Source: a virus
Virus record (IMG/VR): IMGVR_UViG_3300017941_000198
Length of the DNA: 38,836 nt
Strand: one strand, 5' to 3'
The notes beneath the pieces are model-generated. The model was given only the letters and a program-made list of their open reading frames with translations, did not search any database and was not told where the DNA came from. The position numbers and the translations under genes were made by a program. Positions 1 to 38,836 of this stretch are shown here, one piece after another. Every line of letters starts with the position of its first letter. Position 1 is the first letter of the stretch.

Positions 1-2159
1 CATTCAGTAGTGGGAGTTATAATTGAGTTAGCATCTGTGTGAGCGGTAAGCAAGTATTGCGTAGTCCATGAAGCGGTTTCGTTTATGGGGTTATTCATGG
101 TGATTGTGTTGCTTGTGGAGTAGCCACTGTAGCTTCCTGAGCCTTGACCTGCCCAATATGCATTGACATATAGGATTCCTACGCCACCATAAATGTTGTT
201 ATTGGGTAGAACATAGAAGGTTGTAGATGAACCAGAAGCGTACCATCCCCCTCCCGTAGGTGAACCGTATGGGCTTGTGACGGTGAGGTAGTATTGGGTT
301 TGCCAATTAAACGTTATCGTGTGATTCGCTTGTATGTTGCTGAAGAGGTAGCTTGTTCCAGCCGTAGAACCACCGCCATCTATGCTGTAGCCTGTGCAGA
401 TATATTGGGTTCCTGTTGTGCCAGTCCAAGGGCTCGTCACGCCAACAGTAGAGTTGCTGCCTGCGGAGAGGGTTTCGTTTTCTGTTGGTTCTCCATAAGA
501 ACTATACACAGTGATGTTGTAATATTGCGTATAAGTCATCCGCATGTTCCATGTTGCGCCATCAGTGTTGTAAGCGGTTGTTGGGTCTGGAAACGTATTG
601 TATGTTTCGATAAAAATGTATTCTGCGCCTGAATAGGCAAGGTAAAACTTCGCTGTTGTTCCATCGTCCGATTCATAACCTATATAGTAAGTGTGTGCTG
701 CTACAATGTTAGGGCTTCCTATGACTGCAAGGTCATTCCAACCTGCAACAATAGATGTGTTTGCGGTGTAACCTATTTTTCCGCTAAGAGTACCTGTTCC
801 ACCGCCTGTATAAGCAGTATATATAGCTAAAGCGATGTGTCCGCTTGAGGTTGTTTGAACGTTAATTCCTATTGTTGATAAAATTCCAGATGCGCTTGCA
901 GTTATCGCGCATACTCGCATCGTGCCTAATCCCATTGTCAGTTGTGATGATGTGCTTCCTATTGTGTCCGTTGTACTGGATGGCGTACTACTTGAAATGT
1001 TTGAAAACATCGTTATACCGTAACTGTTTAAAACTGTTGGGCTATTGAATGTAAACTGAGCGCTTGGACTGCCAGATGCGCACCACCCTATACTCCTCGC
1101 GTTGCAATAAGCAGTTACATCTGCAAGAAACTGAATGGCGTTCGGACATACTTGGTTGCATCCTAATGCTTCAAACCAAAATGGAATGTTATTAGCGAGA
1201 CAGTAACTCACTTGACCATAAGTATCCATCCAACTTATCCAGTCAGCTTTTCCTTGAGCAAAGTTTCCATTATAGTAATCAGCAGCAAATGGTTCATACG
1301 AGTAACTTGCAGGAGGATAAGTGTACCAGTAATACATGTGATAACATAATATTGTGCCTGAAGGTAACCCAGACATTCCACCAGCAGTAATGAATGGTCC
1401 ATTATCCCAATTAGGCAACCCCATAACCATAACAGTTAAACCAGATTTAACCGCTTTCCATATCGGCACAGCAGTGTTAAGGAAACTTATGTAGCTATTC
1501 ATAAGACCTGTACTTGCATATCCGTACGTTAGTGGTCCAAACGGTTCACTGTAGGCATTAACTATATCGCAATTTGTGTCAGTAATCATTTGCGAAATGT
1601 TTGCGATGTAATTGTTCTGGTTGGCAGTTGTTGACATCATAGTTTGAAATGGAACTCCCATAGTAGCTGATGGTGGCGGGCAAGGTTGAAGGTCAAGCAA
1701 CATCCCTTTCGCATGAAGCTTCGCTGAGAAATCCGCCAATACTGTAGCAAAAGTAGTGCTCTGCCCATTCTTTCCGTTTGCACCAGCATAAAAAATAAAG
1801 CTAGGGGACATATAGCCGAAATTAAAGTATGAACCACTTGTGTAACTGTAAAAAGAGTTCGTGTTAACATCAGAATAAACAAGTACGCTAACAACGTTTC
1901 CGCCAGCGGCTTTCATCGTAGTCAAAAAGCTATCCATTGCTGTACTCCATAAAGCGTAAGTGCTGTATTGTTGCCAGCCTACAAGAATGTCATCGCAACC
2001 GTAATAGGGAGTGCTAACGCCAGTTGCCTTTGCTACTTGAGATGTTTTTGGAACAAGAACCGCAAGCGAACTTAATGATAACAATAGAATAAGAAGCAAA
2101 GAAAAAGCTTTGCTTGATGCTTTGGAACCGAATAAATTTCGTGCCTTGAATGACTTCAA
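1..2159 (-). CDS. Large secreted/virion protein (>719 aa, 3' end outside window): signal peptide, GH5/clan GH-A-like TIM barrel, then beta-rich repeats
   Basis: Not in the ORF track. Translated by hand, open from TTG at 2159 (overlaps TGA of upstream ORF) to the edge. MKSFKARNLFGSKASSKAFSLLLILLLSLSSLAVLVP; motifs VNAYSEP, CYHMY, IPFWFEALG, SIGWC; repeats TQYYNITVYSSYG, TQYYLTVTSPYGSPTGGGWY, TQYLLTA. Confidence 0.85.
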   Translation of the reverse strand, partial: MKSFKARNLFGSKASSKAFSLLLILLLSLSSLAVLVPKTSQVAKATGVSTPYYGCDDILVGWQQYSTYALWSTAMDSFLTTMKAAGGNVVSVLVYSDVNTNSFYSYTSGSYFNFGYMSPSFIFYAGANGKNGQSTTFATVLADFSAKLHAKGMLLDLQPCPPPSATMGVPFQTMMSTTANQNNYIANISQMITDTNCDIVNAYSEPFGPLTYGYASTGLMNSYISFLNTAVPIWKAVKSGLTVMVMGLPNWDNGPFITAGGMSGLPSGTILCYHMYYWYTYPPASYSYEPFAADYYNGNFAQGKADWISWMDTYGQVSYCLANNIPFWFEALGCNQVCPNAIQFLADVTAYCNARSIGWCASGSPSAQFTFNSPTVLNSYGITMFSNISSSTPSSTTDTIGSTSSQLTMGLGTMRVCAITASASGILSTIGINVQTTSSGHIALAIYTAYTGGGTGTLSGKIGYTANTSIVAGWNDLAVIGSPNIVAAHTYYIGYESDDGTTAKFYLAYSGAEYIFIETYNTFPDPTTAYNTDGATWNMRMTYTQYYNITVYSSYGEPTENETLSAGSNSTVGVTSPWTGTTGTQYICTGYSIDGGGSTAGTSYLFSNIQANHTITFNWQTQYYLTVTSPYGSPTGGGWYASGSSTTFYVLPNNNIYGGVGILYVNAYWAGQGSGSYSGYSTSNTITMNNPINETASWTTQYLLTAHTDANSIITPTTE

Positions 2160-2368
2160 CCGCTTTTCTTTTCACGGTTTCCTAAACGGGAAACTTTGCA
2201 ACAAACATCGGCTTCAACAACTAAAATATACTCTTCGCCGTCCGAGTACATTTCAGGCTTGACTTTAACACGGTCAACACCGAGCAAACGTTTACCTTTT
2301 ATCCTAGCAATATTAACTAAATCCTGCATGTCAGCAACTGGACCCCTAATTTTTACAGGTGTCTCCAT
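2156..2368 (-). CDS. Hypothetical protein, 70 aa
   Basis: ATG start; stop overlaps the next start (TTGA). Confidence 0.65.
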   Translation of the reverse strand: METPVKIRGPVADMQDLVNIARIKGKRLLGVDRVKVKPEMYSDGEEYILVVEADVCCKVSRLGNREKKSG

Positions 2369-2469
2369 ACAAGCCCTGACTCATTTACATATTTAACACT
2401 GTTTAAGTATAAATTTTTTACCATTTCTTTTTCGAGTTCTATCATGTTTAACACTTCCGTTATAAACTC

Positions 2470-2871
2470 CTAATCGCTGAAAAAGCGGCCACTGATGAAT
2501 TCTATGAAGAATATGGTTATTAGGAATGCGTAGATTGCTCTTATTGCGTCTGCGATTACTTCAAACGCAAGTTGCCCTTGCGGATCTGTTATGTAACTTG
2601 TCTTTATGAAATCCAGAAACTTTGGCAAGCCATCAATGAGGTACTGTAGGTTCTGGTAAAGATAGCTGAAGCCTGCGAAGATGTCGCCTATTACGGGTAT
2701 GCCACTGAAAGGAGTTCCACCCCAACTAGTAGCGATTTTGGTGCTATTGAATTGCTGCTCATACTGCGTAGCATTCAAACTTGTTCCTGCGGCAACATAA
2801 GCTGTTCCTGGCAAGGCTAAACCCATAACTACGCCTACGCTCAAGTTAATTATGAACAAGCCAAGCAACAA
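2470..2871 (-). CDS. Putative virion membrane protein (hydrophobic N- and C-termini); may start at ATT 2889
   Basis: Hydrophobic ends, sequons NLS/NAT/NST, directly downstream of the spike-like gene. Confidence 0.7.
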   Translation of the reverse strand: MLLGLFIINLSVGVVMGLALPGTAYVAAGTSLNATQYEQQFNSTKIATSWGGTPFSGIPVIGDIFAGFSYLYQNLQYLIDGLPKFLDFIKTSYITDPQGQLAFEVIADAIRAIYAFLITIFFIEFISGRFFSD

Positions 2872-2912
2872 TTCCCACTGAACGCGAATCTAACTCACTC
2901 TCCTTTGTTGTG

Positions 2913-4202
2913 TCATGAATAAAGCATCCTTCTTCTTGCGGTTACGATGCCAGCCATGATGCTTAACGCTAAAGCAGTAACCAAGGCTGCGCTTGTTATT
3001 GGAATCCAACCCATCGCCGCCAAAATTATGGCTACAATAGTTGTTAATACTCCCCCTACTTCAGCAGATAATTCGCTGAAGCACCCAGCAACAAAGATGA
3101 TTAGCAAGGCTGGGATCATCCATGCGGTTGATATGGATAATGTGCCGAGGAAGTCTAAGCTAAATGGTGCTGTTGGCGTAGTGTATTCCCCTATCAAATA
3201 CTGTTTATAACTGAAAGACCCAAACGTTAAATGGTCAATGGCGACAGTTACTTCGTAGTTTGTAGCGTTATCAGCATAAGCCCATGTGTAACTAAACGTT
3301 TGATAACCTACGCCTGAAAAGACTTGCATAAAAGCTACTGTGCTGTCAGATGCGTTTGTGATTGTTATGGTTACGCTGTTCGTCATACTGGTTGTGTCTC
3401 CATAGCTTACGGTGATGCTACCAACTGGGTTTAAGAAGTCGCGTACTGCGTAAGCGTGAACGTACTGGTAAAGAAGCAAAGTTTGTTTAGGAAAATCAAC
3501 TCCTCGAAGAACTAGCTGAATTCCAGTGGTTGAAGATGGCGTTAAAAAACCATAAACAATATCATTTGCGTCATTAACTCCATCGCTTAAAACAATACGG
3601 TAACGGTGGCCTTCTTGCAAATTCATGATTACGGTGTTTTGAGCATCAACAGGTCGGTCATCAACGGTTGTGTAATTCATAACCGTATAAGTTGTATCTT
3701 CAATCTGGGCTTTTATAATTGGGTAACTTTTCAATTGCCCTACATAATCTAAAAAGGCAATTGTGTAAGTTGTTAATCCCGAAGTGGCACCCCAAAGAAT
3801 GTATGTGCCTGAAGTTTCAGTAAAGTCTGATTTTAGCCAGTATTCCCTATGGCTTGTAATTGAAAGCCCTGTTGTGTTGTCTGTTATGTCGTAGGCGAAA
3901 TAAATAGGAACAGTAGTGGTGTTAAAGGAGTAACCAGCTCCTCCGTTGCCATTGGTACTGAAAGTATCTGGTGGCGAATTTAGGTAATGCACAGTTACAT
4001 TAACATAAGCTGGGCTTCCATTTTTATATTTCAATGCTACGCCTGTGTTTTCGTCAATTGGTCCATAAAAATGGTAGTTGAATCCTGTTGCTTTAACTTT
4101 TGGGATAGAAGCAAAAGATACAACTAACAAAGTAGCTAGTAAAACTATTGCCATAACACTGAATATTTTTTTAGTACCCAAGTATTTGGCTATTTGGATC
4201 AA
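2913..4202 (-). CDS. Putative virion spike/adsorption glycoprotein: signal peptide, beta-rich ectodomain, about three C-terminal TM helices
   Basis: T/Y/S-rich ectodomain, six N-x-S/T sequons (NVT, NTT, NTT, NYT, NAS, NAT), C-terminal hydrophobic helices; architecture like fusellovirus VP4-type proteins. Start may be TTG 4181. Confidence 0.7.
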   Translation of the reverse strand: MIQIAKYLGTKKIFSVMAIVLLATLLVVSFASIPKVKATGFNYHFYGPIDENTGVALKYKNGSPAYVNVTVHYLNSPPDTFSTNGNGGAGYSFNTTTVPIYFAYDITDNTTGLSITSHREYWLKSDFTETSGTYILWGATSGLTTYTIAFLDYVGQLKSYPIIKAQIEDTTYTVMNYTTVDDRPVDAQNTVIMNLQEGHRYRIVLSDGVNDANDIVYGFLTPSSTTGIQLVLRGVDFPKQTLLLYQYVHAYAVRDFLNPVGSITVSYGDTTSMTNSVTITITNASDSTVAFMQVFSGVGYQTFSYTWAYADNATNYEVTVAIDHLTFGSFSYKQYLIGEYTTPTAPFSLDFLGTLSISTAWMIPALLIIFVAGCFSELSAEVGGVLTTIVAIILAAMGWIPITSAALVTALALSIMAGIVTARRRMLYS

Positions 4203-4446
4203 GCTCCTGACTGTTAATTATGGCCCACAAAATAACGATTACGTCAAATATGGGTCCCCACCAAGTTGCAACAAACTCGACAAGCGTTAACAGGCTAAAT
4301 GCTTGCCCAGTTAAATCTCCCATAGCTTGATAAGCGATTGTTAAGACTACGCCGTTGCAGATGTACCAGCCAACAGTGATTATGAAGAGGCACACGATAG
4401 CGGTGAACCAAACGAACAAGACTCGCGTTAACCAGTCACCTGCCAT
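4171..4446 (-). CDS. Small two-helix hydrophobic protein, candidate capsid/envelope protein
   Basis: 91 aa, two long hydrophobic segments, in the structural operon. Confidence 0.65.
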   Translation of the reverse strand: MAGDWLTRVLFVWFTAIVCLFIITVGWYICNGVVLTIAYQAMGDLTGQAFSLLTLVEFVATWWGPIFDVIVILWAIINSQELDPNSQILGY

Positions 4447-4694
4447 TCAAACCTGTTTGCAATCTTATGCGCATTTTTATAGGATAATCCTCGTTTCATT
4501 AAGTTAGTTTCTACTCCTTCATGGGTACGGAGCTTTAGCTTCTTCGCTGGTGTATCGTATTTGTCGCTTCGTACCCACACTTCGTTTGCAGGAATCTTCC
4601 CTCTTAGCTTCTTTGGCAATTCATTCTTAGGCATGAGTCCATGAAGCGCAATGTAGTCGCCCATTACTTTTTTAGACTTAACCAAGACGCGCAT
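4428..4694 (-). CDS. Basic 88-aa protein with an HExxE...AH motif (possible metal site)
   Basis: THEGVETNLMKRGLSYKNAHKIA. Confidence 0.6.
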   Translation of the reverse strand: MRVLVKSKKVMGDYIALHGLMPKNELPKKLRGKIPANEVWVRSDKYDTPAKKLKLRTHEGVETNLMKRGLSYKNAHKIANRFEWQVTG

Positions 4695-4696
4695 GT

Positions 4697-4948
4697 TTAG
4701 GTTCTCCGTTGCGCTTCATTGTACCCGTAATAGGCTAGTCCGAGAACCAAAAACGCTAATAAGAACTTCCAGAGGTTATTTATGAAATCGTTAGCTAAAT
4801 TAAAGCTATTCCAGTTTCCAGCCGTTGCAAACTTGTCACTTGAAAGTTGATTATTGAAACTTTCTTGCACTGCCTGCACAGCGGTTGCATAGAAAAACCA
4901 CATGGCTCCAACTATGACAAGCGCCATAATTACCACTACGAAATACAT
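4697..4948 (-). CDS. Candidate major capsid protein of spindle-shaped-virus type (hydrophobic helix hairpin); probable extension to ACG 4990
   Basis: Two hydrophobic helices joined by an N/S-rich linker and a basic C-tail; in-frame upstream ALKRFRRNQQG|LL resembles a prepilin-like leader. Confidence 0.55.
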   Translation of the reverse strand: MYFVVVIMALVIVGAMWFFYATAVQAVQESFNNQLSSDKFATAGNWNSFNLANDFINNLWKFLLAFLVLGLAYYGYNEAQRRT

Positions 4949-4980
4949 GAGTAAGCCTTGCTGGTTTCTGCGGAAACGTT

Positions 4981-7734
4981 TTAGCGCCGTCTTCTTGTTT
5001 GCCTCCTGCTCTTGGTTGCTTGCTTCCTTCTCTGTTTAGTTGCTTGTTTAGGCTTGAAAGCTTTAATCATTTTGTTCGCATTCTTCTCAATGTTCCGCAT
5101 AGGCTTCCCCATGCCTCCGACACCGAAGGTTTTAAGCATTTGACTGTAAGTCTTAATCTTGTGCTTCTTGAGATACCATTTACCGCCAAACATATTTTTT
5201 GGACCAAGATTATCAAAACCACCACCTAAACCAAAGGCAGGCATCTTTGGAAAAGTCTGCTTAGAAACATTTGGAAACTTTGGAAATACAGAGGTTGGTA
5301 CTGTTCTCGGTATTTGTCGGGGAACTAGAGTAGGAGTTAATTTAGGAATTAGAATAGGAGTTGTTTTCGCTATAGTTATCGGTGTTGTTCTCGGAATTTG
5401 GAAAGGGGTTATTTTAGGAATTTGAACAGGAATTAAACTAGGCATTGTTTTTGCTATAGTTACAGGTTTCGTTATAGGTGTTATTGTAGGAATCCTTATC
5501 TGAGATTGCCTTTGATTGAAAGTTGGAATCAATGATTGCTCTTGTCCTTGTCTTTGCGTGACACCCAGAATATTCCTTGTTTGAGTTATAGAAGAAGCAA
5601 TTATTTTAGGAGAAGCTAATCCAGAATTTGGATAAACCAAAAATGATGTTTCTTCTTCGTCGGCTTGTGTTGAAAATATATGCGGTGTTAGGAAGCCAGA
5701 GATTTTAAATTTTGGAGCAGTCAATTTAGCTTCACCAATTATAGCACGTGGCAAAGCAACCTCTTTAGGCTCTGTTGTAGCCTGAATAAGTTTAGTTACA
5801 TCCGGTGCATTAACATTTAAAGAAGTATCTTCTGCGGCATTTTTGAAAAACTTGTTTGAACCAGTCTGCATAGCTCCTGACAAATCTTTAGGCGCTTGAC
5901 TTCCATAATCAACGATGGGTCTGTAATTTCCACCTAACTGTTTATAGATATTTTGCGCTAAATCCTCAGGAAGAGACTTAGCAATATCCGCAACGTTTAC
6001 CTCATCAGGAATGCCTCTGATTTTTACTCCAGTAAAATCTCTAAAGCTAATCTTGGTTTCAGGCAAAATAGCTTCTTCCGATGTAACAATTGTCTTCTCA
6101 GCATATACGGCTGGAGGTTGACCTTTCGTTAAGTCAATAGTTACTTTAGTCCGTTGAATCGCGGGCATATCTGAAGGAGTCTCTAAGAAGTCATTTACGT
6201 TTCCAGTTTTTGCTATAGCTAACTTATAATTGCCATTTCGCTCAAGTGCCGCAAGAAGTGGATCCCCTTTACGGATTGATTCAACTTGTCTTAGAATTGG
6301 GATTGGTTCAAGTTCTTTGCCGCCTATCTCCATGTTAGGCTGATAGACTTTTTCGGTTCCTGCTAAATCAACAACTGGATTCTGAAGTGTCTTAAGATTA
6401 TATTCTTTGTAATAGGAAACATCTTTGCCCCGTAAAGTTACCGTTTCAATGTCAGGTTCTGTAAGTTGACCGATAATGGTTTCTTTTCCGAAAGTGTTTT
6501 GTGCTGAAAGTTCTTTGACGCTTGTTAACTCCTCAAACTTTACACCAATAATATTGTCGCGTATGGTGCCAATTACTCTTTGACCCGTATCTGTTGCCCT
6601 AATCTTTCCACCTACAGCTCCAACAACTTCTCCTGCCGCGCCAAATGCTGCGCCGAACTCTGCACCTTGAATTATCGCTTGAGAATTACCAAGACTTAAT
6701 ATGGCGTTGCCACCTGCGCCTAACCCAGCATTAAGACTTATCCGTGTTGCAGCACGAACAATCGGGTTAGCAACGTCACCAGCTAATTGAGGTGCAACCT
6801 CGCCGATAGCGCCCAAAGCTCCAGCACCAATAATACCAAATGCTGCGCTATATGCAGCGACATCAAGAACTTCTTTAGGTGAAGCAGGCAAAACTAAACT
6901 TGCTTGTCCAGTCGCAAAAGACTTAGTTGCAGATTGAATTCCTATGTTTGCACCTTCCCCAATCGCTATGCTCGGAATAACAATTTCAGGTGCAACTGCC
7001 GCAGTAATGGCGATTCCTCCAGCTTCAGCAACTAAAGCCTTGGTTGAAGGAGGATTGTTAAACGCTGACAAAGGATTCTTTGTGGGTGTCGTTACACGGG
7101 TAAAAAGAGTGGCACTTAAGCCACCTGCTGGGTAAGCAGAATTTATTTGTTTTATGTAATTAATTTTATCTTGAAGCGGAATATACGCAGGCGCACCTAA
7201 CGCTAAAGCTTCTTCATTAGAAGATGGGTAAGAAGTGACATCCGCTATTTCCTTGTCTCTTTCTTGAATCTGCTCTAGTGTTAATGGAACTATAACTTGC
7301 TTTGTGTATGTAGTTGATTTTTCTCCTACTGGATTAACAATGCTTAAATTCGATGCGAAAGGTTTGCCACCTATATTTGATATGTCATTGTAGATTGTGT
7401 TTCCAGCGTTGCCAATTGCTTGACCTGCATTGCTTATGGCACTTGATATTGTACCAAGAAGGCTAGATGTTTTTGGTGCAGGAGTTGGCGTTGTTGGTGC
7501 TGGTGTAACGCTAACTTCAGGAGTAACCGCTGGATTCCCCAAAGGAGTTGTTGGGCTTCTACCTACCCCTGCCGAATATGGAGATTGCGCTACTGGCGGT
7601 GCTGCTTGAGCTTTAGCCATGTTCGCGTTCTGTATAGCCATAGCACTGTTATATTGATCTTGCGTAATCGTGCCAGAAGTTAAGGCTTGCTGAAAAACAG
7701 CGTTCTGCGCTTGAATCTGAGCAACCGTGCTCAT
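4981..7734 (-). CDS. 917-aa putative internal/structural protein: P/T-rich N-terminus, G/A-rich hydrophobic helices, IPxxTP repeats, K/R-rich tail
   Basis: GGAG RBS 11 nt upstream; GAGLGAGG and GAEFGAAFGAAG segments; tail KQRRKQATKSRRQTRRRR. Confidence 0.85.
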   Translation of the reverse strand: MSTVAQIQAQNAVFQQALTSGTITQDQYNSAMAIQNANMAKAQAAPPVAQSPYSAGVGRSPTTPLGNPAVTPEVSVTPAPTTPTPAPKTSSLLGTISSAISNAGQAIGNAGNTIYNDISNIGGKPFASNLSIVNPVGEKSTTYTKQVIVPLTLEQIQERDKEIADVTSYPSSNEEALALGAPAYIPLQDKINYIKQINSAYPAGGLSATLFTRVTTPTKNPLSAFNNPPSTKALVAEAGGIAITAAVAPEIVIPSIAIGEGANIGIQSATKSFATGQASLVLPASPKEVLDVAAYSAAFGIIGAGALGAIGEVAPQLAGDVANPIVRAATRISLNAGLGAGGNAILSLGNSQAIIQGAEFGAAFGAAGEVVGAVGGKIRATDTGQRVIGTIRDNIIGVKFEELTSVKELSAQNTFGKETIIGQLTEPDIETVTLRGKDVSYYKEYNLKTLQNPVVDLAGTEKVYQPNMEIGGKELEPIPILRQVESIRKGDPLLAALERNGNYKLAIAKTGNVNDFLETPSDMPAIQRTKVTIDLTKGQPPAVYAEKTIVTSEEAILPETKISFRDFTGVKIRGIPDEVNVADIAKSLPEDLAQNIYKQLGGNYRPIVDYGSQAPKDLSGAMQTGSNKFFKNAAEDTSLNVNAPDVTKLIQATTEPKEVALPRAIIGEAKLTAPKFKISGFLTPHIFSTQADEEETSFLVYPNSGLASPKIIASSITQTRNILGVTQRQGQEQSLIPTFNQRQSQIRIPTITPITKPVTIAKTMPSLIPVQIPKITPFQIPRTTPITIAKTTPILIPKLTPTLVPRQIPRTVPTSVFPKFPNVSKQTFPKMPAFGLGGGFDNLGPKNMFGGKWYLKKHKIKTYSQMLKTFGVGGMGKPMRNIEKNANKMIKAFKPKQATKQRRKQATKSRRQTRRRR
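5281..5520 (-). repeat. Degenerate protein-level repeat (IP-x-x-TP) in the 917-aa protein
   Basis: IPTITPITKP...IPKITPFQIPRTTPITIAKTTPILIPKLTPTLVPRQIPRTVP. Confidence 0.7.
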
Positions 7735-7853
7735 TTACGTTTTTTCTCCTTTCTTGTTTGTCGGCTAGCTTGCTGTGCTATTCGCCAGTATTCTCTAATG
7801 ATTGCTGGAGAATTACCGCCTAAAGGTCTTCCGCGTTGTTTCTTTTGTTTCAT
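7731..7853 (-). CDS. 40-aa basic peptide with an AT-hook-like RGRP; first gene of the structural operon
   Basis: Hand translation MKQKKQRGRPLGGNSPAIIREYWRIAQQASRQTRKEKKRK; TGA overlaps ATG 7734. Confidence 0.6.
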   Translation of the reverse strand: MKQKKQRGRPLGGNSPAIIREYWRIAQQASRQTRKEKKRK

Positions 7854-7868
7854 TCTTCCACAGTTATA

Positions 7869-7895
7869 TTGTCAATGACAAAGCTTATAAGCTTT
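7869..7895. promoter_or_regulatory. Bidirectional promoter: perfect palindrome AAAGCTTATAAGCTTT plus adjacent inverted repeat TTGTCA-A-TGACAA
   Basis: Palindrome at 7880-7895 is centred on TTATAA, about 35-37 nt from both divergent ATGs (7853, 7925); IR at 7869-7881. Confidence 0.7.
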
Positions 7896-7924
7896 ACTCA
7901 CTCTATAAGATTTGTTGAAAACAC

Positions 7925-8131
7925 ATGCCAAAACGAGACACAGAAGATTGGAGTGATGGCGTACACTTTATTGACAAAGAGTTAGAGAAGGTCAACGCAA
8001 AAGTTAGAGCCAAAACTTTCAATTCGATGCCTCGCTACAAAAACGAAACGCCATTACAGCACCTAACAAGAGCAAATATTGAATTTCAAAAAAGGAAGAA
8101 ACAGAGAAATGCTTATGGGAGAATAATTTAA
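7925..8131 (+). CDS. Small basic protein
   Basis: First ORF after the promoter; basic C-terminal half. Confidence 0.7.
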   Translation: MPKRDTEDWSDGVHFIDKELEKVNAKVRAKTFNSMPRYKNETPLQHLTRANIEFQKRKKQRNAYGRII

Positions 8132-8132
8132 A

Positions 8133-8345
8133 ATGGTTAGTAAATGGATTCAAAAAGCAAGTAACCCACGCAAAAAAGGAGCATTACACAAGCAACTCGG
8201 AATCTCGCTGGATAAGAAGATTCCTAAAGCTACGTTGCATAAGATTGTTAAAGCTAAGGTCGGCAGCAAGGTGCATGGAAAAACCGTAACCACAACAATG
8301 AAAAGACGGGCCTTGTTTGCGATTAATGCGCAAAAAAGGAGATAA
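8133..8345 (+). CDS. Fusellovirus VP2-like basic DNA-binding nucleoprotein
   Basis: KWIQKASNPRKKGALHKQLG resembles the SSV1 VP2 N-terminus (recalled as KWVQKAIKRPG); 20/70 K+R, one acidic residue. Confidence 0.65.
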   Translation: MVSKWIQKASNPRKKGALHKQLGISLDKKIPKATLHKIVKAKVGSKVHGKTVTTTMKRRALFAINAQKRR

Positions 8346-8357
8346 GGTGCAACACAA

Positions 8358-8504
8358 ATGAGTATCTTTGAAATTGAAGGTAAAAAACCAAAAAATTATC
8401 ATGGACCAACCCATTATAAAATAACTGATATGGGCTTTAGTTATGTTGGTATTCACTCTACTAAGCAAACTAAAAGGAAAACAAAAAAGCGAAAACGGAG
8501 ATAA
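8358..8504 (+). CDS. 48-aa protein with a K/R-rich tail
   Basis: Hand translation MSIFEIEGKKPKNYHGPTHY...KQTKRKTKKRKRR; fills the gap in the operon. Confidence 0.6.
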   Translation: MSIFEIEGKKPKNYHGPTHYKITDMGFSYVGIHSTKQTKRKTKKRKRR

Positions 8505-8509
8505 AAGTT

Positions 8510-8725
8510 ATGAGTTGGAGAAAAGAGAAATCTGAGCATCCTTGGGCAACCAAGATGCAAGCTAAACGCATAGCCCATGACCATGCCGTAAAAAAGAAAA
8601 GCACACGCCACCCAAAAGGTAAGGGTTCAAGTGCAATTCAAACAGCCAAGAAAGACTTCACTAGCTTAGAGGCTGGAGCAAAAAGAATCACATACGGCAA
8701 ACACGAAGCCGAAAAGGTGTTTTAA
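8510..8725 (+). CDS. Small basic protein
   Basis: KEKSEHPWATKMQAKRIAHDH; K-rich; operon-coupled. Confidence 0.7.
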   Translation: MSWRKEKSEHPWATKMQAKRIAHDHAVKKKSTRHPKGKGSSAIQTAKKDFTSLEAGAKRITYGKHEAEKVF

Positions 8726-8726
8726 A

Positions 8727-9065
8727 ATGGCTTGGATTTGGGATCCTAACGCTCGCAGAAGAAAAAAGCAGAAGGAAGATTTAGACAAAGACTATTACAA
8801 GCGCCAAAAAGTCTATAATGCCTCTAAAGAGAAAGAGCGAGAAAGAATCGCGGCTTTAAGAGGTAAACAAGACGCACAGAAAATAGCTAACCGTAAACCG
8901 TTTTACCAGAAGCTCATGGGCGCATTCGCCAACATTGGAAAAGACCTTGTGGCGCAAAGCGGAAACGTTAAGCCTAACGCGCTTTTCACATGGGATACGC
9001 CTAAGAGGCAACGTAAAAGAAAAGGCAAACGCAGAACCAAAAAGGAAAAGGAGGTTGAGTTATGA
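8727..9065 (+). CDS. K/R-rich protein, 112 aa
   Basis: RRRKKQK and KRQRKRKGKRRTKK clusters. Confidence 0.75.
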   Translation: MAWIWDPNARRRKKQKEDLDKDYYKRQKVYNASKEKERERIAALRGKQDAQKIANRKPFYQKLMGAFANIGKDLVAQSGNVKPNALFTWDTPKRQRKRKGKRRTKKEKEVEL

Positions 9066-9382
9066 GTTCTATAGGAAACAAAATTGCTAACCGCTTCATC
9101 CGGTATCGGAATGAGTGGGTGAGAAATCCGCAAAAGAAGAGGAAAGAGTTATATGTGAAAGCCAAAAAAGTGGGCAGTTACATGAACCAAGTTGGCGTTA
9201 ATGTCGTACATAATGTTATGACTGATGCCCCGTCTGATATGATGCCTTTTAGAATGCCACAGCAAACTAGGTCCCGCGAAAGCAGGCGAGTAAGTCAAGT
9301 AAGACGGCGACGCGAGAGAATCGAGCGGAGAGGTAGAAAAAAGAGGCAACGTCAATCATCCAATCCATACCCGCTAATATAA
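9062..9382 (+). CDS. Arg-rich (protamine-like C-terminus) protein, 106 aa
   Basis: RSRESRRVSQVRRRRERIERRGRKKRQRQ; ATGA overlap. Confidence 0.75.
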   Translation: MSSIGNKIANRFIRYRNEWVRNPQKKRKELYVKAKKVGSYMNQVGVNVVHNVMTDAPSDMMPFRMPQQTRSRESRRVSQVRRRRERIERRGRKKRQRQSSNPYPLI

Positions 9383-9401
9383 GAGAAAGGAGAAAAATAA
9401 A

Positions 9402-9572
9402 GTGACATCTAAACGCAAAGTTAAACATAGAAAACAAACTCGCAAAAGAACCAGCTCTAGTAATAGTTTAACTCAGACAAACCGTTTAATCGCAGATAGC
9501 ACCCGCGCCGTTATTGGTTTAGGAGTTTTAGGTGCAACAGTAAACATAGCTAGCGGGTTACTCAAAAAATAG
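9402..9572 (+). CDS. 56-aa protein: basic N-terminus and Gly-rich hydrophobic C-terminal helix
   Basis: GTG start 9 nt after GGAG; MTSKRKVKHRKQTRKR...AVIGLGVLGATVNIASGLLKK. Confidence 0.65.
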   Translation: MTSKRKVKHRKQTRKRTSSSNSLTQTNRLIADSTRAVIGLGVLGATVNIASGLLKK

Positions 9573-9591
9573 AGCAAAAATTGTTTGTACT

Positions 9592-9795
9592 TCATTCATA
9601 AATAGTGAACTCGTTTGCATACCATTTGAAAAATAAAAATAAGCCAATACCTAATGACCCAAAGCCTACAACCGTACTCATAAAGAAGAGTGCGAACAAC
9701 CCCATGAAAGCAAGAACCATTGCAATAAATAAAGTTATCATTGCTAAAATAAGCAAAAAAAGAATGCGACTTACTTCATCTATTTTCTTTTTCAT
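9592..9795 (-). CDS. Small two-TM membrane protein
   Basis: Hydrophobic, coupled by ATGA overlap. Confidence 0.65.
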   Translation of the reverse strand: MKKKIDEVSRILFLLILAMITLFIAMVLAFMGLFALFFMSTVVGFGSLGIGLFLFFKWYANEFTIYE

Positions 9796-10004
9796 TGTTG
9801 TTTGTTCTCCTTTCCAACATGTGTAACTAGAAGATTACAGTGTATAAAGTAAAGGCTAACGCCGACTGATATTGAGATAAACGTATTAAATAATAATGGA
9901 AGATTATAGAGGTATAGCAAAACAAAAAGTATTCCCGAATAAACCAAGCCGAATAAAGCTACACGCCAAAGCCTTAATTGAATACACTCACGAATAGAAA
10001 GCAT
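9792..10004 (-). CDS. Small two-TM membrane protein
   Basis: Hydrophobic, operon-coupled. Confidence 0.6.
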   Translation of the reverse strand: MLSIRECIQLRLWRVALFGLVYSGILFVLLYLYNLPLLFNTFISISVGVSLYFIHCNLLVTHVGKENKQQ

Positions 10005-10130
10005 TATTTGTTTTCCTCTTCTTGTTGTTTCTTTTCTGCCCTCAACCGCTTAAGTTCCTCTCGCTCCCTCTTCCGATAATCACACACACTGATACACCTT
10101 CTGCCTCACAGGATCCTTGTAAGGAGTCAT
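10004..10130 (-). pseudogene. Small basic ORF interrupted by a frameshift in a (TG)n tract
   Basis: MTPYKDPVRQKVYQCV* then DYRKREREELKRLRAEKKQQEEENK* in another frame; junction is CACACACAC at 10081-10089. Confidence 0.45.
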
Positions 10131-10450
10131 GGATAATATTCACATCCATAAGTGTCATTGGCAATAACCGCATATGAAGGGTTGTAGGTAACTTTGTAAA
10201 CAACTGTAGCGTTAATGTTATGGGCGATTTGGACAAACTCAGAATAATCATGTGTTGTTTGCATTATTGCTGGGGAGTTCAAGTTTCCAGTAGCTATTTT
10301 GAAGCCGTCTGCTTTCAGCTTCGCTTCGGTAACTGTGCTGATGTTATTGGATATGCTAATAGCAATAAATATGGGTATTATGATTACCACAATGCATATA
10401 GCAATTAAAACCAAAAGTGGTGTCACTAAGCCTTTATTATTTTTGTACAT
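10127..10450 (-). CDS. Class III (type IV pilin-like) signal-peptide protein
   Basis: MYKNNKG|LVTPLLVLIAICIVVIIIP: K-G cleavage motif, hydrophobic helix, small globular domain with sequons NIS and NAT. Confidence 0.65.
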   Translation of the reverse strand: MYKNNKGLVTPLLVLIAICIVVIIIPIFIAISISNNISTVTEAKLKADGFKIATGNLNSPAIMQTTHDYSEFVQIAHNINATVVYKVTYNPSYAVIANDTYGCEYYP

Positions 10451-10532
10451 TTTTACGGTGACTTCCTTTGTTCATTTATTATATATGCGAAAGCTAATCC
10501 GATTAGGAAAGCTATTTCTATTATTATTTCAA

Positions 10533-10775
10533 TCATTTTTGTTTACTCTCCTGTTTCTTACTCCAAAAGGAAGGAAGCGATGCCAACGCAATAATTGCGC
10601 CTATAAGTAAACACGCTAGGCCACCAACGATTAACCAACTAGACAATAGAGCATACAGATTATTGAGAGCGATATTCTGTAGAGTTAATAGTCCGAAGCC
10701 GATAAGTCCAAGTGCAGCGAAAATGCAACTGACTGCCATTGTTGTGTATCCAGTTTTTAGTTTGTTTGCTTTCAC
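10533..10775 (-). CDS. Small two-TM membrane protein
   Basis: GTG 9 nt after GGAGG; two hydrophobic helices. Confidence 0.7.
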   Translation of the reverse strand: MKANKLKTGYTTMAVSCIFAALGLIGFGLLTLQNIALNNLYALLSSWLIVGGLACLLIGAIIALASLPSFWSKKQESKQK

Positions 10776-10776
10776 T

Positions 10777-10989
10777 TTATTTTTCCTCCTTGTTGACTGT
10801 TTTGTCGTAACTGGTGAAATCTCCTACAAAAGCACCTACAAAAGCAATCATAACCATAACGAATATAGCGGTAACAAAATATTGCCCTACATAAACAAAA
10901 GTTTCTTTTGAAAGAATAATTGTCACCATCATCGCTCCAAGCAAAGTTAATGCTCCAAAGAATCCTATCTTGAATATTTTGTATGTCAT
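10777..10989 (-). CDS. Small two-TM membrane protein
   Basis: Two hydrophobic helices; coupled to the RHH gene. Confidence 0.7.
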   Translation of the reverse strand: MTYKIFKIGFFGALTLLGAMMVTIILSKETFVYVGQYFVTAIFVMVMIAFVGAFVGDFTSYDKTVNKEEK

Positions 10990-11126
10990 TTCTCGTCACC
11001 ACTTTTTGTGGCAAAATAAAGTTCTAGCGCTTGGTTAATGTAGATGCTGAGATCGCCTTTTTTTCTGTTAAGTGTTCTTAATTTATCGTTGTTAGCTTTT
11101 GTTAAGTTGACTGTTATTCTGCACAT
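10986..11126 (-). CDS. Ribbon-helix-helix (CopG/MetJ-like) regulator, 46 aa
   Basis: Hand translation MCRITVNLTKANNDKLRTLNRKKGDLSIYINQALELYFATKSGDEK. Confidence 0.7.
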   Translation of the reverse strand: MCRITVNLTKANNDKLRTLNRKKGDLSIYINQALELYFATKSGDEK

Positions 11127-11130
11127 TATT

Positions 11131-11168
11131 TAATCACATAATCACATATACGCTTAATCTTAATAAGG
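11131..11168 (-). promoter_or_regulatory. Promoter/operator of the RHH operon: tandem TAATCACA x2 and an upstream TTATTAA box
   Basis: TAATCACATAATCACATA at 11131-11148, immediately upstream of ATG 11126. Confidence 0.5.
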
Positions 11169-11458
11169 TTTGTTAAAACATTTCTTTTAGGGGTTTACTG
11201 CAACCACCAAGGCAAACCAGTTTCATTAATCGACTTAACAGGCACATGAATGACATAAGGCTGAAGCAACCACAAAGCAACCGTGAACGCTACCGCAAAA
11301 ACAACCGATAAAACCGCAGCCCTTGGAAATCTCACAATCGTTTGTTATTCACCTTTGTTGCTAGTTATAGATTCTGTATAGTTGGCTAATTAAGTCGTAT
11401 CTTGTACAACGATATTTATGTTCATCAAGATTCCAAAGTTTCTCTTTCTCTCTGACTC

Positions 11459-11653
11459 TTAATCGCATGTTTTTGTCACTTTCTTACGAAATTTACGACT
11501 TACTGCGAGTAAGTTAGTTTCCAGAAAAGCCAATACTAAACTTATTCCGAATATCATCCAGTAATTTAAGGTGAAGAATATAAAATATTTCACGAGTGAA
11601 CCGCAAACAAAATTTATGATTGTCCAAATGACATACAATTTCTCTGTAGTCAT
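11459..11653 (-). CDS. Small two-TM membrane protein
   Basis: Hydrophobic; ATGA-type overlap. Confidence 0.65.
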   Translation of the reverse strand: MTTEKLYVIWTIINFVCGSLVKYFIFFTLNYWMIFGISLVLAFLETNLLAVSRKFRKKVTKTCD

Positions 11654-11916
11654 GTTGTAACTGCCTGAAACAAAGTTTCAATCGCAAAGTAACAGAAGCC
11701 GACAATCAAAAACCCAAGTAAACATTTCCAGCTCCTAGCATTACGGTAAATGTATAGTAACCCGAAAAACCCAATCAAAACAAACCCTCCGAAAAAAGGC
11801 GCTATCGTAGCAAAACGGTATTCAGCGATTGAACTTGCACCAAAAATGTAAGATTTCAAATCATCTAAGCCTCCAGACAACAAAAAAACACAAAACAGAA
11901 TCACAGAAGCAACCAA
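11650..11916 (-). CDS. Small multi-TM membrane protein (possible ATT start at 11934)
   Basis: Hydrophobic helices; GGAG 11 nt before an in-frame ATT. Confidence 0.65.
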   Translation of the reverse strand: MVASVILFCVFLLSGGLDDLKSYIFGASSIAEYRFATIAPFFGGFVLIGFFGLLYIYRNARSWKCLLGFLIVGFCYFAIETLFQAVTT

Positions 11917-11939
11917 AAGTTTCCGTATCTTAATTTTGC

Positions 11940-12209
11940 TTAACTCTCCTGAACTACTAAGTCAATAGTAGTATACTTACTAAGCATACTACGCAGTATT
12001 GGAATTTCTTTCAATGGTTTACCAAAAATCTTTCCAGTTGGCAATACTTGAATTTGATATGAGCCAATCTTACCTTTTTTGTTTGGATCACTAAGTTCTG
12101 TTTTAGGTACATAAACTGTGAAATGGTATATACCCATATCCAAATCTTTTTGTGGAATATGAACAGTAAAATATCCAGCTTTGAAATTATCTGATTTTAC
12201 TTCACTCAT
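11940..12209 (-). CDS. Hypothetical soluble protein, 89 aa
   Basis: ATG ORF in operon. Confidence 0.65.
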   Translation of the reverse strand: MSEVKSDNFKAGYFTVHIPQKDLDMGIYHFTVYVPKTELSDPNKKGKIGSYQIQVLPTGKIFGKPLKEIPILRSMLSKYTTIDLVVQES

Positions 12210-12285
12210 TCTTTCGCTTCCTTGTCGATTTTAAGACTTTGAGTTTTGCGGTCCTTGGCTTTTATTGAACTACGAAATTTCTTCA

Positions 12286-13365
12286 TTAAGCTCCAGCTCC
12301 AGGTTGCGCCCATTGACCGCCCCAACCAAACGAAAACGCAAAGTAACTTATCATGTAAACAACAAAAATATCCAGCAACGCCAAAACAAACACAAGCTTC
12401 CACCTGCCCTTTAACCCAGCTATTCCTACGCCAGCAAAGATTGACAAGGGCAAGCTAACGTAGTGAAGCCATCGGTCAGCCCAGAACGGCAACATAATTA
12501 AGTTGCCAAGTAAACCCCAAAGCACCAACTTCTCAAAATCACTTTTGCCCCGCTTAAACAAGAAAGGAATCCCCAGCATTGAAGCACCCATATAATAAGG
12601 AATGAAGCCTACTGGATCAGTCCAGAAAAGATGCTCCTGCGGATTCTCAGTTAAGCCGTAGCCTCCCCACTTCTGAACTGCACCGCCAATATATAACACT
12701 GATATAACCAGTACAGGAAGCACAGCTAAAGTAGCAGCAACAATAGTTTTTCGCCAAGCCTTATCCCTCAACTTATACAGGGCTAAACCATACACGTTGC
12801 TTAAAGCCGCTATCCCATGACTATACACCGTGACCAAAGCGTACCCGACAAACCTTACTTTCTTAGCACCCAACAATGCAGCCACAATCAAAGGGTACAA
12901 CAGCAAATCAAGACTTTCAGGACGCACCTGCAACGCACCATCAAAGAAACTCCAACTTGCAAACAAAACCATCCCCGTAAACACAGCCGCTTTAGGCGAA
13001 CCAAAGCGATAGACAAGCCACATAGTAGCCGCTAAAGTACAAGGCAAAAACAACACTTGCAAAACACGAGCAAATAAATAAGCCTGGCCAAACCAAACCG
13101 AAGGAACCAACAAAAACTCAAATAAGCTAACATAGAAACCATAAGGAAACTTTATGTCAGCTAAATTATAGTTTACAGCACCAGAAATGTTACCTTTAGC
13201 CAACAGTTGAGCTATTGAAAGGTGATAAAAAAAATCAGCGCCGACCGGATAAGTTGTGGAGAGAACAACCGCTAAAGTAGATGCAAATGCTACAGCAATA
13301 ATTAGGATGCAGAGAAACCAAAAAGGCTTAGTTACCTGAAGTTTCCGCATTTTTACGCCACTCAT
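12286..13365 (-). CDS. GT-C-fold (PMT/ArnT/AglB-like) membrane glycosyltransferase
   Basis: About 9-10 TM helices; external loop YPVGADFFYH after TM1; loops RPESLD and DRWLHY. Confidence 0.65.
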   Translation of the reverse strand: MSGVKMRKLQVTKPFWFLCILIIAVAFASTLAVVLSTTYPVGADFFYHLSIAQLLAKGNISGAVNYNLADIKFPYGFYVSLFEFLLVPSVWFGQAYLFARVLQVLFLPCTLAATMWLVYRFGSPKAAVFTGMVLFASWSFFDGALQVRPESLDLLLYPLIVAALLGAKKVRFVGYALVTVYSHGIAALSNVYGLALYKLRDKAWRKTIVAATLAVLPVLVISVLYIGGAVQKWGGYGLTENPQEHLFWTDPVGFIPYYMGASMLGIPFLFKRGKSDFEKLVLWGLLGNLIMLPFWADRWLHYVSLPLSIFAGVGIAGLKGRWKLVFVLALLDIFVVYMISYFAFSFGWGGQWAQPGAGA

Positions 13366-13645
13366 GCAAATCTAACTGTTCTCTAAGACTTAGCTTCTTC
13401 CATTGCCCTAGCTTACCAAGTCGAAGTCTCAACTGCACAGCTTTAACATAAGCCAAAACACAGATAACAAACTCAGCAACCATACAAACACCGAAAATAT
13501 CAGCTAAAACTAAACTACTAATGTTAAGAGCAAAAATAGCCATAACAATGCCAACCAAACCTGCAAAAAGAGAACTATCCAGCAATCTAAGCACTTCATT
13601 TTGAGTTATGGGTTTTTTCTCCGTGATTTTCACCACCTTAAGCAT
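13328..13645 (-). CDS. Two-TM membrane protein
   Basis: Hydrophobic core, operon-coupled. Confidence 0.7.
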   Translation of the reverse strand: MLKVVKITEKKPITQNEVLRLLDSSLFAGLVGIVMAIFALNISSLVLADIFGVCMVAEFVICVLAYVKAVQLRLRLGKLGQWKKLSLREQLDLHEWRKNAETSGN

Positions 13646-13648
13646 TCA

Positions 13649-13801
13649 TTAAATCAGCAACAGCAAGAAGCCTGAGTGCTGACTCAAAAGCCAAGCCGCA
13701 ATCACAAAAGAAGCAATAACAGCACAAATAGCGAAAGCTGACCATATAGTTATATCCTTATACCACTTATGTAACTTAGCTTTCAAATCAGCCCAATTCA
13801 T
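13649..13801 (-). CDS. 50-aa membrane peptide paralogous to the C-terminus of the upstream 239-aa protein
   Basis: Hand translation MNWADLKAKLHKWYKDITIWSAFAICAVIASFVIAAWLLSQHSGFLLLLI. Confidence 0.65.
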   Translation of the reverse strand: MNWADLKAKLHKWYKDITIWSAFAICAVIASFVIAAWLLSQHSGFLLLLI

Positions 13802-13802
13802 T

Positions 13803-14522
13803 TTAGATTAGCGCCAACAGGAAACTTGAGTGCTGAGTTAACAAGTAAACAATCAGCCCCAAACTGCCAATCACCATAACCGCTGCAATCGCCAAGTAAA
13901 TAATTTTCATCTGCTCCTTACCAGCCATCTTAATCCCCTTAATCTTGCTATAAGTATGCAAAGCATCAAGTTGAGTCTGCGTTAAAGTCTCTGGAATAAT
14001 CTCTCTTATCCGAGTCAAGTCAGCATGGGCCACAGTAGAAATATTCGTAAGCATAGGTTGATTGACACACCCAACAAACAAGGGCTTACCAACACCTTCC
14101 AAAATAGGACACTGCAAAACCTCAGTTAACGCTTCACGGCTATCTTTACTTAAAACATCTATAGCTTTGCCATCTTGAGTTTGAGCCTTTTCTTCATTAC
14201 TTGGCCTTCCAGGTCCACGCTGAGAAGTAGTGTTGCCAAGGTAAGGAGTTTGAGGACGCAAAAACCATTTACCCCTAATCAAAAACAATCCTTCCGGCAG
14301 TTCTCCATTGCTAAAAAGTAGCCGAACCACATTATTATCTTGAATCAACGCTGCCAACCCCTTGGACCACTTCATTGCCCTAGCATGTTTAGCGAAAGAA
14401 GTCATAATGAAAAACTCATGGACCGTAATCACAATTACAAAAGCGATTCCTACTGCTATGGCAATAAAGAACCACATAAATGCGGGTAAACCTAGAAACG
14501 TGTTTAATTCTTCAAGAGCCAA
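13803..14522 (-). CDS. 239-aa protein with N- and C-terminal TM helices (putative morphogenesis protein)
   Basis: TTG start after GAGG; TM at both ends. Confidence 0.8.
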   Translation of the reverse strand: MALEELNTFLGLPAFMWFFIAIAVGIAFVIVITVHEFFIMTSFAKHARAMKWSKGLAALIQDNNVVRLLFSNGELPEGLFLIRGKWFLRPQTPYLGNTTSQRGPGRPSNEEKAQTQDGKAIDVLSKDSREALTEVLQCPILEGVGKPLFVGCVNQPMLTNISTVAHADLTRIREIIPETLTQTQLDALHTYSKIKGIKMAGKEQMKIIYLAIAAVMVIGSLGLIVYLLTQHSSFLLALI

Positions 14523-14536
14523 CCTTAATCAACCTC

Positions 14537-15004
14537 TTACTTTTTCTTGTTCAAATCCACTTCTAACCGTCTTACTTGCTCAGTTATCAAGTGGCCTTTC
14601 CAACCGTCTTTTCCATCCGTAATCTGTGTTTCCGCAAGGATTTCTAAGCCTTGAAAAATTCCCATAGCACCCTGCTCATAAATGCTCGGCTCCATCGTTA
14701 ACTTAGCCATAGTGAAAAGAATCTGGAAATCATAGTACATTATTTCAGCTTCATGGTTACTTAGCTTAGTTGTTCGATTCACAGACTGAAACGCTGGCAC
14801 AAACATGCGTAGATGCGGATGCTCCATAAAGAACTGCTCCATAGTTGGACTATTCAGCAAGTAACCGATTTTGCCTATCATAGCAACATAATCTTGCTCT
14901 GGGCTAGAAGTATTTGGGTTCGCCATGTCTTGATGCGCTGCGGCAGCACTGAAGTCAAAAGCTTTATCGTCTTTTTTGCGTAGCCAACCTAACGGATTAA
15001 CCAC
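14537..15004 (-). CDS. Hypothetical helical protein, 155 aa
   Basis: GTG start with GAGG RBS and upstream AAAATTATATAAG box. Confidence 0.8.
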   Translation of the reverse strand: MVNPLGWLRKKDDKAFDFSAAAAHQDMANPNTSSPEQDYVAMIGKIGYLLNSPTMEQFFMEHPHLRMFVPAFQSVNRTTKLSNHEAEIMYYDFQILFTMAKLTMEPSIYEQGAMGIFQGLEILAETQITDGKDGWKGHLITEQVRRLEVDLNKKK

Positions 15005-15136
15005 TTTTAAACCTCTAATAATTAATTTAATTACATGTTAATGCTTATATAATTTTCCTAATTTGTAACATCTTTTTGGGAAAATACCAATAAACTTAAA
15101 AATAATACAACATAATTAAACTAATAGGACTAATTT

Positions 15137-15529
15137 ATGACTGAACGCCGAAGTAACGACCAAAACCCAAGCGGAATATGGCAAGGTATCTGGGCAAACC
15201 TATATAACCAATTTTTTGAGCAAATGACATTCGGCAATTACTCCGCGGCATGGGACACAGCATTATCTATTCAAACTGTGATTCCCCCAGACTGCCAAGA
15301 AGACACCAAAGAAGAATATGATAAAGTTTCTCAAGTATTCGCGAAACCTATTTCTTCTTTCCATTATGCATCTGCGCTTCAACAAAAACATCGACAAATC
15401 AACATAGAGACACCAAAGGTACTGAGGGATTTAATTAGAGCTGTTACAAAGAGCCTCTATGACAAAGGTTGGATAAACAAAGATTTTACCGCAAAACCAA
15501 AAGAAACTAGACCCGAAGGTAAACTCTAA
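15137..15529 (+). CDS. Hypothetical protein, 130 aa, coupled to the ATPase
   Basis: TAATG overlap with the ATPase. Confidence 0.8.
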   Translation: MTERRSNDQNPSGIWQGIWANLYNQFFEQMTFGNYSAAWDTALSIQTVIPPDCQEDTKEEYDKVSQVFAKPISSFHYASALQQKHRQINIETPKVLRDLIRAVTKSLYDKGWINKDFTAKPKETRPEGKL

Positions 15530-16575
15530 TGAATAGTGACCCAGCACCAACTCAAGAACAAATAGATGCAGAAATCGCAAAGTTATCTGAAGAGGTAGCA
15601 ACAACGATAGATGTTAACCTTAAGCAAAAGTTCAAAGAAGAAATGAAGTACAAGGTTATCCGTGACGTTTGGCACGCAATCTTAGATGATTCATGGATGT
15701 ACGTGGTAGTATGGAGCGAACCACGCAAAGGAAAAACCACGTGCAAAATGCGAATAGCCTATACCATTTATCACGATTGGGAAATGGTTTTAGATTGTAT
15801 CTTTTTCAACTTATCCGGCTTACTCCACAAAATGAACCATAATTTACCCCTGAGAATTTTAGAGCAAAGACACCGACTTCACAACAGAATACCAATGTTG
15901 ATTGGTGATGATTGGGGAGCGCAAGGTAACAAGGCAAAGACAAGAGATGAACCTGCTTGGGACTTACTTAAGGGTGCTTGGGATACGTACGCAACAAAAA
16001 TATCATGCGTATTTGTTAGCATGAACCAACCAGACGAAATAACAAAACAATTAGCTAGCAAATATACACATGAACTCTACTTACCGACTAGAGGAATAGC
16101 TAAATATGATTCTGTTGGCTGGAACCAAAACTTTTATGGTTGGCAACCATACCAAGATAAAGATTGGAAACAAAGTTTCGAGTTTGATGAAGTACCATTA
16201 GATATTTATAAGCGTTATGATGAACAAAGAATGAGCCTAGTTGATGAACTAAACATAGCAATAGAAGACAAAATAATTGAGAATGACTTAGAACGAACCA
16301 TAAAAAGAATGATACCAGGAGATTATGATTTGTTGCAAACGATTTATCAAGAAGGACCAATGAGCGAATATGATATTAAAAACACCAATGATCCAGAAAC
16401 AATCAAGGAAGCTATCAAACGCTGTAGGGCAAGAAACCTTTTAGTGACAGTTAGAGGCGCTGGGAGTCATTATAAGCAAGACCTAACAAATTTAGGGTTA
16501 GAAATTCTTAAGGTTAAGCATCTGCAAACCGTTGATCCAAAAGAACTAAAGAGACAGCTACATGCACAAGATTAA
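15529..16575 (+). CDS. P-loop ATPase with a C-terminal winged-helix domain (putative packaging/assembly ATPase)
   Basis: Walker A variant SEPRKGKTT, Walker B MLIGDD; C-terminal LLQTIYQEGPMS...DLTNLGLEIL is wHTH-like. Confidence 0.75.
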   Translation: MNSDPAPTQEQIDAEIAKLSEEVATTIDVNLKQKFKEEMKYKVIRDVWHAILDDSWMYVVVWSEPRKGKTTCKMRIAYTIYHDWEMVLDCIFFNLSGLLHKMNHNLPLRILEQRHRLHNRIPMLIGDDWGAQGNKAKTRDEPAWDLLKGAWDTYATKISCVFVSMNQPDEITKQLASKYTHELYLPTRGIAKYDSVGWNQNFYGWQPYQDKDWKQSFEFDEVPLDIYKRYDEQRMSLVDELNIAIEDKIIENDLERTIKRMIPGDYDLLQTIYQEGPMSEYDIKNTNDPETIKEAIKRCRARNLLVTVRGAGSHYKQDLTNLGLEILKVKHLQTVDPKELKRQLHAQD

Positions 16576-16695
16576 ACTTTAAATAAAAATATTGTAGCGG
16601 AATTTGCGTTTTTTGCGTTTCTTACGGGTGTATAGATATATAGTAAATCTAAATAAAGGACAAAACGCTCTCCATTTCGTTTTTACCATGTTGTT

Positions 16696-16727
16696 TTTAC
16701 AAAAGGTAGTTTTGTAAAGTTTAAATA
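16696..16727. promoter_or_regulatory. Inverted repeat TTTACAAAA-ggtag-TTTTGTAAA abutting TATA box TTTAAATA upstream of the recombinase
   Basis: Arms 16696-16704 and 16710-16718; TATA 16720-16727. Confidence 0.55.
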
Positions 16728-16749
16728 GTTGATATACATAACTAAAAGT

Positions 16750-17379
16750 ATGGCAACAAAAGAGTTTAGAGGTCAACCAATCAAAGACCTTAAAGGTTAC
16801 ATGACTGAGCAACAAGTAAAGAAACTAATTGACTCAGCAACAAGACCCGACTTCAAAATGTTTCTAAGATTACTATGGGTAACAGGAGCAAGAGTATCCG
16901 AAATCTTAGGTGACAAATCCTGGTACAAAGAAAGAATCTATAATCCAGCTAAAGTTAACGATGTCCTTTTTGATGAAGGTATAATCATTCTAAACTTACT
17001 CAAGCGTAAACAGTATCCGCCACCACAGCATCGAGTAGCTTTAGATAAGATTACTTTGCAAAACCTCAAAGACTATATTTTAACTGAAAAACTCAAGCCT
17101 AACGATCCACTCTTTAAGTTCAGTAGAGGCACAGCTTTTTACCTTCTAAGAAAACTTGGCAACCAAATTGGAATAATAAAAGTTGGAGCCAAAAAACTGC
17201 ATAACCACCACTTTAGACACAGCCATTGCGTAGCCTACATAAGAAAAAATAACACTATGGAAGGATTAAGAAAACTTCAAGAACAAATAGGTCATGCTTC
17301 CATTAGCACAACGGCAGGTTACTTACAGTTTGGTGAAGAGGCACAAAAGGAAGCTGAAGATGTATTTGGAAAGTGGTAA
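16750..17379 (+). CDS. Short XerC/D-like tyrosine recombinase (catalytic domain only)
   Basis: TGARVSE, HHFRHS, IGHASISTTAGY; ATG at 16750 preferred over the track's 16729. Confidence 0.92.
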   Translation: MATKEFRGQPIKDLKGYMTEQQVKKLIDSATRPDFKMFLRLLWVTGARVSEILGDKSWYKERIYNPAKVNDVLFDEGIIILNLLKRKQYPPPQHRVALDKITLQNLKDYILTEKLKPNDPLFKFSRGTAFYLLRKLGNQIGIIKVGAKKLHNHHFRHSHCVAYIRKNNTMEGLRKLQEQIGHASISTTAGYLQFGEEAQKEAEDVFGKW

Positions 17380-17396
17380 AAAATTGGTGACAAAAC

Positions 17397-17900
17397 ATGA
17401 CGCATTTTAGCAAGAGTTGGACCAAAGAAGATGAAAAAGAATACTTAAAACAATACTATGAACTCCATAAAAAAGAGATAAAGACAAAGGCAAAAGCGAA
17501 TTATGAAAAAGATAGAGAAAAACATAACCGAGAATCCATTGAATACGGCAGAAAGCACCCAGAACGAAAAAATCAAATAAATAGAAGATGCTACCAAAAA
17601 AGGAAACTTGTTGTTTTAAACCACTATTCTAATAATACTTGTGCTTGTGCCTTTTGCGGAATCAAAGACATTAGAGTTTTAAGTATAGACCATGTCGAAG
17701 GTGGAGGCAGAGAACATAAACGGCAAACAGGTTACAACTCAATATATGATTGGTTGCTTCAAAACCATTTACCACCTGGTTTTCAAGTATTATGTATGAA
17801 TTGTCAATTTATAAAAATACATACACATAAAGAGTGCAAGCCAAAAAGTAAGGCAGCTATAACATCCTTAGAGTCTTTTACATCTCTTAACAAAAGTTAA
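17397..17900 (+). CDS. HNH/His-Me finger endonuclease
   Basis: CAFCG...SIDHVEGGG...QVLCMNC; basic helical N-terminus. Confidence 0.8.
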   Translation: MTHFSKSWTKEDEKEYLKQYYELHKKEIKTKAKANYEKDREKHNRESIEYGRKHPERKNQINRRCYQKRKLVVLNHYSNNTCACAFCGIKDIRVLSIDHVEGGGREHKRQTGYNSIYDWLLQNHLPPGFQVLCMNCQFIKIHTHKECKPKSKAAITSLESFTSLNKS

Positions 17901-17990
17901 GCAAATATACTGGCTTTTTTAGTGTAAAAGTTGCTAGTCGTGAATGAACCATTCATTCTGGCTTTCTTGAGCTGTCAAAAGAATATTCAT

Positions 17991-18308
17991 CTATAGATGT
18001 TGGAAACCCTCAATCAGAGCATAAACAAAATAGAACACTGCAAAGAATAGGACAAGTATTTGTTCTCTAAAATTTAAGTGTGATTTTCCTAAAAAGTATA
18101 AAGCTAACAATGGAAGAGAGTTTGCTAGACCACCAGCGATGCCGATAAAAAAGTTTGAACCGTTTATCCTCATAAAACTTAAACCCAGTCCACTAAAATG
18201 GAATCCTATTATTTTATATCCAAAAGCTATTGCAACTAAAGCGTGTGCTAATTCATGGGGAATGGGAGAAACAAAAAAGACTATTAAACCATAAAGTAGA
18301 AGTTTCAA
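17991..18308 (-). CDS. Minimal M50-like membrane zinc metallopeptidase
   Basis: PIPHELAHALVA (HExxH) and IAGGLAN between TM helices. Confidence 0.65.
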   Translation of the reverse strand: MKLLLYGLIVFFVSPIPHELAHALVAIAFGYKIIGFHFSGLGLSFMRINGSNFFIGIAGGLANSLPLLALYFLGKSHLNFREQILVLFFAVFYFVYALIEGFQHL

Positions 18309-18351
18309 ATTCGTTTTTATTACCCCTATTTCAAGCTATCAAATGAATAAG

Positions 18352-18690
18352 TCATCTGAAGAGCTCCAAGTTATTTGAGTATGATCTAAATCGGCAAAGT
18401 TGCTCAAATGCGTAATCAATGACATTGCTTAAATCGGCAAGTTCTTCCTGCATGTTAACAATGTCTTTTCTCTCGAAGGCTTCTTTTAGTTCCTTAAGTT
18501 CATCATCCATTCGGCTGATAAGAAAACTAGTGGGTTGATTGAAGTCTTTGTAAGGTTGTCTGGGATAACCTTTGTCACAATGGGCTATGAAGTTCTTTTC
18601 CATCTTTAACATAGCCAAACTTCTAATCATTGGGATGTCAGCTTTTTTACCGTTATACTCTTTTACTCCTTTACTGTTTACTTTCTCCAT
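18352..18690 (-). CDS. MazG-like all-alpha NTP pyrophosphohydrolase
   Basis: MDDELKELKEAF...EELADLSNVIDY; ATG 18690 is 8 nt after GGAG. Confidence 0.7.
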   Translation of the reverse strand: MEKVNSKGVKEYNGKKADIPMIRSLAMLKMEKNFIAHCDKGYPRQPYKDFNQPTSFLISRMDDELKELKEAFERKDIVNMQEELADLSNVIDYAFEQLCRFRSYSNNLELFR

Positions 18691-18712
18691 GTTCTTTTCT
18701 CCTAAATTAAAG

Positions 18713-18832
18713 TTAGTTCCAGCCTCTTTTGTGTAAGTATTTGAGAAGCATAGCCCCAGCAAAACAAATACCCATAATTGCAAAGAATAATAACCACCAT
18801 TGCCACCACGTCGTAAATATGTTTTCGGTCAT
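18713..18832 (-). CDS. 39-aa single-TM peptide
   Basis: MTENIFTTWWQWWLLFFAIMGICFAGAMLLKYLHKRGWN. Confidence 0.5.
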   Translation of the reverse strand: MTENIFTTWWQWWLLFFAIMGICFAGAMLLKYLHKRGWN

Positions 18833-18889
18833 GGTTTCTCACTTCTTGTTTTATTTTCTGATAAAGAATACCGTAAAAATAGATAATTA

Positions 18890-19288
18890 TCAAGGCGGAT
18901 TAATCGGCGGCTGTTTTGAGCCTTAGTCCTTTTCATGCGTCTTCTTTATTCACTTCTTGCGTCTGGACTTAGAACCCCCACTTTCGCGCATCCGCATCAG
19001 TTTAACGGAACCGAAACCGCTTGCCTATATTTCAAGGCAATAATGCCTTAAGATGTGCGCCCATGTGTTAGCGTGTTTTGGATTCACATGTGAATGCTGC
19101 TTGACCGCAACGCTTAGGCTCCGACTAACCCTAAAGGTGCAATCGAGATTAAGCCATTTTTCGCGGGATAGCCTCGCCATCATCTTCTATCCTATTTTTG
19201 GCGCTGTCGGCTTAAGCAAGAGTTTAAACCTCTCCCATTGGGAGAATAGGTTAGACATTGCAATTATCTATTAGGTTACGTTTTCTTT
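18890..19288. other. Hairpin-rich region without a long ORF; candidate structured RNA or cis-element
   Basis: Several perfect inverted repeats; parts reach about 50-55% GC against AT-rich flanks. Confidence 0.3.
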
Positions 19289-19576
19289 TTAAGGTTTTGC
19301 CTCCCTATTTTGTTGTTTATTTTCGCAATCAAGAATATGATTTTTCTTTCGTTCTTGAAGTATTGACTCGATTTCTTCTTTAGTTGCAATCTTTAAAAAT
19401 TCGTTTAATTTGATGTGATTAGTTCCGAAAGTGCAATGACACCACAACTCTTCTTTGGAAAGGTTTAGGTCAGAGTAATTTGGATAAACAACTTTCTTAT
19501 CTATTGGGCACCAATAGCTATTTGTGAAAACTTCGATTACTGTTTTCATTAATGCTTTAGTGGGGTCTTCACTCAT
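19289..19576 (-). CDS. Hypothetical protein with Cys/His motifs
   Basis: WCPID...WCHC; operon-coupled. Confidence 0.65.
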   Translation of the reverse strand: MSEDPTKALMKTVIEVFTNSYWCPIDKKVVYPNYSDLNLSKEELWCHCTFGTNHIKLNEFLKIATKEEIESILQERKKNHILDCENKQQNREAKP

Positions 19577-19865
19577 TTGGTTTAGCCTCTTCAGCTTCTT
19601 TTCGCGGGAAATGAATAGACCATATAGTTAATGCCAAAACAATGAAGATAACTGTTGGTAACATGTCACTAAAAAGCATAATCCAATAAGCAGTTACCCA
19701 TAGGTTACTTAGCCAAGTTTGACCATAAATTTGAGTATAAGTAGCAACTCCGCTACTTTGTGGTGTTACAAGACCCATCCCAAAAACTATGAGAACATCC
19801 ATAATTGTTATAGTTAATACGTATGCTATAACAAAAAATAATTTATCACGATTTTTCCTTTTCAT
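19569..19865 (-). CDS. Two-TM membrane protein
   Basis: Hydrophobic helices; overlapping starts/stops. Confidence 0.7.
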   Translation of the reverse strand: MKRKNRDKLFFVIAYVLTITIMDVLIVFGMGLVTPQSSGVATYTQIYGQTWLSNLWVTAYWIMLFSDMLPTVIFIVLALTIWSIHFPRKEAEEAKPNE

Positions 19866-20059
19866 AGTTGTTTCTCCTGTTCTTTGCTTTGGTATTCAAT
19901 ACCAGTTTGTAAGTCTCTAAGTTGTTGGTAATGAATTTTCTGCCATTTTTTGCCTTCTTCCGAAAGTGGAAATTGATAACCACAATAATGACAAGGCTCC
20001 AAGATTGTTTCCATTGGCTTATGACATTTTGAACAGGTAATCATATTGAAACAGATCAT
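19862..20059 (-). CDS. Zn-ribbon protein
   Basis: CSKC...CHYC. Confidence 0.7.
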   Translation of the reverse strand: MICFNMITCSKCHKPMETILEPCHYCGYQFPLSEEGKKWQKIHYQQLRDLQTGIEYQSKEQEKQL

Positions 20060-20274
20060 AGTTTTTCCTCTTCTTTATTTTTGAAGTAAATACGTTTAAA
20101 TTTTACAACCTTTTCAAGTTGACCGAATACGCCATAATGCATAGGGCAATGAACCATCTTTTCTCGCATCTCTACATCATTAAATTTTGCTAACTGAATT
20201 GTTTGACCGCATTCAGTTGTTACTTCCCAACCATAGCCTTCTTTAAAAGGTGTATTCCAAAGATTCGCGCTCAT
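20056..20274 (-). CDS. Hypothetical protein
   Basis: ATGA coupling. Confidence 0.65.
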   Translation of the reverse strand: MSANLWNTPFKEGYGWEVTTECGQTIQLAKFNDVEMREKMVHCPMHYGVFGQLEKVVKFKRIYFKNKEEEKL

Positions 20275-20492
20275 TCTTGTTTTACCTCCCTTGTTTCTTT
20301 TGGATTAAAAAGAATTTGCCCAACAAAAAAGCGTACATCTGACTCGGGGTCAAATAAGCCTTCGCTTTGTGACTTTTTCCATTCGGCAACTTTAGCGTTT
20401 GCTTCTTGTTCTGTTTGGACCCAGTAAACTATCTCGATTACTCCTTCATGGAGTATGAAGGCAAAATATTCTTGGTCGTTTTCTCTTCTCAT
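20271..20492 (-). CDS. Hypothetical acidic protein
   Basis: ATGA coupling. Confidence 0.65.
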   Translation of the reverse strand: MRRENDQEYFAFILHEGVIEIVYWVQTEQEANAKVAEWKKSQSEGLFDPESDVRFFVGQILFNPKETREVKQE

Positions 20493-20656
20493 TCTGTTTT
20501 ACCTTCTTTTTGAGCAGTAGAAAGAATAACTCTTCTGACAATAGCAACTTTTTCATAGTTGTTTATGGTGCCATGAGTAAGTGGTGTCCAATCTAATTTA
20601 TCGCCTTTTTTTAGTTCTAAGAAAACTTCTATTTCTTTTGGAATAGTTGCTTTCAT
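20489..20656 (-). CDS. AbrB/SpoVT-like DNA-binding protein, 55 aa
   Basis: Hand translation MKATIPKEIEVFLELKKGDKLDW... Confidence 0.5.
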   Translation of the reverse strand: MKATIPKEIEVFLELKKGDKLDWTPLTHGTINNYEKVAIVRRVILSTAQKEGKTE

Positions 20657-20937
20657 TACTTTTGTTCTCCTTTAGAAATGTTTACCTCTTTACTCGAAAT
20701 GTCTTGAATACCGTTCTTAGTTTTCCAATCTTCAAAATCTTTTTTACTTAATTCATGTTTAAGTAATTCTTCAAGAGATATTTTGCTTAAGTGTCCTCGA
20801 AGTGTTAATTCCATTCTATGTATGCCCTGGTATCTTGTTGGATACGTTACTACTCTATCGTTTTTGCTAAATTCTTTGATTTCTAAACCTACACCATAAG
20901 AGTTTAGAATTTCTCTAAGTTCTTTTTCAGTGGTCAT
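20656..20937 (-). CDS. Hypothetical protein
   Basis: ATG ORF in operon. Confidence 0.65.
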   Translation of the reverse strand: MTTEKELREILNSYGVGLEIKEFSKNDRVVTYPTRYQGIHRMELTLRGHLSKISLEELLKHELSKKDFEDWKTKNGIQDISSKEVNISKGEQK

Positions 20938-20999
20938 TTAGAAACGCCTCATCAGACGTGGAAAATAACCTTGTTCCTTCCAAGGCATAAGAATGACGT

Positions 21000-21281
21000 T
21001 CAATAACGATCCGCTCCTTTTGCAGCCTCATCTTCATATTGAGAAGCAAAAGTATCTGGATTTCTCCAAAACTCTTTAGGCTCTTGTGCCTTAAGACGCT
21101 TTTCGGTTTTTAGGCAAGTGACGCATTTCTTGTCTTCAAAATCCTTACCGGGAACGGGAGGCTCAAACTTTAACCCTTTACGCTTACAAACAGTTGTGCC
21201 TTCTTTTAGGCTGATTACTTTGTGAGCGCATTGAGTTCCCAATGTGAAGAGCCAATCGCCATCTTTCATTTCGGGTATCAT
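21000..21281 (-). CDS. Hypothetical protein, possible Zn-binding (H...C...CxxC)
   Basis: AHKV...VCKR...KKCVTC. Confidence 0.65.
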   Translation of the reverse strand: MIPEMKDGDWLFTLGTQCAHKVISLKEGTTVCKRKGLKFEPPVPGKDFEDKKCVTCLKTEKRLKAQEPKEFWRNPDTFASQYEDEAAKGADRY

Positions 21282-21470
21282 TTAAGAAACCTTCTTCTTT
21301 CTTTTGCCAAAAATCTGTTCAAACTGAACTTCCAAAGATGATTTTTCAATCATCCAACTGCGATTTGTGTCACCTAAAATATCGCGGAACTGCTCAACCT
21401 TTGTTTCTAACTCTGCTAGTTTCTTAGAATATTTGTCGGCTAAAGAAGCCTCAAATTCTACGTGCTCCAT
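21282..21470 (-). CDS. Small coiled-coil protein
   Basis: KKLAELETKVEQFRD. Confidence 0.65.
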   Translation of the reverse strand: MEHVEFEASLADKYSKKLAELETKVEQFRDILGDTNRSWMIEKSSLEVQFEQIFGKRKKKVS

Positions 21471-21471
21471 A

Positions 21472-21615
21472 TTATGCCTTCTCCTTATGCTCCTTGATTA
21501 ATTCTTTAACTGCATCTGAAAGCGTTATTGAGCCACCTTTTTCTGCTTGGATTTCTCCCGCAATCTTTTCCAAGTCGGCTTTAACATCTTGATCTATTTT
21601 CATTGTCACTTTCAT
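21472..21615 (-). CDS. Ribbon-helix-helix regulator, 47 aa
   Basis: Hand translation MKVTMKIDQDVKADLEKIAGEIQAEKGGSITLSDAVKELIKEHKEKA. Confidence 0.7.
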   Translation of the reverse strand: MKVTMKIDQDVKADLEKIAGEIQAEKGGSITLSDAVKELIKEHKEKA

Positions 21616-21654
21616 ACACCTTATTCTTGATTAGTTACTTTTAACTCTTAGTGT

Positions 21655-21692
21655 TCGTAGTGTACTACGTACACTTAGTATTTATAATTTGC
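21655..21692 (-). promoter_or_regulatory. Promoter with overlapping palindromes upstream of the second RHH gene
   Basis: CGTAG-tgta-CTACG and GTGTAC-tac-GTACAC next to a TTATAAATA box on the minus strand. Confidence 0.5.
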
Positions 21693-21705
21693 GGTATTAA
21701 ATTTA

Positions 21706-21927
21706 TCACAAAAGAACAGGCTTTCCTTCAAGAGACTTCCAGTTCTCTGCATTCTTTTTAACAATCAACATAGCGTTTTCTTTTGTGTATTTGGTGCAGT
21801 AAACTATCGGAAAAATTGAAGCCTCTAGTGTAGAAGGGAAAAAGTCAACGCTCAGAATATCGCCATAATGCTTAGTGTCTCTGAATGCTTCTCGAATCCA
21901 TTTTAACCTAAGATGTCGTTCTAACAT
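21706..21927 (-). CDS. Hypothetical protein
   Basis: ATG ORF. Confidence 0.55.
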   Translation of the reverse strand: MLERHLRLKWIREAFRDTKHYGDILSVDFFPSTLEASIFPIVYCTKYTKENAMLIVKKNAENWKSLEGKPVLL

Positions 21928-22051
21928 TTTTCTTCCTTCTTGAGTTGTGAATTGAATTTCTCCATTTGAGGGTCATAGTTGCAAGCCCAACAAAGTTTTC
22001 CTTCTTCATTGTCTTTAACTACACATTTCTTTTTTGGATTTCTAAAACATT

Positions 22052-22822
22052 TCATGTCTTCTCTGTCTCCGAAATGAATACCGTAATTTCTGGGTCAATG
22101 CCAAAGTTTACGATCTGATTATGCTTGCGAACCTTATGTCTAAAGGCTTTAATCTGTTCAGCAGTCCAAAAAATAGGTAGAATATGATCTCCGATCTGAC
22201 CGTCATAATAGCAGTCGCACACTTTAACATGCCAAACTTTGCAGAGATCCAATTTAAGCAAGCATTCTTCATAACTGACAAGTCGATAATTCGCCTGCAT
22301 GAAAAGCATAATATTCTTTCGCTTGTATCCAGCTTTAATGAGCATATCAATAGCTTTCTTAATTTTCTGCTGTTCTCTGTAGGATCCATCCCAAGCTAAT
22401 CGGATTTGGCTTTTCTTGTGATAAAGGTTGACGTTGTTGAATCCGACTTTTGTAAAATGGTTTTGGAAAAGAGCATCTGCTATTTCTTGAGTCATAAAAC
22501 GGTAATCAGCACCACAGACAAGTTCATAATAAACCGTTTTTCCGTTTACTTTTATTGAACCTAACTGTTTGATCAAGTTTAATGCTTGAGGTTTGCAGAG
22601 CAAATTCATATCAAAAATCAATACGTCATTCTTTACGATTTCAGGGATTGGGAAGAGTCTGATTTCTGTTCCTTCATGGCAGTTTGGGCAGTTCCAAACG
22701 CAACCTTCGCTTAATCGGATTGCTTGTTTCTCATATTTCACTCGGTTGTAAGGACCACGACTATAGGGCTTTTTGAGTTGACATTCTGAACCGACTAATC
22801 TCTGCTGAATTGTCTGCGTCAT
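22052..22822 (-). CDS. Radical SAM protein (virus-type, no B12 domain)
   Basis: RLSEGCVWNCPNC (CxxxCxxC); FDMNLL, GADYR and IRLAWD segments. Confidence 0.8.
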   Translation of the reverse strand: MTQTIQQRLVGSECQLKKPYSRGPYNRVKYEKQAIRLSEGCVWNCPNCHEGTEIRLFPIPEIVKNDVLIFDMNLLCKPQALNLIKQLGSIKVNGKTVYYELVCGADYRFMTQEIADALFQNHFTKVGFNNVNLYHKKSQIRLAWDGSYREQQKIKKAIDMLIKAGYKRKNIMLFMQANYRLVSYEECLLKLDLCKVWHVKVCDCYYDGQIGDHILPIFWTAEQIKAFRHKVRKHNQIVNFGIDPEITVFISETEKT

Positions 22823-23325
22823 TTTTTGCTCTGCTCTCCCGACAAAATGCAGTCCGTTTTATTAATGAAAAGATTAGAGACAAAATTATCCAAAACCAAA
22901 AACTTCTCAGGGTGCCAAGAGTCACTATAACGTATTGTTGTAACTACGCCGATTTCAATTAAGTCTCTAACAATCTTTTCCTTTTGGTTTCCCGATGATT
23001 TCATGCGAGGTTCAGCATGAAGCATTTTCATCCAAGCACCAATAGTAGTACAAGAAACCTCTTGTTTAAACTCAGCTTTCAAGCGTGATTGAACCTTCTC
23101 ATAACTATACCCTTCTCGGTAAAGAACTGCAGCATATTGAACAAGTGATATTGGATGCTTACCTCTATAGTATCCATCATTACTAAATGATGTCCCGCAT
23201 GTTTTACAGCGATACCTTTGAACTATCCCTTTAGAAACATAATGCTTTCCAGATTTTACAATCTGGTCACTCTTGCAACGCGGACAATATTTTTTCTGCT
23301 CGTTTTTCGTCTCCAATACTAACAC
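22819..23325 (-). CDS. IS1/IS6-like Zn-ribbon plus HTH protein without a DDE domain
   Basis: CPRCKS...KSG...QRYRCKTCG, then an HTH (YREGYSYEKV...SCTTIGAW); likely start TTG 23316. Confidence 0.7.
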   Translation of the reverse strand: MLVLETKNEQKKYCPRCKSDQIVKSGKHYVSKGIVQRYRCKTCGTSFSNDGYYRGKHPISLVQYAAVLYREGYSYEKVQSRLKAEFKQEVSCTTIGAWMKMLHAEPRMKSSGNQKEKIVRDLIEIGVVTTIRYSDSWHPEKFLVLDNFVSNLFINKTDCILSGEQSKK

Positions 23326-23962
23326 TCCTTAAATGTTTAGAACCACATTTATCACAAATGCAGTAAGGGCTTGAATCGCTAGGAATATAGCCACCACCAT
23401 AACCACCGTACAATTTTTGAGGCTGTAAATGAACATCGCTAACAGCTTTTATTTTAGCATAAATTATAAGTTGCTCAGACTGAGGCAATTTTGATAAAAA
23501 TATTGCATTCATTACACCTAAACTTTTTCCGATTTCTTCTTTAAGTTTAGGATGCAAATTTTTGTATATTTGGATTCTTCCATCAACGTATTGTTTGCTT
23601 TTGCCAAGTTTCTTAGCGATAGTTTCAGGGTCATATTTCATTGTGGCAAATAATTCTCCCTCACGAACAGGGTTCATATTTAACCGTTGAATGTTCTCAG
23701 TAAGCGAGAGAATAACGGCATCAGAAGGCGTACACTGCTTCATTATAACTGGAATCTGATCCCAGCCTAAACCTTTTGCAGCGCATAAACGGTGATTTCC
23801 ACAGATAACTTCCCATTCTTGTTTTTCATTCAAATATACTACAATCGGTTGGAGAAGTCCATGTTGTTTCATGCTCTCTTTTAGGTCATGTATAGTTTGA
23901 CCGTCTATAGGTCTAATCATTGTTCTTGAATATTGAATTACTCTTATAGCTAATGTTTCCAT
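23267..23962 (-). CDS. ParB/Sulfiredoxin-domain protein with HTH and a C-terminal Cys motif
   Basis: LKESMKQHGLLQPIVV...VICGNHRLCAAKGLG...SLTENIQRLNM. Confidence 0.9.
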   Translation of the reverse strand: METLAIRVIQYSRTMIRPIDGQTIHDLKESMKQHGLLQPIVVYLNEKQEWEVICGNHRLCAAKGLGWDQIPVIMKQCTPSDAVILSLTENIQRLNMNPVREGELFATMKYDPETIAKKLGKSKQYVDGRIQIYKNLHPKLKEEIGKSLGVMNAIFLSKLPQSEQLIIYAKIKAVSDVHLQPQKLYGGYGGGYIPSDSSPYCICDKCGSKHLRSVSIGDEKRAEKILSALQE

Positions 23963-24120
23963 TTATTCAACCTTCTTGTTGTTTAATTCTGACGGCAAGA
24001 AAGGGTCTAACTTCCATTGCCCACCAGTTTTCCATTCACCTTTAGACCAAACTGGAAACTCGTAACCTGCCAAATATTCTACAGCAGCCCAGAGTAGCAG
24101 CCTATAGATTTTTAACCGAT

Positions 24121-25017
24121 TCATTTTGAAACCTCGAATAGTGATGTTTTATTTGCCGTAGATGAAGGTGACAGTTTACGAGCAATTACAATATCTTGCC
24201 CATTAAGACAACTTTTTCTTCCACTCCAAAAACCATAGTAAATTGGCTCTGTCACAGTTAACTTGTGATTCTTGTAGAGGTCACGAATAAGTTGTTCATC
24301 ATAAGCAACCGCGCTTTCTGGAGTGATAGAGTCAACAGTAAATACGCCATCACCGATTTTATATTTGAAATCAAATGCGTTCTGTTTACTTATTTCTGTT
24401 TCTTTGTTTAATAAGAAAAATGTGACCAAAACTTTTCCATTAGGTTTTGTTACTCGAACAATTTCTGAGAGGTATCTTTCTATTTCTTTTAGTAGCATGT
24501 GAGTAAATACAGATGTGAGAAAAACGAAGTCAAAATGATTATCGGGGTATGGAAAGTTGAAGTTGGTAGCAGCATCTTTTCCTTTGGGATTAAAATTTGA
24601 GTTTTGAATATCCACAAATCTAAAGTGAAAGTTCGGAAACTCAGGTGCGATGTTCTTCCTTGCCCAATTTACCTGTTCAGCGTCAACATCGAAGCCTTCA
24701 TAGATACCTTCTTCATTCAGATATTGTGTTAAAGCAACAGCTATCCTGCCAACACCACAACCTACATCAAGAACTTTATCATTGTGTTTTAACTCGCCAA
24801 GTTCAATAAAACATTTAAGGAAATCTTTTCCGACAGATTTAAAATCAGAAATACTTGTACTGCCAACAAGTCTTCTTAGTTTCATGGGGGGTACAAGTTT
24901 GTCTCGTTGGTTAAGCAATCTTTCTTTTAAATCTACCCCCATATAAAAAATATAAAAAATTTCGTTTCTTAATTTTCTTAATAGAACTTTCATTTTATCA
25001 ATCATTAGCTCGCTCAC
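24121..25017 (-). CDS. Class I SAM-dependent methyltransferase
   Basis: VLDVGCGVGR; FDFVFLTSVFTH. Confidence 0.9.
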   Translation of the reverse strand: MSELMIDKMKVLLRKLRNEIFYIFYMGVDLKERLLNQRDKLVPPMKLRRLVGSTSISDFKSVGKDFLKCFIELGELKHNDKVLDVGCGVGRIAVALTQYLNEEGIYEGFDVDAEQVNWARKNIAPEFPNFHFRFVDIQNSNFNPKGKDAATNFNFPYPDNHFDFVFLTSVFTHMLLKEIERYLSEIVRVTKPNGKVLVTFFLLNKETEISKQNAFDFKYKIGDGVFTVDSITPESAVAYDEQLIRDLYKNHKLTVTEPIYYGFWSGRKSCLNGQDIVIARKLSPSSTANKTSLFEVSK

Positions 25018-25898
25018 TCCATTAAGTTTTTAAGAAACACAGGCAACTCTCCGTATTTATCGTTGCCATAAGGTATGAGATTTTTTTGGTTATCATTCAT
25101 TATTTTATTTTGGGCATCTGATAGACTCATGTGCCAATCATTCTTAACCCTATAAATCGTGTAATCCAACAGACTAGGAAAGCGTGGATCTTTTGCAATA
25201 AAATAGTCTGCCAAGAACATCCGCATAAGCATCCGTTTAGGATTCTTAATATTACAATGGAAAATGTAGGGTTCACGCCATCGCAGTATTCTGTACCACG
25301 GTGGAAAACGATGCCCCCAAACACTATCGCCACAGACCTGCTCCCAATAATTGTTTTTCAATGCCCATTTAAGTTCTGGACTCCAAGTGAAAAGTCTTGC
25401 TTCGTAAATTCCGAATGGACAGTTCTTTGGCTGATGCTTCAAGTCACCTTCAAAATTCACTCTAGGAAGGTTAATTACAAAATACTCTTTCTTGTCCAAC
25501 CTGCCAAGCCTATCTTTCCATTCCATCAGGGCTTCAGGACTCTTGGCAACGAAATCGCCATCCCACTTAAACACCCACTTATAATTAGCATTGACTAAGC
25601 CTATGTGTAACGATAGAGCAAAAGCATGAACATTTTCACAGTAGAATTGTATATGCTTGATTTTATCACATTTTTTTGCTAACGATTCAATTATGTTGGT
25701 AGTATTATCTTGGATTGAGCTGTCAACAATTATGATTTCGTCTGCTACAGGCTCTATGGATAAAATGCAGGGTTTAATCCATTGTTCCTCATCTTTAACT
25801 GCAATGATAAAGGTTATTCCTTCTTTGTGGAAATTTGGTTTCTTCACTAATCCAAGTTTAGGCAACACAGCCAAACAAGAGCGCAAGGTAGCCTTCAT
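25014..25898 (-). CDS. GT2 (GT-A) glycosyltransferase
   Basis: ITFIIAVKDEE, IIIVDSS, WVFKWDGD. Confidence 0.88.
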   Translation of the reverse strand: MKATLRSCLAVLPKLGLVKKPNFHKEGITFIIAVKDEEQWIKPCILSIEPVADEIIIVDSSIQDNTTNIIESLAKKCDKIKHIQFYCENVHAFALSLHIGLVNANYKWVFKWDGDFVAKSPEALMEWKDRLGRLDKKEYFVINLPRVNFEGDLKHQPKNCPFGIYEARLFTWSPELKWALKNNYWEQVCGDSVWGHRFPPWYRILRWREPYIFHCNIKNPKRMLMRMFLADYFIAKDPRFPSLLDYTIYRVKNDWHMSLSDAQNKIMNDNQKNLIPYGNDKYGELPVFLKNLME

Positions 25899-25901
25899 TT
25901 T

Positions 25902-26612
25902 TTAATTCTCCCGAACTATAAACCAATCTGGATAAGAGGTATAGAGGCTAAGTTTATTGCTTTCAACAAATTCTGTTACTGCCTTTACGACTCCACCATG
26001 GATGAAAGTGTAGTCATGCCCTCCAAGAACTCCGCCTACTCGTATATGTGGATACCAAGATTCTATGTCTTCTTTAACGTTTTTGTATTCATGGTTCGCA
26101 TCTATGTAAACGAAGTCTAATGGTTCCTGTATTTTTTTGCTCGCATTCACACTAGGTTCAATAAGCCACACCACAGGCTTATCCTTCAAAACAGAAAAAG
26201 CAGTATCTTTAGCGTTAACATGGGCGCTGTTGATTAATTCGTTCTCAAAATAACGAGTATATGGATCAATAGCGTATAGTTGTTTCAAGTTGAGCAGTTT
26301 AAACATGCTCTCAGCGTTTGCTCCAGCACTAACTCCGATTTCTGCTCCAACAAGATTTTTCAGATGACAATGGGCGATATATTTTATCATAGGTCTTGGC
26401 AAATCGTTTATGGGAGGGTGAAAATACATTTCTTTAAAACAAGAGTAAACCTTTGGAGTAAGAACATGCATCAAGATTAACACCAGCTTTAATCTTAGAT
26501 TATATGTTGCTGACGCAATCTTCAATCTTTTACCTCCATGCGACTCATTAAAGATTGTATCAATGCTAATCGTTGCTTGTATTCTGGATGACGGAGGTTG
26601 CACATCGAGCAA
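25902..26612 (-). CDS. Methyltransf_24-type SAM methyltransferase
   Basis: GAEIGV, FVYIDANHEY, GGVLGGHDY. Confidence 0.88.
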   Translation of the reverse strand: MLDVQPPSSRIQATISIDTIFNESHGGKRLKIASATYNLRLKLVLILMHVLTPKVYSCFKEMYFHPPINDLPRPMIKYIAHCHLKNLVGAEIGVSAGANAESMFKLLNLKQLYAIDPYTRYFENELINSAHVNAKDTAFSVLKDKPVVWLIEPSVNASKKIQEPLDFVYIDANHEYKNVKEDIESWYPHIRVGGVLGGHDYTFIHGGVVKAVTEFVESNKLSLYTSYPDWFIVREN

Positions 26613-27601
26613 ATATCATTTTCTTGGAGGTTAAGTATCCTCATCTTCCAAAAATCCTTAATTGATTTTCCTTCTTTCATGTAATCTTTAATGTCGCCAT
26701 ACTTCAAACTTCTTTCAGCACCCCAACAACAACACTGAAGCAAATCGCCATGAACATTGATTGAGCCGTTACCCCACAAGACGCAAGGCCACCCCATAGG
26801 TGGGGCAGTATGTTTAAACTGGTAAGCCGTTATATTGATTTTTGATATTGCTTCTTCCTGCATCTCCAAAGTTAAATTGCCCAAAACATGTTTGCTGGGA
26901 ATTGTATAATCATTAATAACCAAAGGACTGAAGACGCGTTTGAAATCTGGAAACGTAGCACCCACTAGTTCCCACCAATCATTCATGTAAGCAAAGTTAT
27001 CCTTAGTGATAGTATAATGAACCTCAATCTTTTGATTACTACATCGGTGCTCATCTACGTAATGTAGAGTCTTTATTACTTGTTCAAATTTATCGCCACG
27101 ATGAACTTTCTTGTATATTTCTCGGTTAGATGCTGAAAGTGTAAAACAAGCGCTATCCAAGTTCTTGTCACAAAATAGAAAAGCTCTCTCAGGTTTAGAA
27201 CCACAGCTAAAAGTGTTAGTAGGCAGCCAACCCACAAGTTTATCGTGTGACTTCAAAATCTCTGGCAAGCGCAATTCGTTCTGTGGGTCGCCGTCAAGGA
27301 AATATCGGCAATCCTGGCAATTACTATGAAGCCGCGGCATATTCTCAGCCATGTCTTTTTGAATGTACTCTATTGCTTCCATGCTCATTTCAGCGTAAAA
27401 ATCCTTCTTGCAAAGCTTATTCCACGTGGGGTAACAATAGGAACAGTTTATACCGCTGTATTTAGGATTAGGACCACAGTAATTACTAGTTTCAATCTGA
27501 ACGGTAGTTGGATATTTTAGCCAATGGTATTTGCCATCGATAACATCAATCACTTCGTTGCGTACCATATTGTAATAGGTTCTTGGTCTATGCAACTTCA
27601 T
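26522..27601 (-). CDS. Radical SAM protein with a SPASM/twitch-like C-terminus and atypical CX10CX2C motif
   Basis: QIETSNYCGPNPKYSGINCSYC; CVLW...HGDLLQCC...ICSMC. Confidence 0.8.
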   Translation of the reverse strand: MKLHRPRTYYNMVRNEVIDVIDGKYHWLKYPTTVQIETSNYCGPNPKYSGINCSYCYPTWNKLCKKDFYAEMSMEAIEYIQKDMAENMPRLHSNCQDCRYFLDGDPQNELRLPEILKSHDKLVGWLPTNTFSCGSKPERAFLFCDKNLDSACFTLSASNREIYKKVHRGDKFEQVIKTLHYVDEHRCSNQKIEVHYTITKDNFAYMNDWWELVGATFPDFKRVFSPLVINDYTIPSKHVLGNLTLEMQEEAISKINITAYQFKHTAPPMGWPCVLWGNGSINVHGDLLQCCCWGAERSLKYGDIKDYMKEGKSIKDFWKMRILNLQENDICSMCNLRHPEYKQRLALIQSLMSRMEVKD

Positions 27602-27786
27602 AGGTTGCTACCACCACGCCAGTTTCTTATACTGACCTCGAGTATTGGATGTAAATTACGTGTATGTACATCTCCAAGTTCAAAGAAGATTTCATCCTCA
27701 TCCACAGACAGGAAAAAGCCTCGTCTTGATTGAACATGTATATTCGCATGTTTCAGCTTCTCAAAAATTTTCTTTTTAATATTCAC
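27598..27786 (-). CDS. Hypothetical protein, 62 aa
   Basis: Tightly coupled within the cassette. Confidence 0.6.
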   Translation of the reverse strand: MNIKKKIFEKLKHANIHVQSRRGFFLSVDEDEIFFELGDVHTRNLHPILEVSIRNWRGGSNL

Positions 27787-27787
27787 T

Positions 27788-28366
27788 TTAATGATTAACT
27801 CCTTTGATTATCCAAACTAATGTGAAAGTTACTCTTAGCAACAAATGTTGAAATGCAACTCTGTAATCTCGGAAGGGAATAAAAAAGCGTAACGGGTCAT
27901 CATCAAAGTTTCTTTTATATTTCACGTACATGCGGCAGAACTCCCATGTGACAGGAACAATTCGTTTTGTTTTATAGAAAGCATGAGGGTGCGGAATATG
28001 CTTAGCAAAATCTGGCGATAACACTTTCAGTTTTAAACCTGCTTGTTGAGCTCTAAAAGCAAAGTCGCCATCTTCAAAGCAATACTTAAGTTTTTCATCA
28101 CAACCGTGTAATTGCCAAAAATCTTCAAGATAAACTGCGAAGACACGACTACACAGATGTTTGCCTTCATGGGTTAAAATGAATTCTCCATGTTTCAATT
28201 GAAGAATTACATCCCAGATTTTAGGTGAAATAACAAGATCGTCATTGAACTGAACCATTAAGCCACAACAACCGAACTCTTTAGCAGCAACATTTCTTGC
28301 TTTGCCATAACCTAATGTACGGCAAAAAATTAGTTTGTGCGGTACTGGGCAGTTCAGTGTTTCCAA
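27788..28366 (-). CDS. Short GT2-like glycosyltransferase (N-terminally reduced)
   Basis: YGKARN, VQFNDD, GCDEKLKYCFEDGDFAFR. Confidence 0.75.
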   Translation of the reverse strand: METLNCPVPHKLIFCRTLGYGKARNVAAKEFGCCGLMVQFNDDLVISPKIWDVILQLKHGEFILTHEGKHLCSRVFAVYLEDFWQLHGCDEKLKYCFEDGDFAFRAQQAGLKLKVLSPDFAKHIPHPHAFYKTKRIVPVTWEFCRMYVKYKRNFDDDPLRFFIPFRDYRVAFQHLLLRVTFTLVWIIKGVNH

Positions 28367-28417
28367 CGTTTTAATTTTTTCTTTCGGCTTTAAGGTTATG
28401 ATCGCTATATCGAGCAG

Positions 28418-29764
28418 TTACGGCACCCTCCGTCTAGTCTTTTTGTACAAACTTCTCAAGGTTGATGCCATCGGAAAGTTAGAATGCCTTAGCCAATACT
28501 TCAATTGGTTCTGATCTTTATTGTAGCCATCAACTGCCTTTTGGATATAATCGTAATCAACACCTTTTATTTTGTGTTCTCCAATATAACGTGAAGCATA
28601 CTCATCAATAATCAAATCATTTCGGCAACAGTAATCATGCAAGTCGCTTCCTGGGTAGGGGCTAAAAGTTGCTACACTAAGATGTTCAGGTTTCATTTCT
28701 CGAACCATACTCATAGTCAAGTCTATGTCTTCATGGGTTTCAGTTGGTAGACCCATTAAAATGTTGGCAAATATTTTTATGCCATTTTCATGTAGGATTT
28801 TTGCTGCCTTCAGATTGGTTTCTCTTGTTGTTCCTTTCCGCAGAAACTTCAAGATTTTGTCACTTCCAGATTCAAAGCCGACAATAGCCATTTCCAAACC
28901 CATATTTTTCAATGCCTTGATTATTTCTGGATGCTGAACTGGATAGTTAGCCCTTGACTGAATAATGAAAGGTTTCGGTTCTTCTATTGTATGCAAATAA
29001 TAGTCAATGAATTGTTTAACCCAATCTATATTCTGGAGAAAGCCATCATCATGAATCATCCAACTTTTGAAGCCAGCGCGTTCATGCAACCAAACAAGTT
29101 CGCTAATAACATTTTGAACGCTACGTCTTCTTTCTTCGTTTCCAAACATTGTTCTAGAGCAAGGGAAACAGAAAAAACAGTTTTGCAAACATGACCTACT
29201 GGTTAATATTGTCACGAATGGTTGCTTTCCAGAAAATTTCAATCCCCAAGGATACTCATTCATCCATAATGTTCTGTCAATAAAGGGGATTGAGTCTAAA
29301 TCTACTGGTTCACCTACCAACACTCTTTGAGAGTTTACCCCAACTTTGATGCAGTTTAATAAGTGAGCAAGAGCAACTTCCCCTTCCTTCTGAATAATAA
29401 AGTTTACACGGTTGTCATCACTGAAATCTGAAAGCTTCACAGTGGGATGAACGCCACCAGCAACAATAGTTGCTGAAGGATTAACTTTTTTCAGATGACT
29501 CAAACATTCAAGATAGACAGAGTAATCAATTGTGTTAACACTGAAACATACAACATCATAGACAGCAATTTTTGCTTCATAATCAACCCAACCGCTAAGC
29601 CTTCGAGTGTCAATTAAATCAAGTTGAACACCTTGTTTTTTCGCATAAGCAATCAGCAACGCTACTCCATGATTAATCCAGCGGGTAGTCCAATCATAAC
29701 TTATTGATGCTTGAAAGATTCTGCTACTTGGCAACACAATACACGCTTTCAAGTTATACACCAA
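28418..29764 (-). CDS. Cobalamin-binding radical SAM enzyme (class B methyltransferase-like)
   Basis: IVAGGVHPT B12-binding region; TSRSCLQNCFFC; GFESGSDKIL. Confidence 0.9.
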   Translation of the reverse strand: MVYNLKACIVLPSSRIFQASISYDWTTRWINHGVALLIAYAKKQGVQLDLIDTRRLSGWVDYEAKIAVYDVVCFSVNTIDYSVYLECLSHLKKVNPSATIVAGGVHPTVKLSDFSDDNRVNFIIQKEGEVALAHLLNCIKVGVNSQRVLVGEPVDLDSIPFIDRTLWMNEYPWGLKFSGKQPFVTILTSRSCLQNCFFCFPCSRTMFGNEERRRSVQNVISELVWLHERAGFKSWMIHDDGFLQNIDWVKQFIDYYLHTIEEPKPFIIQSRANYPVQHPEIIKALKNMGLEMAIVGFESGSDKILKFLRKGTTRETNLKAAKILHENGIKIFANILMGLPTETHEDIDLTMSMVREMKPEHLSVATFSPYPGSDLHDYCCRNDLIIDEYASRYIGEHKIKGVDYDYIQKAVDGYNKDQNQLKYWLRHSNFPMASTLRSLYKKTRRRVP

Positions 29765-29780
29765 TCTTTAACTTTTTGCT

Positions 29781-30776
29781 TCAATCAAACTCACCTATTA
29801 ATTCTGGATTATCAAAACATTTCTCGCAATAATAATTGCCGTCAACAGGGTTGAACATCACTTTTGTAACTGTCATCCCACAGTCTGAACATTGATAATG
29901 TTTCTGTCTACTTGGACCTTTAAGTAAACCCCATGCGTAATAAAATCTGATAAGAGGATGAATGTAAGTTACTGTAGCATCTCTTGTTTTAAGAGCTACA
30001 AAGAGTCCGCTGAAAGGCGCAAGAAACAGCCGGTAAATAACACTCCAAGTGTTAACTGGAGATTTCATCTGGATCTTACTCATTGCTCGCCAAATATCTT
30101 TAATCTGAGTGCCATACCAACGTTGCCTTTCCAATTCATCAAATAAACCTTTCCGCAAGTGAATGCTTTGAACATTATAATCTACCTTCCAATTGTAGCC
30201 ATACTTTTTTAATGTCCAAGCTAATACTGTATCGACACCAGCATTAACATTCATAACTGGAAACCCGCCAATTTTTCGCATAACTTCTGTGCGGTAAATT
30301 GTGTTATCTAAAGTCTTACCTAAAGTAAAAGCGTTAGCTTCTCGACTGCGAAGCCATGGGCTTAATTGTTCACCGCGATACTTCTTAGCCACATACTTGA
30401 AAAGCGTAGTCATGCCTTTTGGCTGAGAAACAAAACGCATTCCACTACTAGCAGCCAAATCAGAATCAAAGAACGGCATAGCAACTTTGCTCCACCAATC
30501 CTTAGCTAAAATAACATCTTGCTCGAAACTACAAAAAACCTCTGTTTCAACATATTTTAAAGCTGTGTTAGCTCCATCACTAATTCCAGAGCCCTTGTTT
30601 AAGTAAACATCCCAACCTTTAGCTGAAGCTATATCTCTCGTAGCATCTGCGCTTCGATCATCAACAATAAATTTGTCGTGAACAACTTTTTTAGGGATGA
30701 CTTGGTTGATTCTATCTAAAACTGTACCAAGAGTCCTCTCACCATTTCGAGTCCACATACAAATATCTATTTGCAC
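29781..30776 (-). CDS. GT2 glycosyltransferase with a C-terminal Zn finger
   Basis: IDICMWTRNGERTL, FIVDDRSADAT, SFEQD; CSDC...CEKC; GTG 30776 preferred as start. Confidence 0.85.
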   Translation of the reverse strand: MQIDICMWTRNGERTLGTVLDRINQVIPKKVVHDKFIVDDRSADATRDIASAKGWDVYLNKGSGISDGANTALKYVETEVFCSFEQDVILAKDWWSKVAMPFFDSDLAASSGMRFVSQPKGMTTLFKYVAKKYRGEQLSPWLRSREANAFTLGKTLDNTIYRTEVMRKIGGFPVMNVNAGVDTVLAWTLKKYGYNWKVDYNVQSIHLRKGLFDELERQRWYGTQIKDIWRAMSKIQMKSPVNTWSVIYRLFLAPFSGLFVALKTRDATVTYIHPLIRFYYAWGLLKGPSRQKHYQCSDCGMTVTKVMFNPVDGNYYCEKCFDNPELIGEFD

Positions 30777-30780
30777 TTTT

Positions 30781-31836
30781 TCACAACCACCCTTTAAGGT
30801 GTAGGTACATGATTCCGGTAACACACACCGCTACATAAGAAACGAGCAAAACAAGAAGCCACCAATATTCACGCTTCATCATCTTCCCATTAAATCTTAA
30901 ACCAATTCTACTTGCTAAATTGTATAAGTGAAATCCCAGTGACTTCAGAAACATCGGTACGCCATCCTTAAAACTCCGTTGCAAACTAAACAGTAAAAAT
31001 ATTCTTCCGCGCAGGGTTAACGGAACATAAAATCGTTTAATCTCTACTTTTTTGAAACCATTATTTCTTTTAAACACATCAAGACTTGGATGATTGCCCA
31101 TACGAGCATAAACAAGCCAATGCAAATTCCTATCAGAACATATTTTTACAGCCTTCGCAATCAAAGCATTATTCGGCATCACATCACGAAAAGAAACTAA
31201 ACTCAATATTTGACCAAAGACACCTGTATCTTCTCCACATTGAAGTTCAACAAAACCAACCAACTTATGCTTGAGAAATACATCTCCATCCGACTTTTCT
31301 TCTACCCAAATATACGCGCCTATAATGATGTTGTCAGTTGTAAACACATGTTGCTGTACACTTTCTAATGAAACCCCATAATGGTTAAATCGTCTAAATT
31401 GCCGGATAGGAGTCTCATTATAAATCTTCCAAATACCCTCTGCTAATTTAACTCCTTCTTTCACATCACTAAACGGCGATGAACGCGCATTCGGATCAAT
31501 AATTTTAACTTCAAGCCCTTTTTCTCTCGCCTTCATAAGCCGCGTCTTTGTTTCTTTCGGCAGTTGCTTCAACCAATCTTCATAACTATCAAACTCTGCG
31601 GCAGCAACATTATCACGGCAAACTTTAGCTTTAAACGGAACATTATAAAACTCGTTACACCAAGTTCTCTCGCAGAAATTTAACACATCTATCTCTTTTG
31701 ATTGAAAACTTTTAGGGCTAGGGCAGAAATCCTGTAAGTATTCTGTTGGGCTCTTTCCTATTGTGGCAAATAATTTTCTGTTTAAAACCAATGATTGTGT
31801 TTGGCACTCACGTTCAGCCTCAAGAGACAAACCCAT
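30781..31836 (-). CDS. FemAB/GNAT-fold acyltransferase-like protein with a C-terminal TM helix
   Basis: KTRLMKAREKGLEVK, IYNETPIRQ, NNALIAKAV, LDVFKRNNGF; ATG 31836 overlaps upstream TGA. Confidence 0.75.
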   Translation of the reverse strand: MGLSLEAERECQTQSLVLNRKLFATIGKSPTEYLQDFCPSPKSFQSKEIDVLNFCERTWCNEFYNVPFKAKVCRDNVAAAEFDSYEDWLKQLPKETKTRLMKAREKGLEVKIIDPNARSSPFSDVKEGVKLAEGIWKIYNETPIRQFRRFNHYGVSLESVQQHVFTTDNIIIGAYIWVEEKSDGDVFLKHKLVGFVELQCGEDTGVFGQILSLVSFRDVMPNNALIAKAVKICSDRNLHWLVYARMGNHPSLDVFKRNNGFKKVEIKRFYVPLTLRGRIFLLFSLQRSFKDGVPMFLKSLGFHLYNLASRIGLRFNGKMMKREYWWLLVLLVSYVAVCVTGIMYLHLKGWL

Positions 31837-32228
31837 CAAGTTGCAACCTCCTTGAACTGCCAAACTTTAGAATCATGCCGCTGAGGCAATGTCTCATAAT
31901 GTTTCTTGCAAAATCTATGCTCTTTTTTACTTAGAAGATTTATTCCAGCAACGGCAGCTTTAAGTTTGCAGGAATTAATGGAACATTTACCAAGTGAAGT
32001 TAATTTGGTTTGGTCATAGTTAACTAATGTTGTTTGAGGATTGCCACCTTGATCTAAATGATGTTGCACAAACAAAAGTCGGATAGCTTCTCGAAGTAAA
32101 TCACCAATTTCTAAATCATCCTGGATAGCTAATTTTTTAAGATTTCTTATAATTCCTTCGTCTTCAATGTTCTTAGCCTTGAATGTAGCATACTTGAGCT
32201 TACTATTGATGTCTGGTAATTTCGTCAT
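31836..32228 (-). CDS. RHH-like regulator fused to a Zn finger
   Basis: LKKLAIQDDLEIGDLLREAIRLL; CSINSC...FCKKH. Confidence 0.65.
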   Translation of the reverse strand: MTKLPDINSKLKYATFKAKNIEDEGIIRNLKKLAIQDDLEIGDLLREAIRLLFVQHHLDQGGNPQTTLVNYDQTKLTSLGKCSINSCKLKAAVAGINLLSKKEHRFCKKHYETLPQRHDSKVWQFKEVAT

Positions 32229-32267
32229 TTTTTTGGCTTTTCCTTTTCTTTTGAAACATAAATTATT

Positions 32268-32365
32268 AAGATAAGTTACTAACTTATCTTTTCTAATTAC
32301 TTTCCTTATCAGTAGGATTCCTTTCCTACTGCGAATTTTTTTAAATTACTAACTTATCTTACTAA
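32268..32365. repeat. AT-rich intergenic cluster of inverted and direct repeats (operator or origin candidate)
   Basis: AAGATAAGTT-act-AACTTATCTT (32268-32290); TTACTAACTTATCTT at 32276 and 32346; CAGTAGGA-ttcctt-TCCTACTG (32310-32331). Confidence 0.75.
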
Positions 32366-32366
32366 T

Positions 32367-32555
32367 TTATGACTGTGAACTTCTTTTTTGTTTCAGGATT
32401 TGTTTTCGGTGTCTCTGGTAGTAGAGTTGGTTTTGCTGTTGTTTCTTAGCTTCATGTTGGTCTATTTGCCGGAATCTTTCAGAGATGGCTTGAACTTCTT
32501 TTTTAAAGACAAAAACTAATGTCAATTTTTTGGTCTCCTTTCTTTGTCTGGGCAT
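32367..32555 (-). CDS. Small basic helical protein
   Basis: QQQNQLYYQRHRKQILKQKR. Confidence 0.55.
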   Translation of the reverse strand: MPRQRKETKKLTLVFVFKKEVQAISERFRQIDQHEAKKQQQNQLYYQRHRKQILKQKRSSQS

Positions 32556-32610
32556 TCTTTACGGATTTCGCAGTGTAGTGTTGGGCAGTGTAGGCATGTG
32601 TTTCTGTTTT

Positions 32611-32919
32611 TCATTGTTTCACCATTTTTCTTTGTCTCTCGTTTTTGTGCTGTATGTATTGAGCGGTTTTGGGGCAGGCTTTTAGCCGTAAACGTTTCCC
32701 GTGATCTGGACAAAGTAATTGACCTGACTTGTTGGGTACGCCGTCTTTCTTGAGGACCCAGTGACCCATCATGCCACAGTAGAGTTTGCCTTTTTGGTAA
32801 GGTGTAAAAGTCACTGTTTTATAGCCACTCCTTTTTTTTGCTACGTTTAAAATTTGCCTGGTTGATTTGAAACGCTGGGTTCTTTGACCATTTATGAAAC
32901 ATGCTTTGTAGTCCTCCAT
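32611..32919 (-). CDS. Basic Cys/His protein (start uncertain)
   Basis: YCGMMGH...LCPDHG. Confidence 0.5.
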   Translation of the reverse strand: MEDYKACFINGQRTQRFKSTRQILNVAKKRSGYKTVTFTPYQKGKLYCGMMGHWVLKKDGVPNKSGQLLCPDHGKRLRLKACPKTAQYIQHKNERQRKMVKQ

Positions 32920-33167
32920 TTCTGGGGATTCTCGCCAAACGGTTCAGCCCAGCCCTTCTTACGTAGCTCGCGCAAACGATTATCAGTCAAAAAACTGTAG
33001 CCAAAATAATCCAGCTCCTTCGCAATAATTTGTTGAACTGACAAGCCTTCAGGATAATCTTTGAGAATTTGCATAATCAAAGCTCGGTGCCTAGCATTTC
33101 GAGCTTCTATGATTTCATAAGGCGAAAGTTCCGCAATAGGATTTTTCTCTAAAGTTTGCGTAGTCAT
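32892..33167 (-). CDS. Winged-helix DNA-binding protein
   Basis: LIMQILKDYPEGLSVQQI...NRLRELRKKGWAE. Confidence 0.7.
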   Translation of the reverse strand: MTTQTLEKNPIAELSPYEIIEARNARHRALIMQILKDYPEGLSVQQIIAKELDYFGYSFLTDNRLRELRKKGWAEPFGENPQKWRTTKHVS

Positions 33168-33295
33168 TTCGGGTCAGTCTCCAAATCCACATGTTCGTTG
33201 CTACAATCTTCGCAAGTCTGTTTACGCTCGCAAACTCGCAGTGGCAAACCCTTGCGATCAGGACAGAAACTTGGCAGAACAATTTTAATCGGCGT
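33164..33295 (-). CDS. 43-aa Cys-rich ORF apparently starting at ACG
   Basis: GGAGG 10 nt upstream; in-frame TGA three codons before ACG; stop overlaps the next ATG. Confidence 0.4.
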   Translation of the reverse strand, partial: TPIKIVLPSFCPDRKGLPLRVCERKQTCEDCSNEHVDLETDPK

Positions 33296-33687
33296 TTCTT
33301 TTCAGCCTCCTTAACTTAATCTGCTCCATGCAGCAAACCGCACATTGGCTCAAGCTTACACTCGCCACATGTTGGAACACGATTACGCTCTTGGCATTTA
33401 CGTATCGCCTCATAGCGTTCCTGAAGGCAAGTCATGCAGGACATGCTAGTTTTAAGCCTCCATGTCAACTAAGTGGGCTGTTCCGTCCGGGCAGTAAACC
33501 TTGCCGCCTTTTTTAACACGCGCAAAACGAACTTTGCAGTAACGCATGACACAGCAACCAGTACAATCACGCGATAACATTTTTCTTTTTAGTCCTCCGT
33601 CTTCCTTTGCCTTCACCGAAAAAGTAAAGTGCCCAGCCGATGGCGAATAGCAAGATGGCTGGAGCCAACATTAAGAAGGCTAAAGCT

Positions 33688-34194
33688 CTATGTCTCTTCG
33701 GTTTTGGCATTCAGTTTAAGCCTCCTCTTTTTCTCGCTTTGTTGCTCTAGCTGATACATCATTAATCCAAAGTTGTGTGATAGTTGAAGCCACCATCGCA
33801 AGGTAAACAAGTAAAATAACAGCCAAACAATTGAAAAAGTCATTATACCAAACCAAGCTAATGATGCTTCTGGGACATTACGAACTTGACCGAGAACAAA
33901 CAGAAGAGGCATAGTTAAAATAAAGAACGCCATGAATGCAGAGAATAAACCTACAAAATTCCATTTCTCTTCTAGCTCAGTTTGCGGATAATCTTTGCTT
34001 CTTTTAAACGGATTTATCATTGTTTGTTTGTCTCCTTTTCGTTTGGCATTAAAAGAAACTTTGAAGGGCTTGCTGAGTTTCATATGGGAGAAACGAGAAT
34101 GCTTAAACTCGCTACCAAAGGAAAAAGTTGAAGGATGAGCGTGTAAAAACCTTTGGTGTACCTTTTCCCTGAAACCCAGCAAACCCATGTTCAA
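33688..34194 (-). CDS. Two-TM membrane protein (alternative start ATG 34020)
   Basis: Hydrophobic helices; GGAG 11 nt before 34020. Confidence 0.6.
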   Translation of the reverse strand: MNMGLLGFREKVHQRFLHAHPSTFSFGSEFKHSRFSHMKLSKPFKVSFNAKRKGDKQTMINPFKRSKDYPQTELEEKWNFVGLFSAFMAFFILTMPLLFVLGQVRNVPEASLAWFGIMTFSIVWLLFYLFTLRWWLQLSHNFGLMMYQLEQQSEKKRRLKLNAKTEET

Positions 34195-34442
34195 GCCTTC
34201 CCAAATTTCTCTTTGATTTCTTCTATGCTGGTAAATTGTATTCCGTATTCTTTCATTAGAGTACTGAATTTCTCGAATAATTCCGCTGATTCTTTTCGTG
34301 TGGTTGCAATCGCAGCGTTACCAGCTAGTTGCGTATCAGTTAAGCCAAAGAAACCTTTTTTTACATGAACCAGTTGAACTCGGACAACAAAATAGTCGGT
34401 AGGTAATTGTTTTCCGCTTATGTTAACTTGAACTTCACTCAT
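34191..34442 (-). CDS. Hypothetical protein
   Basis: GGAG RBS 10 nt upstream; ATGA coupling. Confidence 0.7.
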   Translation of the reverse strand: MSEVQVNISGKQLPTDYFVVRVQLVHVKKGFFGLTDTQLAGNAAIATTRKESAELFEKFSTLMKEYGIQFTSIEEIKEKFGKA

Positions 34443-34606
34443 GCCTTGATTTCTCCTTTTTTCGGAATTAAGACGACTCCGCGTTTCTCTGCTTCAGCCG
34501 TGATTTCGTTAAGTTGCCGTTGAATGTCAGCGATACCTTTCTCTAACTTTTCAATGCGATCCATCTGTTCTTGGAACTCTTCTTCTTCAGCTAAGTCACT
34601 CATCAT
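34439..34606 (-). CDS. 55-aa acidic coiled-coil protein
   Basis: Hand translation MMSDLAEEEEFQEQMDRIEKLEKGIADIQRQL... Confidence 0.6.
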   Translation of the reverse strand: MMSDLAEEEEFQEQMDRIEKLEKGIADIQRQLNEITAEAEKRGVVLIPKKGEIKA

Positions 34607-34730
34607 TTCTCACTCCATTTGTCGCACCAGTAATTCTCAGTTGTTTCAAGAAGGTAAGCGTGTGAGTTTGGGCGCTTGCATTTGCCGAATGACCAGTGGC
34701 GGCAATTTCCGCAGTCTTCTAATATTTGAG

Positions 34731-34910
34731 TCATGGTTCGTCAACTCGTAAATTGTTGCAGCCGTAGCAGTTGCTTGAAGGATGCGGAGTAAAACGCGGA
34801 GAAAACTTGCCACAATATTTTGCTGTGCAAAGAAAGATTCTTCTAGGCCTACGCGGATGCGTTCTTTCCCAGCGTAAGCGGTCAAAACGATTCATGTATT
34901 TCTGAACCAT
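34731..34910 (-). CDS. Basic Zn-finger protein, 59 aa
   Basis: CTAKYC...CYGC. Confidence 0.55.
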   Translation of the reverse strand: MVQKYMNRFDRLRWERTHPRRPRRIFLCTAKYCGKFSPRFTPHPSSNCYGCNNLRVDEP

Positions 34911-34912
34911 GC

Positions 34913-35098
34913 CTACATGCCTCCGACTGTAAGTAGCCAAGCATACAATTTCGGGCATGTTTTAGCTTCGCAGTTGACGTTTTCAATGCAGTTTTCGCAT
35001 GGAGCATGAGTCAAAACCGCTTTTAAATGGGGAAACTCTATGCGTAAACGTTTAAGTTGGAAGGGCAGTTCATCAAAAAAGGATTGCTGCGATGTCAC
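34913..35098 (-). CDS. Small Cys-rich protein
   Basis: CENC...C...CPKL. Confidence 0.6.
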   Translation of the reverse strand: MTSQQSFFDELPFQLKRLRIEFPHLKAVLTHAPCENCIENVNCEAKTCPKLYAWLLTVGGM

Positions 35099-35337
35099 GT
35101 CTTAAGTCCCCTTTCCCGGTACCTACCCCACCAAAAACCAAAAGCAAAAACCATCGTACCCGAAGCAAGAATCCAATAACAAAAAGTAAAAGTATCAATC
35201 ATTTGCTTAAGCCTCCTTGTTTTCTGTGAAAGCTTTAATGAGGCGGAAACGTTCAACAAACGGCTTCAAGTCGCGTCCAATCTGCACAAGCTCGGCGAGG
35301 TTCTGTTTTTCTTCTTGGCTCAAAAAAACAACCAATT

Positions 35338-35487
35338 TTAAGCCTCCTTTTTGTGGACACCGCAAATTTTTACTTCTAAAATGTCGCCTACTTGGATTGC
35401 CCAGAGTTCACGCATCGTTACTGGAATGACAAGGCGGAAGAGTTCTTGGACGCTTGTGGTGAATGTGTCGGGTTTTTGTGTGTTCAT
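35338..35487 (-). CDS. AbrB/MazE/SpoVT-family regulator; first gene of the leftward arm
   Basis: Hand translation FTTSVQELFRLVIPVTMRELWAIQVGDILEVKI. Confidence 0.75.
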   Translation of the reverse strand: MNTQKPDTFTTSVQELFRLVIPVTMRELWAIQVGDILEVKICGVHKKEA

Positions 35488-35499
35488 GCTTATCTGCTT

Positions 35500-35650
35500 C
35501 TCCGTTATCGGTTTAGCTGATAACCTTATTTAGTATAGCTGAGTATATAAGATGTTAGGTTTAAAAAAAATATATCTTTTAAAGATATATCGTTTATCGT
35601 TATATGAAAAACCGTTATCATATTACCGAACATAACCTATTAATTTAAAT
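35500..35650. promoter_or_regulatory. Divergent control region with palindromic operators
   Basis: ATATATCTTT-t-AAAGATATAT (35570-35590); GTTATC-9nt-GATAAC (35506-35526); repeated CGTTAT. Confidence 0.6.
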
Positions 35651-35691
35651 GCCAAAAGCTAATTAGTTAAACCATTTGGAGACAATGCAAC

Positions 35692-36009
35692 ATGCCCTTC
35701 CGAGATTTAGAGAAACAGGGAGCATTGCAAATTCTTGTTTACCTCTATGACAACCGCGATAGAAAAATAAATGTCTCTGAATTAGATCGCAATGTTAAGG
35801 CCACAAGAGAAACAATTTTATCTACCTTAAAAATGCTAAAAGTAAACCGGCTAATACAAGATGAAGTTAACAAAAAGTTTCCTTTTGACCATTCTATTTG
35901 GCTGAACCAAAAAGGGGTTGAGGTTGCAACTCAATTAAAAGTTGCTCAGAATGCTCTACTTGATCAAGAGCATCCAAAAAAAACTGAAGATTCTGAACCT
36001 GTAGGATAA
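35692..36009 (+). CDS. Winged-helix (HxlR/MarR/ArsR-like) regulator, candidate repressor
   Basis: LQILVYLY...INVSELDRNV...TILSTLKML...IWLNQKGVEVA. Confidence 0.8.
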   Translation: MPFRDLEKQGALQILVYLYDNRDRKINVSELDRNVKATRETILSTLKMLKVNRLIQDEVNKKFPFDHSIWLNQKGVEVATQLKVAQNALLDQEHPKKTEDSEPVG

Positions 36010-36261
36010 ACTCAGCTAAACTTTCTGATTGCCTAGCACTTGCTAAAACCACGTTTAGTAATGCTCTCTGTTTTGGGATACATTCTTCGCACATCTGCCT
36101 TCCCAACCCTACAAACCTTAATAAGTAATCGTAAGATAGATTTAAAACTTTTCTACACAAAATATACGCAGAGCAGTAGAGGGTACAGTGAAAGTGAAGA
36201 TGATACCTATGGCAGCTATTAGTAGAAAATCTTAAATTGTAAACACTTACAATTTGTTCTT

Positions 36262-36693
36262 ATGCCAAATTATGAACAGTACACAAAGATTGATGATGTT
36301 CAAGGTTACGATTTATATTTTAACGATAAGCGAACAGTTTTCATTAAATCTTTTAAGGCGCATAATACGCCTGTTGGTTCAGGTGGTCTTGTAGGTGGGC
36401 TTATAGGAGCAGGTGTAAGCGAAGCAGTCTTTCACTTTGGAAAACGCAAAGAAAAGAAGAAGGAGCAAGAAACTAAAGACTTATCTTTGGATGAAAAACT
36501 GCAAAAAATCAAGGGTTCTTTTGCAATAGCTCATGATGATGTAGAGTCAATTTGCGTTAGTAAGGGACAATTAAATTTTAAAGCAAAGAAAGTCTGGAAG
36601 TATCTAGCTTTAAACAAAGAGCAGTTTGCTCAATTATCAAGTTTACTTCCAAACATTCCTTTACTTAAGGATAAAACAAAAATAAACTATTAA
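36262..36693 (+). CDS. PH-like protein with a glycine-zipper segment
   Basis: YDLYFNDKRTVF; GGLVGGLIGAGV. Confidence 0.6.
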   Translation: MPNYEQYTKIDDVQGYDLYFNDKRTVFIKSFKAHNTPVGSGGLVGGLIGAGVSEAVFHFGKRKEKKKEQETKDLSLDEKLQKIKGSFAIAHDDVESICVSKGQLNFKAKKVWKYLALNKEQFAQLSSLLPNIPLLKDKTKINY

Positions 36694-36912
36694 TCGAATT
36701 ACTTGTTTTTACTTATAGTGGCACCACAAACTATAAATGCTAATAGTGACACTATATTGTCAGTTAGTTAGTAAGTGCATTTAAACGAACTGAACGAAAA
36801 ATTAAAAGGTGAAAAAAATGAATTGGAAAATAGAATTAATGATGCTGATAGATACCGATCCTTTACTTCCTCACAGAGTAAAAACGTGGTTCTATAGGAG
36901 ACTGTTTGGAAA

Positions 36913-37245
36913 ATGAAGTTATTTGAAGATGTAGTACCTTTACATTTGAAATGCCCAGCTTGTGGAGTAGTTTCAATCAGTAACACATATTCCAATAAAG
37001 AAGCATGGAAATTAGTGAATAAAAACATAGATACCTTATTCCTAAACACAAAATGCGGTCACAACTTTCTATTGTCAAAAACGATACTTTCAGATAAAAA
37101 TGGTTTGCCAATGGGATGTATGAATAAACAGAAACTTGGAACTGTTCGATACTATACTCTCAGAACCTATAAAATAATGCTTGACTCAAAAGACTGGATA
37201 ACTGATTCCATTGAAAATATCAAACGATTATTATTTCCTTGTTGA
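36913..37245 (+). CDS. Zn-ribbon protein
   Basis: KCPACG...KCGH. Confidence 0.65.
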   Translation: MKLFEDVVPLHLKCPACGVVSISNTYSNKEAWKLVNKNIDTLFLNTKCGHNFLLSKTILSDKNGLPMGCMNKQKLGTVRYYTLRTYKIMLDSKDWITDSIENIKRLLFPC

Positions 37246-37276
37246 CAGTTAATTAGCAAAAGTCGGAGGATTGAAA

Positions 37277-37432
37277 ATGAAAAAAGTCTGGAAACAAAGC
37301 ACAGAATGGATAATTATTTTCTTGCTTGGTGGTTTACTTTTTGCACTTCTTATGGGAATAATGGGATTTGTTATTGTAGGAATGCTGATAGCTTTTGTAT
37401 TATTTATTCCTGAAGATTCACCAAGTTGTTGA
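37277..37432 (+). CDS. 51-aa membrane peptide
   Basis: GGAGG RBS; long hydrophobic stretch. Confidence 0.6.
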   Translation: MKKVWKQSTEWIIIFLLGGLLFALLMGIMGFVIVGMLIAFVLFIPEDSPSC

Positions 37433-37456
37433 TAAAGAGTTAGGAGATGTTAAAAA

Positions 37457-37576
37457 ATGACTGAAGAATGGACTCCTGAAGATGAAGCTAAACTCAAAGA
37501 GTTACGCCGTAGAAAAGCTAAACAAATCCGAGATCAAACAAGGCAAAGAAAATATACACTGAGAAAGAAAAATTGA
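37457..37576 (+). CDS. 39-aa basic helical peptide convergent on the integrase
   Basis: GGAG RBS; MTEEWTPEDEAKLKELRRRKAKQIRDQTRQRKYTLRKKN. Confidence 0.55.
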   Translation: MTEEWTPEDEAKLKELRRRKAKQIRDQTRQRKYTLRKKN

Positions 37577-37579
37577 AGG

Positions 37580-38755
37580 CTATTTCTTATCCTTGTTTTT
37601 GTCTTCACCTTTTAAGTGCTCAGGGTCATTAACATGGATAAGTTCCTTAGCTTTCAATAAATCCCTGACTTCCCGAAACAGAGGAAGCTCTTTCATAAGT
37701 TCTTTGACATTATCAATATCATCCTTTGTGAGTCCAACCATAGAACCGTCAACCCTGTTCGAATCATTCAAGCATAAAAGTGGGTAAACCTTTTTCATAG
37801 CCTCAATTAACCGAAACTCCATCTTATCTTGGCTGCCATATTCATGTTCAATGCTGGAAGTGTGACCCATCAAAGCCTCCTTAACCTTACTATAAATTTC
37901 TGCGTCACAAAGGGCATCCTCGAAAGCGTCTCGCAGACTAGTTGGCTTAAATCCCTCAACAGAACCGAAACCAGCTTTAATGATTAATTCACGCACAACC
38001 TGACTGACCCCCTGATTATCAAGTGGACCCTCACGACCAACAAGCAAAGGCTCACCAACCTTGCCTTTCTTAATCATTACTTTACCTTTTTTAACGATTA
38101 CGTAAGCCTTCAAACAATCGCATACGTCGGGAGTAGAAACGCCACGCCAAACCTCGCCTGTCTTGCTCCGGCTAAACTCAAAATAGACCCAGGGCTCAAC
38201 TGGATAATCGCCAACCCTTAAGGCAGCAACATCTACTGGTGCAGGTCCATTCTGGTAAATAACTGCGACGATAAACTTGTCTCTGGCAGAGTCAGCGTGA
38301 GCAAACAAGCTTCGGACATCCTCGTTGCATGGCGAAAACTTGCGGGTTTTCCTTGCTTTCGGGTACTTCAGCCTTCGCAAATCCAAGCTTAATCGGTGGC
38401 TGTTGTTGCTGAAGAATCCTTGAATCCTGCCGATGTGACCGCTTATAGACAGGTTCTTGCTGACTAAGGTTTTGATGTAGGCTTTCGTTTTGCGCTCGTA
38501 CCTTTCGTTATCGGTTACGTCGAAACTTGTCAAATCACTTTTTCGATTGGCAATCACTGCGTCTGGGTCTTCCCCTAAAAAGAGGAAGTAGTATGGCAAA
38601 ACACGCCTGTAAGTTCTCTGAGTAGATTTATTGAGCCCTTCAATTGCCCGTTTATAGCAATCGTATTCTTCTATGGGTTTACCGAATTTTTCAAGGAACA
38701 GTTTGCGTCCTGTGCCGTCCTTAAGAGCTCTTGGGATAGTTTCTTTTCTTCGCAT
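37580..38755 (-). CDS. int: Tyrosine integrase (full length, non-canonical active site)
   Basis: RDKFIVAVIYQNGPAPVD, RSKTG, PTSLR, MGH...HEY; N-terminal core-binding helices. Confidence 0.85.
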   Translation of the reverse strand: MRRKETIPRALKDGTGRKLFLEKFGKPIEEYDCYKRAIEGLNKSTQRTYRRVLPYYFLFLGEDPDAVIANRKSDLTSFDVTDNERYERKTKAYIKTLVSKNLSISGHIGRIQGFFSNNSHRLSLDLRRLKYPKARKTRKFSPCNEDVRSLFAHADSARDKFIVAVIYQNGPAPVDVAALRVGDYPVEPWVYFEFSRSKTGEVWRGVSTPDVCDCLKAYVIVKKGKVMIKKGKVGEPLLVGREGPLDNQGVSQVVRELIIKAGFGSVEGFKPTSLRDAFEDALCDAEIYSKVKEALMGHTSSIEHEYGSQDKMEFRLIEAMKKVYPLLCLNDSNRVDGSMVGLTKDDIDNVKELMKELPLFREVRDLLKAKELIHVNDPEHLKGEDKNKDKK

Positions 38756-38836
38756 GGCGATTTCCCCAGAGGCGAATTAGCGTACCGCAGAGATATAGCG
38801 TTTGCCATATTGAAGCGGTGAACTGCATTTTGTACA

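Follow-up and report, generated by a model that had tools for sequence, protein, structure and literature searches.

Is the stretch of DNA analysed here, a window of 38,836 nucleotides, the free genome of a large spindle-shaped archaeal virus, as the initial annotation proposed? The first part of this question has a clear answer. The window is neither a whole genome nor a free contig: it makes up the right-hand ~77% (38,836 bp) of a 50,099-bp integrated element with host flanks and an attachment core. The 12-bp direct repeat TGTACAAAATGC stands at both bounds of the element, and the window ends with this repeat, at 38825..38836, where TGTACAAAATGC stands as its reverse complement on the plus strand. 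The same 12 bp are exactly common to attL, attR and a tandem (attP-like) junction. In peat-derived Bathyarchaeia MAGs the element has the gene of an AsnC-type regulator on one side and pyrG on the other. On one related complete chromosome attB is empty, and the alignments of the two flanks (95-97% identity) overlap there by the 12 bp of the core and no more. Insertion takes place at this core by conservative site-specific recombination, and that the element is a site-specific integrating one is certain.

One 412-kb contig carries the element twice in tandem, the copies showing no difference across the 26,635 bp that were compared, and a contig of 50,111 bp, which is the element plus one core, occurs in 13 samples. 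The element thus occurs both singly, as a prophage, and as a dimer in tandem. It is nearly unchanged across many samples, and its ATPase is indexed in identical form in 106 sample blocks. Its state is that of an integrated and apparently active provirus rather than a free contig. The probable integrase, judging from its sequence and position, is the XerA-like two-domain tyrosine recombinase of 391 aa encoded beside the attachment site (37580..38755, minus strand), whose gene starts 82 nt from the core; it matches the XerA model NF040815 at 3.2e-11 over residues 31-300, and its Pfam match is weak. The other tyrosine recombinase, of 216 aa and with the catalytic domain only, adjoins the ATPase gene (16729..17379, plus strand; Pfam 2.5e-13, phrog_216 1.5e-20, XerA model 2.9e-23). 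Both had been recognised in the initial annotation, which these matches confirm.

A Bathyarchaeia-like host had also been suggested earlier. This holds, on the evidence of flanking host genes and not of the clues used then: AlaS, TiaS and PyrG carry Bathyarchaeia names at NCBI, and the closest AlaS sequences come from SPRUCE, bog and Microflora Danica Bathyarchaeia MAGs. By these genes the host is a peat Bathyarchaeia archaeon. It is probably Bathy-6/Baizomonadales-like, since AlaS is 85% identical to that of one Baizomonadales MAG.

Is the element a virus? In terms of sequence its best viral signal is the ATPase. The plus-strand region 15137..16575 encodes a 130-aa protein and then a 348-aa P-loop ATPase (15529-16575) of the fusellovirus B251 or 'DnaA-like' type, with 33 homologues and a putative C-terminal wHTH. 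The earlier reading of this gene as a P-loop ATPase is supported by phrog_5484 (E 1.5e-10) and by an hhalign match to SSV1 B251 at 95.5% probability (E 1.4e-8); the values for His1 ORF16 and HRPV-1 VP8 are 24% and 1.7%. Genes resembling B251 are also carried by virus-dependent plasmids, e.g. pSSVx. Neither Pfam nor PHROGs finds an HK97 or double-jelly-roll capsid, a portal or a terminase across all 50 kb, so that what had been said of the window is equally true of the 11 kb outside it. No replication protein was identified in the element, nor did particle, virome or CRISPR-spacer evidence for a virus come to light.

The candidate for the major capsid protein is an 83-aa helix-turn-helix hairpin (4697..4990, minus strand). 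Its ORF of 83 aa (4697-4948) begins at the ATG at 4948; ahead of it lies an in-frame conserved basic leader, which is kept across the family and here has no ATG, GTG or TTG start. An AF2 model (pLDDT 78) has helices at residues 2-35 and 43-82, and hydropathy agrees. The family has 42 cluster representatives, and with 65-82% identity among relatives this is the most conserved protein of the element, its place between the large protein and the adhesins being kept. A second hydrophobic hairpin protein of 91 aa with two TM-like segments (4171..4446, minus strand) may be another capsid protein or a membrane protein; it is 65% identical in the relative L119, where it directly follows the first hairpin gene, and no paralogy to the 83-aa protein is detectable.

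The AF2 model of the 83-aa protein and hydropathy thus bear out the two small hydrophobic hairpin proteins noted at the outset. The proposed check against SSV1 and His1 capsid proteins, on the other hand, gave no link by sequence or fold. With hhalign the 83-aa family reaches 0.3-13% probability against SSV1 VP1 or VP3 and 7.8% against His1 VP21; the 25 families that the Pfam scan lists for its members include neither PF06281 nor PF25665, and fold searches return generic helical hairpins only. The ESM Atlas puts two named clusters closest, VP1_VP3 and His1_capsid, each at 0.79; we take this as a lead only. In genome G040 a 97-aa hairpin homologue directly adjoins a B251-like ATPase, and elsewhere in that genome the hairpin gene stands alone amid host genes. 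The hairpin topology of the two proteins fits a spindle-virus capsid protein, without a detectable sequence relationship to SSV1 VP1/VP3 or His1 VP21.

Directly upstream of the capsid candidate, and overlapping its ORF, lies the gene of a 917-aa protein (4981..7734, minus strand; net charge +28) whose hydrophobic centre is rich in Gly/Ala and whose C-terminal tail is rich in Arg/Lys. It has no significant family match and is 40% identical over 737 aa in L119, where its position is unchanged. Next to it, 7731..9382 encodes a set of small, very basic proteins, one of 40 aa on the minus strand and five, of 68, 70, 71, 112 and 106 aa, on the plus strand; with net charges of +7 to +22 they are candidates for DNA condensation. 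The cluster has no PHROG match, and in L119 the 71- and 112-aa proteins are 49% conserved. The 70-aa member is the 'VP2-like' nucleoprotein of the initial annotation. It is indeed very basic (20 K+R), but its resemblance to VP2 is marginal, the similarity to SSV1 VP2 being a 19-residue N-terminal stretch at a pairwise E of 0.009; the protein has no PHROG or Pfam match, and its gene is absent from L119. Another basic protein, of 88 aa (4428..4694, minus strand; net charge +12), lies outside the conserved core and is probably host-derived: L119 lacks it, while several Bathyarchaeia chromosomes, among them that of the provirus-free G001, match its gene at 74-77% nucleotide identity.

The surface proteins follow in the same conserved order, as L119 keeps the succession of large protein, two hairpins, glycoprotein, membrane protein and adhesin. 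The glycoprotein-like adhesin or spike of 429 aa (2913..4202, minus strand) has an N-terminal signal/TM segment, three FN3/Ig-like beta-sandwiches and three C-terminal TM helices (AF2 pLDDT 80.8; 44 homologues). The sequon-rich spike with three C-terminal TMs was correctly seen from the start, except that there are seven N-x-S/T sequons and not six. VIA gives Z 8-9 to FN3 domains, and BFVD returns viral fibre and structural proteins, including one of a Nitrosopumilus spindle-shaped virus, at low TM-scores. A 133-aa membrane protein of the conserved structural block (2470..2871, minus strand), with TM segments at both ends by hydropathy, is 72% identical to its L119 counterpart. At 1..2159 (minus strand) the window holds the N-terminal 719 of 959 aa of a secreted adhesin with a signal peptide, an enzyme-like domain and beta-sandwich repeats; the ORF runs off the edge, leaving the C-terminal 240 aa with the TM anchor beyond it. 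The full gene (L012, 1957-4836) has a C-terminal hydrophobic block and 11 sequons. The protein has no match in Pfam, PHROG or PDB, and against L119 only its C-terminal 113 aa are conserved (64%). Altogether the element encodes at least five secreted or anchored proteins.

Farther along the minus strand, 9592..11916 encodes small membrane proteins with one to three TMs each by hydropathy, one of which (88 aa, 11650-11916) is 48% identical in L119. The conserved block adjoining the ATPase (12286..15004, minus strand) comprises putative morphogenesis genes for a 359-aa polytopic membrane protein and for proteins of 105 aa, 239 aa (two TMs) and 155 aa; identity in L119 is 60-64%, and Pfam, PHROG and NCBIfam have no match.

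So many small TM proteins, a spike-like protein with signal peptide and TM anchors, and hairpins that have no sequence link to spindle capsid proteins would also suit a virus that is not spindle-shaped, with a pleomorphic enveloped or otherwise new virion whose host-derived membrane carries anchored glycoproteins and small membrane proteins. We regard this as quite unlikely, given that the ATPase fits SSV1 B251 far better than pleolipovirus HRPV-1 VP8 (1.7%), that the 429-aa family reaches 0.3% against VP4 by hhalign, and that HRPV-1, with 7 kb, is several times smaller than the 50 kb found here. Pleolipovirus genomes generally are several-fold smaller than 50 kb.

The large enzymatic cargo described initially is real. 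A protein with a ParB N-terminal domain (23267..23962, minus strand; Pfam 2.5e-17) is followed by a 7.7-kb glycan or modification cassette (24121..31863, minus strand), in which Pfam and NCBIfam identify two SAM methyltransferases, two GT2 enzymes, a GT-like protein, a radical SAM and a B12-binding radical SAM protein, beside a 360-aa protein of unassigned function. The same searches give no support for the FemAB-like and PH-like genes proposed earlier, nor for a GT-C reading.

Does this cargo indicate a non-viral integrative element, i.e. an integrated plasmid or cell-surface island, moved by a tyrosine recombinase, that mainly provides its host with surface glycoproteins and glycan-modifying enzymes and whose hairpins are ordinary membrane proteins? 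No capsid protein is recognised, secreted or anchored proteins (at least five), the cassette and ParB are prominent, host chromosomes contain relatives, at the nucleotide level, of the adhesin repeats and of the 88-aa gene, the hairpin gene of G040 also stands alone amid host genes, and IMG/VR has no match, meaning that standard virus callers did not flag the element. Against this, the B251-type ATPase is a spindle-virus hallmark, the very basic cluster suits DNA condensation, the most conserved gene is the hairpin, kept in place between large protein and adhesins, and neither VirB4/VirD4 conjugation nor plasmid replication genes appear in any ORF of at least 200 aa. On balance we find the non-viral explanation unlikely.

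Rather, we consider it reasonably probable that the element is a temperate virus and that its lineage is new, probably at the level of a family. The fuller reading, a 50,099-bp temperate virus-like element of peat Bathyarchaeia with a morphogenetic module of the fusellovirus kind, we favour at a little better than even chances. The XerA-like recombinase beside the core would integrate it. The genes from the adhesins through the ATPase would form the morphogenetic module: a hydrophobic, membrane-like capsid shell would be built from the 83-aa protein, possibly together with that of 91 aa, the basic cluster and the Arg-rich tail of the 917-aa protein would condense the DNA, and the ATPase would power, at the membrane, either assembly or the loading of DNA. 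The proteins of 429, 959, 303 and 1223 aa, which are TM-anchored and rich in sequons, may be terminal fibres or adhesins; the glycosylation and methylation cassette would decorate them or the host surface, and exit would be by budding, not lysis, like that of known spindle-shaped viruses. The spindle shape itself is unproven. Because the hairpins cannot be linked to SSV1 VP1/VP3 or His1 VP21, this reading rests on the ATPase and on protein topology; of the spindle-type gene set first proposed, the fusellovirus-type ATPase, the hairpins and the lack of HK97/DJR proteins stand, while the capsid link to spindle viruses does not.

How does the element compare with known systems? Neither IMG/VR nor the deposited genomes of phages and archaeal viruses contain a match to it, in agreement with its being unclassified, and its sequences place it in none of the classified families testable here. 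Size by itself, however, does not mark out a new lineage: predicted spindle viruses above 50 kb are known, and those of ANME-1 (Itzamnaviridae, tepeuvirus PBV144) reach 72.6 kb in PBV144 (PMC9894754). These too are metagenomic, with mesophilic-to-thermophilic archaeal hosts and a structural and an enzymatic arm, but the ATPase, 917-aa and hairpin proteins have no sequence match in any deposited virus genome. Fuselloviridae (SSV1) likewise have an ATPase of the B251 type that lacks a TM domain (hhalign 95.5%), small and hydrophobic capsid-like proteins of two helices, a basic VP2-like protein, a temperate life with a tyrosine recombinase, no HK97/DJR capsid and, it is to be expected, glycosylated structural proteins. 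SSV1 differs in size (15.5 kb against 50.1 kb), in VP1 and VP3, to which the hairpins are not detectably homologous, and in an annotated integration site inside the integrase gene, which here is intact beside a 12-bp intergenic core; the mesophilic Bathyarchaeia host and the large enzymatic arm are further differences from the family. Halspiviridae (His1) resemble the element in an ATPase annotated with a C-terminal HTH, a single ~73-aa capsid protein with two TM segments, a glycosyltransferase, and structural proteins with signal peptide and TM anchor, but have a linear 14.5-kb genome and protein-primed PolB, and by hhalign the ATPase reaches only 24% and the capsid protein 7.8%.

The Huangdiviridae are a classified family of Bathyarchaeia spindle viruses with a similar gene kit and 26.6 kb (PMC10848311, PMC12451623), among them Xuanyuanvirus yandi, or Bathyarchaeia Huangdivirus 1 (QMYA01000001; PMC10848311). 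Could the element be a divergent, enlarged member, a spindle-shaped provirus of Baizomonadales Bathyarchaeia? Compared by description only, both are Bathyarchaeia proviruses of kindred arrangement, with the host order probably shared (as the 85% AlaS identity suggests), an integrase of ~208-216 aa (~208 in Huangdivirus) beside a B251-like ATPase, a VP2-like basic protein, a large protein followed at once by a ~90-aa hairpin protein, polysaccharide-active adhesins, GT2 and a class I methyltransferase. Huangdivirus, however, is about half the size (26.6 against 50.1 kb), comes from a deep-sea vent and not from peat, has an AEP primase-MCM that the element lacks, and its ATPase is 235 aa long, against 348 aa with an extra C-terminal domain here. 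Its VP1 and VP3 were recognised by HHblits as fusellovirus-like, whereas the hairpins here are unrecognisable with the tools used. Membership in this family therefore appears improbable to us, and it is as a new lineage, kindred to Huangdivirus in its arrangement, that we prefer to regard the element.

The stretch proved to be the right-hand part of a larger, sharply bounded element. By exact look-up, its proteins are found in a 412,749-bp JGI contig, in a 236-kb contig of the NCBI MAG GCA_050010995.1 and, from independent assemblies at JGI and ENA, in several contigs of 50-72 kb. Over the 37,832 positions compared, a single difference separates the window from the 412-kb contig. In that contig the gene for the 391-aa recombinase is present twice, at a spacing of 50,099 bp. 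Upstream of the first copy are host genes (GrpE, AlaS, a glycosyl hydrolase, TiaS, two AsnC-type regulators and an LPG-synthase-like protein), and the second copy is preceded by the element's own far end and followed by host sequence with pyrG, a CBS protein, NikR, ZnuABC and rubrerythrin. Compared base by base, the three junction types (attL, attR and tandem) have in common a core of exactly 12 bp, TGTACAAAATGC, and diverge on both sides of it; the last 12 bases of the window are this core. Since the core bounds the element at attL, at attR and at the tandem junction, the element is 50,099 bp long, with about 11.3 kb of it to the left of window position 1. A contig of 50,111 bp, the length of the element with one core added, is known from 13 samples, and the tandem copies are identical across the comparable 26.6 kb.

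The insertion can also be judged from a site that lacks it. The complete related chromosome OY970280.1, whose AlaS is 96% identical, is without the element and has the order host-left, one core, host-right; its flanks align at 97% and 95-96% identity, and they overlap by exactly the 12-bp core. This empty attB is that of G001, a provirus-free Bathyarchaeia relative. An empty site with a single core and an exact overlap of the flanks is direct evidence of a precise site-specific insertion, and empty, single and tandem states have all been seen. No tRNA was found at the junctions; the core is intergenic, and the gene for the 391-aa XerA-like protein lies 82 nt from it. With recombinase and attachment site both in place, this is a site-specific integrating element of the tyrosine recombinase type. 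Its precise integration, as a unit of 50.1 kb, in peat Bathyarchaeia is established, and the element is apparently active.

Several observations concern the surroundings of the insertion site and the ends of the element. L012, a locus that holds the part of the element left of the window together with attR and the host flank (coordinates are its own), has an integrase-like gene of 468-479 aa with a weak Phage_integrase match at 23315-23672, in the host flank about 8 kb past attR; the region may thus be a hotspot of integration or contain a second mobile element. In G001 (locus L150, G001:C1:1062000-1080000) the gap between AlaS and TiaS is about 15.4 kb, versus 2.5 kb, and the wider gap points to a separate insert, about 13 kb in size, that lies within a few kb of the empty attB. 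About 1 kb within the element from attR, beyond the window, a 12-nt unit, GGNGTTGGNGNN, is repeated in degenerate form over about 400 bp (L012 13993-14393). Gene callers read this array as a Gly/Val-repeat protein of 223-227 aa; it could also be non-coding, a set of iterons close to the attachment site. At the other boundary, the adhesin repeat region at window 241-442 has 70-77% nucleotide identity to genes of several Bathyarchaeia genomes, and the assembly may have broken at the left end of the window because this end falls within the adhesin repeats.

Bathyarchaeia are among the most abundant archaea of anoxic sediments and peat, and routine growth of them is not yet possible. The initial annotation proposed a Bathyarchaeia-like host on account of FemAB-like, PH-like and InlB-like genes. 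None of these clues has Pfam or NCBIfam support, and the host itself is borne out by other evidence: the flanking AlaS, PyrG and glycosyl hydrolase bear NCBI names from 'Candidatus Bathyarchaeia archaeon' MAGs, and the closest AlaS proteins (85-96% identity) come from Bathyarchaeia MAGs named SPRUCE, bog_990, bog_991, Microflora Danica and 'Bathy6'. One MAG with a close AlaS, PLSP, is classed in Baizomonadales (PMC10848311). The GC content is 38.9% in the element versus 42% in the flanks. When the first 20 kb of the window were compared as DNA with 301 family-level genomes in search of CRISPR spacers, the matches were short (27-39 nt), and none of the four that were checked lies in a repeat array.

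The window holds about 65 plausible genes and no tRNA, at a GC content of 34-43% in 2-kb windows, and many of these genes recur elsewhere. L119, a related 41.7-kb contig from another sample, shares genes with the element in the same order at 40-75% identity: those of the 155-, 239-, 359- and 88-aa proteins, two basic proteins, the 40-aa and 917-aa proteins, both hairpin proteins discussed below, the 429- and 133-aa proteins, the C-terminus of the adhesin and several genes of the 11-kb arm. The element thus belongs to a family and is not a singleton; contigs bearing ATPase relatives are 39-56 kb long. L119 lacks the VP2-like gene and the 88-aa basic gene (4428-4694). Part of the latter, at window 4569-4667, has nucleotide matches of 74-77% in at least seven Bathyarchaeia genomes, G001 included; the gene appears to have been acquired recently, either from the host or from some other element.

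In tblastn searches of the deposited genomes of phages and archaeal viruses, the ATPase, the 83-aa protein and the 917-aa protein each gave no match or only noise. Nothing was found in IMG/VR with either the 917-aa protein or the profile of the ATPase, or in a GTDB pattern scan with this profile. An HMM search of 401 Bathyarchaeia species genomes with the ATPase profile gave four clear and five weak matches, on contigs that share with the element the ATPase alone and, in one case, also ParB. A metagenome scan with the profile of the capsid candidate returned five loci, four of them short.

Family searches agree with the earlier description of two tyrosine recombinases and a large enzymatic cargo: the 391-aa recombinase matches the archaeal XerA model across both domains and the 216-aa one is a catalytic domain alone, and there are a ParB_N protein, two class I SAM methyltransferases, two GT2 glycosyltransferases with a weak third GT, and two radical SAM enzymes, one of them B12-binding. 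MazG-like, M50B-like, RHH and HxlR-type matches are weak. The 11 kb beyond the window add the TM-anchored C-terminal end of the 959-aa adhesin, an HNH-like protein, a holin-like two-TM protein, a 303-aa Ig-like TM protein and a Big_3_5 protein. They also encode a 1223-aa protein (L012 10001-13672) with a signal peptide, a lectin-like N-terminus, a C-terminal TM anchor and 20 sequons, in which about 850 residues consist of repeats of about 28 residues rich in Ser, Leu, Thr and Phe; no family in Pfam, PHROGs or PDB resembles it. PDB sequence searches with the ATPase profile, the ATPase C-terminus and the 959-aa and 1223-aa proteins gave nothing useful.

With so many surface proteins and glycan enzymes, it is possible that the element is a non-viral surface island; the ATPase and the hairpin proteins speak for a virus. 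A conjugative element we reject, as VirB4/TraC-type and VirD4-type conjugation ATPases have no Pfam match within the 50 kb, where a single P-loop protein, of 348 aa, was found. This protein matches phrog_5484, 'DnaA-like replication initiation protein' (E 1.5e-10), the name also borne by the records of SSV1 B251 and His1 ORF16. Aligned by hhalign, its profile of 20 sequences reaches 95.5% probability against the SSV1 ATPase B251 (E 1.4e-8, over the region from Walker A to Walker B), 24% against His1 ORF16 and 1.7% against pleolipovirus VP8. It is hence an AAA+ ATPase of the B251/His1 ORF16 type, without a TM domain, and the ATPase assigned to the window at the outset is confirmed. In the literature such an ATPase, a terminal adhesin and a small capsid protein with two TM segments are regarded as the morphogenetic core of spindle-shaped viruses (bioRxiv 10.1101/2021.07.29.453957).

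The candidates for the capsid protein are two small hydrophobic hairpins, which had been pointed out from the sequence and are upheld by hydropathy for both and by an AF2 model for the first. The 83-aa protein (4697-4948) is modelled as helices 2-35 and 43-82 (pLDDT 78), so that it has the two hydrophobic helices, the short loop and the length (about 70-100 aa) of a spindle capsid protein, a likeness of topology. It is the most conserved protein of the element, with 65-82% identity in 28 relatives (45-81% for the ATPase), and its family, in a set of 1.84 billion proteins, counts 42 cluster representatives. The second hairpin is the 91-aa protein (4171-4446), with undetectable paralogy to the first. 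In most members of the 83-aa family a basic leader of about 15 residues, ending in Gly, precedes the first helix. The leader in the window (4949-4990, minus strand) is in frame and conserved (..LKRFRRNQQG LL..), and it contains no ATG, GTG or TTG; ACG stands at the expected start, and one relative has TTG. The next ATG is the start of the hydrophobic helix, and the stop of the 917-aa gene falls within the leader frame. Judging by the sequence, either the gene would use a non-canonical start or the protein would be leaderless in this lineage.

An independent linkage comes from G040, a Bathyarchaeia genome in which a 97-aa homologue of the 83-aa protein adjoins a 275-aa B251-like ATPase. G040 has two near-identical 97-aa homologues: at L128 (G040:C184, 2740-3876) the gene forms with the ATPase a two-gene pair amid host genes, and at L129 (G040:C219, 8452-8745) it stands alone between nitroreductase-like and histidine kinase genes. 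These copies may be remnants or domesticated.

The comparison with known spindle capsid proteins, suggested in the initial annotation, did not join the candidate to them. Against single-sequence templates, hhalign gives the 83-aa family 0.3-13% for SSV1 VP1 or VP3 and 7.8% for His1 VP21. Pfam lists no match of the window protein to VP1_VP3 (PF06281) or His1_capsid (PF25665) at E up to 1, and neither is among the 25 families that Pfam lists for 31 members of the family. Its model has no Foldseek match in PDB and nothing under E 4 in BFVD, and VIA-align returns unrelated generic helical hairpins with Z up to 9, so that the fold speaks neither for nor against a relationship. In the ESM Atlas the two closest named clusters are VP1_VP3 and His1_capsid, at a score of 0.79, which we take only as a lead. 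The proposed spindle shape is thus supported by the ATPase match and the hairpin topology and not by membership of the capsid sequence in PF06281 or PF25665. A non-spindle virion is possible.

Among the other structural candidates, the 429-aa protein has three FN3/Ig-like sandwiches preceded by a signal segment and followed by three TM helices, with 7 sequons (pLDDT 81), so the sequon-rich spike with three C-terminal TMs holds; its model lies closest to fibre and structural proteins of viruses, with low TM-scores. A strongly basic character is shared by the tail of the 917-aa protein and six small proteins, five of them encoded on the plus strand and one on the minus strand. For the protein called VP2-like, composition and a 19-residue motif agree with the name and profiles give it no support. 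ESM Atlas scores for the 917-aa protein are low only. No HK97 or double-jelly-roll capsid, portal, terminase or packaging ATPase has a Pfam or PHROG match among the large ORFs of the whole 50 kb, at a level of detection short of remote homologues; the absence noticed in the window therefore extends to the flanking 11 kb, and we reject Caudoviricetes and Varidnaviria on the canonical capsid, portal and terminase.

In our opinion the element is most likely a temperate virus, and its genes and models suggest a fusellovirus-like morphogenesis with a capsid-protein family so far unrecognised. We also entertain, as a rather doubtful conjecture, a wider joint reading. According to it the element would found a new family or higher taxon of temperate archaeal viruses, with a capsid family unrelated by descent to VP1 and His1 (a hairpin with a short basic pilin-like leader), a multi-protein nucleoprotein core, several TM-anchored fibres and its own glycan-tailoring pathway with a cobalamin radical SAM enzyme, and would be an abundant virus, unrecognised so far, of the Bathyarchaeia that dominate northern peat. 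Many peat metagenomes carry the element almost unaltered, and virus catalogues have overlooked it. It provides a concrete virus-host pair in a lineage central to carbon cycling, together with a new candidate family of capsid proteins, and a provirus with a large surface-glycan toolkit could change how its host appears to other viruses and to its surroundings.

It remains to place the element among known groups. Pleolipoviridae are rejected, with hhalign values of 0.3% for the VP4-type spike and 1.7% for the VP8-type NTPase. So are Fuselloviridae sensu stricto: in these, genomes are small and integration splits the integrase gene (in SSV1 the attachment site is annotated inside int), whereas the element has 50.1 kb, an integrase ORF that is intact when integrated and an intergenic core. 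A length above 38.8 kb with a large enzymatic cargo had been taken as a possible sign of a new lineage. Genome size is not diagnostic, since the spindle-shaped viruses predicted for ANME-1 include one of 72.6 kb, and structural and enzymatic arms are known from Itzamnaviridae genomes (PMC9894754).

To our knowledge, only a single genome of a spindle-type virus has so far been assigned to Bathyarchaeia. The family Huangdiviridae has been classified on a single 26.6-kb provirus in a Baizomonadales Bathyarchaeia MAG, in which an integrase of about 208 aa adjoins the spindle-virus ATPase, a large protein is followed by VP1, and there are a VP2-like protein, polysaccharide-lyase adhesins, a GT2 and a methyltransferase (PMC10848311). 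Judged from its published annotation table, Huangdivirus 1 (QMYA01000001) has a kit of gene types much like that of the element.

Follow-up and report, generated by a model that had tools for sequence, protein, structure and literature searches.

The locus examined here raises the question of why seven small and strongly basic proteins should be encoded one after another beside an operon of putative structural genes, and whether they serve the viral particle, the infected cell or no common end. It lies in a stretch of DNA of 38,836 nucleotides (38.8 kb), hereafter the window, which gave no DNA or protein match among GenBank phages and no match in Rfam, and in which no tRNA genes were found.

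Seven consecutive basic genes

On the plus strand between positions 7925 and 9572, seven ORFs of 48–112 aa follow each other in the same direction, tile 98 % of the stretch and are set apart by intergenic gaps of −4 to +19 nt. All seven products are basic, with K+R contents of 23–30 %, net charges of +7 to +22 and pI values of 10.1–12.0; these coordinates, counts and charges bear out a preliminary description of the DNA, in which seven consecutive small ORFs with K/R clusters had been noted. The seven ORFs are real genes, because their tiling exceeds that of shuffled sequence, SD-like sites precede six of them and their frames have the best codon score. ORFs of 45 aa or longer take up 97.7 % of the stretch; in 2000 dinucleotide shuffles the corresponding coverage averaged 22 % and peaked at 69 %. 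The annotated frame ranks above the rest of the six frames by codon log-odds for every ORF. GGAG, GGTG or GAGG is found at −17 to −5 of six of the seven starts against a background of 12.6 % (P about 2.5e-5). Public collections also call all seven as genes, with letter-identical copies on 9–55 contigs each. The proposal of an operon fits this anatomy, the gaps being short and SD-like sites being present on the internal cistrons and absent from the first.

Relationship of ORF2 to VP2

ORF2 (8133-8345, plus strand), a protein of 70 aa with a pI of 12 and a net charge of +19, had been called VP2-like, and its quoted K+R content of 20/70 is exact. Judged from its sequence family, it is a distant member of the VP2-like superfamily by homology beyond composition, since the family profile matches the VP2 alignment over its full length: comparison by hhalign of 63 ORF2 homologues with nine VP2 sequences, drawn from fuselloviruses and Thermus phages, gave a probability of 90.6 % and an E-value of 1.3e-6 across 67 columns. 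ORF2 alone reached just 13 % (E 0.002) against the same alignment, and in BLASTP the N-terminal motif KW(I/V)QKA..G..H..L was aligned with that of SSV1 VP2 at E 0.009. The label is thereby upheld on homology and not on charge alone. W3, Q5, A7 and G12 are invariant in the VP2 alignment; when the pattern W-(I/V)-Q-x-A ... G-x-(L/V)-(H/R) was tested on ORF2, the corresponding motif was found as KWIQKA..KKGALHKQL, and the C-terminal basic helix RRALFAINAQKRR agrees with the pattern LA/FA..(L/N)..(K/R). The Pfam VP2 model PF25632 (gathering threshold 27 bits) is matched by SSV1 VP2 at 138 bits, by one of the 63 ORF2 homologues at E 8e-4, below gathering, and by ORF2 not even at E <= 1. The AF2 model of ORF2 (pLDDT 86, pTM 0.70) is the sole confident predicted fold among the seven proteins, and its comparison with solved structures gave nothing convincing (Foldseek PDB E >= 3; best VIA-align wide Z 4.0).

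Fuselloviruses have one virus-encoded DNA-binding virion protein, VP2, which agrees with the earlier statement that they use at most one such nucleoprotein; VP2 is encoded by only about ten fuselloviruses, and host Sso7d is packaged too (PMC9608457, PMC4158269). Within the VP2-like superfamily, DNA binding and virion presence are known for SSV1 VP2 only (PMC4158269, PMC9351363). SSV1 VP2 (PF25632, Fusello_VP2_Capsid) and the VP2-like proteins of SSV6, ASV1, SMF1, SSV11, SSV19 and SSV22 are, like ORF2, very basic and short (70–85 aa). They have in common with it the N-terminal KW(I/V)QxA...G.(L/V)H..L and the C-terminal basic helix, while ORF2 is devoid of the RLYG..AF insertion of true VP2. 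The fusellovirus VP2 gene adjoins capsid genes, coming after VP1/VP3, whereas ORF2 is embedded in the seven-gene basic operon, some 280 nt away from the divergent operon, in which an 83-aa hydrophobic two-helix protein is encoded.

The VP2 family extends beyond archaeal spindle viruses to ORF9 of Thermus virus IN93 (PMC4158269) and its homologues in Thermus phages phiFa and Tsatsa. In a membrane-containing virus, the IN93-type gene opens the structural block and precedes the gene of a small membrane protein; these viruses differ from the present element in their bacterial hosts, their icosahedral or tailed virions and the absence of a run of other basic proteins. Huangdivirus, a spindle-shaped provirus of Bathyarchaeia compared by description only, combines a VP2 homologue with two-helix capsid proteins of the VP1/VP3 type and with a glycosyltransferase, and the accessible part of its description mentions no multi-gene basic set (10.1101/2023.08.24.554615).

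The nearest relatives of ORF2, for which 159 representative homologues were found with the family consensus KWIQxA..KKGALHRQLGIP..KIP, form a KGALH(R/K)QLGIP family, known from uncultured tailed phages at 57 IMG/VR loci (40–57 % identity), and its predicted fold is that of ORF2 (BFVD uncharacterised Caudovirales proteins, TM about 0.62, probability 0.96–1.0). Unlike ORF2, its other members reside in tailed-phage head modules, and some form fusions with DUF5661 or with long, Pro-rich and polybasic proteins. One such gene adjoins a major head protein gene (locus L014), another lies between adaptor/portal and major head protein (L017) and a third directly follows the portal (L027). Unrelated viruses carry genes of the ORF2 family in their capsid modules, where other basic genes hardly ever accompany them: with naive ORF calls, no recurrent basic operon was seen around them in the 57 viral loci, which have no gene besides the ORF2 homologue in common with the window.

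The remaining six basic proteins

No family match or recognisable nucleic-acid-binding domain was obtained for the six proteins other than ORF2, and searches of Pfam, PHROG and NCBIfam detected no DNA-binding domain (HTH, RHH, Zn ribbon, Sul7d, Alba or histone) in any of the seven. Conservation in relatives is demonstrated among these six for ORF5 only. ORF5 (8727-9065, plus strand; 112 aa, K+R 34/112, net +20) is predicted to comprise a single long helix (residues 7–78) and then a disordered polybasic tail, its low-confidence AF2 model being one helix with pLDDT 72 and pTM 0.32. Just one homologue was found, a protein of 107 aa (P0025, encoded on a 1648-bp contig) with 70 % identity and an identical start, in which the tail keeps its basic character though the sequence drifts. 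Relatives of ORF5 were absent from IMG/VR and, as for the 917-aa protein of the divergent operon, from GTDB representative genomes.

ORF6 (9062-9382, plus strand; 106 aa, net +22, pI 11.8) overlaps the stop of ORF5 by 4 nt at its start, with GGAGG 7 nt upstream. The Arg-rich stretch RRRRERIERRGRKKRQRQ singled out in the preliminary description is present exactly, near its C-terminus. The accompanying term "protamine-like" holds for this one stretch of 18 residues, to which the Arg cluster is limited, and fails for the whole protein (29 K+R in 106 residues), the remainder of which is ordinary sequence; as protamines have Arg in bulk and in clusters throughout, the assignment was dropped. A word search with ORF6 returned only itself and a single-residue variant, K35R. 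ORF7 (9402-9572, plus strand; 56 aa, K+R 13/56) begins with GTG and has GGAG 9 nt upstream, and gene calls for it exist on 9 + 47 contigs. Its N-terminal segment is polybasic and its C-terminal one a hydrophobic helix (maximum 19-residue Kyte-Doolittle mean 1.87), from which a basic peptide anchored in a membrane is predicted; ORF7 has no match in the domain libraries (Pfam, PHROG, NCBIfam).

ORF1 (7925-8131, plus strand; 68 aa, K+R 16/68, pI 10.1, net +7) is the first cistron and the only one whose start has no SD-like site. Its C-terminus, QKRKKQRNAYGRII, is basic; Pfam, PHROG and NCBIfam gave no match for it, ESM Atlas nothing usable and tblastn in GenBank phages no hit. ORF3 (8358-8504, plus strand; 48 aa, K+R 14/48, net +11) ends in the tail KQTKRKTKKRKRR, and has GGTG 8 nt ahead of its ATG; 42 contigs carry it as a called gene, and Pfam, PHROG and NCBIfam give no family match. 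ORF4 (8510-8725, plus strand; 71 aa, K+R 18/71, net +11) is predicted to be poorly ordered, with an ESM Atlas model of pLDDT 0.44 and nothing usable from that source, and is without a match in domain libraries, GenBank phages or PDB sequences; in the last, searches with ORF2, ORF4 and ORF5 gave nothing below E 0.25. Its assignment to DUF5661 (PF18905) was rejected (hhalign 2.4 % over 12 columns, BLASTP E 3.4, no Pfam match), the resemblance to the motif E-x-E-H ... A-K-x-I-A-x-D-H consisting of AKRIAHDH only.

The divergent operon and the shared intergenic region

A 71-bp intergenic region (7854-7924) separates the basic operon from a divergent one. Centred in it, as read from the sequence, is the perfect 16-bp palindrome AAAGCTTATAAGCTTT (7880-7895) with a TTATAA core, whose centre is 37 nt away from the start codon of ORF1 and about 35 nt from that of the 40-aa ORF on the opposite side; it is a candidate for a TATA box or operator shared by both operons. 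A second TATA-like element, CTCTATAAGA, can be read at 7901-7910.

The divergent operon opens with a 40-aa ORF (7731-7853, minus strand) that has a net charge of +12, is basic at both ends and contains RGRP. It is a called gene on 54 contigs, has no match in Pfam, PHROG or NCBIfam and overlaps by 4 nt the start of the gene of a 917-aa protein (4981-7734, minus strand). The preliminary description had placed both this peptide and the Arg-tailed 917-aa protein in the opposite operon, and both are there. In the 917-aa protein, a candidate large virion protein, the middle is hydrophobic and rich in Gly/Ala, a repeat region is rich in Pro and the C-terminal tail is rich in Arg/Lys. Seven homologues with 31–58 % identity were found, two of them (P0003 and P0004) encoded on contigs of 113,181 and 35,089 bp, and in all eight sequences of the family the C-terminal tail is basic, the last 30 residues holding 7–15 K+R and 0–2 D+E. 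It has no relatives in IMG/VR; a metagenome scan yielded the middle of a homologue, without flanks, on a contig of 2785 bp (L001). PHROG 342 is matched only weakly (E 0.0045), and homology to the SSV1 VP4 end-filament protein was dropped at E 6.3.

Also encoded in the divergent operon is the 83-aa protein, a putative capsid protein; its two hydrophobic helices give it the form that capsid proteins of spindle viruses usually have. Its only Pfam match is DUF7248 (E 0.0018), and its match to SSV1 VP3 comprises the hydrophobic helix only.

A proposed virion DNA-coating module and its alternatives

The reading that we prefer, at a probability of roughly 45 %, is that the stretch constitutes a virion DNA-coating module of an archaeal virus-like element. 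The basic genes would be transcribed as a polycistronic operon, divergent from the operon of the 917-aa protein and the putative two-helix capsid protein. ORF2 would act as a folded DNA-binding protein of the VP2 family, while ORF1, ORF3, ORF4, ORF5 and ORF6 would be short helical or poorly ordered proteins whose terminal Lys/Arg tails neutralise and compact the dsDNA of about 39 kb. ORF7 and the basic C-terminal tail of the 917-aa protein could then tie this DNA to a hydrophobic, lipid-associated shell. The element is on this reading presumably a virus, in which DNA binding by any of the seven proteins, their presence in the virion and their co-expression with the structural genes are likewise presumed; like the preliminary description, we would see in the set a genome-condensation system of several components that is expressed together with the structural genes. 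Per set, the charges of the seven proteins add up to +102, against about 77,700 on the DNA, and a full coat would take hundreds of copies for each genome. In favour of this reading are the reality of the genes, the homology of ORF2 to VP2 and the place of ORF2-family genes among capsid genes elsewhere, the basic tails conserved in ORF5 and in the 917-aa family, the membrane helix and basic arm of ORF7, the two-helix product of the neighbouring operon and the palindrome in the shared intergenic region. Against a coating module stand the failure of ORF2 to reach the Pfam VP2 model and its low score when compared alone with the VP2 alignment, the six proteins without a recognisable nucleic-acid-binding domain or family match, the nearly invariable occurrence of the ORF2-family gene as a single basic gene in the 57 other viral loci, and the dispensability of VP2 in SSV1 (PMC9608457). 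ORF6, moreover, has no detected homologue besides itself, and should relatives lack these genes, this would also argue against a core structural role.

It is possible, though somewhat doubtful, that the small basic proteins act in the infected cell rather than in the particle and that only the VP2-like one, if any, is packaged; they could be regulators of transcription or replication, nucleic-acid chaperones, binders of host chromatin or ribosomes, or counter-defence factors. Archaeal viruses carry many small basic proteins in early operons, and the gene map of SSV1 has many ORFs of 45–130 aa. The same reading is favoured by the want of a structural-protein signature in six of the seven, by the ORF2 family seldom travelling with other basic genes and by ORF6, which has no detected homologue, fast turnover being more typical of host-interaction genes. 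The domain searches nevertheless returned no RHH, HTH, Zn ribbon or other regulator domain (Pfam, PHROG, NCBIfam), and short helices with terminal polybasic tails are an unusual form for sequence-specific regulators. Moreover, the operon abuts the putative structural operon across an intergenic region common to both, and ORF7 is predicted to be membrane-anchored.

That the seven have no common function is unlikely. ORF2 and perhaps ORF5 would then be functional and the others fast-evolving ORFans, some of which may be membrane-associated helpers of assembly or lysis, with basicity a by-product of the strand: the plus strand is strongly A-rich here (AT skew 0.28–0.36), and an A-rich coding strand favours Lys codons. 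The lack of paralogy among the seven (best E 0.10), the detection of homologues for ORF2 and ORF5 only and the membrane helix of ORF7 are all in keeping with this. A-richness, however, leaves the Arg-rich stretch of ORF6 and the tail of the 917-aa protein unexplained, and the basic tails are located at protein ends in five of the seven ORFs. Basic character is also kept in ORF5 and in the 917-aa family, and elsewhere in the window only about five other small ORFs are as basic, as counted from a crude greedy gene set. It is highly improbable that most of the seven are chance frames of an A-rich spacer or remnants of a larger gene that has decayed, as might be thought from their shortness, biased composition and, in five cases, want of a detected homologue, given that none of the 2000 shuffles reached the tiling, that the start-site and frame statistics above favour genes, that the homologues of ORF2 and ORF5 are stand-alone proteins of matching length, and that an antisense ORF (8184-8468) scores worse and has matches elsewhere that are a shadow of those of ORF2.

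Implications of a possible multi-protein polycation core

Carried to its full extent, the DNA-coating reading would give a spindle-type archaeal virus a DNA core of about seven to nine virus-encoded polycationic proteins, which we put forward only tentatively and consider rather unlikely in that form. Its parts would be the VP2-fold protein, five tail-bearing helices, the membrane-anchored polybasic peptide, the 40-aa peptide and the tail of the 917-aa protein. In adenoviruses (VII, V, Mu) and baculoviruses (P6.9), several small polycationic proteins jointly neutralise and condense the packaged dsDNA. These core proteins have no sequence relation to the seven and serve as an analogy only; they are Arg-dominated and some are protease-matured, whereas Lys dominates here except in ORF6 and in the tail of the 917-aa protein. 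If true, such a core would be the prokaryotic-virus counterpart of those multi-protein cores, with the virus's own polycation set in place of the chromatin protein that SSV1 takes from its host. DNA compaction and loading are poorly understood in spindle-shaped and other non-icosahedral archaeal viruses. A virus that itself supplies a set of several polycationic proteins would offer a tractable model for both, and the cooperation of disordered basic tails with a membrane-like capsid could be studied in it as well.

Position within the structural genes recurs across the VP2-like superfamily, from fusellovirus VP2 after VP1/VP3 and IN93 ORF9 at the head of its structural block to the phage relatives of ORF2. 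Through ORF2, a large family of uncharacterised proteins from phage head modules (KGALHRQLGIP, with no fewer than 159 clusters at 50 % identity) is tied to fusellovirus VP2, which provides the family with a testable function.

Gene content and charge of the run

Seven consecutive plus-strand ORFs occupy positions 7925-9572, namely ORF1 (7925-8131, 68 aa), ORF2 (8133-8345, 70 aa), ORF3 (8358-8504, 48 aa), ORF4 (8510-8725, 71 aa), ORF5 (8727-9065, 112 aa), ORF6 (9062-9382, 106 aa) and ORF7 (9402-9572, 56 aa, GTG start), with successive intergenic spacings of 1, 12, 5, 1, -4 and 19 nt. Lysine and arginine make up 23-30 % of the residues, the pI ranges from 10.1 to 12.0, and the net charge of +7 to +22 per protein sums to +102. 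The preliminary description had counted 20 lysines and arginines among the 70 residues of ORF2 and an arginine stretch in ORF6, both of which are exact, and its 40-aa RGRP ORF is present at 7731-7853, overlapping the start of the gene for a 917-aa protein. Only about five equally basic small ORFs were found elsewhere in the 38.8-kb window using a crude greedy gene set, and the basic clustering is therefore not a general trait of the window proteome.

The seven are real genes on several independent measures. Open frames of 45 aa or more take up 97.7 % of the interval, compared with a mean of 22 % and a maximum of 69 % in 2000 dinucleotide-preserving shuffles, and with codon log-odds trained on the long genes of the window the annotated frame was the best of six for all seven. 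A GGAG, GGTG or GAGG site lies 7-11 nt upstream of six of the seven starts (local background 12.6 %, P ~2.5e-5); the sole cistron lacking one is the first, ORF1, whose start lies about 16 nt downstream of a TATA-like CTCTATAAG. Archaeal operons usually have a leaderless first gene followed by internal genes led by Shine-Dalgarno (SD) sites, and this is the layout seen here. An antisense ORF at 8184-8468 has a worse codon score, and where it matches other loci it merely mirrors the ORF2 hits.

In public collections all seven are called as genes, each letter-identical on 9-55 contigs, so that the element has evidently been sequenced many times. The longest contig carrying identical window proteins measures 423 kb, and an NCBI contig 236 kb. 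From these many contigs and the length of the longest, the element is probably integrated, in a repeatedly sampled organism.

Relationship of ORF2 to VP2

None of the seven proteins matched a Pfam, PHROG or NCBIfam model. By BLASTP, ORF2 aligned with SSV1 VP2 (from NC_001338) over an N-terminal KW(I/V)QKA..G..H..L motif at E 0.009. Exhaustive HMMER searching of 1.84 billion representatives gave 159 clusters of relatives at E <= 1e-3, mostly stand-alone proteins of 60-90 aa, with the consensus KWIQxA....KKGALHRQLGIP...KIP...L..I.....G....VT.LLK.RA.FALN.R. A profile of 63 relatives matched a VP2 alignment of six fuselloviruses and three Thermus phages with 90.6 % probability (E 1.3e-6, 67 columns), spanning the full length with a 7-residue insertion on the VP2 side; the label "VP2-like" thus holds by descent. 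The link is transitive and distant, since ORF2 alone reaches only 13 % against the same alignment. One relative matched the VP2 family PF25632 (E 8e-4).

The AlphaFold2 model of ORF2 from the family alignment predicts, with confidence (pLDDT 86, pTM 0.70), a small four-helix domain with a hairpin. No convincing solved relative was found by Foldseek against the PDB (E >= 3) or by a wide VIA-align search (best Z 4.0), and in BFVD the model matched only uncharacterised Caudovirales proteins of its own family.

SSV1 VP2 binds DNA and is present in virions (PMC4158269, PMC9351363); it is dispensable in SSV1 (PMC9608457), and about ten fuselloviruses encode VP2 (PMC4158269, PMC9608457). Homologues are described in unrelated archaeal and bacterial viruses, among them Thermus IN93 ORF9, the Archaeoglobus provirus ArcVen-P3 and a Bathyarchaeia provirus (PMC4158269, PMC9608457, PMC9351363, 10.1101/2023.08.24.554615). 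We located the gene family at 57 IMG/VR loci, where it belongs to the head module of tailed phages wherever neighbours could be named: adjoining the major head protein (L014), between adaptor/portal and major head protein (L017), or after the portal (L027). In IN93 it is first in the structural block. The family is thus seen to be a mobile module of virion-gene blocks.

No other window gene recurs at the 57 loci, and by naive ORF calls the family member is nearly always the sole strongly basic small gene of its locus. The seven-gene basic run in which it lies here is a context peculiar to this element.

At some IMG/VR loci the VP2-like domain is part of a larger fusion protein, the partner being either DUF5661 or a long, proline-rich polybasic chain. 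It is joined to the C-terminus of DUF5661 proteins at L015:3183-5177 and L022:3957-5177, the former also giving a weak intein-splicing match (E 1.5e-4, 22 bits, under the 35.8-bit cut-off). At L037:4458-6035, L044:38-1240 and L056:14-829 it lies inside 270-525-aa proteins with KGG-type basic repeats, long Pro/Gly/Ala/Met-rich regions and a net charge of +28 to +55; these appear to be large polycations of uncultured phages.

The other six proteins and the basic-tail design

The seven proteins are mutually non-paralogous, and a short helical or hydrophobic handle with a terminal K/R tail recurs in the set. Conservation in relatives, a check named in the preliminary description, could be followed for ORF2 (the 159 clusters) and ORF5 only, the metagenome and genome scans having yielded no flanking sequence of use. 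The single ORF5 homologue, P0025 (107 aa, 70 % identity), has the same start and a conserved central KPFYQKLMGA..IGKDLV segment; the tails differ yet are equally basic. ORF5 is modelled by AlphaFold2 as a single long helix (residues 7-78) followed by a disordered tail. The ORF6 search returned only ORF6 itself and a K35R variant, and nothing was found for ORF1 and ORF4 in the ESM Atlas and GenBank phages. ORF3 ends in KRKTKKRKRR. In ORF7 a polybasic arm at the N-terminus is joined to a hydrophobic helix at the C-terminus (Kyte-Doolittle mean 1.87 over 19 residues), from which membrane anchoring is predicted.

The ORF5 and ORF6 tails share a near-identical 15-nt stretch, AAGAGGCAACGT(A/C)AA, at 9003-9017 and 9341-9355, which lies in frame in both ORFs (codons 93 and 94) and encodes KRQRK and KRQRQ; the two ORFs are otherwise unrelated.

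The handle and basic-tail design is conserved also in the neighbouring 917-aa protein (4981-7734, minus strand), all eight family members of which carry a basic C-terminal tail (7-15 K+R and 0-2 acidic among the last 30 residues) of differing sequence. The middle of the protein (about residues 230-380) is hydrophobic, rich in Gly and Ala and glycine-zipper-like, and a C-terminal run of I/L-P-x-x-T-P repeats precedes the tail; the protein's match to PHROG 342 (internal virion protein) is weak (E 0.0045).

Proposed function

The most economical explanation, to which we assign a probability of about 0.45, is that ORF1-ORF7 form a DNA-coating module of the particle. The VP2-fold protein ORF2 would bind DNA in the coat, several tail-bearing polycations would join it, and a pair of basic arms, anchored in membrane or shell, would hold the DNA to a hydrophobic capsid. 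What the analysis shows is that the genes are real, that they share a charge pattern, that ORF2 is homologous to VP2, that its family habitually sits in capsid modules and that the basic tails are conserved; that the set binds DNA, is packaged and is co-expressed is what we infer on this reading. The main rival, which we regard as less probable, is that the small basic proteins act inside the cell in regulation, host takeover or nucleic-acid chaperoning. A heterogeneous cluster of ORFans, to be weighed against the conserved basic tails, is less probable still. A non-coding artefact is very improbable beside the coverage, codon and start-site results.

Divergent operon and surroundings

The divergent operon begins with the 40-aa basic ORF, which is followed by the genes for the 917-aa protein, for proteins of 83 aa and 88 aa (the latter basic) and for further membrane and secreted proteins. 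The 83-aa product, a putative capsid protein, has two hydrophobic helices, a shape it shares with spindle-virus capsid proteins. Directly after it in this putative structural operon, the 88-aa protein (4428-4694, minus strand; net +12, pI 10.3) had no family match. The 71-bp inter-operon region holds a perfect 16-bp palindrome, AAAGCTTATAAGCTTT, with a TTATAA core (7880-7895), centred exactly between the start codons of the two operons, which may be a shared, bidirectional TATA box or an operator.

Elsewhere the window encodes two tyrosine recombinases, ParB, glycosyltransferases and radical-SAM enzymes, and no tRNA gene was found within it. A 719-aa ORF (3-2159, minus strand) extends past its left end, so that the record is either permuted or circular, or cut within a gene.

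Follow-up and report, generated by a model that had tools for sequence, protein, structure and literature searches.

The protein encoded at positions 12286-13365 of the window, by which we mean the whole stretch of 38,836 nucleotides analysed here, is predicted to have the GT-C glycosyltransferase fold, an assignment that is well supported by structural modelling. It belongs to a divergent, unannotated family inside a known enzyme class and is carried on an archaeal integrated element. The protein is probably a stripped-down GT-C glycosyltransferase, reduced to the membrane domain only, that would draw on dolichyl phosphate for a single sugar and attach it to an acceptor at the outer side of the membrane. 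The features of the window are listed in Table 1.

Table 1. Features of the window referred to in the text.
Feature	Position	Strand	Remarks
133-aa membrane-anchored protein, candidate glycoprotein	2470..2871	-	Sequon-enriched; 72% identical in L001
429-aa protein, candidate glycoprotein	2913..4202	-	One N-terminal and two C-terminal membrane helices
88-aa protein, three membrane helices	11650..11916	-	48% identity in L001; no family match
Minimal GT-C fold glycosyltransferase ORF	12286..13365	-	359 aa, ~11 membrane helices, no soluble domain
105-aa single-helix membrane protein	13328..13645	-	Stop overlaps GT-C start by 38 nt
239-aa protein, N- and C-terminal membrane helices	13803..14522	-	Upstream in the run; 60% identity in L001
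Soluble protein, 155 aa, opening the minus-strand run	14537..15004	-	64% identity in L001
AAA+ ATPase, 348 aa, mobile-element marker	15529..16575	+	phrog_5484, DnaA-like, E 1.5e-10; divergent from the GT-C run
Small tyrosine recombinase, 216 aa	16729..17379	+	Similar small integrase adjoins the L006 GT-C homologue
Glycan cassette	24121..31863	-	Two GT2 genes, two methyltransferases, B12-radical SAM enzyme, radical SAM enzyme
Cassette GT2	25014-25898	-	PDB sequence match: GmaR only
Cassette methyltransferase	25902-26612	-	Homologue present in L004
Cassette GT2	29781-30824	-	No PDB sequence match
360-aa protein	30781-31863	-	No GT2 match in Pfam, no PDB match, one C-terminal helix

An AlphaFold2 model of the protein, calculated from an alignment of 27 sequences, had a mean pLDDT of 91.8 and a pTM of 0.91. 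When this model was compared with the PDB using Foldseek, all significant matches were GT-C enzymes, with a probability of 1.00 for 40 GT-C entries, and the matches included ALG9, ArnT, STT3, PglB, AglB, ALG12, AftA, Pmt4, AftD, Emb, ALG6, DPY19 and ALG3. The VIA search, which is independent of Foldseek, was carried out against 48,161 chains. Its top 20 were all GT-C-fold chains, with Z scores of 12.9-23.8 covering residues 8-354, while the next score (Z = 5.6) belonged to designed helical repeats. The highest scores were obtained with human STT3B (23.8), PglB (23.6), AglB (23.0), Pmt4 (22.7) and Pmt1/2 (22.4), followed by ArnT (21.1) and ALG12 (20.9), down to ALG6 (12.9); three of the top 20 chains are the PIG-U subunit of GPI transamidase. 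The neighbours of the protein in the ESM Atlas were STT3 and PMT_2/ArnT clusters. The GT-C class had been proposed in an earlier note on this DNA, with AglB, PMT and ArnT as the structures for a Foldseek comparison, and the model bears this out. A transporter fold was rejected, as nucleoside and ABC transporters appeared in the Foldseek searches of the PDB and BFVD only at probability ≤0.2 and TM ≤0.2.

The best structural matches are the membrane domains of STT3/PglB/AglB, PMT and ArnT, which align with Z = 21-24 over ~300-330 residues and share with the protein an acidic residue that opens the first outer loop. In contrast, the sequence identity to these enzymes is 6-13%, and the protein is about half as long, has fewer helices (11 against 13) and lacks both a soluble C-terminal domain and a MIR domain. 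The chain stops 14 residues past the last helix. The sequence did not match the STT3 profile PF02516 or the profiles PF13231 and PF02366 (ArnT/PMT_2/PMT), so that the likeness to the latter is one of fold only, and the WWDYG motif is absent. An identity as an oligosaccharyltransferase (OST) was rejected, because the protein lacks the soluble domain, the WWDYG motif and a match to the STT3 profile.

More generally, no family in Pfam, NCBIfam or PHROGs matched the ORF, with no Pfam hit below E = 2.9, and the PDB returned no match either by sequence or by family profile. Even with the threshold relaxed to E = 10, a tblastn search of INPHARED was without a match, and a scan of IMG/VR with the GT-C alignment yielded no confirmed relative. 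Relatives were nevertheless numerous elsewhere: a word-indexed search gave 29 of them with 40-99% identity, and an exhaustive search gave 126 cluster representatives, 102 of which had E-values below 1e-10. One representative comes from a Heimdallarchaeaceae MAG. The ORF has a second in-frame ATG at codon 6, giving a 354-aa form that is the one called in other assemblies.

The earlier note had described a polytopic protein with a GxDxxYH motif in an external loop, and this description agrees with the model. The motif (P40-V-G42-A-D44-F-F-Y47-H48) lies 5-13 residues past the first membrane helix (residues 13-35). In the alignment of the 127 family members of at least 300 aa, conservation reaches 88% for G42, 97% for D44 (123/127) and 94% for H48, and the residue at position 47 is an aromatic one. 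Residues G42, D44, H48, G58, Y75, D142, Q146, P149, H183, D297, R298 and Y302 are all retained in 85-100% of the 127 sequences. Judged by this conservation, the motif is not a chance occurrence.

The topology was derived from the helices of the AlphaFold2 model in combination with the positive-inside rule. The protein is predicted to have 11 membrane helices, with the N-terminus inside and the C-terminus outside. The N-terminus was placed inside because it carries three Lys/Arg residues, and the loops 119-125, 166-171, 198-206, 271-275 and 318-323 were assigned to the cytoplasm because each of them carries two to five. With this topology, D44 is located in the predicted first outer loop, nine residues after helix 1. 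The predicted outer loops and outer helix ends also include H48, Y75, D142, Q146, E150, D153, H183, Q243, D297 and R298, and every polar residue conserved in the family lies on the predicted outer face. In GT-C enzymes such as ArnT, PglB and PMT, an acidic residue opens the first outer loop and is accompanied by basic residues able to hold phosphate. D44 would be the catalytic base or a metal ligand, with the phosphate and the sugar bound by R298, H183, D142 and Q146.

The GT-C gene is part of a tight run of minus-strand genes that extends from ~15004 to ~9800 and whose products are mostly small, carrying one to three hydrophobic helices. This is consistent with the earlier description of the gene as embedded among membrane genes, and the run is syntenic in the related locus L001. 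Owing to the overlap between the two reading frames, the 105-aa protein and the GT-C gene are assigned to one transcription unit. To compare the context of the gene among relatives, we used seven metagenome loci and seven genome loci, with co-occurrence assessed on the seven metagenome loci. The metagenome locus L001, taken from a 41.7-kb contig, shows synteny to the window over positions 2470-15529. Its GT-C gene (63% identity) occupies the same place, between homologues of the genes at 13803-14522 and 11650-11916, the latter being the only downstream neighbour that is kept beside the GT-C gene. Small three-helix proteins without a family match, of which the product of 11650-11916 is an example, are present in the window.

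Other relatives are found in more varied surroundings. At L006, a relative with 33% identity ends a run consisting of a GT2, an NAD-dependent epimerase, another GT2 and a GT2-methyltransferase fusion, and it adjoins a 210-aa integrase. At L004, a GT1 and a homologue of the cassette methyltransferase of the window come after the relative. L007 had no recognisable neighbours, and there was no other neighbour in common among L003-L007. Glycan genes thus co-occur with the GT-C gene in three of the five informative elements. In this small sample, their co-occurrence is not universal. In MAGs of Aenigmarchaeota and Micrarchaeota, homologues with 28-30% identity are found on large contigs of chromosomal origin, where these DPANN genes lie between those for a CBS-domain protein, a CCA-adding enzyme and a CDP-alcohol phosphatidyltransferase. 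The family thus has ordinary cellular members as well, and their location among housekeeping genes offers no hint of function.

The nature of the sugar donor is suggested by relatives in which a GT2 domain precedes the GT-C body. Such an N-terminal domain is present in six cluster representatives (533-589 aa, plus one of 478 aa). In a FastTree phylogeny of 135 sequences, the GT2 fusions appeared in at least four places, and one pair of them, P0032/P0033, is sister to the clade of the window. Enzymes of the DPMS, ArnC and GtrB type load a single sugar on polyprenyl phosphate for use by GT-C enzymes. The best PDB match to the fused GT2 of P0032 was the dolichol-monophosphate-mannose synthase (DPMS) of Pyrococcus furiosus (5mlz, E 4.4e-17), and the next were three ArnC entries and GtrB. 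At the Methanobacterium locus L013, a 472-aa distant relative, which just passes the STT3 N-terminal profile, adjoins a DPMS-like GT2 and an LPG_synthase_TM protein. Because the fused domains resemble DPMS, ArnC and GtrB, and because of the neighbours at L013, we propose a dolichyl-phosphate monosaccharide as the donor; the sequences of these relatives point to it.

The window itself contains a glycan cassette, and the earlier note had proposed that its GT2s and tailoring enzymes build the donor. In this specific form the proposal is not supported: none of the GT2 proteins of the window resembles a polyprenyl-phosphate sugar synthase and no flippase was found. With no membrane helix predicted in them, the cassette GT2 proteins would be soluble. 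Their comparison with the PDB gave no match to DPMS, ArnC or GtrB, and with a hidden Markov model (HMM) of the fused GT2 domains the best score in the window was E = 0.02 (7.9 bits), compared to 4e-10 for the GT2 next to the GT-C relative of L006, which is donor-synthase-like by this measure. No polyprenyl-phosphate sugar synthase of the GtrB/DPM1 type was recognised in the window, no GtrA-, Wzx- or MATE-like flippase was found among its multi-helix proteins tested by Pfam, and no initiating phosphoglycosyltransferase was found in it. We therefore assume that two of the three components, the synthase and the flippase, are derived from the host. The cassette is a possible partner of the GT-C enzyme, but the dolichol-phosphate sugar pool of the host would be a simpler source of the donor.

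The earlier note had also pointed to the many N-x-S/T sequons in the structural proteins. Comparison with shuffled sequences, from which the expected numbers were derived, showed enrichment in only one of them. In the 133-aa protein, three sequons were counted where 0.47 are expected (p about 0.003). A marginal case is the 429-aa protein, with seven sequons (six had been counted previously) where shuffling predicts 3.6 (p about 0.06). The 719-aa ORF, previously described as a glycoside hydrolase (GH), is not enriched (8 versus 11.3 expected), and a 917-aa protein is depleted (2 versus 6.8). Two of the three sequon columns of the 133-aa protein and three of the seven in the 429-aa protein are common to the homologues in L001. 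The open-ended 719-aa ORF had no Pfam or PDB sequence match; its feature score to GH5 clusters was only 0.81, and a single-sequence AlphaFold2 model had a pLDDT of 37.6 and was unusable. Whatever their number, the sequons cannot be taken as a sign of the action of this enzyme: without the soluble, sequon-binding domain of an OST, the counts say nothing about it. Any use of the sequons would be by the AglB of the host.

The fold, the conservation and the topology of the enzyme, together with the GT2 fusions and the synteny, are the results from which its donor class, acceptor and biological role are inferred below. The enzyme would sit in the cytoplasmic membrane of the host with its active site facing out. 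A GT2 of the DPM1/GtrB/ArnC type, for this element probably that of the host, would make the dolichyl-phosphate-linked sugar on the inner face, after which it would be flipped, and the GT-C enzyme would move the single sugar from dolichyl phosphate to an extracytoplasmic acceptor. The most likely acceptor would be a glycan that surface or membrane-anchored glycoproteins already carry; a lipid is less likely. Both the surface proteins of the element and the surface glycoproteins of the host would be decorated, since the enzyme would work in the host membrane, into which the membrane proteins of the element are also inserted.

Among known systems, the final step of the Haloferax AglD/AglR/AglS route and the serotype-converting GtrC of temperate phages come nearest as working models. 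The AglD/AglR/AglS system of Haloferax volcanii follows the same logic: mannose-charged dolichyl phosphate is made inside the cell and flipped, and the mannose is added outside to an N-linked tetrasaccharide (PMC3871713). There, too, a GT2 loads the dolichyl phosphate and a membrane enzyme adds a single sugar to an attached glycan (PMC3871713); the likeness drawn here is one of logic. The system described here differs in that it is borne by a mobile element and in that sister proteins carry the synthase as a fused part instead of having it encoded by a separate gene. A bacterial precedent is provided by the phage GtrABC and related three-component systems (PMC11194591). Like GtrC, the protein is a polytopic non-Leloir transferase on an integrating virus-like element, with a polyprenyl-phosphate-monosaccharide donor predicted on the outer face, and its relatives are fused to a GtrB/DPM1-like GT2. 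Unlike GtrC, it has no sequence relation to phage records, and in an archaeal host the carrier would be dolichol. Furthermore, neither a GtrB-like nor a GtrA-like gene was recognised on the element, and its GT-C gene lies inside the membrane block rather than beside att/int.

The alternatives that we considered differ in the acceptor, in the role of the enzyme, or in whether it is an enzyme at all. The pathway of the earlier note, in which the cassette at 24-32 kb builds a lipid-linked glycan and the GT-C enzyme transfers the whole block to N-x-S/T sequons in the manner of an OST, is decidedly improbable. The catalytic subunits of OSTs, STT3B, PglB and AglB, are indeed the closest structures, the cassette and the GT-C gene are on one element, the relative at L006 ends a GT2 cassette, and two membrane-anchored proteins are rich in sequons. 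However, the enzyme lacks the features that led us to reject an OST identity, the GT2s of the window, without a membrane helix, have no sequence match to initiating or dolichyl-phosphate-type transferases, neither an initiating phosphoglycosyltransferase nor a flippase was found, and host AglB would suffice for sequon use. Glycosylation of membrane lipids or lipid-linked intermediates, by which the membrane that the particles acquire would be remodelled, is in our view improbable, but a serious alternative. ArnT acts on lipid A and PimE on phosphatidylinositol mannosides, and the small GT-C enzymes without soluble domains (ALG3, PimE and PIG-M) use lipid-linked acceptors. ALG3, PimE and PIG-M are among the structural matches at Z = 14.5-16.4, in addition to the higher-scoring ArnT, and the Aenigmarchaeota homologue is two genes from the CDP-alcohol phosphatidyltransferase. 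On the other hand, it is the OST and PMT groups, which modify proteins, that come closest in structure, and nothing in the window ties the GT-C gene to lipid synthesis.

The protein might also have retained the GT-C fold without catalysis, acting as a scaffold or a dolichol-binding membrane protein in particle assembly, as PIG-U does in GPI transamidase. The PIG-U chains among the structural matches (Z = 13.9-14.3) and the location of the gene among morphogenesis-like membrane genes would fit such a role. Nevertheless, we regard it as very improbable: the acidic residue in the first outer loop and an Arg close to the outer face are near-invariant in the family down to ~25% identity, and only in an active transferase would the repeated fusion to a GT2 that makes the donor be meaningful. 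A different kind of alternative is lysogenic conversion, in which the GT-C enzyme of the integrated element would alter those host glycans that serve as receptors, on the S-layer, pili or archaella, and thereby block superinfection. It is a proposal on biological role alone and does not conflict with the chemistry proposed here. Receptor masking or superinfection exclusion had been suggested in the earlier note. The phage GtrABC systems, which act on the O-antigen (PMC11194591), provide the analogy, the element is integrated and has integrases, and a small integrase adjoins the GT-C homologue at L006. However, in both the window and L001 the GT-C gene is inside a conserved block of membrane-protein genes and not in a separate accessory unit, and we consider conversion rather unlikely. 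We thus prefer the transfer of a single sugar from dolichyl phosphate to an outer-face acceptor.

Evidence on the carrier comes from identical copies of its genes in other assemblies. The identical ATPase was found on 53 contigs and the identical GT-C protein on 33, and the longest contig for both is 423,092 bp, which indicates that the element is integrated in a recurrently assembled organism. For two pairs of GT-C and ATPase homologues, the contig records matched, with seven contigs (the longest 51,589 bp) for one pair and one contig of 19,444 bp for the other; this hints that the two genes travel together. There are two tyrosine recombinases in the window, and no tRNA genes or terminal repeats were found within it. 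Of the proteins that would mark a Fuselloviridae-like spindle-shaped virus, the DnaA-like ATPase was recognised by its phrog_5484 match. The candidates for a two-helix hydrophobic major capsid protein and for a VP2-like protein had no Pfam or PHROG match, the ATPase and the 429-aa protein had no BLAST-level match to any deposited virus, and the ATPase alignment gave no confirmed relative in IMG/VR. A virus-encoded status is plausible from the sequence, based on one ATPase match and the integrases.

Viral proteins of similar structure were found in BFVD. The best matches at probability 1.00 included three uncharacterised proteins, one from Oenococcus phage phiS13 (V5UQY6, 445 aa, E 1.8e-3) and two from Nitrosopumilus spindle-shaped viruses (A0A514K300 and A0A514K2W1), which are 338 aa (E 6e-3) and 326 aa (E 2e-2) long. 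The TM scores of the best BFVD matches were 0.47-0.57, and the next match was ATV ORF545, at probability 0.63. Sequence searches, including profile searches, revealed no similarity between the GT-C protein and these viral look-alikes. The Nitrosopumilus virus proteins, at 326-338 aa, are similar in length to the GT-C ORF, a likeness that is otherwise structural only, at E-values of 6e-3 to 2e-2. As a lead, the modelled structures suggest that spindle-shaped archaeal viruses repeatedly carry small proteins resembling GT-C enzymes.

Spindle-shaped viruses of archaea are known to have glycosylated capsid proteins, and the glycosyltransferases that we know of in archaeal viruses are soluble enzymes. 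A full-text search of the literature found no description of a GT-C enzyme on an archaeal virus. A glycosyltransferase, its type unstated, has been annotated in both NSV1 and His1 (PMC8491892). For Huangdivirus, a proposed spindle-shaped provirus of Bathyarchaeia, a virus-borne glycosyltransferase and glycosylation of the virion have been proposed (PMC10541130). It resembles the element described here in being an integrated, spindle-type element of archaea from anaerobic sediment, with sequons in VP1 and VP3 (PMC10541130). It differs in having a single glycosyltransferase, for which the available text of that description gives no type and does not mention GT-C (PMC10541130). We tentatively suggest, as a conjecture that may well prove wrong, that a small GT-C protein devoid of a soluble domain is a recurrent, unannotated component of spindle-shaped archaeal viruses, present in this element and its relatives and possibly in the viruses of Nitrosopumilus. 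It would give them an extracytoplasmic glycosylation step of their own, fed by dolichyl-phosphate-linked sugars, that decorates the virion, re-codes the host surface, or both, as an archaeal counterpart of phage seroconversion.

Since the family has no profile in Pfam, NCBIfam or PHROGs, its members lack annotation in the genomes of archaea, DPANN and Asgard MAGs among them, and its repeated fusion to a dolichol-phosphate sugar synthase provides a clear and testable hypothesis for the donor. With a membrane GT-C enzyme, such an element would be able to modify glycans on the cell exterior, the site of receptors, S-layers and budding particles, and this is the step that temperate phages use for surface conversion.

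A candidate for a compact three-component glycosylation unit was found at locus L013, in a Methanobacterium sp. metagenome-assembled genome (MAG), where a relative of the GT-C protein of the window lies beside an LPG_synthase_TM protein and a DPMS-like GT2. This 472-aa GT-C is transcribed divergently from the other two genes, and barely clears the threshold of the STT3 N-terminal profile. Around the cellular GT-C homologue of L008 and L011, the synteny is common to two Aenigmarchaeota MAGs: the gene is flanked by those for a four-CBS-domain protein and the CCA-adding enzyme, and next come a pair of small proteins with four helices each, of which one is a CDP-alcohol phosphatidyltransferase. 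At the metagenome locus L006, the element that carries a cassette-linked GT-C homologue has further genes for a 783-aa surface protein (DUF2341 plus LamG-like), for an HNH endonuclease and for an integrase of 210 aa that is similar to the 216-aa integrase of the window.

Locations of the features described
Feature	Location
L006 element, regions noted	L006:1643-3994; L006:11551-12183
Aenigmarchaeota shared synteny	L008:9040-13328; L011:9004-13275
Methanobacterium three-gene unit	L013:4424-7668
917-aa protein	window 4981-7734
50-aa ORF	window 13649-13801
239-aa protein	window 13803-14522
105-aa protein	window 17991-18308
InsA-type zinc-ribbon protein	window 22819-23325
ParB N-terminal domain protein	window 23267-23962

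In the window, the glycan cassette is followed directly downstream by the ParB-domain and zinc-ribbon genes (together 22819-23962), an arrangement suggestive of a module for partition or regulation. The C-terminal membrane anchor of the 50-aa ORF is nearly identical to that of the adjoining 239-aa protein (E 5e-5, with 50% identity across 32 aa); in both, a hydrophobic tail runs up to the stop codon. The 105-aa protein, which has three helices, is similar to a portion of Peptidase_M50B (E 9.7e-6) at 25.9 bits, just below the cut-off of 26 bits; it may represent a site-2-protease-like membrane protein in truncated or minimal form.

N-x-S/T sequons are under-represented in the 917-aa protein, with 2 seen against 6.8 expected from shuffles, 99% of which contained two or more. 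In this it contrasts with the 133-aa and 429-aa candidate glycoproteins encoded downstream of it. Its weak PHROG match (E 0.0045) is to an internal virion protein that carries an endolysin domain.

The viral proteins in BFVD whose structures best match the AF2 model of the window GT-C are polytopic, uncharacterised proteins from spindle-shaped and other viruses: A0A514K300 and A0A514K2W1 of Nitrosopumilus spindle-shaped viruses and V5UQY6 of Oenococcus phage phiS13 (all with probability 1.00), and Q3V4U0, ATV ORF545 (0.63). All four may be viral GT-C enzymes that have so far gone unrecognised.

What the first reader, a model, noticed from the sequence alone, without database searches (positions are those of the whole stretch)
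24121..31836. Viral glycan build-and-tailor cassette: 3 GT2, 2 SAM methyltransferases, B12 radical SAM, SPASM radical SAM, FemAB/GNAT
Seen: nine tightly coupled co-oriented genes (7.7 kb) inside the viral arm, downstream of an RHH-Zn regulator. Established: these families co-occur in cell-surface glycan loci; archaeal viruses often carry GTs, but cobalamin-dependent radical SAM and FemAB-like enzymes are unusual viral cargo. Inference: the virus makes its own methylated/acylated glycan. An alternative is DNA base hypermodification.
Basis: partly seen in the sequence, partly recalled or inferred. Interest (0 to 1): 0.85.

Follow-up and report, generated by a model that had tools for sequence, protein, structure and literature searches.

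The report
Radical-SAM sugar-tailoring operon on archaeal mobile element
A 50-kb mobile element integrated in peat Bathyarchaeia carries a real, conserved operon of glycosyltransferases, two radical-SAM enzymes, methyltransferases and a FemX-like transferase that most likely decorates surface sugars, but the element is not shown to be a virus and the sugar's target is unknown.

Summary
The cassette is real. Ten tightly packed minus-strand genes (24121-32228) encode an RHH-like regulator, a membrane-anchored FemX/MprF-like tandem GNAT, a GT2 with a zinc ribbon, a cobalamin radical-SAM enzyme, a compact 208-aa GT-A transferase, a radical-SAM enzyme with a SPASM/twitch-type cysteine motif, a Methyltransf_24 enzyme, a second GT2 and a class I methyltransferase.

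It lies inside a ~50.1-kb element integrated at a 12-bp att site in Candidatus Bathyarchaeia. An empty site exists, and contigs from many peat samples cross the cassette without a break. It is therefore neither a chimera nor a copied host locus.

The core GT2 / B12-rSAM / mini-GT / rSAM recurs in related elements. The B12 enzymes of these elements form one clade. That clade's nearest relatives sit in a Wzx polysaccharide locus, beside a polysaccharide pyruvyl transferase, and between the portal and capsid genes of a tailed virus.

Sugar tailoring is therefore the best reading (about 0.6). "Builds its own glycan" overstates it: there are no nucleotide-sugar genes, priming transferase or flippase. 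No viral hallmark gene was found, so "viral" stays unproven. DNA hypermodification and RiPP readings have little support.

I rate it a new variant of a known kind, of moderate interest.

The parts
31836..32228 (-). 130-aa putative regulator: weak ribbon-helix-helix N-terminus plus a C-terminal Cys/His cluster. First gene of the co-directional run.
   Evidence: Antitox_RHH E=0.0011, 19.5 bits, below the cut-off. Cys82, 87 and 107.
30781..31836 (-). 351-aa FemX/MprF-like tandem-GNAT acyl- or aminoacyl-transferase with one C-terminal transmembrane helix (residues 327-345).
   Evidence: 437 relatives at E<=0.001. Members hit Acetyltransf_1 (12 members), Acetyltransf_6 (10) and FemAB (7). AF2 pLDDT 90.3. 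Foldseek top hits are Sbb17/Sba18, MprF C-domain and FemX, probability 1.0, TM 0.44-0.57. TM helix. Adjacency to a GT2 is kept in a 67%-identical relative.
29781..30824 (-). 347-aa GT2 glycosyltransferase with a C-terminal CxxC-x17-CxxC zinc ribbon. Core gene of the cassette.
   Evidence: Pfam GT2 34.5 bits. Weak AglJ, MftF and GpgS hits. Invariant DD.S.D and E.D motifs. Model matches PcManGT, GpgS and cellulose/hyaluronan synthase GT-A domains. Orthologues at 38-66% identity in L018, L027, L036 and L024.
28418..29764 (-). 448-aa cobalamin-dependent (class B) radical-SAM enzyme. Core gene.
   Evidence: B12-binding 40.5 bits plus Radical_SAM 66.3 bits. CX3CX2C at 192-199. Best curated family is HpnJ, 137 bits against a 578-bit cut-off. 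Closest solved structure is QCMT 9CCB, E=7e-12. Clade analysis.
27788..28417 (-). ~208-aa compact GT-A ('mini-GT'), the most conserved gene of the cassette. It probably starts at a CTG that abuts the upstream TAA stop.
   Evidence: 18-member family, 68-81% identity in related elements. Invariant NDD, EDGD and HxH; homologues start with M at the CTG position. Atlas neighbours are compact GT2 proteins, mostly viral. Pfam Glyco_transf_7C scores only 18 bits.
27598..27786 (-). 62-aa ORF of unknown function, with no cysteines. Not conserved in related cassettes.
   Evidence: No tblastn match below E=0.38 in related loci. Absent between mini-GT and rSAM in the contig that carries P0169.
26522..27601 (-). 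359-aa radical-SAM enzyme with a non-canonical CX10CX2C cluster motif and a C-terminal SPASM/twitch-type auxiliary-cluster motif. Core gene, found directly or closely after the mini-GT wherever the contig extends that far.
   Evidence: Radical_SAM 27.3 bits. 12-member family, most with PF04055. Invariant C42, C53, C56, C133, C273, G285, C290, C291, C331 and C334. Synteny.
25902..26471 (-). 189-aa Methyltransf_24 SAM-dependent methyltransferase (O-methyltransferase-like). Accessory gene.
   Evidence: PF13578 50.9 bits. Gene called at 189 aa. phrog_2675 E=6e-16. No homologue in related loci.
25014..25898 (-). 294-aa GT2 glycosyltransferase. Accessory gene.
   Evidence: PF00535 36.2 bits. Weak PHROG hits to beta-1,4-GT and GtrB-like families.
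24121..25017 (-). 298-aa class I SAM methyltransferase. Accessory gene.
   Evidence: Methyltransf_11/25 62.6 bits.
23963..24124 (-). 53-aa ORF overlapping the methyltransferase stop by 4 nt. Unknown function, not conserved.
   Evidence: Called. No significant tblastn match.
12286..13365 (-). 359-aa polytopic membrane protein with a GT-C-like (STT3/PMT_2/ArnT-like) fold. Candidate final transferase acting outside the membrane.
   Evidence: Atlas feature scores 0.94-0.97 and structural TM 0.70-0.78 to STT3/PMT_2 clusters. No Pfam hit. Relatives carry PMT_2 genes.
37580..38755 (-). 391-aa tyrosine-recombinase-like integrase next to attR.
   Evidence: Phage_integrase 19.8 bits, weak. Its position is 81 nt from the element's end.
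38825..38836 (.). attR core GCATTTTGTACA. The window ends exactly at it.
   Evidence: The same 12 bp occur at attL (L010), attR (L004) and the empty site (L005).

Best explanation
The cassette is an accessory sugar-tailoring operon. It is carried by a ~50.1-kb integrative element of peat Bathyarchaeia, which may be a temperate virus.

Shown:
- The genes are real, translationally packed and part of the element.
- A four-gene core (GT2 with zinc ribbon, cobalamin radical-SAM, compact GT-A, SPASM/twitch-like radical-SAM) is conserved across related elements.
- The window's copy adds a membrane-anchored FemX/MprF-like transferase, a second GT2 and two SAM methyltransferases.

Inferred:
- The enzymes use host nucleotide sugars and host lipid carriers.
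- The glycosyltransferases add two or three sugars.
- The B12 enzyme alters an unactivated sugar carbon, by C-methylation or an HpnJ-like rearrangement.
- The second radical-SAM enzyme oxidises, epimerises or deoxygenates a sugar.
- The methyltransferases O-methylate.
- The tandem GNAT adds an amino acid or acyl group at the membrane.
- The product is then moved onto surface proteins or lipids by the element's GT-C-like protein or by host machinery.

The likely biological effect is a change of the surface glycan of the lysogen (as in phage seroconversion) or of particle proteins. Which of the two applies is open.
For: The cassette belongs to the element:
- An empty site lies on a 2.35-Mb contig, and 12-bp att repeats flank the insertion.
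- The host flanks are named Candidatus Bathyarchaeia.
- 50,111-nt contigs in independent runs cover 19000-38836 with no joints or differences.
- 24 peat or wetland runs hold the stretch.

Operon: junctions are mostly -4 to +3 nt.

Conserved core: GT2 / B12-rSAM / mini-GT / rSAM is found in L018, L027, L036 and the contigs that carry P0168 and P0169. The mini-GT and rSAM are neighbours in L026-L035.

Not a recent host capture: element-borne B12-rSAMs form one clade (SH-aLRT 99) inside a 23-row clade (SH-aLRT 99).

Glycan context of that wider clade:
- P0017 lies in a locus with GT1, GT2 and GT4 genes, epimerases, DegT, NTP-transferases and a Wzx flippase.
- P0016 lies with a GT2, a polysaccharide pyruvyl transferase and a methyltransferase.
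- P0022 lies with GT2 and RGP genes between the portal and capsid genes of a tailed virus.

Other support:
- GT-C-like protein in the element and PMT_2 genes beside the cassette in relatives.
- Fold of the tandem GNAT and its membrane anchor.
Against: - No enzyme has an assigned substrate. All curated equivalog scores are far below their cut-offs.
- The cassette has no nucleotide-sugar synthesis gene, priming transferase, flippase or polymerase.
- Only one cassette protein has a membrane helix.
- The GT-C call rests on language-model and predicted-structure neighbours only.
- N-glycosylation sequons are only weakly enriched in two putative structural proteins and not in the others.
- FemX-like enzymes, rSAM enzymes, GTs and methyltransferases also co-occur in aminoglycoside, nucleoside and RiPP pathways.
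Confidence: 0.6

Rival explanations
1. Membrane-lipid head-group remodelling. A GT2 puts a sugar on an archaeal lipid. The B12-rSAM contracts or methylates it, as proposed for HpnI/HpnK/HpnJ in hopanoids and for calditol synthase Cds. The membrane-anchored tandem GNAT aminoacylates a lipid head group, as MprF does. The target would be the membrane rather than a protein glycan.
For: - HpnJ is the best-scoring curated family for the B12-rSAM (137 bits; the next best scores 100).
- GT2 / B12-rSAM adjacency mirrors HpnI/HpnJ, and ring contraction is proposed for HpnJ and Cds (PMC13459092).
- The MprF C-domain is among the top fold matches of the GNAT, which has a membrane helix.
- LPG_synthase_TM genes lie within 0.6-7 kb of the att site and of two chromosomal mini-GT homologues. 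These genomes carry 6-10 copies of that family.
Against: - The HpnJ score is far below its 578-bit cut-off.
- The closest non-element homologues sit in polysaccharide loci and in a virus structural module, not lipid loci.
- FemX and Sbb17 match the GNAT as well as MprF does.
- The LPG_synthase_TM association was noticed after the fact.
Confidence: 0.15
2. A small-molecule or peptide natural-product pathway: an aminoglycoside- or nucleoside-like compound, or a glycosylated RiPP or cofactor of the mycofactocin type. The element would make it for competition or signalling.
For: - The best fold match of the GNAT is the aa-tRNA-dependent peptide synthase Sbb17/Sba18 with bound streptothrisamine.
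- Weak MftF and SunS hits for the GT2s, and an AprD4 hit for the B12 enzyme.
- An rSAM with a SPASM/twitch-type motif plus GT2 plus methyltransferases resembles mycofactocin-type gene sets (my own knowledge).
Against: - There is no scaffold-forming enzyme, RRE/MftB-like protein, peptidase or exporter.
- The only small ORFs (53 and 62 aa) are not conserved in related cassettes, and the 62-aa ORF has no cysteine.
- Homologue contexts are polysaccharide-type.
Confidence: 0.1
3. DNA base hypermodification of the element's genome (glycosylated, methylated or aminoacylated bases) to evade host restriction.
For: - A ParB_N-domain protein lies directly downstream.
- Methyltransf_24 hits a PHROG labelled DNA methyltransferase.
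- rSAM and GNAT-type enzymes occur in known phage DNA hypermodification pathways (my own knowledge).
Against: - No hydroxymethylase, thymidylate-synthase homologue, DNA kinase, TGT/DpdA or nucleotide-metabolism gene was found in the window or the left end. The only hint is a MazG hit at E=0.004.
- There are no PADLOC modification-system hits beyond generic methyltransferase domains.
- The homologous B12-rSAM in a tailed virus sits between the portal and capsid genes with GT2 and RGP genes.
Confidence: 0.07

Closest known systems
Temperate-phage O-antigen conversion modules (GtrA/GtrB/GtrC and related acetyl- or glucosyl-transferases)
   Same: It is a glycan-modifying operon carried by an integrated element that depends on host precursors. 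A GT2 is combined with a GT-C-like membrane transferase. One GT2 weakly hits the GtrB-like PHROG. Relatives also carry beta-helix proteins of the tailspike type.
   Different: No GtrA flippase is present. The GT2 proteins lack the GtrB transmembrane helices. Two radical-SAM enzymes, two methyltransferases and a FemX-like enzyme have no counterpart in Gtr modules. The host is an archaeon.
Virus-encoded virion glycosylation (glycosyltransferases beside structural genes in mycobacteriophages, Freeman et al. 2023, cited in PMC12801897; the single GT of the Bathyarchaeia provirus Huangdivirus, PMC10848311)
   Same: Glycosyltransferases are cargo of a virus or provirus. The host class is the same as for Huangdivirus. 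A homologous B12-rSAM lies with GT2 and RGP genes between the portal and capsid genes of a tailed virus.
   Different: Those systems have one or a few GTs and no radical-SAM or FemX-like enzymes. Here the virion nature of the element is unproven.
HpnI/HpnK/HpnJ (hopanoid cyclitol ether) and calditol synthase Cds
   Same: A GT2 next to a B12-type radical-SAM enzyme acts on a lipid-bound sugar. HpnJ is the best-scoring curated family (PMC13459092).
   Different: The score is a quarter of the HpnJ cut-off. There is no deacetylase (HpnK) and no hopanoid or GDGT genes. The phylogenetic neighbours lie in polysaccharide loci.
Cellular surface-polysaccharide loci with class B radical-SAM enzymes (for example L019)
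   Same: The B12-rSAM belongs to the same clade (46% identity) and has GT2 and methyltransferase neighbours.
   Different: The cellular locus has the full set (nucleotide-sugar enzymes, Wzx, GT1/GT4). The element keeps only tailoring enzymes and adds the mini-GT / rSAM pair, which is found in only 5 of 301 genomes sampled from G001's class.
Aminoglycoside and nucleoside antibiotic tailoring enzymes (GenK/GenD1, AprD4, BtrN; aa-tRNA-dependent transferases such as Sbb17)
   Same: The chemistry toolbox acting on sugars is the same: B12-rSAM, twitch-type rSAM, GT, methyltransferase and FemX-like transferase.
   Different: There are no scaffold (cyclitol or nucleoside) synthesis genes and no resistance or export genes. 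All sequence matches are distant.

Membership tests
Glycosyltransferase family 2 (PF00535, GT-A fold) | Score above the Pfam gathering cut-off and an acidic DxD-type motif | tested here: met
   The 294-aa protein scores 36.2 bits and the 347-aa protein 34.5 bits, against a 23.3-bit cut-off. The 347-aa family has invariant D56/D60 and E101/D103. Its GT-A fold matches PcManGT and GpgS.
Glycosyltransferase family 2 (third member, 208-aa mini-GT) | Pfam GT2 or Glyco_transf_7C above the cut-off, with GT-A motifs | tested here: inconclusive
   No PF00535 hit, and Glyco_transf_7C scores 18.1 bits against a 23-bit cut-off. The family has invariant NDD, EDGD and HxH motifs. Atlas neighbours are GT2 clusters at 0.95-0.97, with structural TM 0.66-0.80.
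Class B (cobalamin-dependent) radical-SAM enzymes | N-terminal B12-binding domain plus a radical-SAM core with CX3CX2C | tested here: met
   PF02310 scores 40.5 bits (cut-off 32.1) and PF04055 scores 66.3 bits (cut-off 29.5). C192-x3-C196-x2-C199 is present.
HpnJ (TIGR03471 equivalog) | Score above the curated 577.6-bit cut-off | tested here: not met
   137.5 bits. It is the best-scoring family but this protein is not a member.
SPASM/twitch radical-SAM enzymes | Radical-SAM core plus a C-terminal CX9-15GX4C motif and further cysteines that bind auxiliary clusters; a PF13186 hit | tested here: inconclusive
   C273-X11-G285-X4-C290, C291 and C331xxC334 are invariant in 11 homologues. The radical-SAM core scores 27.3 bits, below the 29.5 cut-off, with a CX10CX2C motif. 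There is no PF13186 hit. The full seven-cysteine SPASM pattern is incomplete, so it is more twitch-like.
FemAB / FemX / MprF-type tandem GNAT (aa-tRNA-dependent transferases) | Two GNAT lobes, a family HMM hit, and use of aminoacyl-tRNA as donor | tested here: inconclusive
   The window protein has no Pfam hit. 7-12 of 51 relatives hit FemAB, Acetyltransf_6 or Acetyltransf_1. The fold matches Sbb17, MprF and FemX with probability 1.0 and TM 0.44-0.57. The donor (aa-tRNA or acyl-CoA) cannot be tested here.
GtrABC-type seroconversion module | GtrA flippase, membrane-bound GtrB GT2 and a GT-C GtrC together on a prophage | tested here: not met
   No GtrA is present. No GT2 has a transmembrane helix. 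The GT-C-like gene lies about 11 kb from the cassette. There is functional resemblance only.
Spindle-shaped archaeal viruses (Fuselloviridae-like, 'Huangdiviridae') | VP1/VP3-type major capsid protein homologue, plus VP2 or an ATV-like ATPase | tested here: inconclusive
   Two small two-helix hydrophobic proteins exist at 4171-4948. No Pfam or PHROG capsid hit is better than E=0.01. The AAA+ protein hits only a DnaA-like PHROG. There is no tblastn match in the phage records.

The most novel reading that the evidence does not exclude
A temperate archaeal virus uses radical chemistry to make an unusual sugar that the host cannot make itself. A cobalamin rSAM and a twitch-type rSAM would produce a C-methylated or ring-contracted sugar, which is then aminoacylated. 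The virus displays this sugar through its own GT-C transferase on the lysogen's surface or on its own particle. This would be an archaeal counterpart of phage seroconversion with a chemistry not known from any virus.
Probability: 0.2. Interest if true: 0.8.

Novelty: new variant of a known kind. Interest (0 to 1): 0.6.

Why it matters
Bathyarchaeia are abundant and uncultured, and very few of their mobile elements are described. Known virus or prophage glycan modules consist of glycosyltransferases and simple acetyl- or methyl-transferases.

This finding shows a conserved radical-SAM-based sugar-tailoring core travelling on a family of archaeal integrative elements. Its B12 enzyme belongs to a clade that also occurs in the structural module of a bona fide tailed virus.

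If the products are surface glycans, mobile elements could diversify archaeal surface chemistry, and hence virus receptors, in peat. The finding also gives four unstudied enzyme families (mini-GT, CX10CX2C rSAM, this B12-rSAM clade and the anchored tandem GNAT) a testable context.

Tried and rejected
- Whole-genome search: no genome is held for the window. The MAG record is not held.
- IMG/VR scans with the B12-rSAM and the mini-GT family found no relatives.
- tblastn of the AAA+ protein and the integrase against the phage records gave no match.
- Pfam and PHROG scans of about 70 further ORFs of the element found no capsid, portal, terminase, conjugation or nucleotide-metabolism genes.
- PADLOC gave only generic methyltransferase-domain hits.
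- PDB sequence searches: no credible match for the 359-aa rSAM (only chance-level hits, best E=0.17), none at all for the GNAT, and only distant class B rSAMs for the B12 enzyme.
- RiPP precursor idea: the 53- and 62-aa ORFs are not conserved.
- Sequon count: weak enrichment in the 133-aa and 429-aa proteins only (uncorrected 0.01-0.04) and none in the 719+, 917 and 1223-aa proteins. Inconclusive.
- The GT-C-like protein against the PMT_2 protein of L018: BLASTP E=0.045, not informative.
- Walking left from the window with the 429-aa protein failed because no exact record exists.
- Sequencing runs: no RNA holder is listed, so nothing can be said on expression. The runs laid are contigs, so depth cannot rank genes.
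- Earlier findings searched by sequence: nothing.
- Literature: no paper in the library pairs B12 radical-SAM enzymes with viral auxiliary genes or virion glycosylation. The library is incomplete.
- The careful tree did not finish, so the quick IQ-TREE tree with SH-aLRT support was used.

Full report
**1. What is there**

The stretch 24121-32228 holds a run of co-directional minus-strand genes. Junctions are mostly -4 to +3 nt; the extremes are -44 and +50.

Pfam, at or above its own cut-offs, gives the following:
- a class I SAM methyltransferase (24121-25017);
- a GT2 (25014-25898);
- a Methyltransf_24 enzyme (25902-26471);
- a B12-binding plus Radical_SAM protein (28418-29764);
- a GT2 with a C-terminal CxxC...CxxC (29781-30824).

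The B12 enzyme has the canonical C192-x3-C196-x2-C199 motif.

- **The 359-aa protein (26522-27601).** It scores 27.3 bits on Radical_SAM, just under the cut-off. Its small family (12 proteins, most with PF04055) has an invariant CX10CX2C. It also has an invariant C-X11-G-X4-C-C and CxxC near the C-terminus. That is the signature half of a SPASM/twitch domain, although PF13186 is not hit.
- **The '192-aa' protein.** It is really about 208 aa. Homologues start with Met exactly where the window has CTG, directly after the TAA stop of the B12 gene, and the upstream 16 residues are conserved. The family has invariant NDD, EDGD and HxH motifs. Its Atlas neighbours are compact GT2 proteins of about 200 aa, mostly from tailed viruses.
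- **The 351-aa protein (30781-31836).** It has no Pfam hit itself but has 437 relatives. Among 51 of them, 12 hit Acetyltransf_1, 10 hit Acetyltransf_6 and 7 hit FemAB. A confident model (pLDDT 90) matches aa-tRNA-dependent peptide synthases Sbb17/Sba18, the MprF synthase domain and FemX. It ends in one transmembrane helix.

The ninth gene is a non-conserved 62-aa ORF.

**2. Where it sits**

- The exact B12 protein occurs on 22 contigs of up to 86 kb.
- Beyond the integrase, the contigs continue into host genes (AsnC, LPG_synthase_TM, TiaS, AlaRS). NCBI names their products Candidatus Bathyarchaeia.
- A 2.35-Mb contig carries the same flanks with nothing between CTP synthase and AsnC. Comparing the empty and occupied sites gives a 12-bp core, GCATTTTGTACA, at both junctions. 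The window ends exactly on it.
- The element is about 50.1 kb. In an 86-kb contig the flanks are about 50.7 kb apart. In three of four runs laid, a 50,111-nt contig represents the element and stops at att.
- The window is the right-hand 38.8 kb of the element.
- Twenty-four peat or wetland runs hold the cassette. In the four runs laid, one contig crosses 19000-38836 with no joints or differences.

The nearest cellular homologues are 46% identical for the B12-rSAM and 53% for the mini-GT.

**3. Is it a virus?**

This is not shown.
- Pfam and PHROG scans of the large ORFs, about 50 small ORFs and the left end (L010) gave an integrase, a second recombinase, ParB_N, a DnaA/Cdc6-like AAA+ protein, Ig-like domains and nothing diagnostic of a virion.
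- There is no relative in the phage records or IMG/VR.
- Two small two-helix hydrophobic proteins are compatible with spindle-virus capsid proteins such as those of the Bathyarchaeia provirus Huangdivirus (PMC10848311). No statistical match was obtained.
- Related elements carry beta-helix proteins, a Cas4-like nuclease and a D5-type primase-helicase. These fit viruses or plasmids.

I put 'virus' at roughly even odds.

**4. Conservation and origin**

- The order GT2 (Zn) / B12-rSAM / mini-GT / rSAM recurs at 38-79% identity in L018, L027, L036 and the contigs that carry P0168 and P0169.
- The mini-GT and the rSAM are neighbours in every contig long enough to show it.
- Relatives insert further enzymes: a 303-aa rSAM with a weak SPASM hit, a 485-aa protein and a second B12-rSAM. 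They place a PMT_2 (GT-C) gene a few genes upstream.
- The FemX-like gene, the second GT2 and both methyltransferases are specific to this version. A 67%-identical FemX-like gene elsewhere is also followed by a GT2.
- A chromosomal triad GT2 / mini-GT / rSAM without the B12 gene lies next to a type IV pilus-like locus in another archaeal MAG.
- The mini-GT family was found in 5 of 301 genomes sampled from the class of G001, a Bathyarchaeota MAG.
- In a quick ML tree, the element-borne B12 enzymes form one clade (SH-aLRT 99) within a 23-row clade (SH-aLRT 99). This indicates long residence on these elements rather than recent capture.

**5. What it does**

The contexts of the other members of that 23-row clade are the strongest functional evidence.
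- P0017 lies in a classical surface-polysaccharide locus, with GT1/GT2/GT4 genes, epimerases, DegT, NTP-transferases, RGP and Wzx.
- P0016 lies with a GT2, a polysaccharide pyruvyl transferase and a methyltransferase.
- P0022 lies with GT2 and RGP genes between the portal and major-capsid genes of a tailed virus.

The element also encodes a GT-C-like membrane protein at 12286-13365. The cassette lacks nucleotide-sugar synthesis, a priming transferase, a flippase and a polymerase, so it can only tailor what the host supplies.

The most likely mechanism is therefore as follows.
- Cytoplasmic or membrane-face addition of sugars by the three GT-A enzymes.
- Radical modification of sugar carbons by the two rSAM enzymes. 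Methylation or an HpnJ-like rearrangement is possible; HpnJ is the best but sub-threshold family.
- O-methylation by the methyltransferases.
- Acyl- or aminoacyl-transfer at the membrane by the anchored tandem GNAT.
- Display on surface proteins or lipids.

Every step after the family assignments is inference.

**6. Rivals**

- **Lipid head-group remodelling.** It has the HpnI/HpnJ and MprF analogies, and a recurrent LPG_synthase_TM neighbour noticed after the fact.
- **Natural product or RiPP.** It fits the enzyme toolbox and the Sbb17 match, but lacks a scaffold enzyme or a conserved precursor.
- **DNA hypermodification.** It has only a neighbouring ParB_N protein and a PHROG label in its favour, and no nucleotide-metabolism genes.

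**7. Novelty**

Glycan genes on prophages and viruses are well known. New here are the radical-SAM core, the FemX-like enzyme and the archaeal host.
- Only one phage among 50,697 records has a distant B12-rSAM.
- None of the core proteins hits a PHROG.

I class it as a new variant of a known kind, with moderate interest.

Noticed in passing
window 28412-28420: The mini-GT appears to start at CTG directly after the TAA stop of the B12 gene, with GGAGGG 7 nt upstream. Homologues have ATG (Met) at this position, and the 16 residues before the first TTG are conserved. This supports near-cognate initiation or termination-reinitiation.
   Followed up: partly
L013/L011 versus L010 (host flanks of the element): In the NCBI MAG contig and a 412-kb JGI contig, the AsnC and CTP-synthase flanks are about 100 kb apart. 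In an 86-kb contig they are about 50.7 kb apart. The difference (50,099 bp) equals one element length, which suggests two tandem copies or an assembly effect.
   Followed up: no
window 38807-38836: In three of the four runs laid, the 50,111-nt element contig stops at the att core, and two different 48-nt contigs continue from it at unequal depth (for example 21.5 and 65.8 against 79.9). The element's end therefore joins two different sequences in the same sample. This fits integrated plus tandem or circular forms.
   Followed up: no
L037:2060-21362: A 58.7-kb contig of a tailed virus (portal, HK97-type capsid, tail tube) carries RGP, GT2, B12-rSAM (44% identical to the window's), RGP and GT2 between the portal and capsid genes. 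It is a candidate virion-glycosylation module with a cobalamin radical-SAM enzyme.
   Followed up: partly
L024:8119-18411: A chromosomal TrmB-type regulator, GT2, mini-GT and rSAM (no B12 gene) lie next to a T2SSE/T2SSF type IV pilus-like locus in an uncultured archaeon MAG. This may link the gene pair to glycosylation of surface filaments.
   Followed up: no
L004:10469-11515; L022:14260-15312; L024:2106-3200: Stand-alone LPG_synthase_TM (MprF flippase-like) genes lie 0.6-7 kb from the att site and from two chromosomal mini-GT homologues. These genomes have 6-10 such genes, so chance is not excluded.
   Followed up: partly
window 16729-17379: A second, short (216-aa) tyrosine recombinase gives clear integrase PHROG hits (E=1.5e-20). 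The 391-aa integrase at the att end only weakly matches Phage_integrase.
   Followed up: no
L010:17492-20239: About 8 kb beyond the left junction, the host contig carries another 479-aa integrase, a MazE-like gene and a 199-aa DNA polymerase B palm/thumb fragment. This may be a second integrated element or its remnant.
   Followed up: no
window 3-7734 and L010:4178-7849: Four large ORFan proteins (719+, 429, 917 and 1223 aa) have no Pfam or PHROG hit. Three of them (719+, 429 and 1223 aa) are 20-27% Ser+Thr; the 917-aa one is 15%. An Ig-like (Big_3_5) protein lies nearby. They are candidate extracellular or particle proteins.
   Followed up: partly
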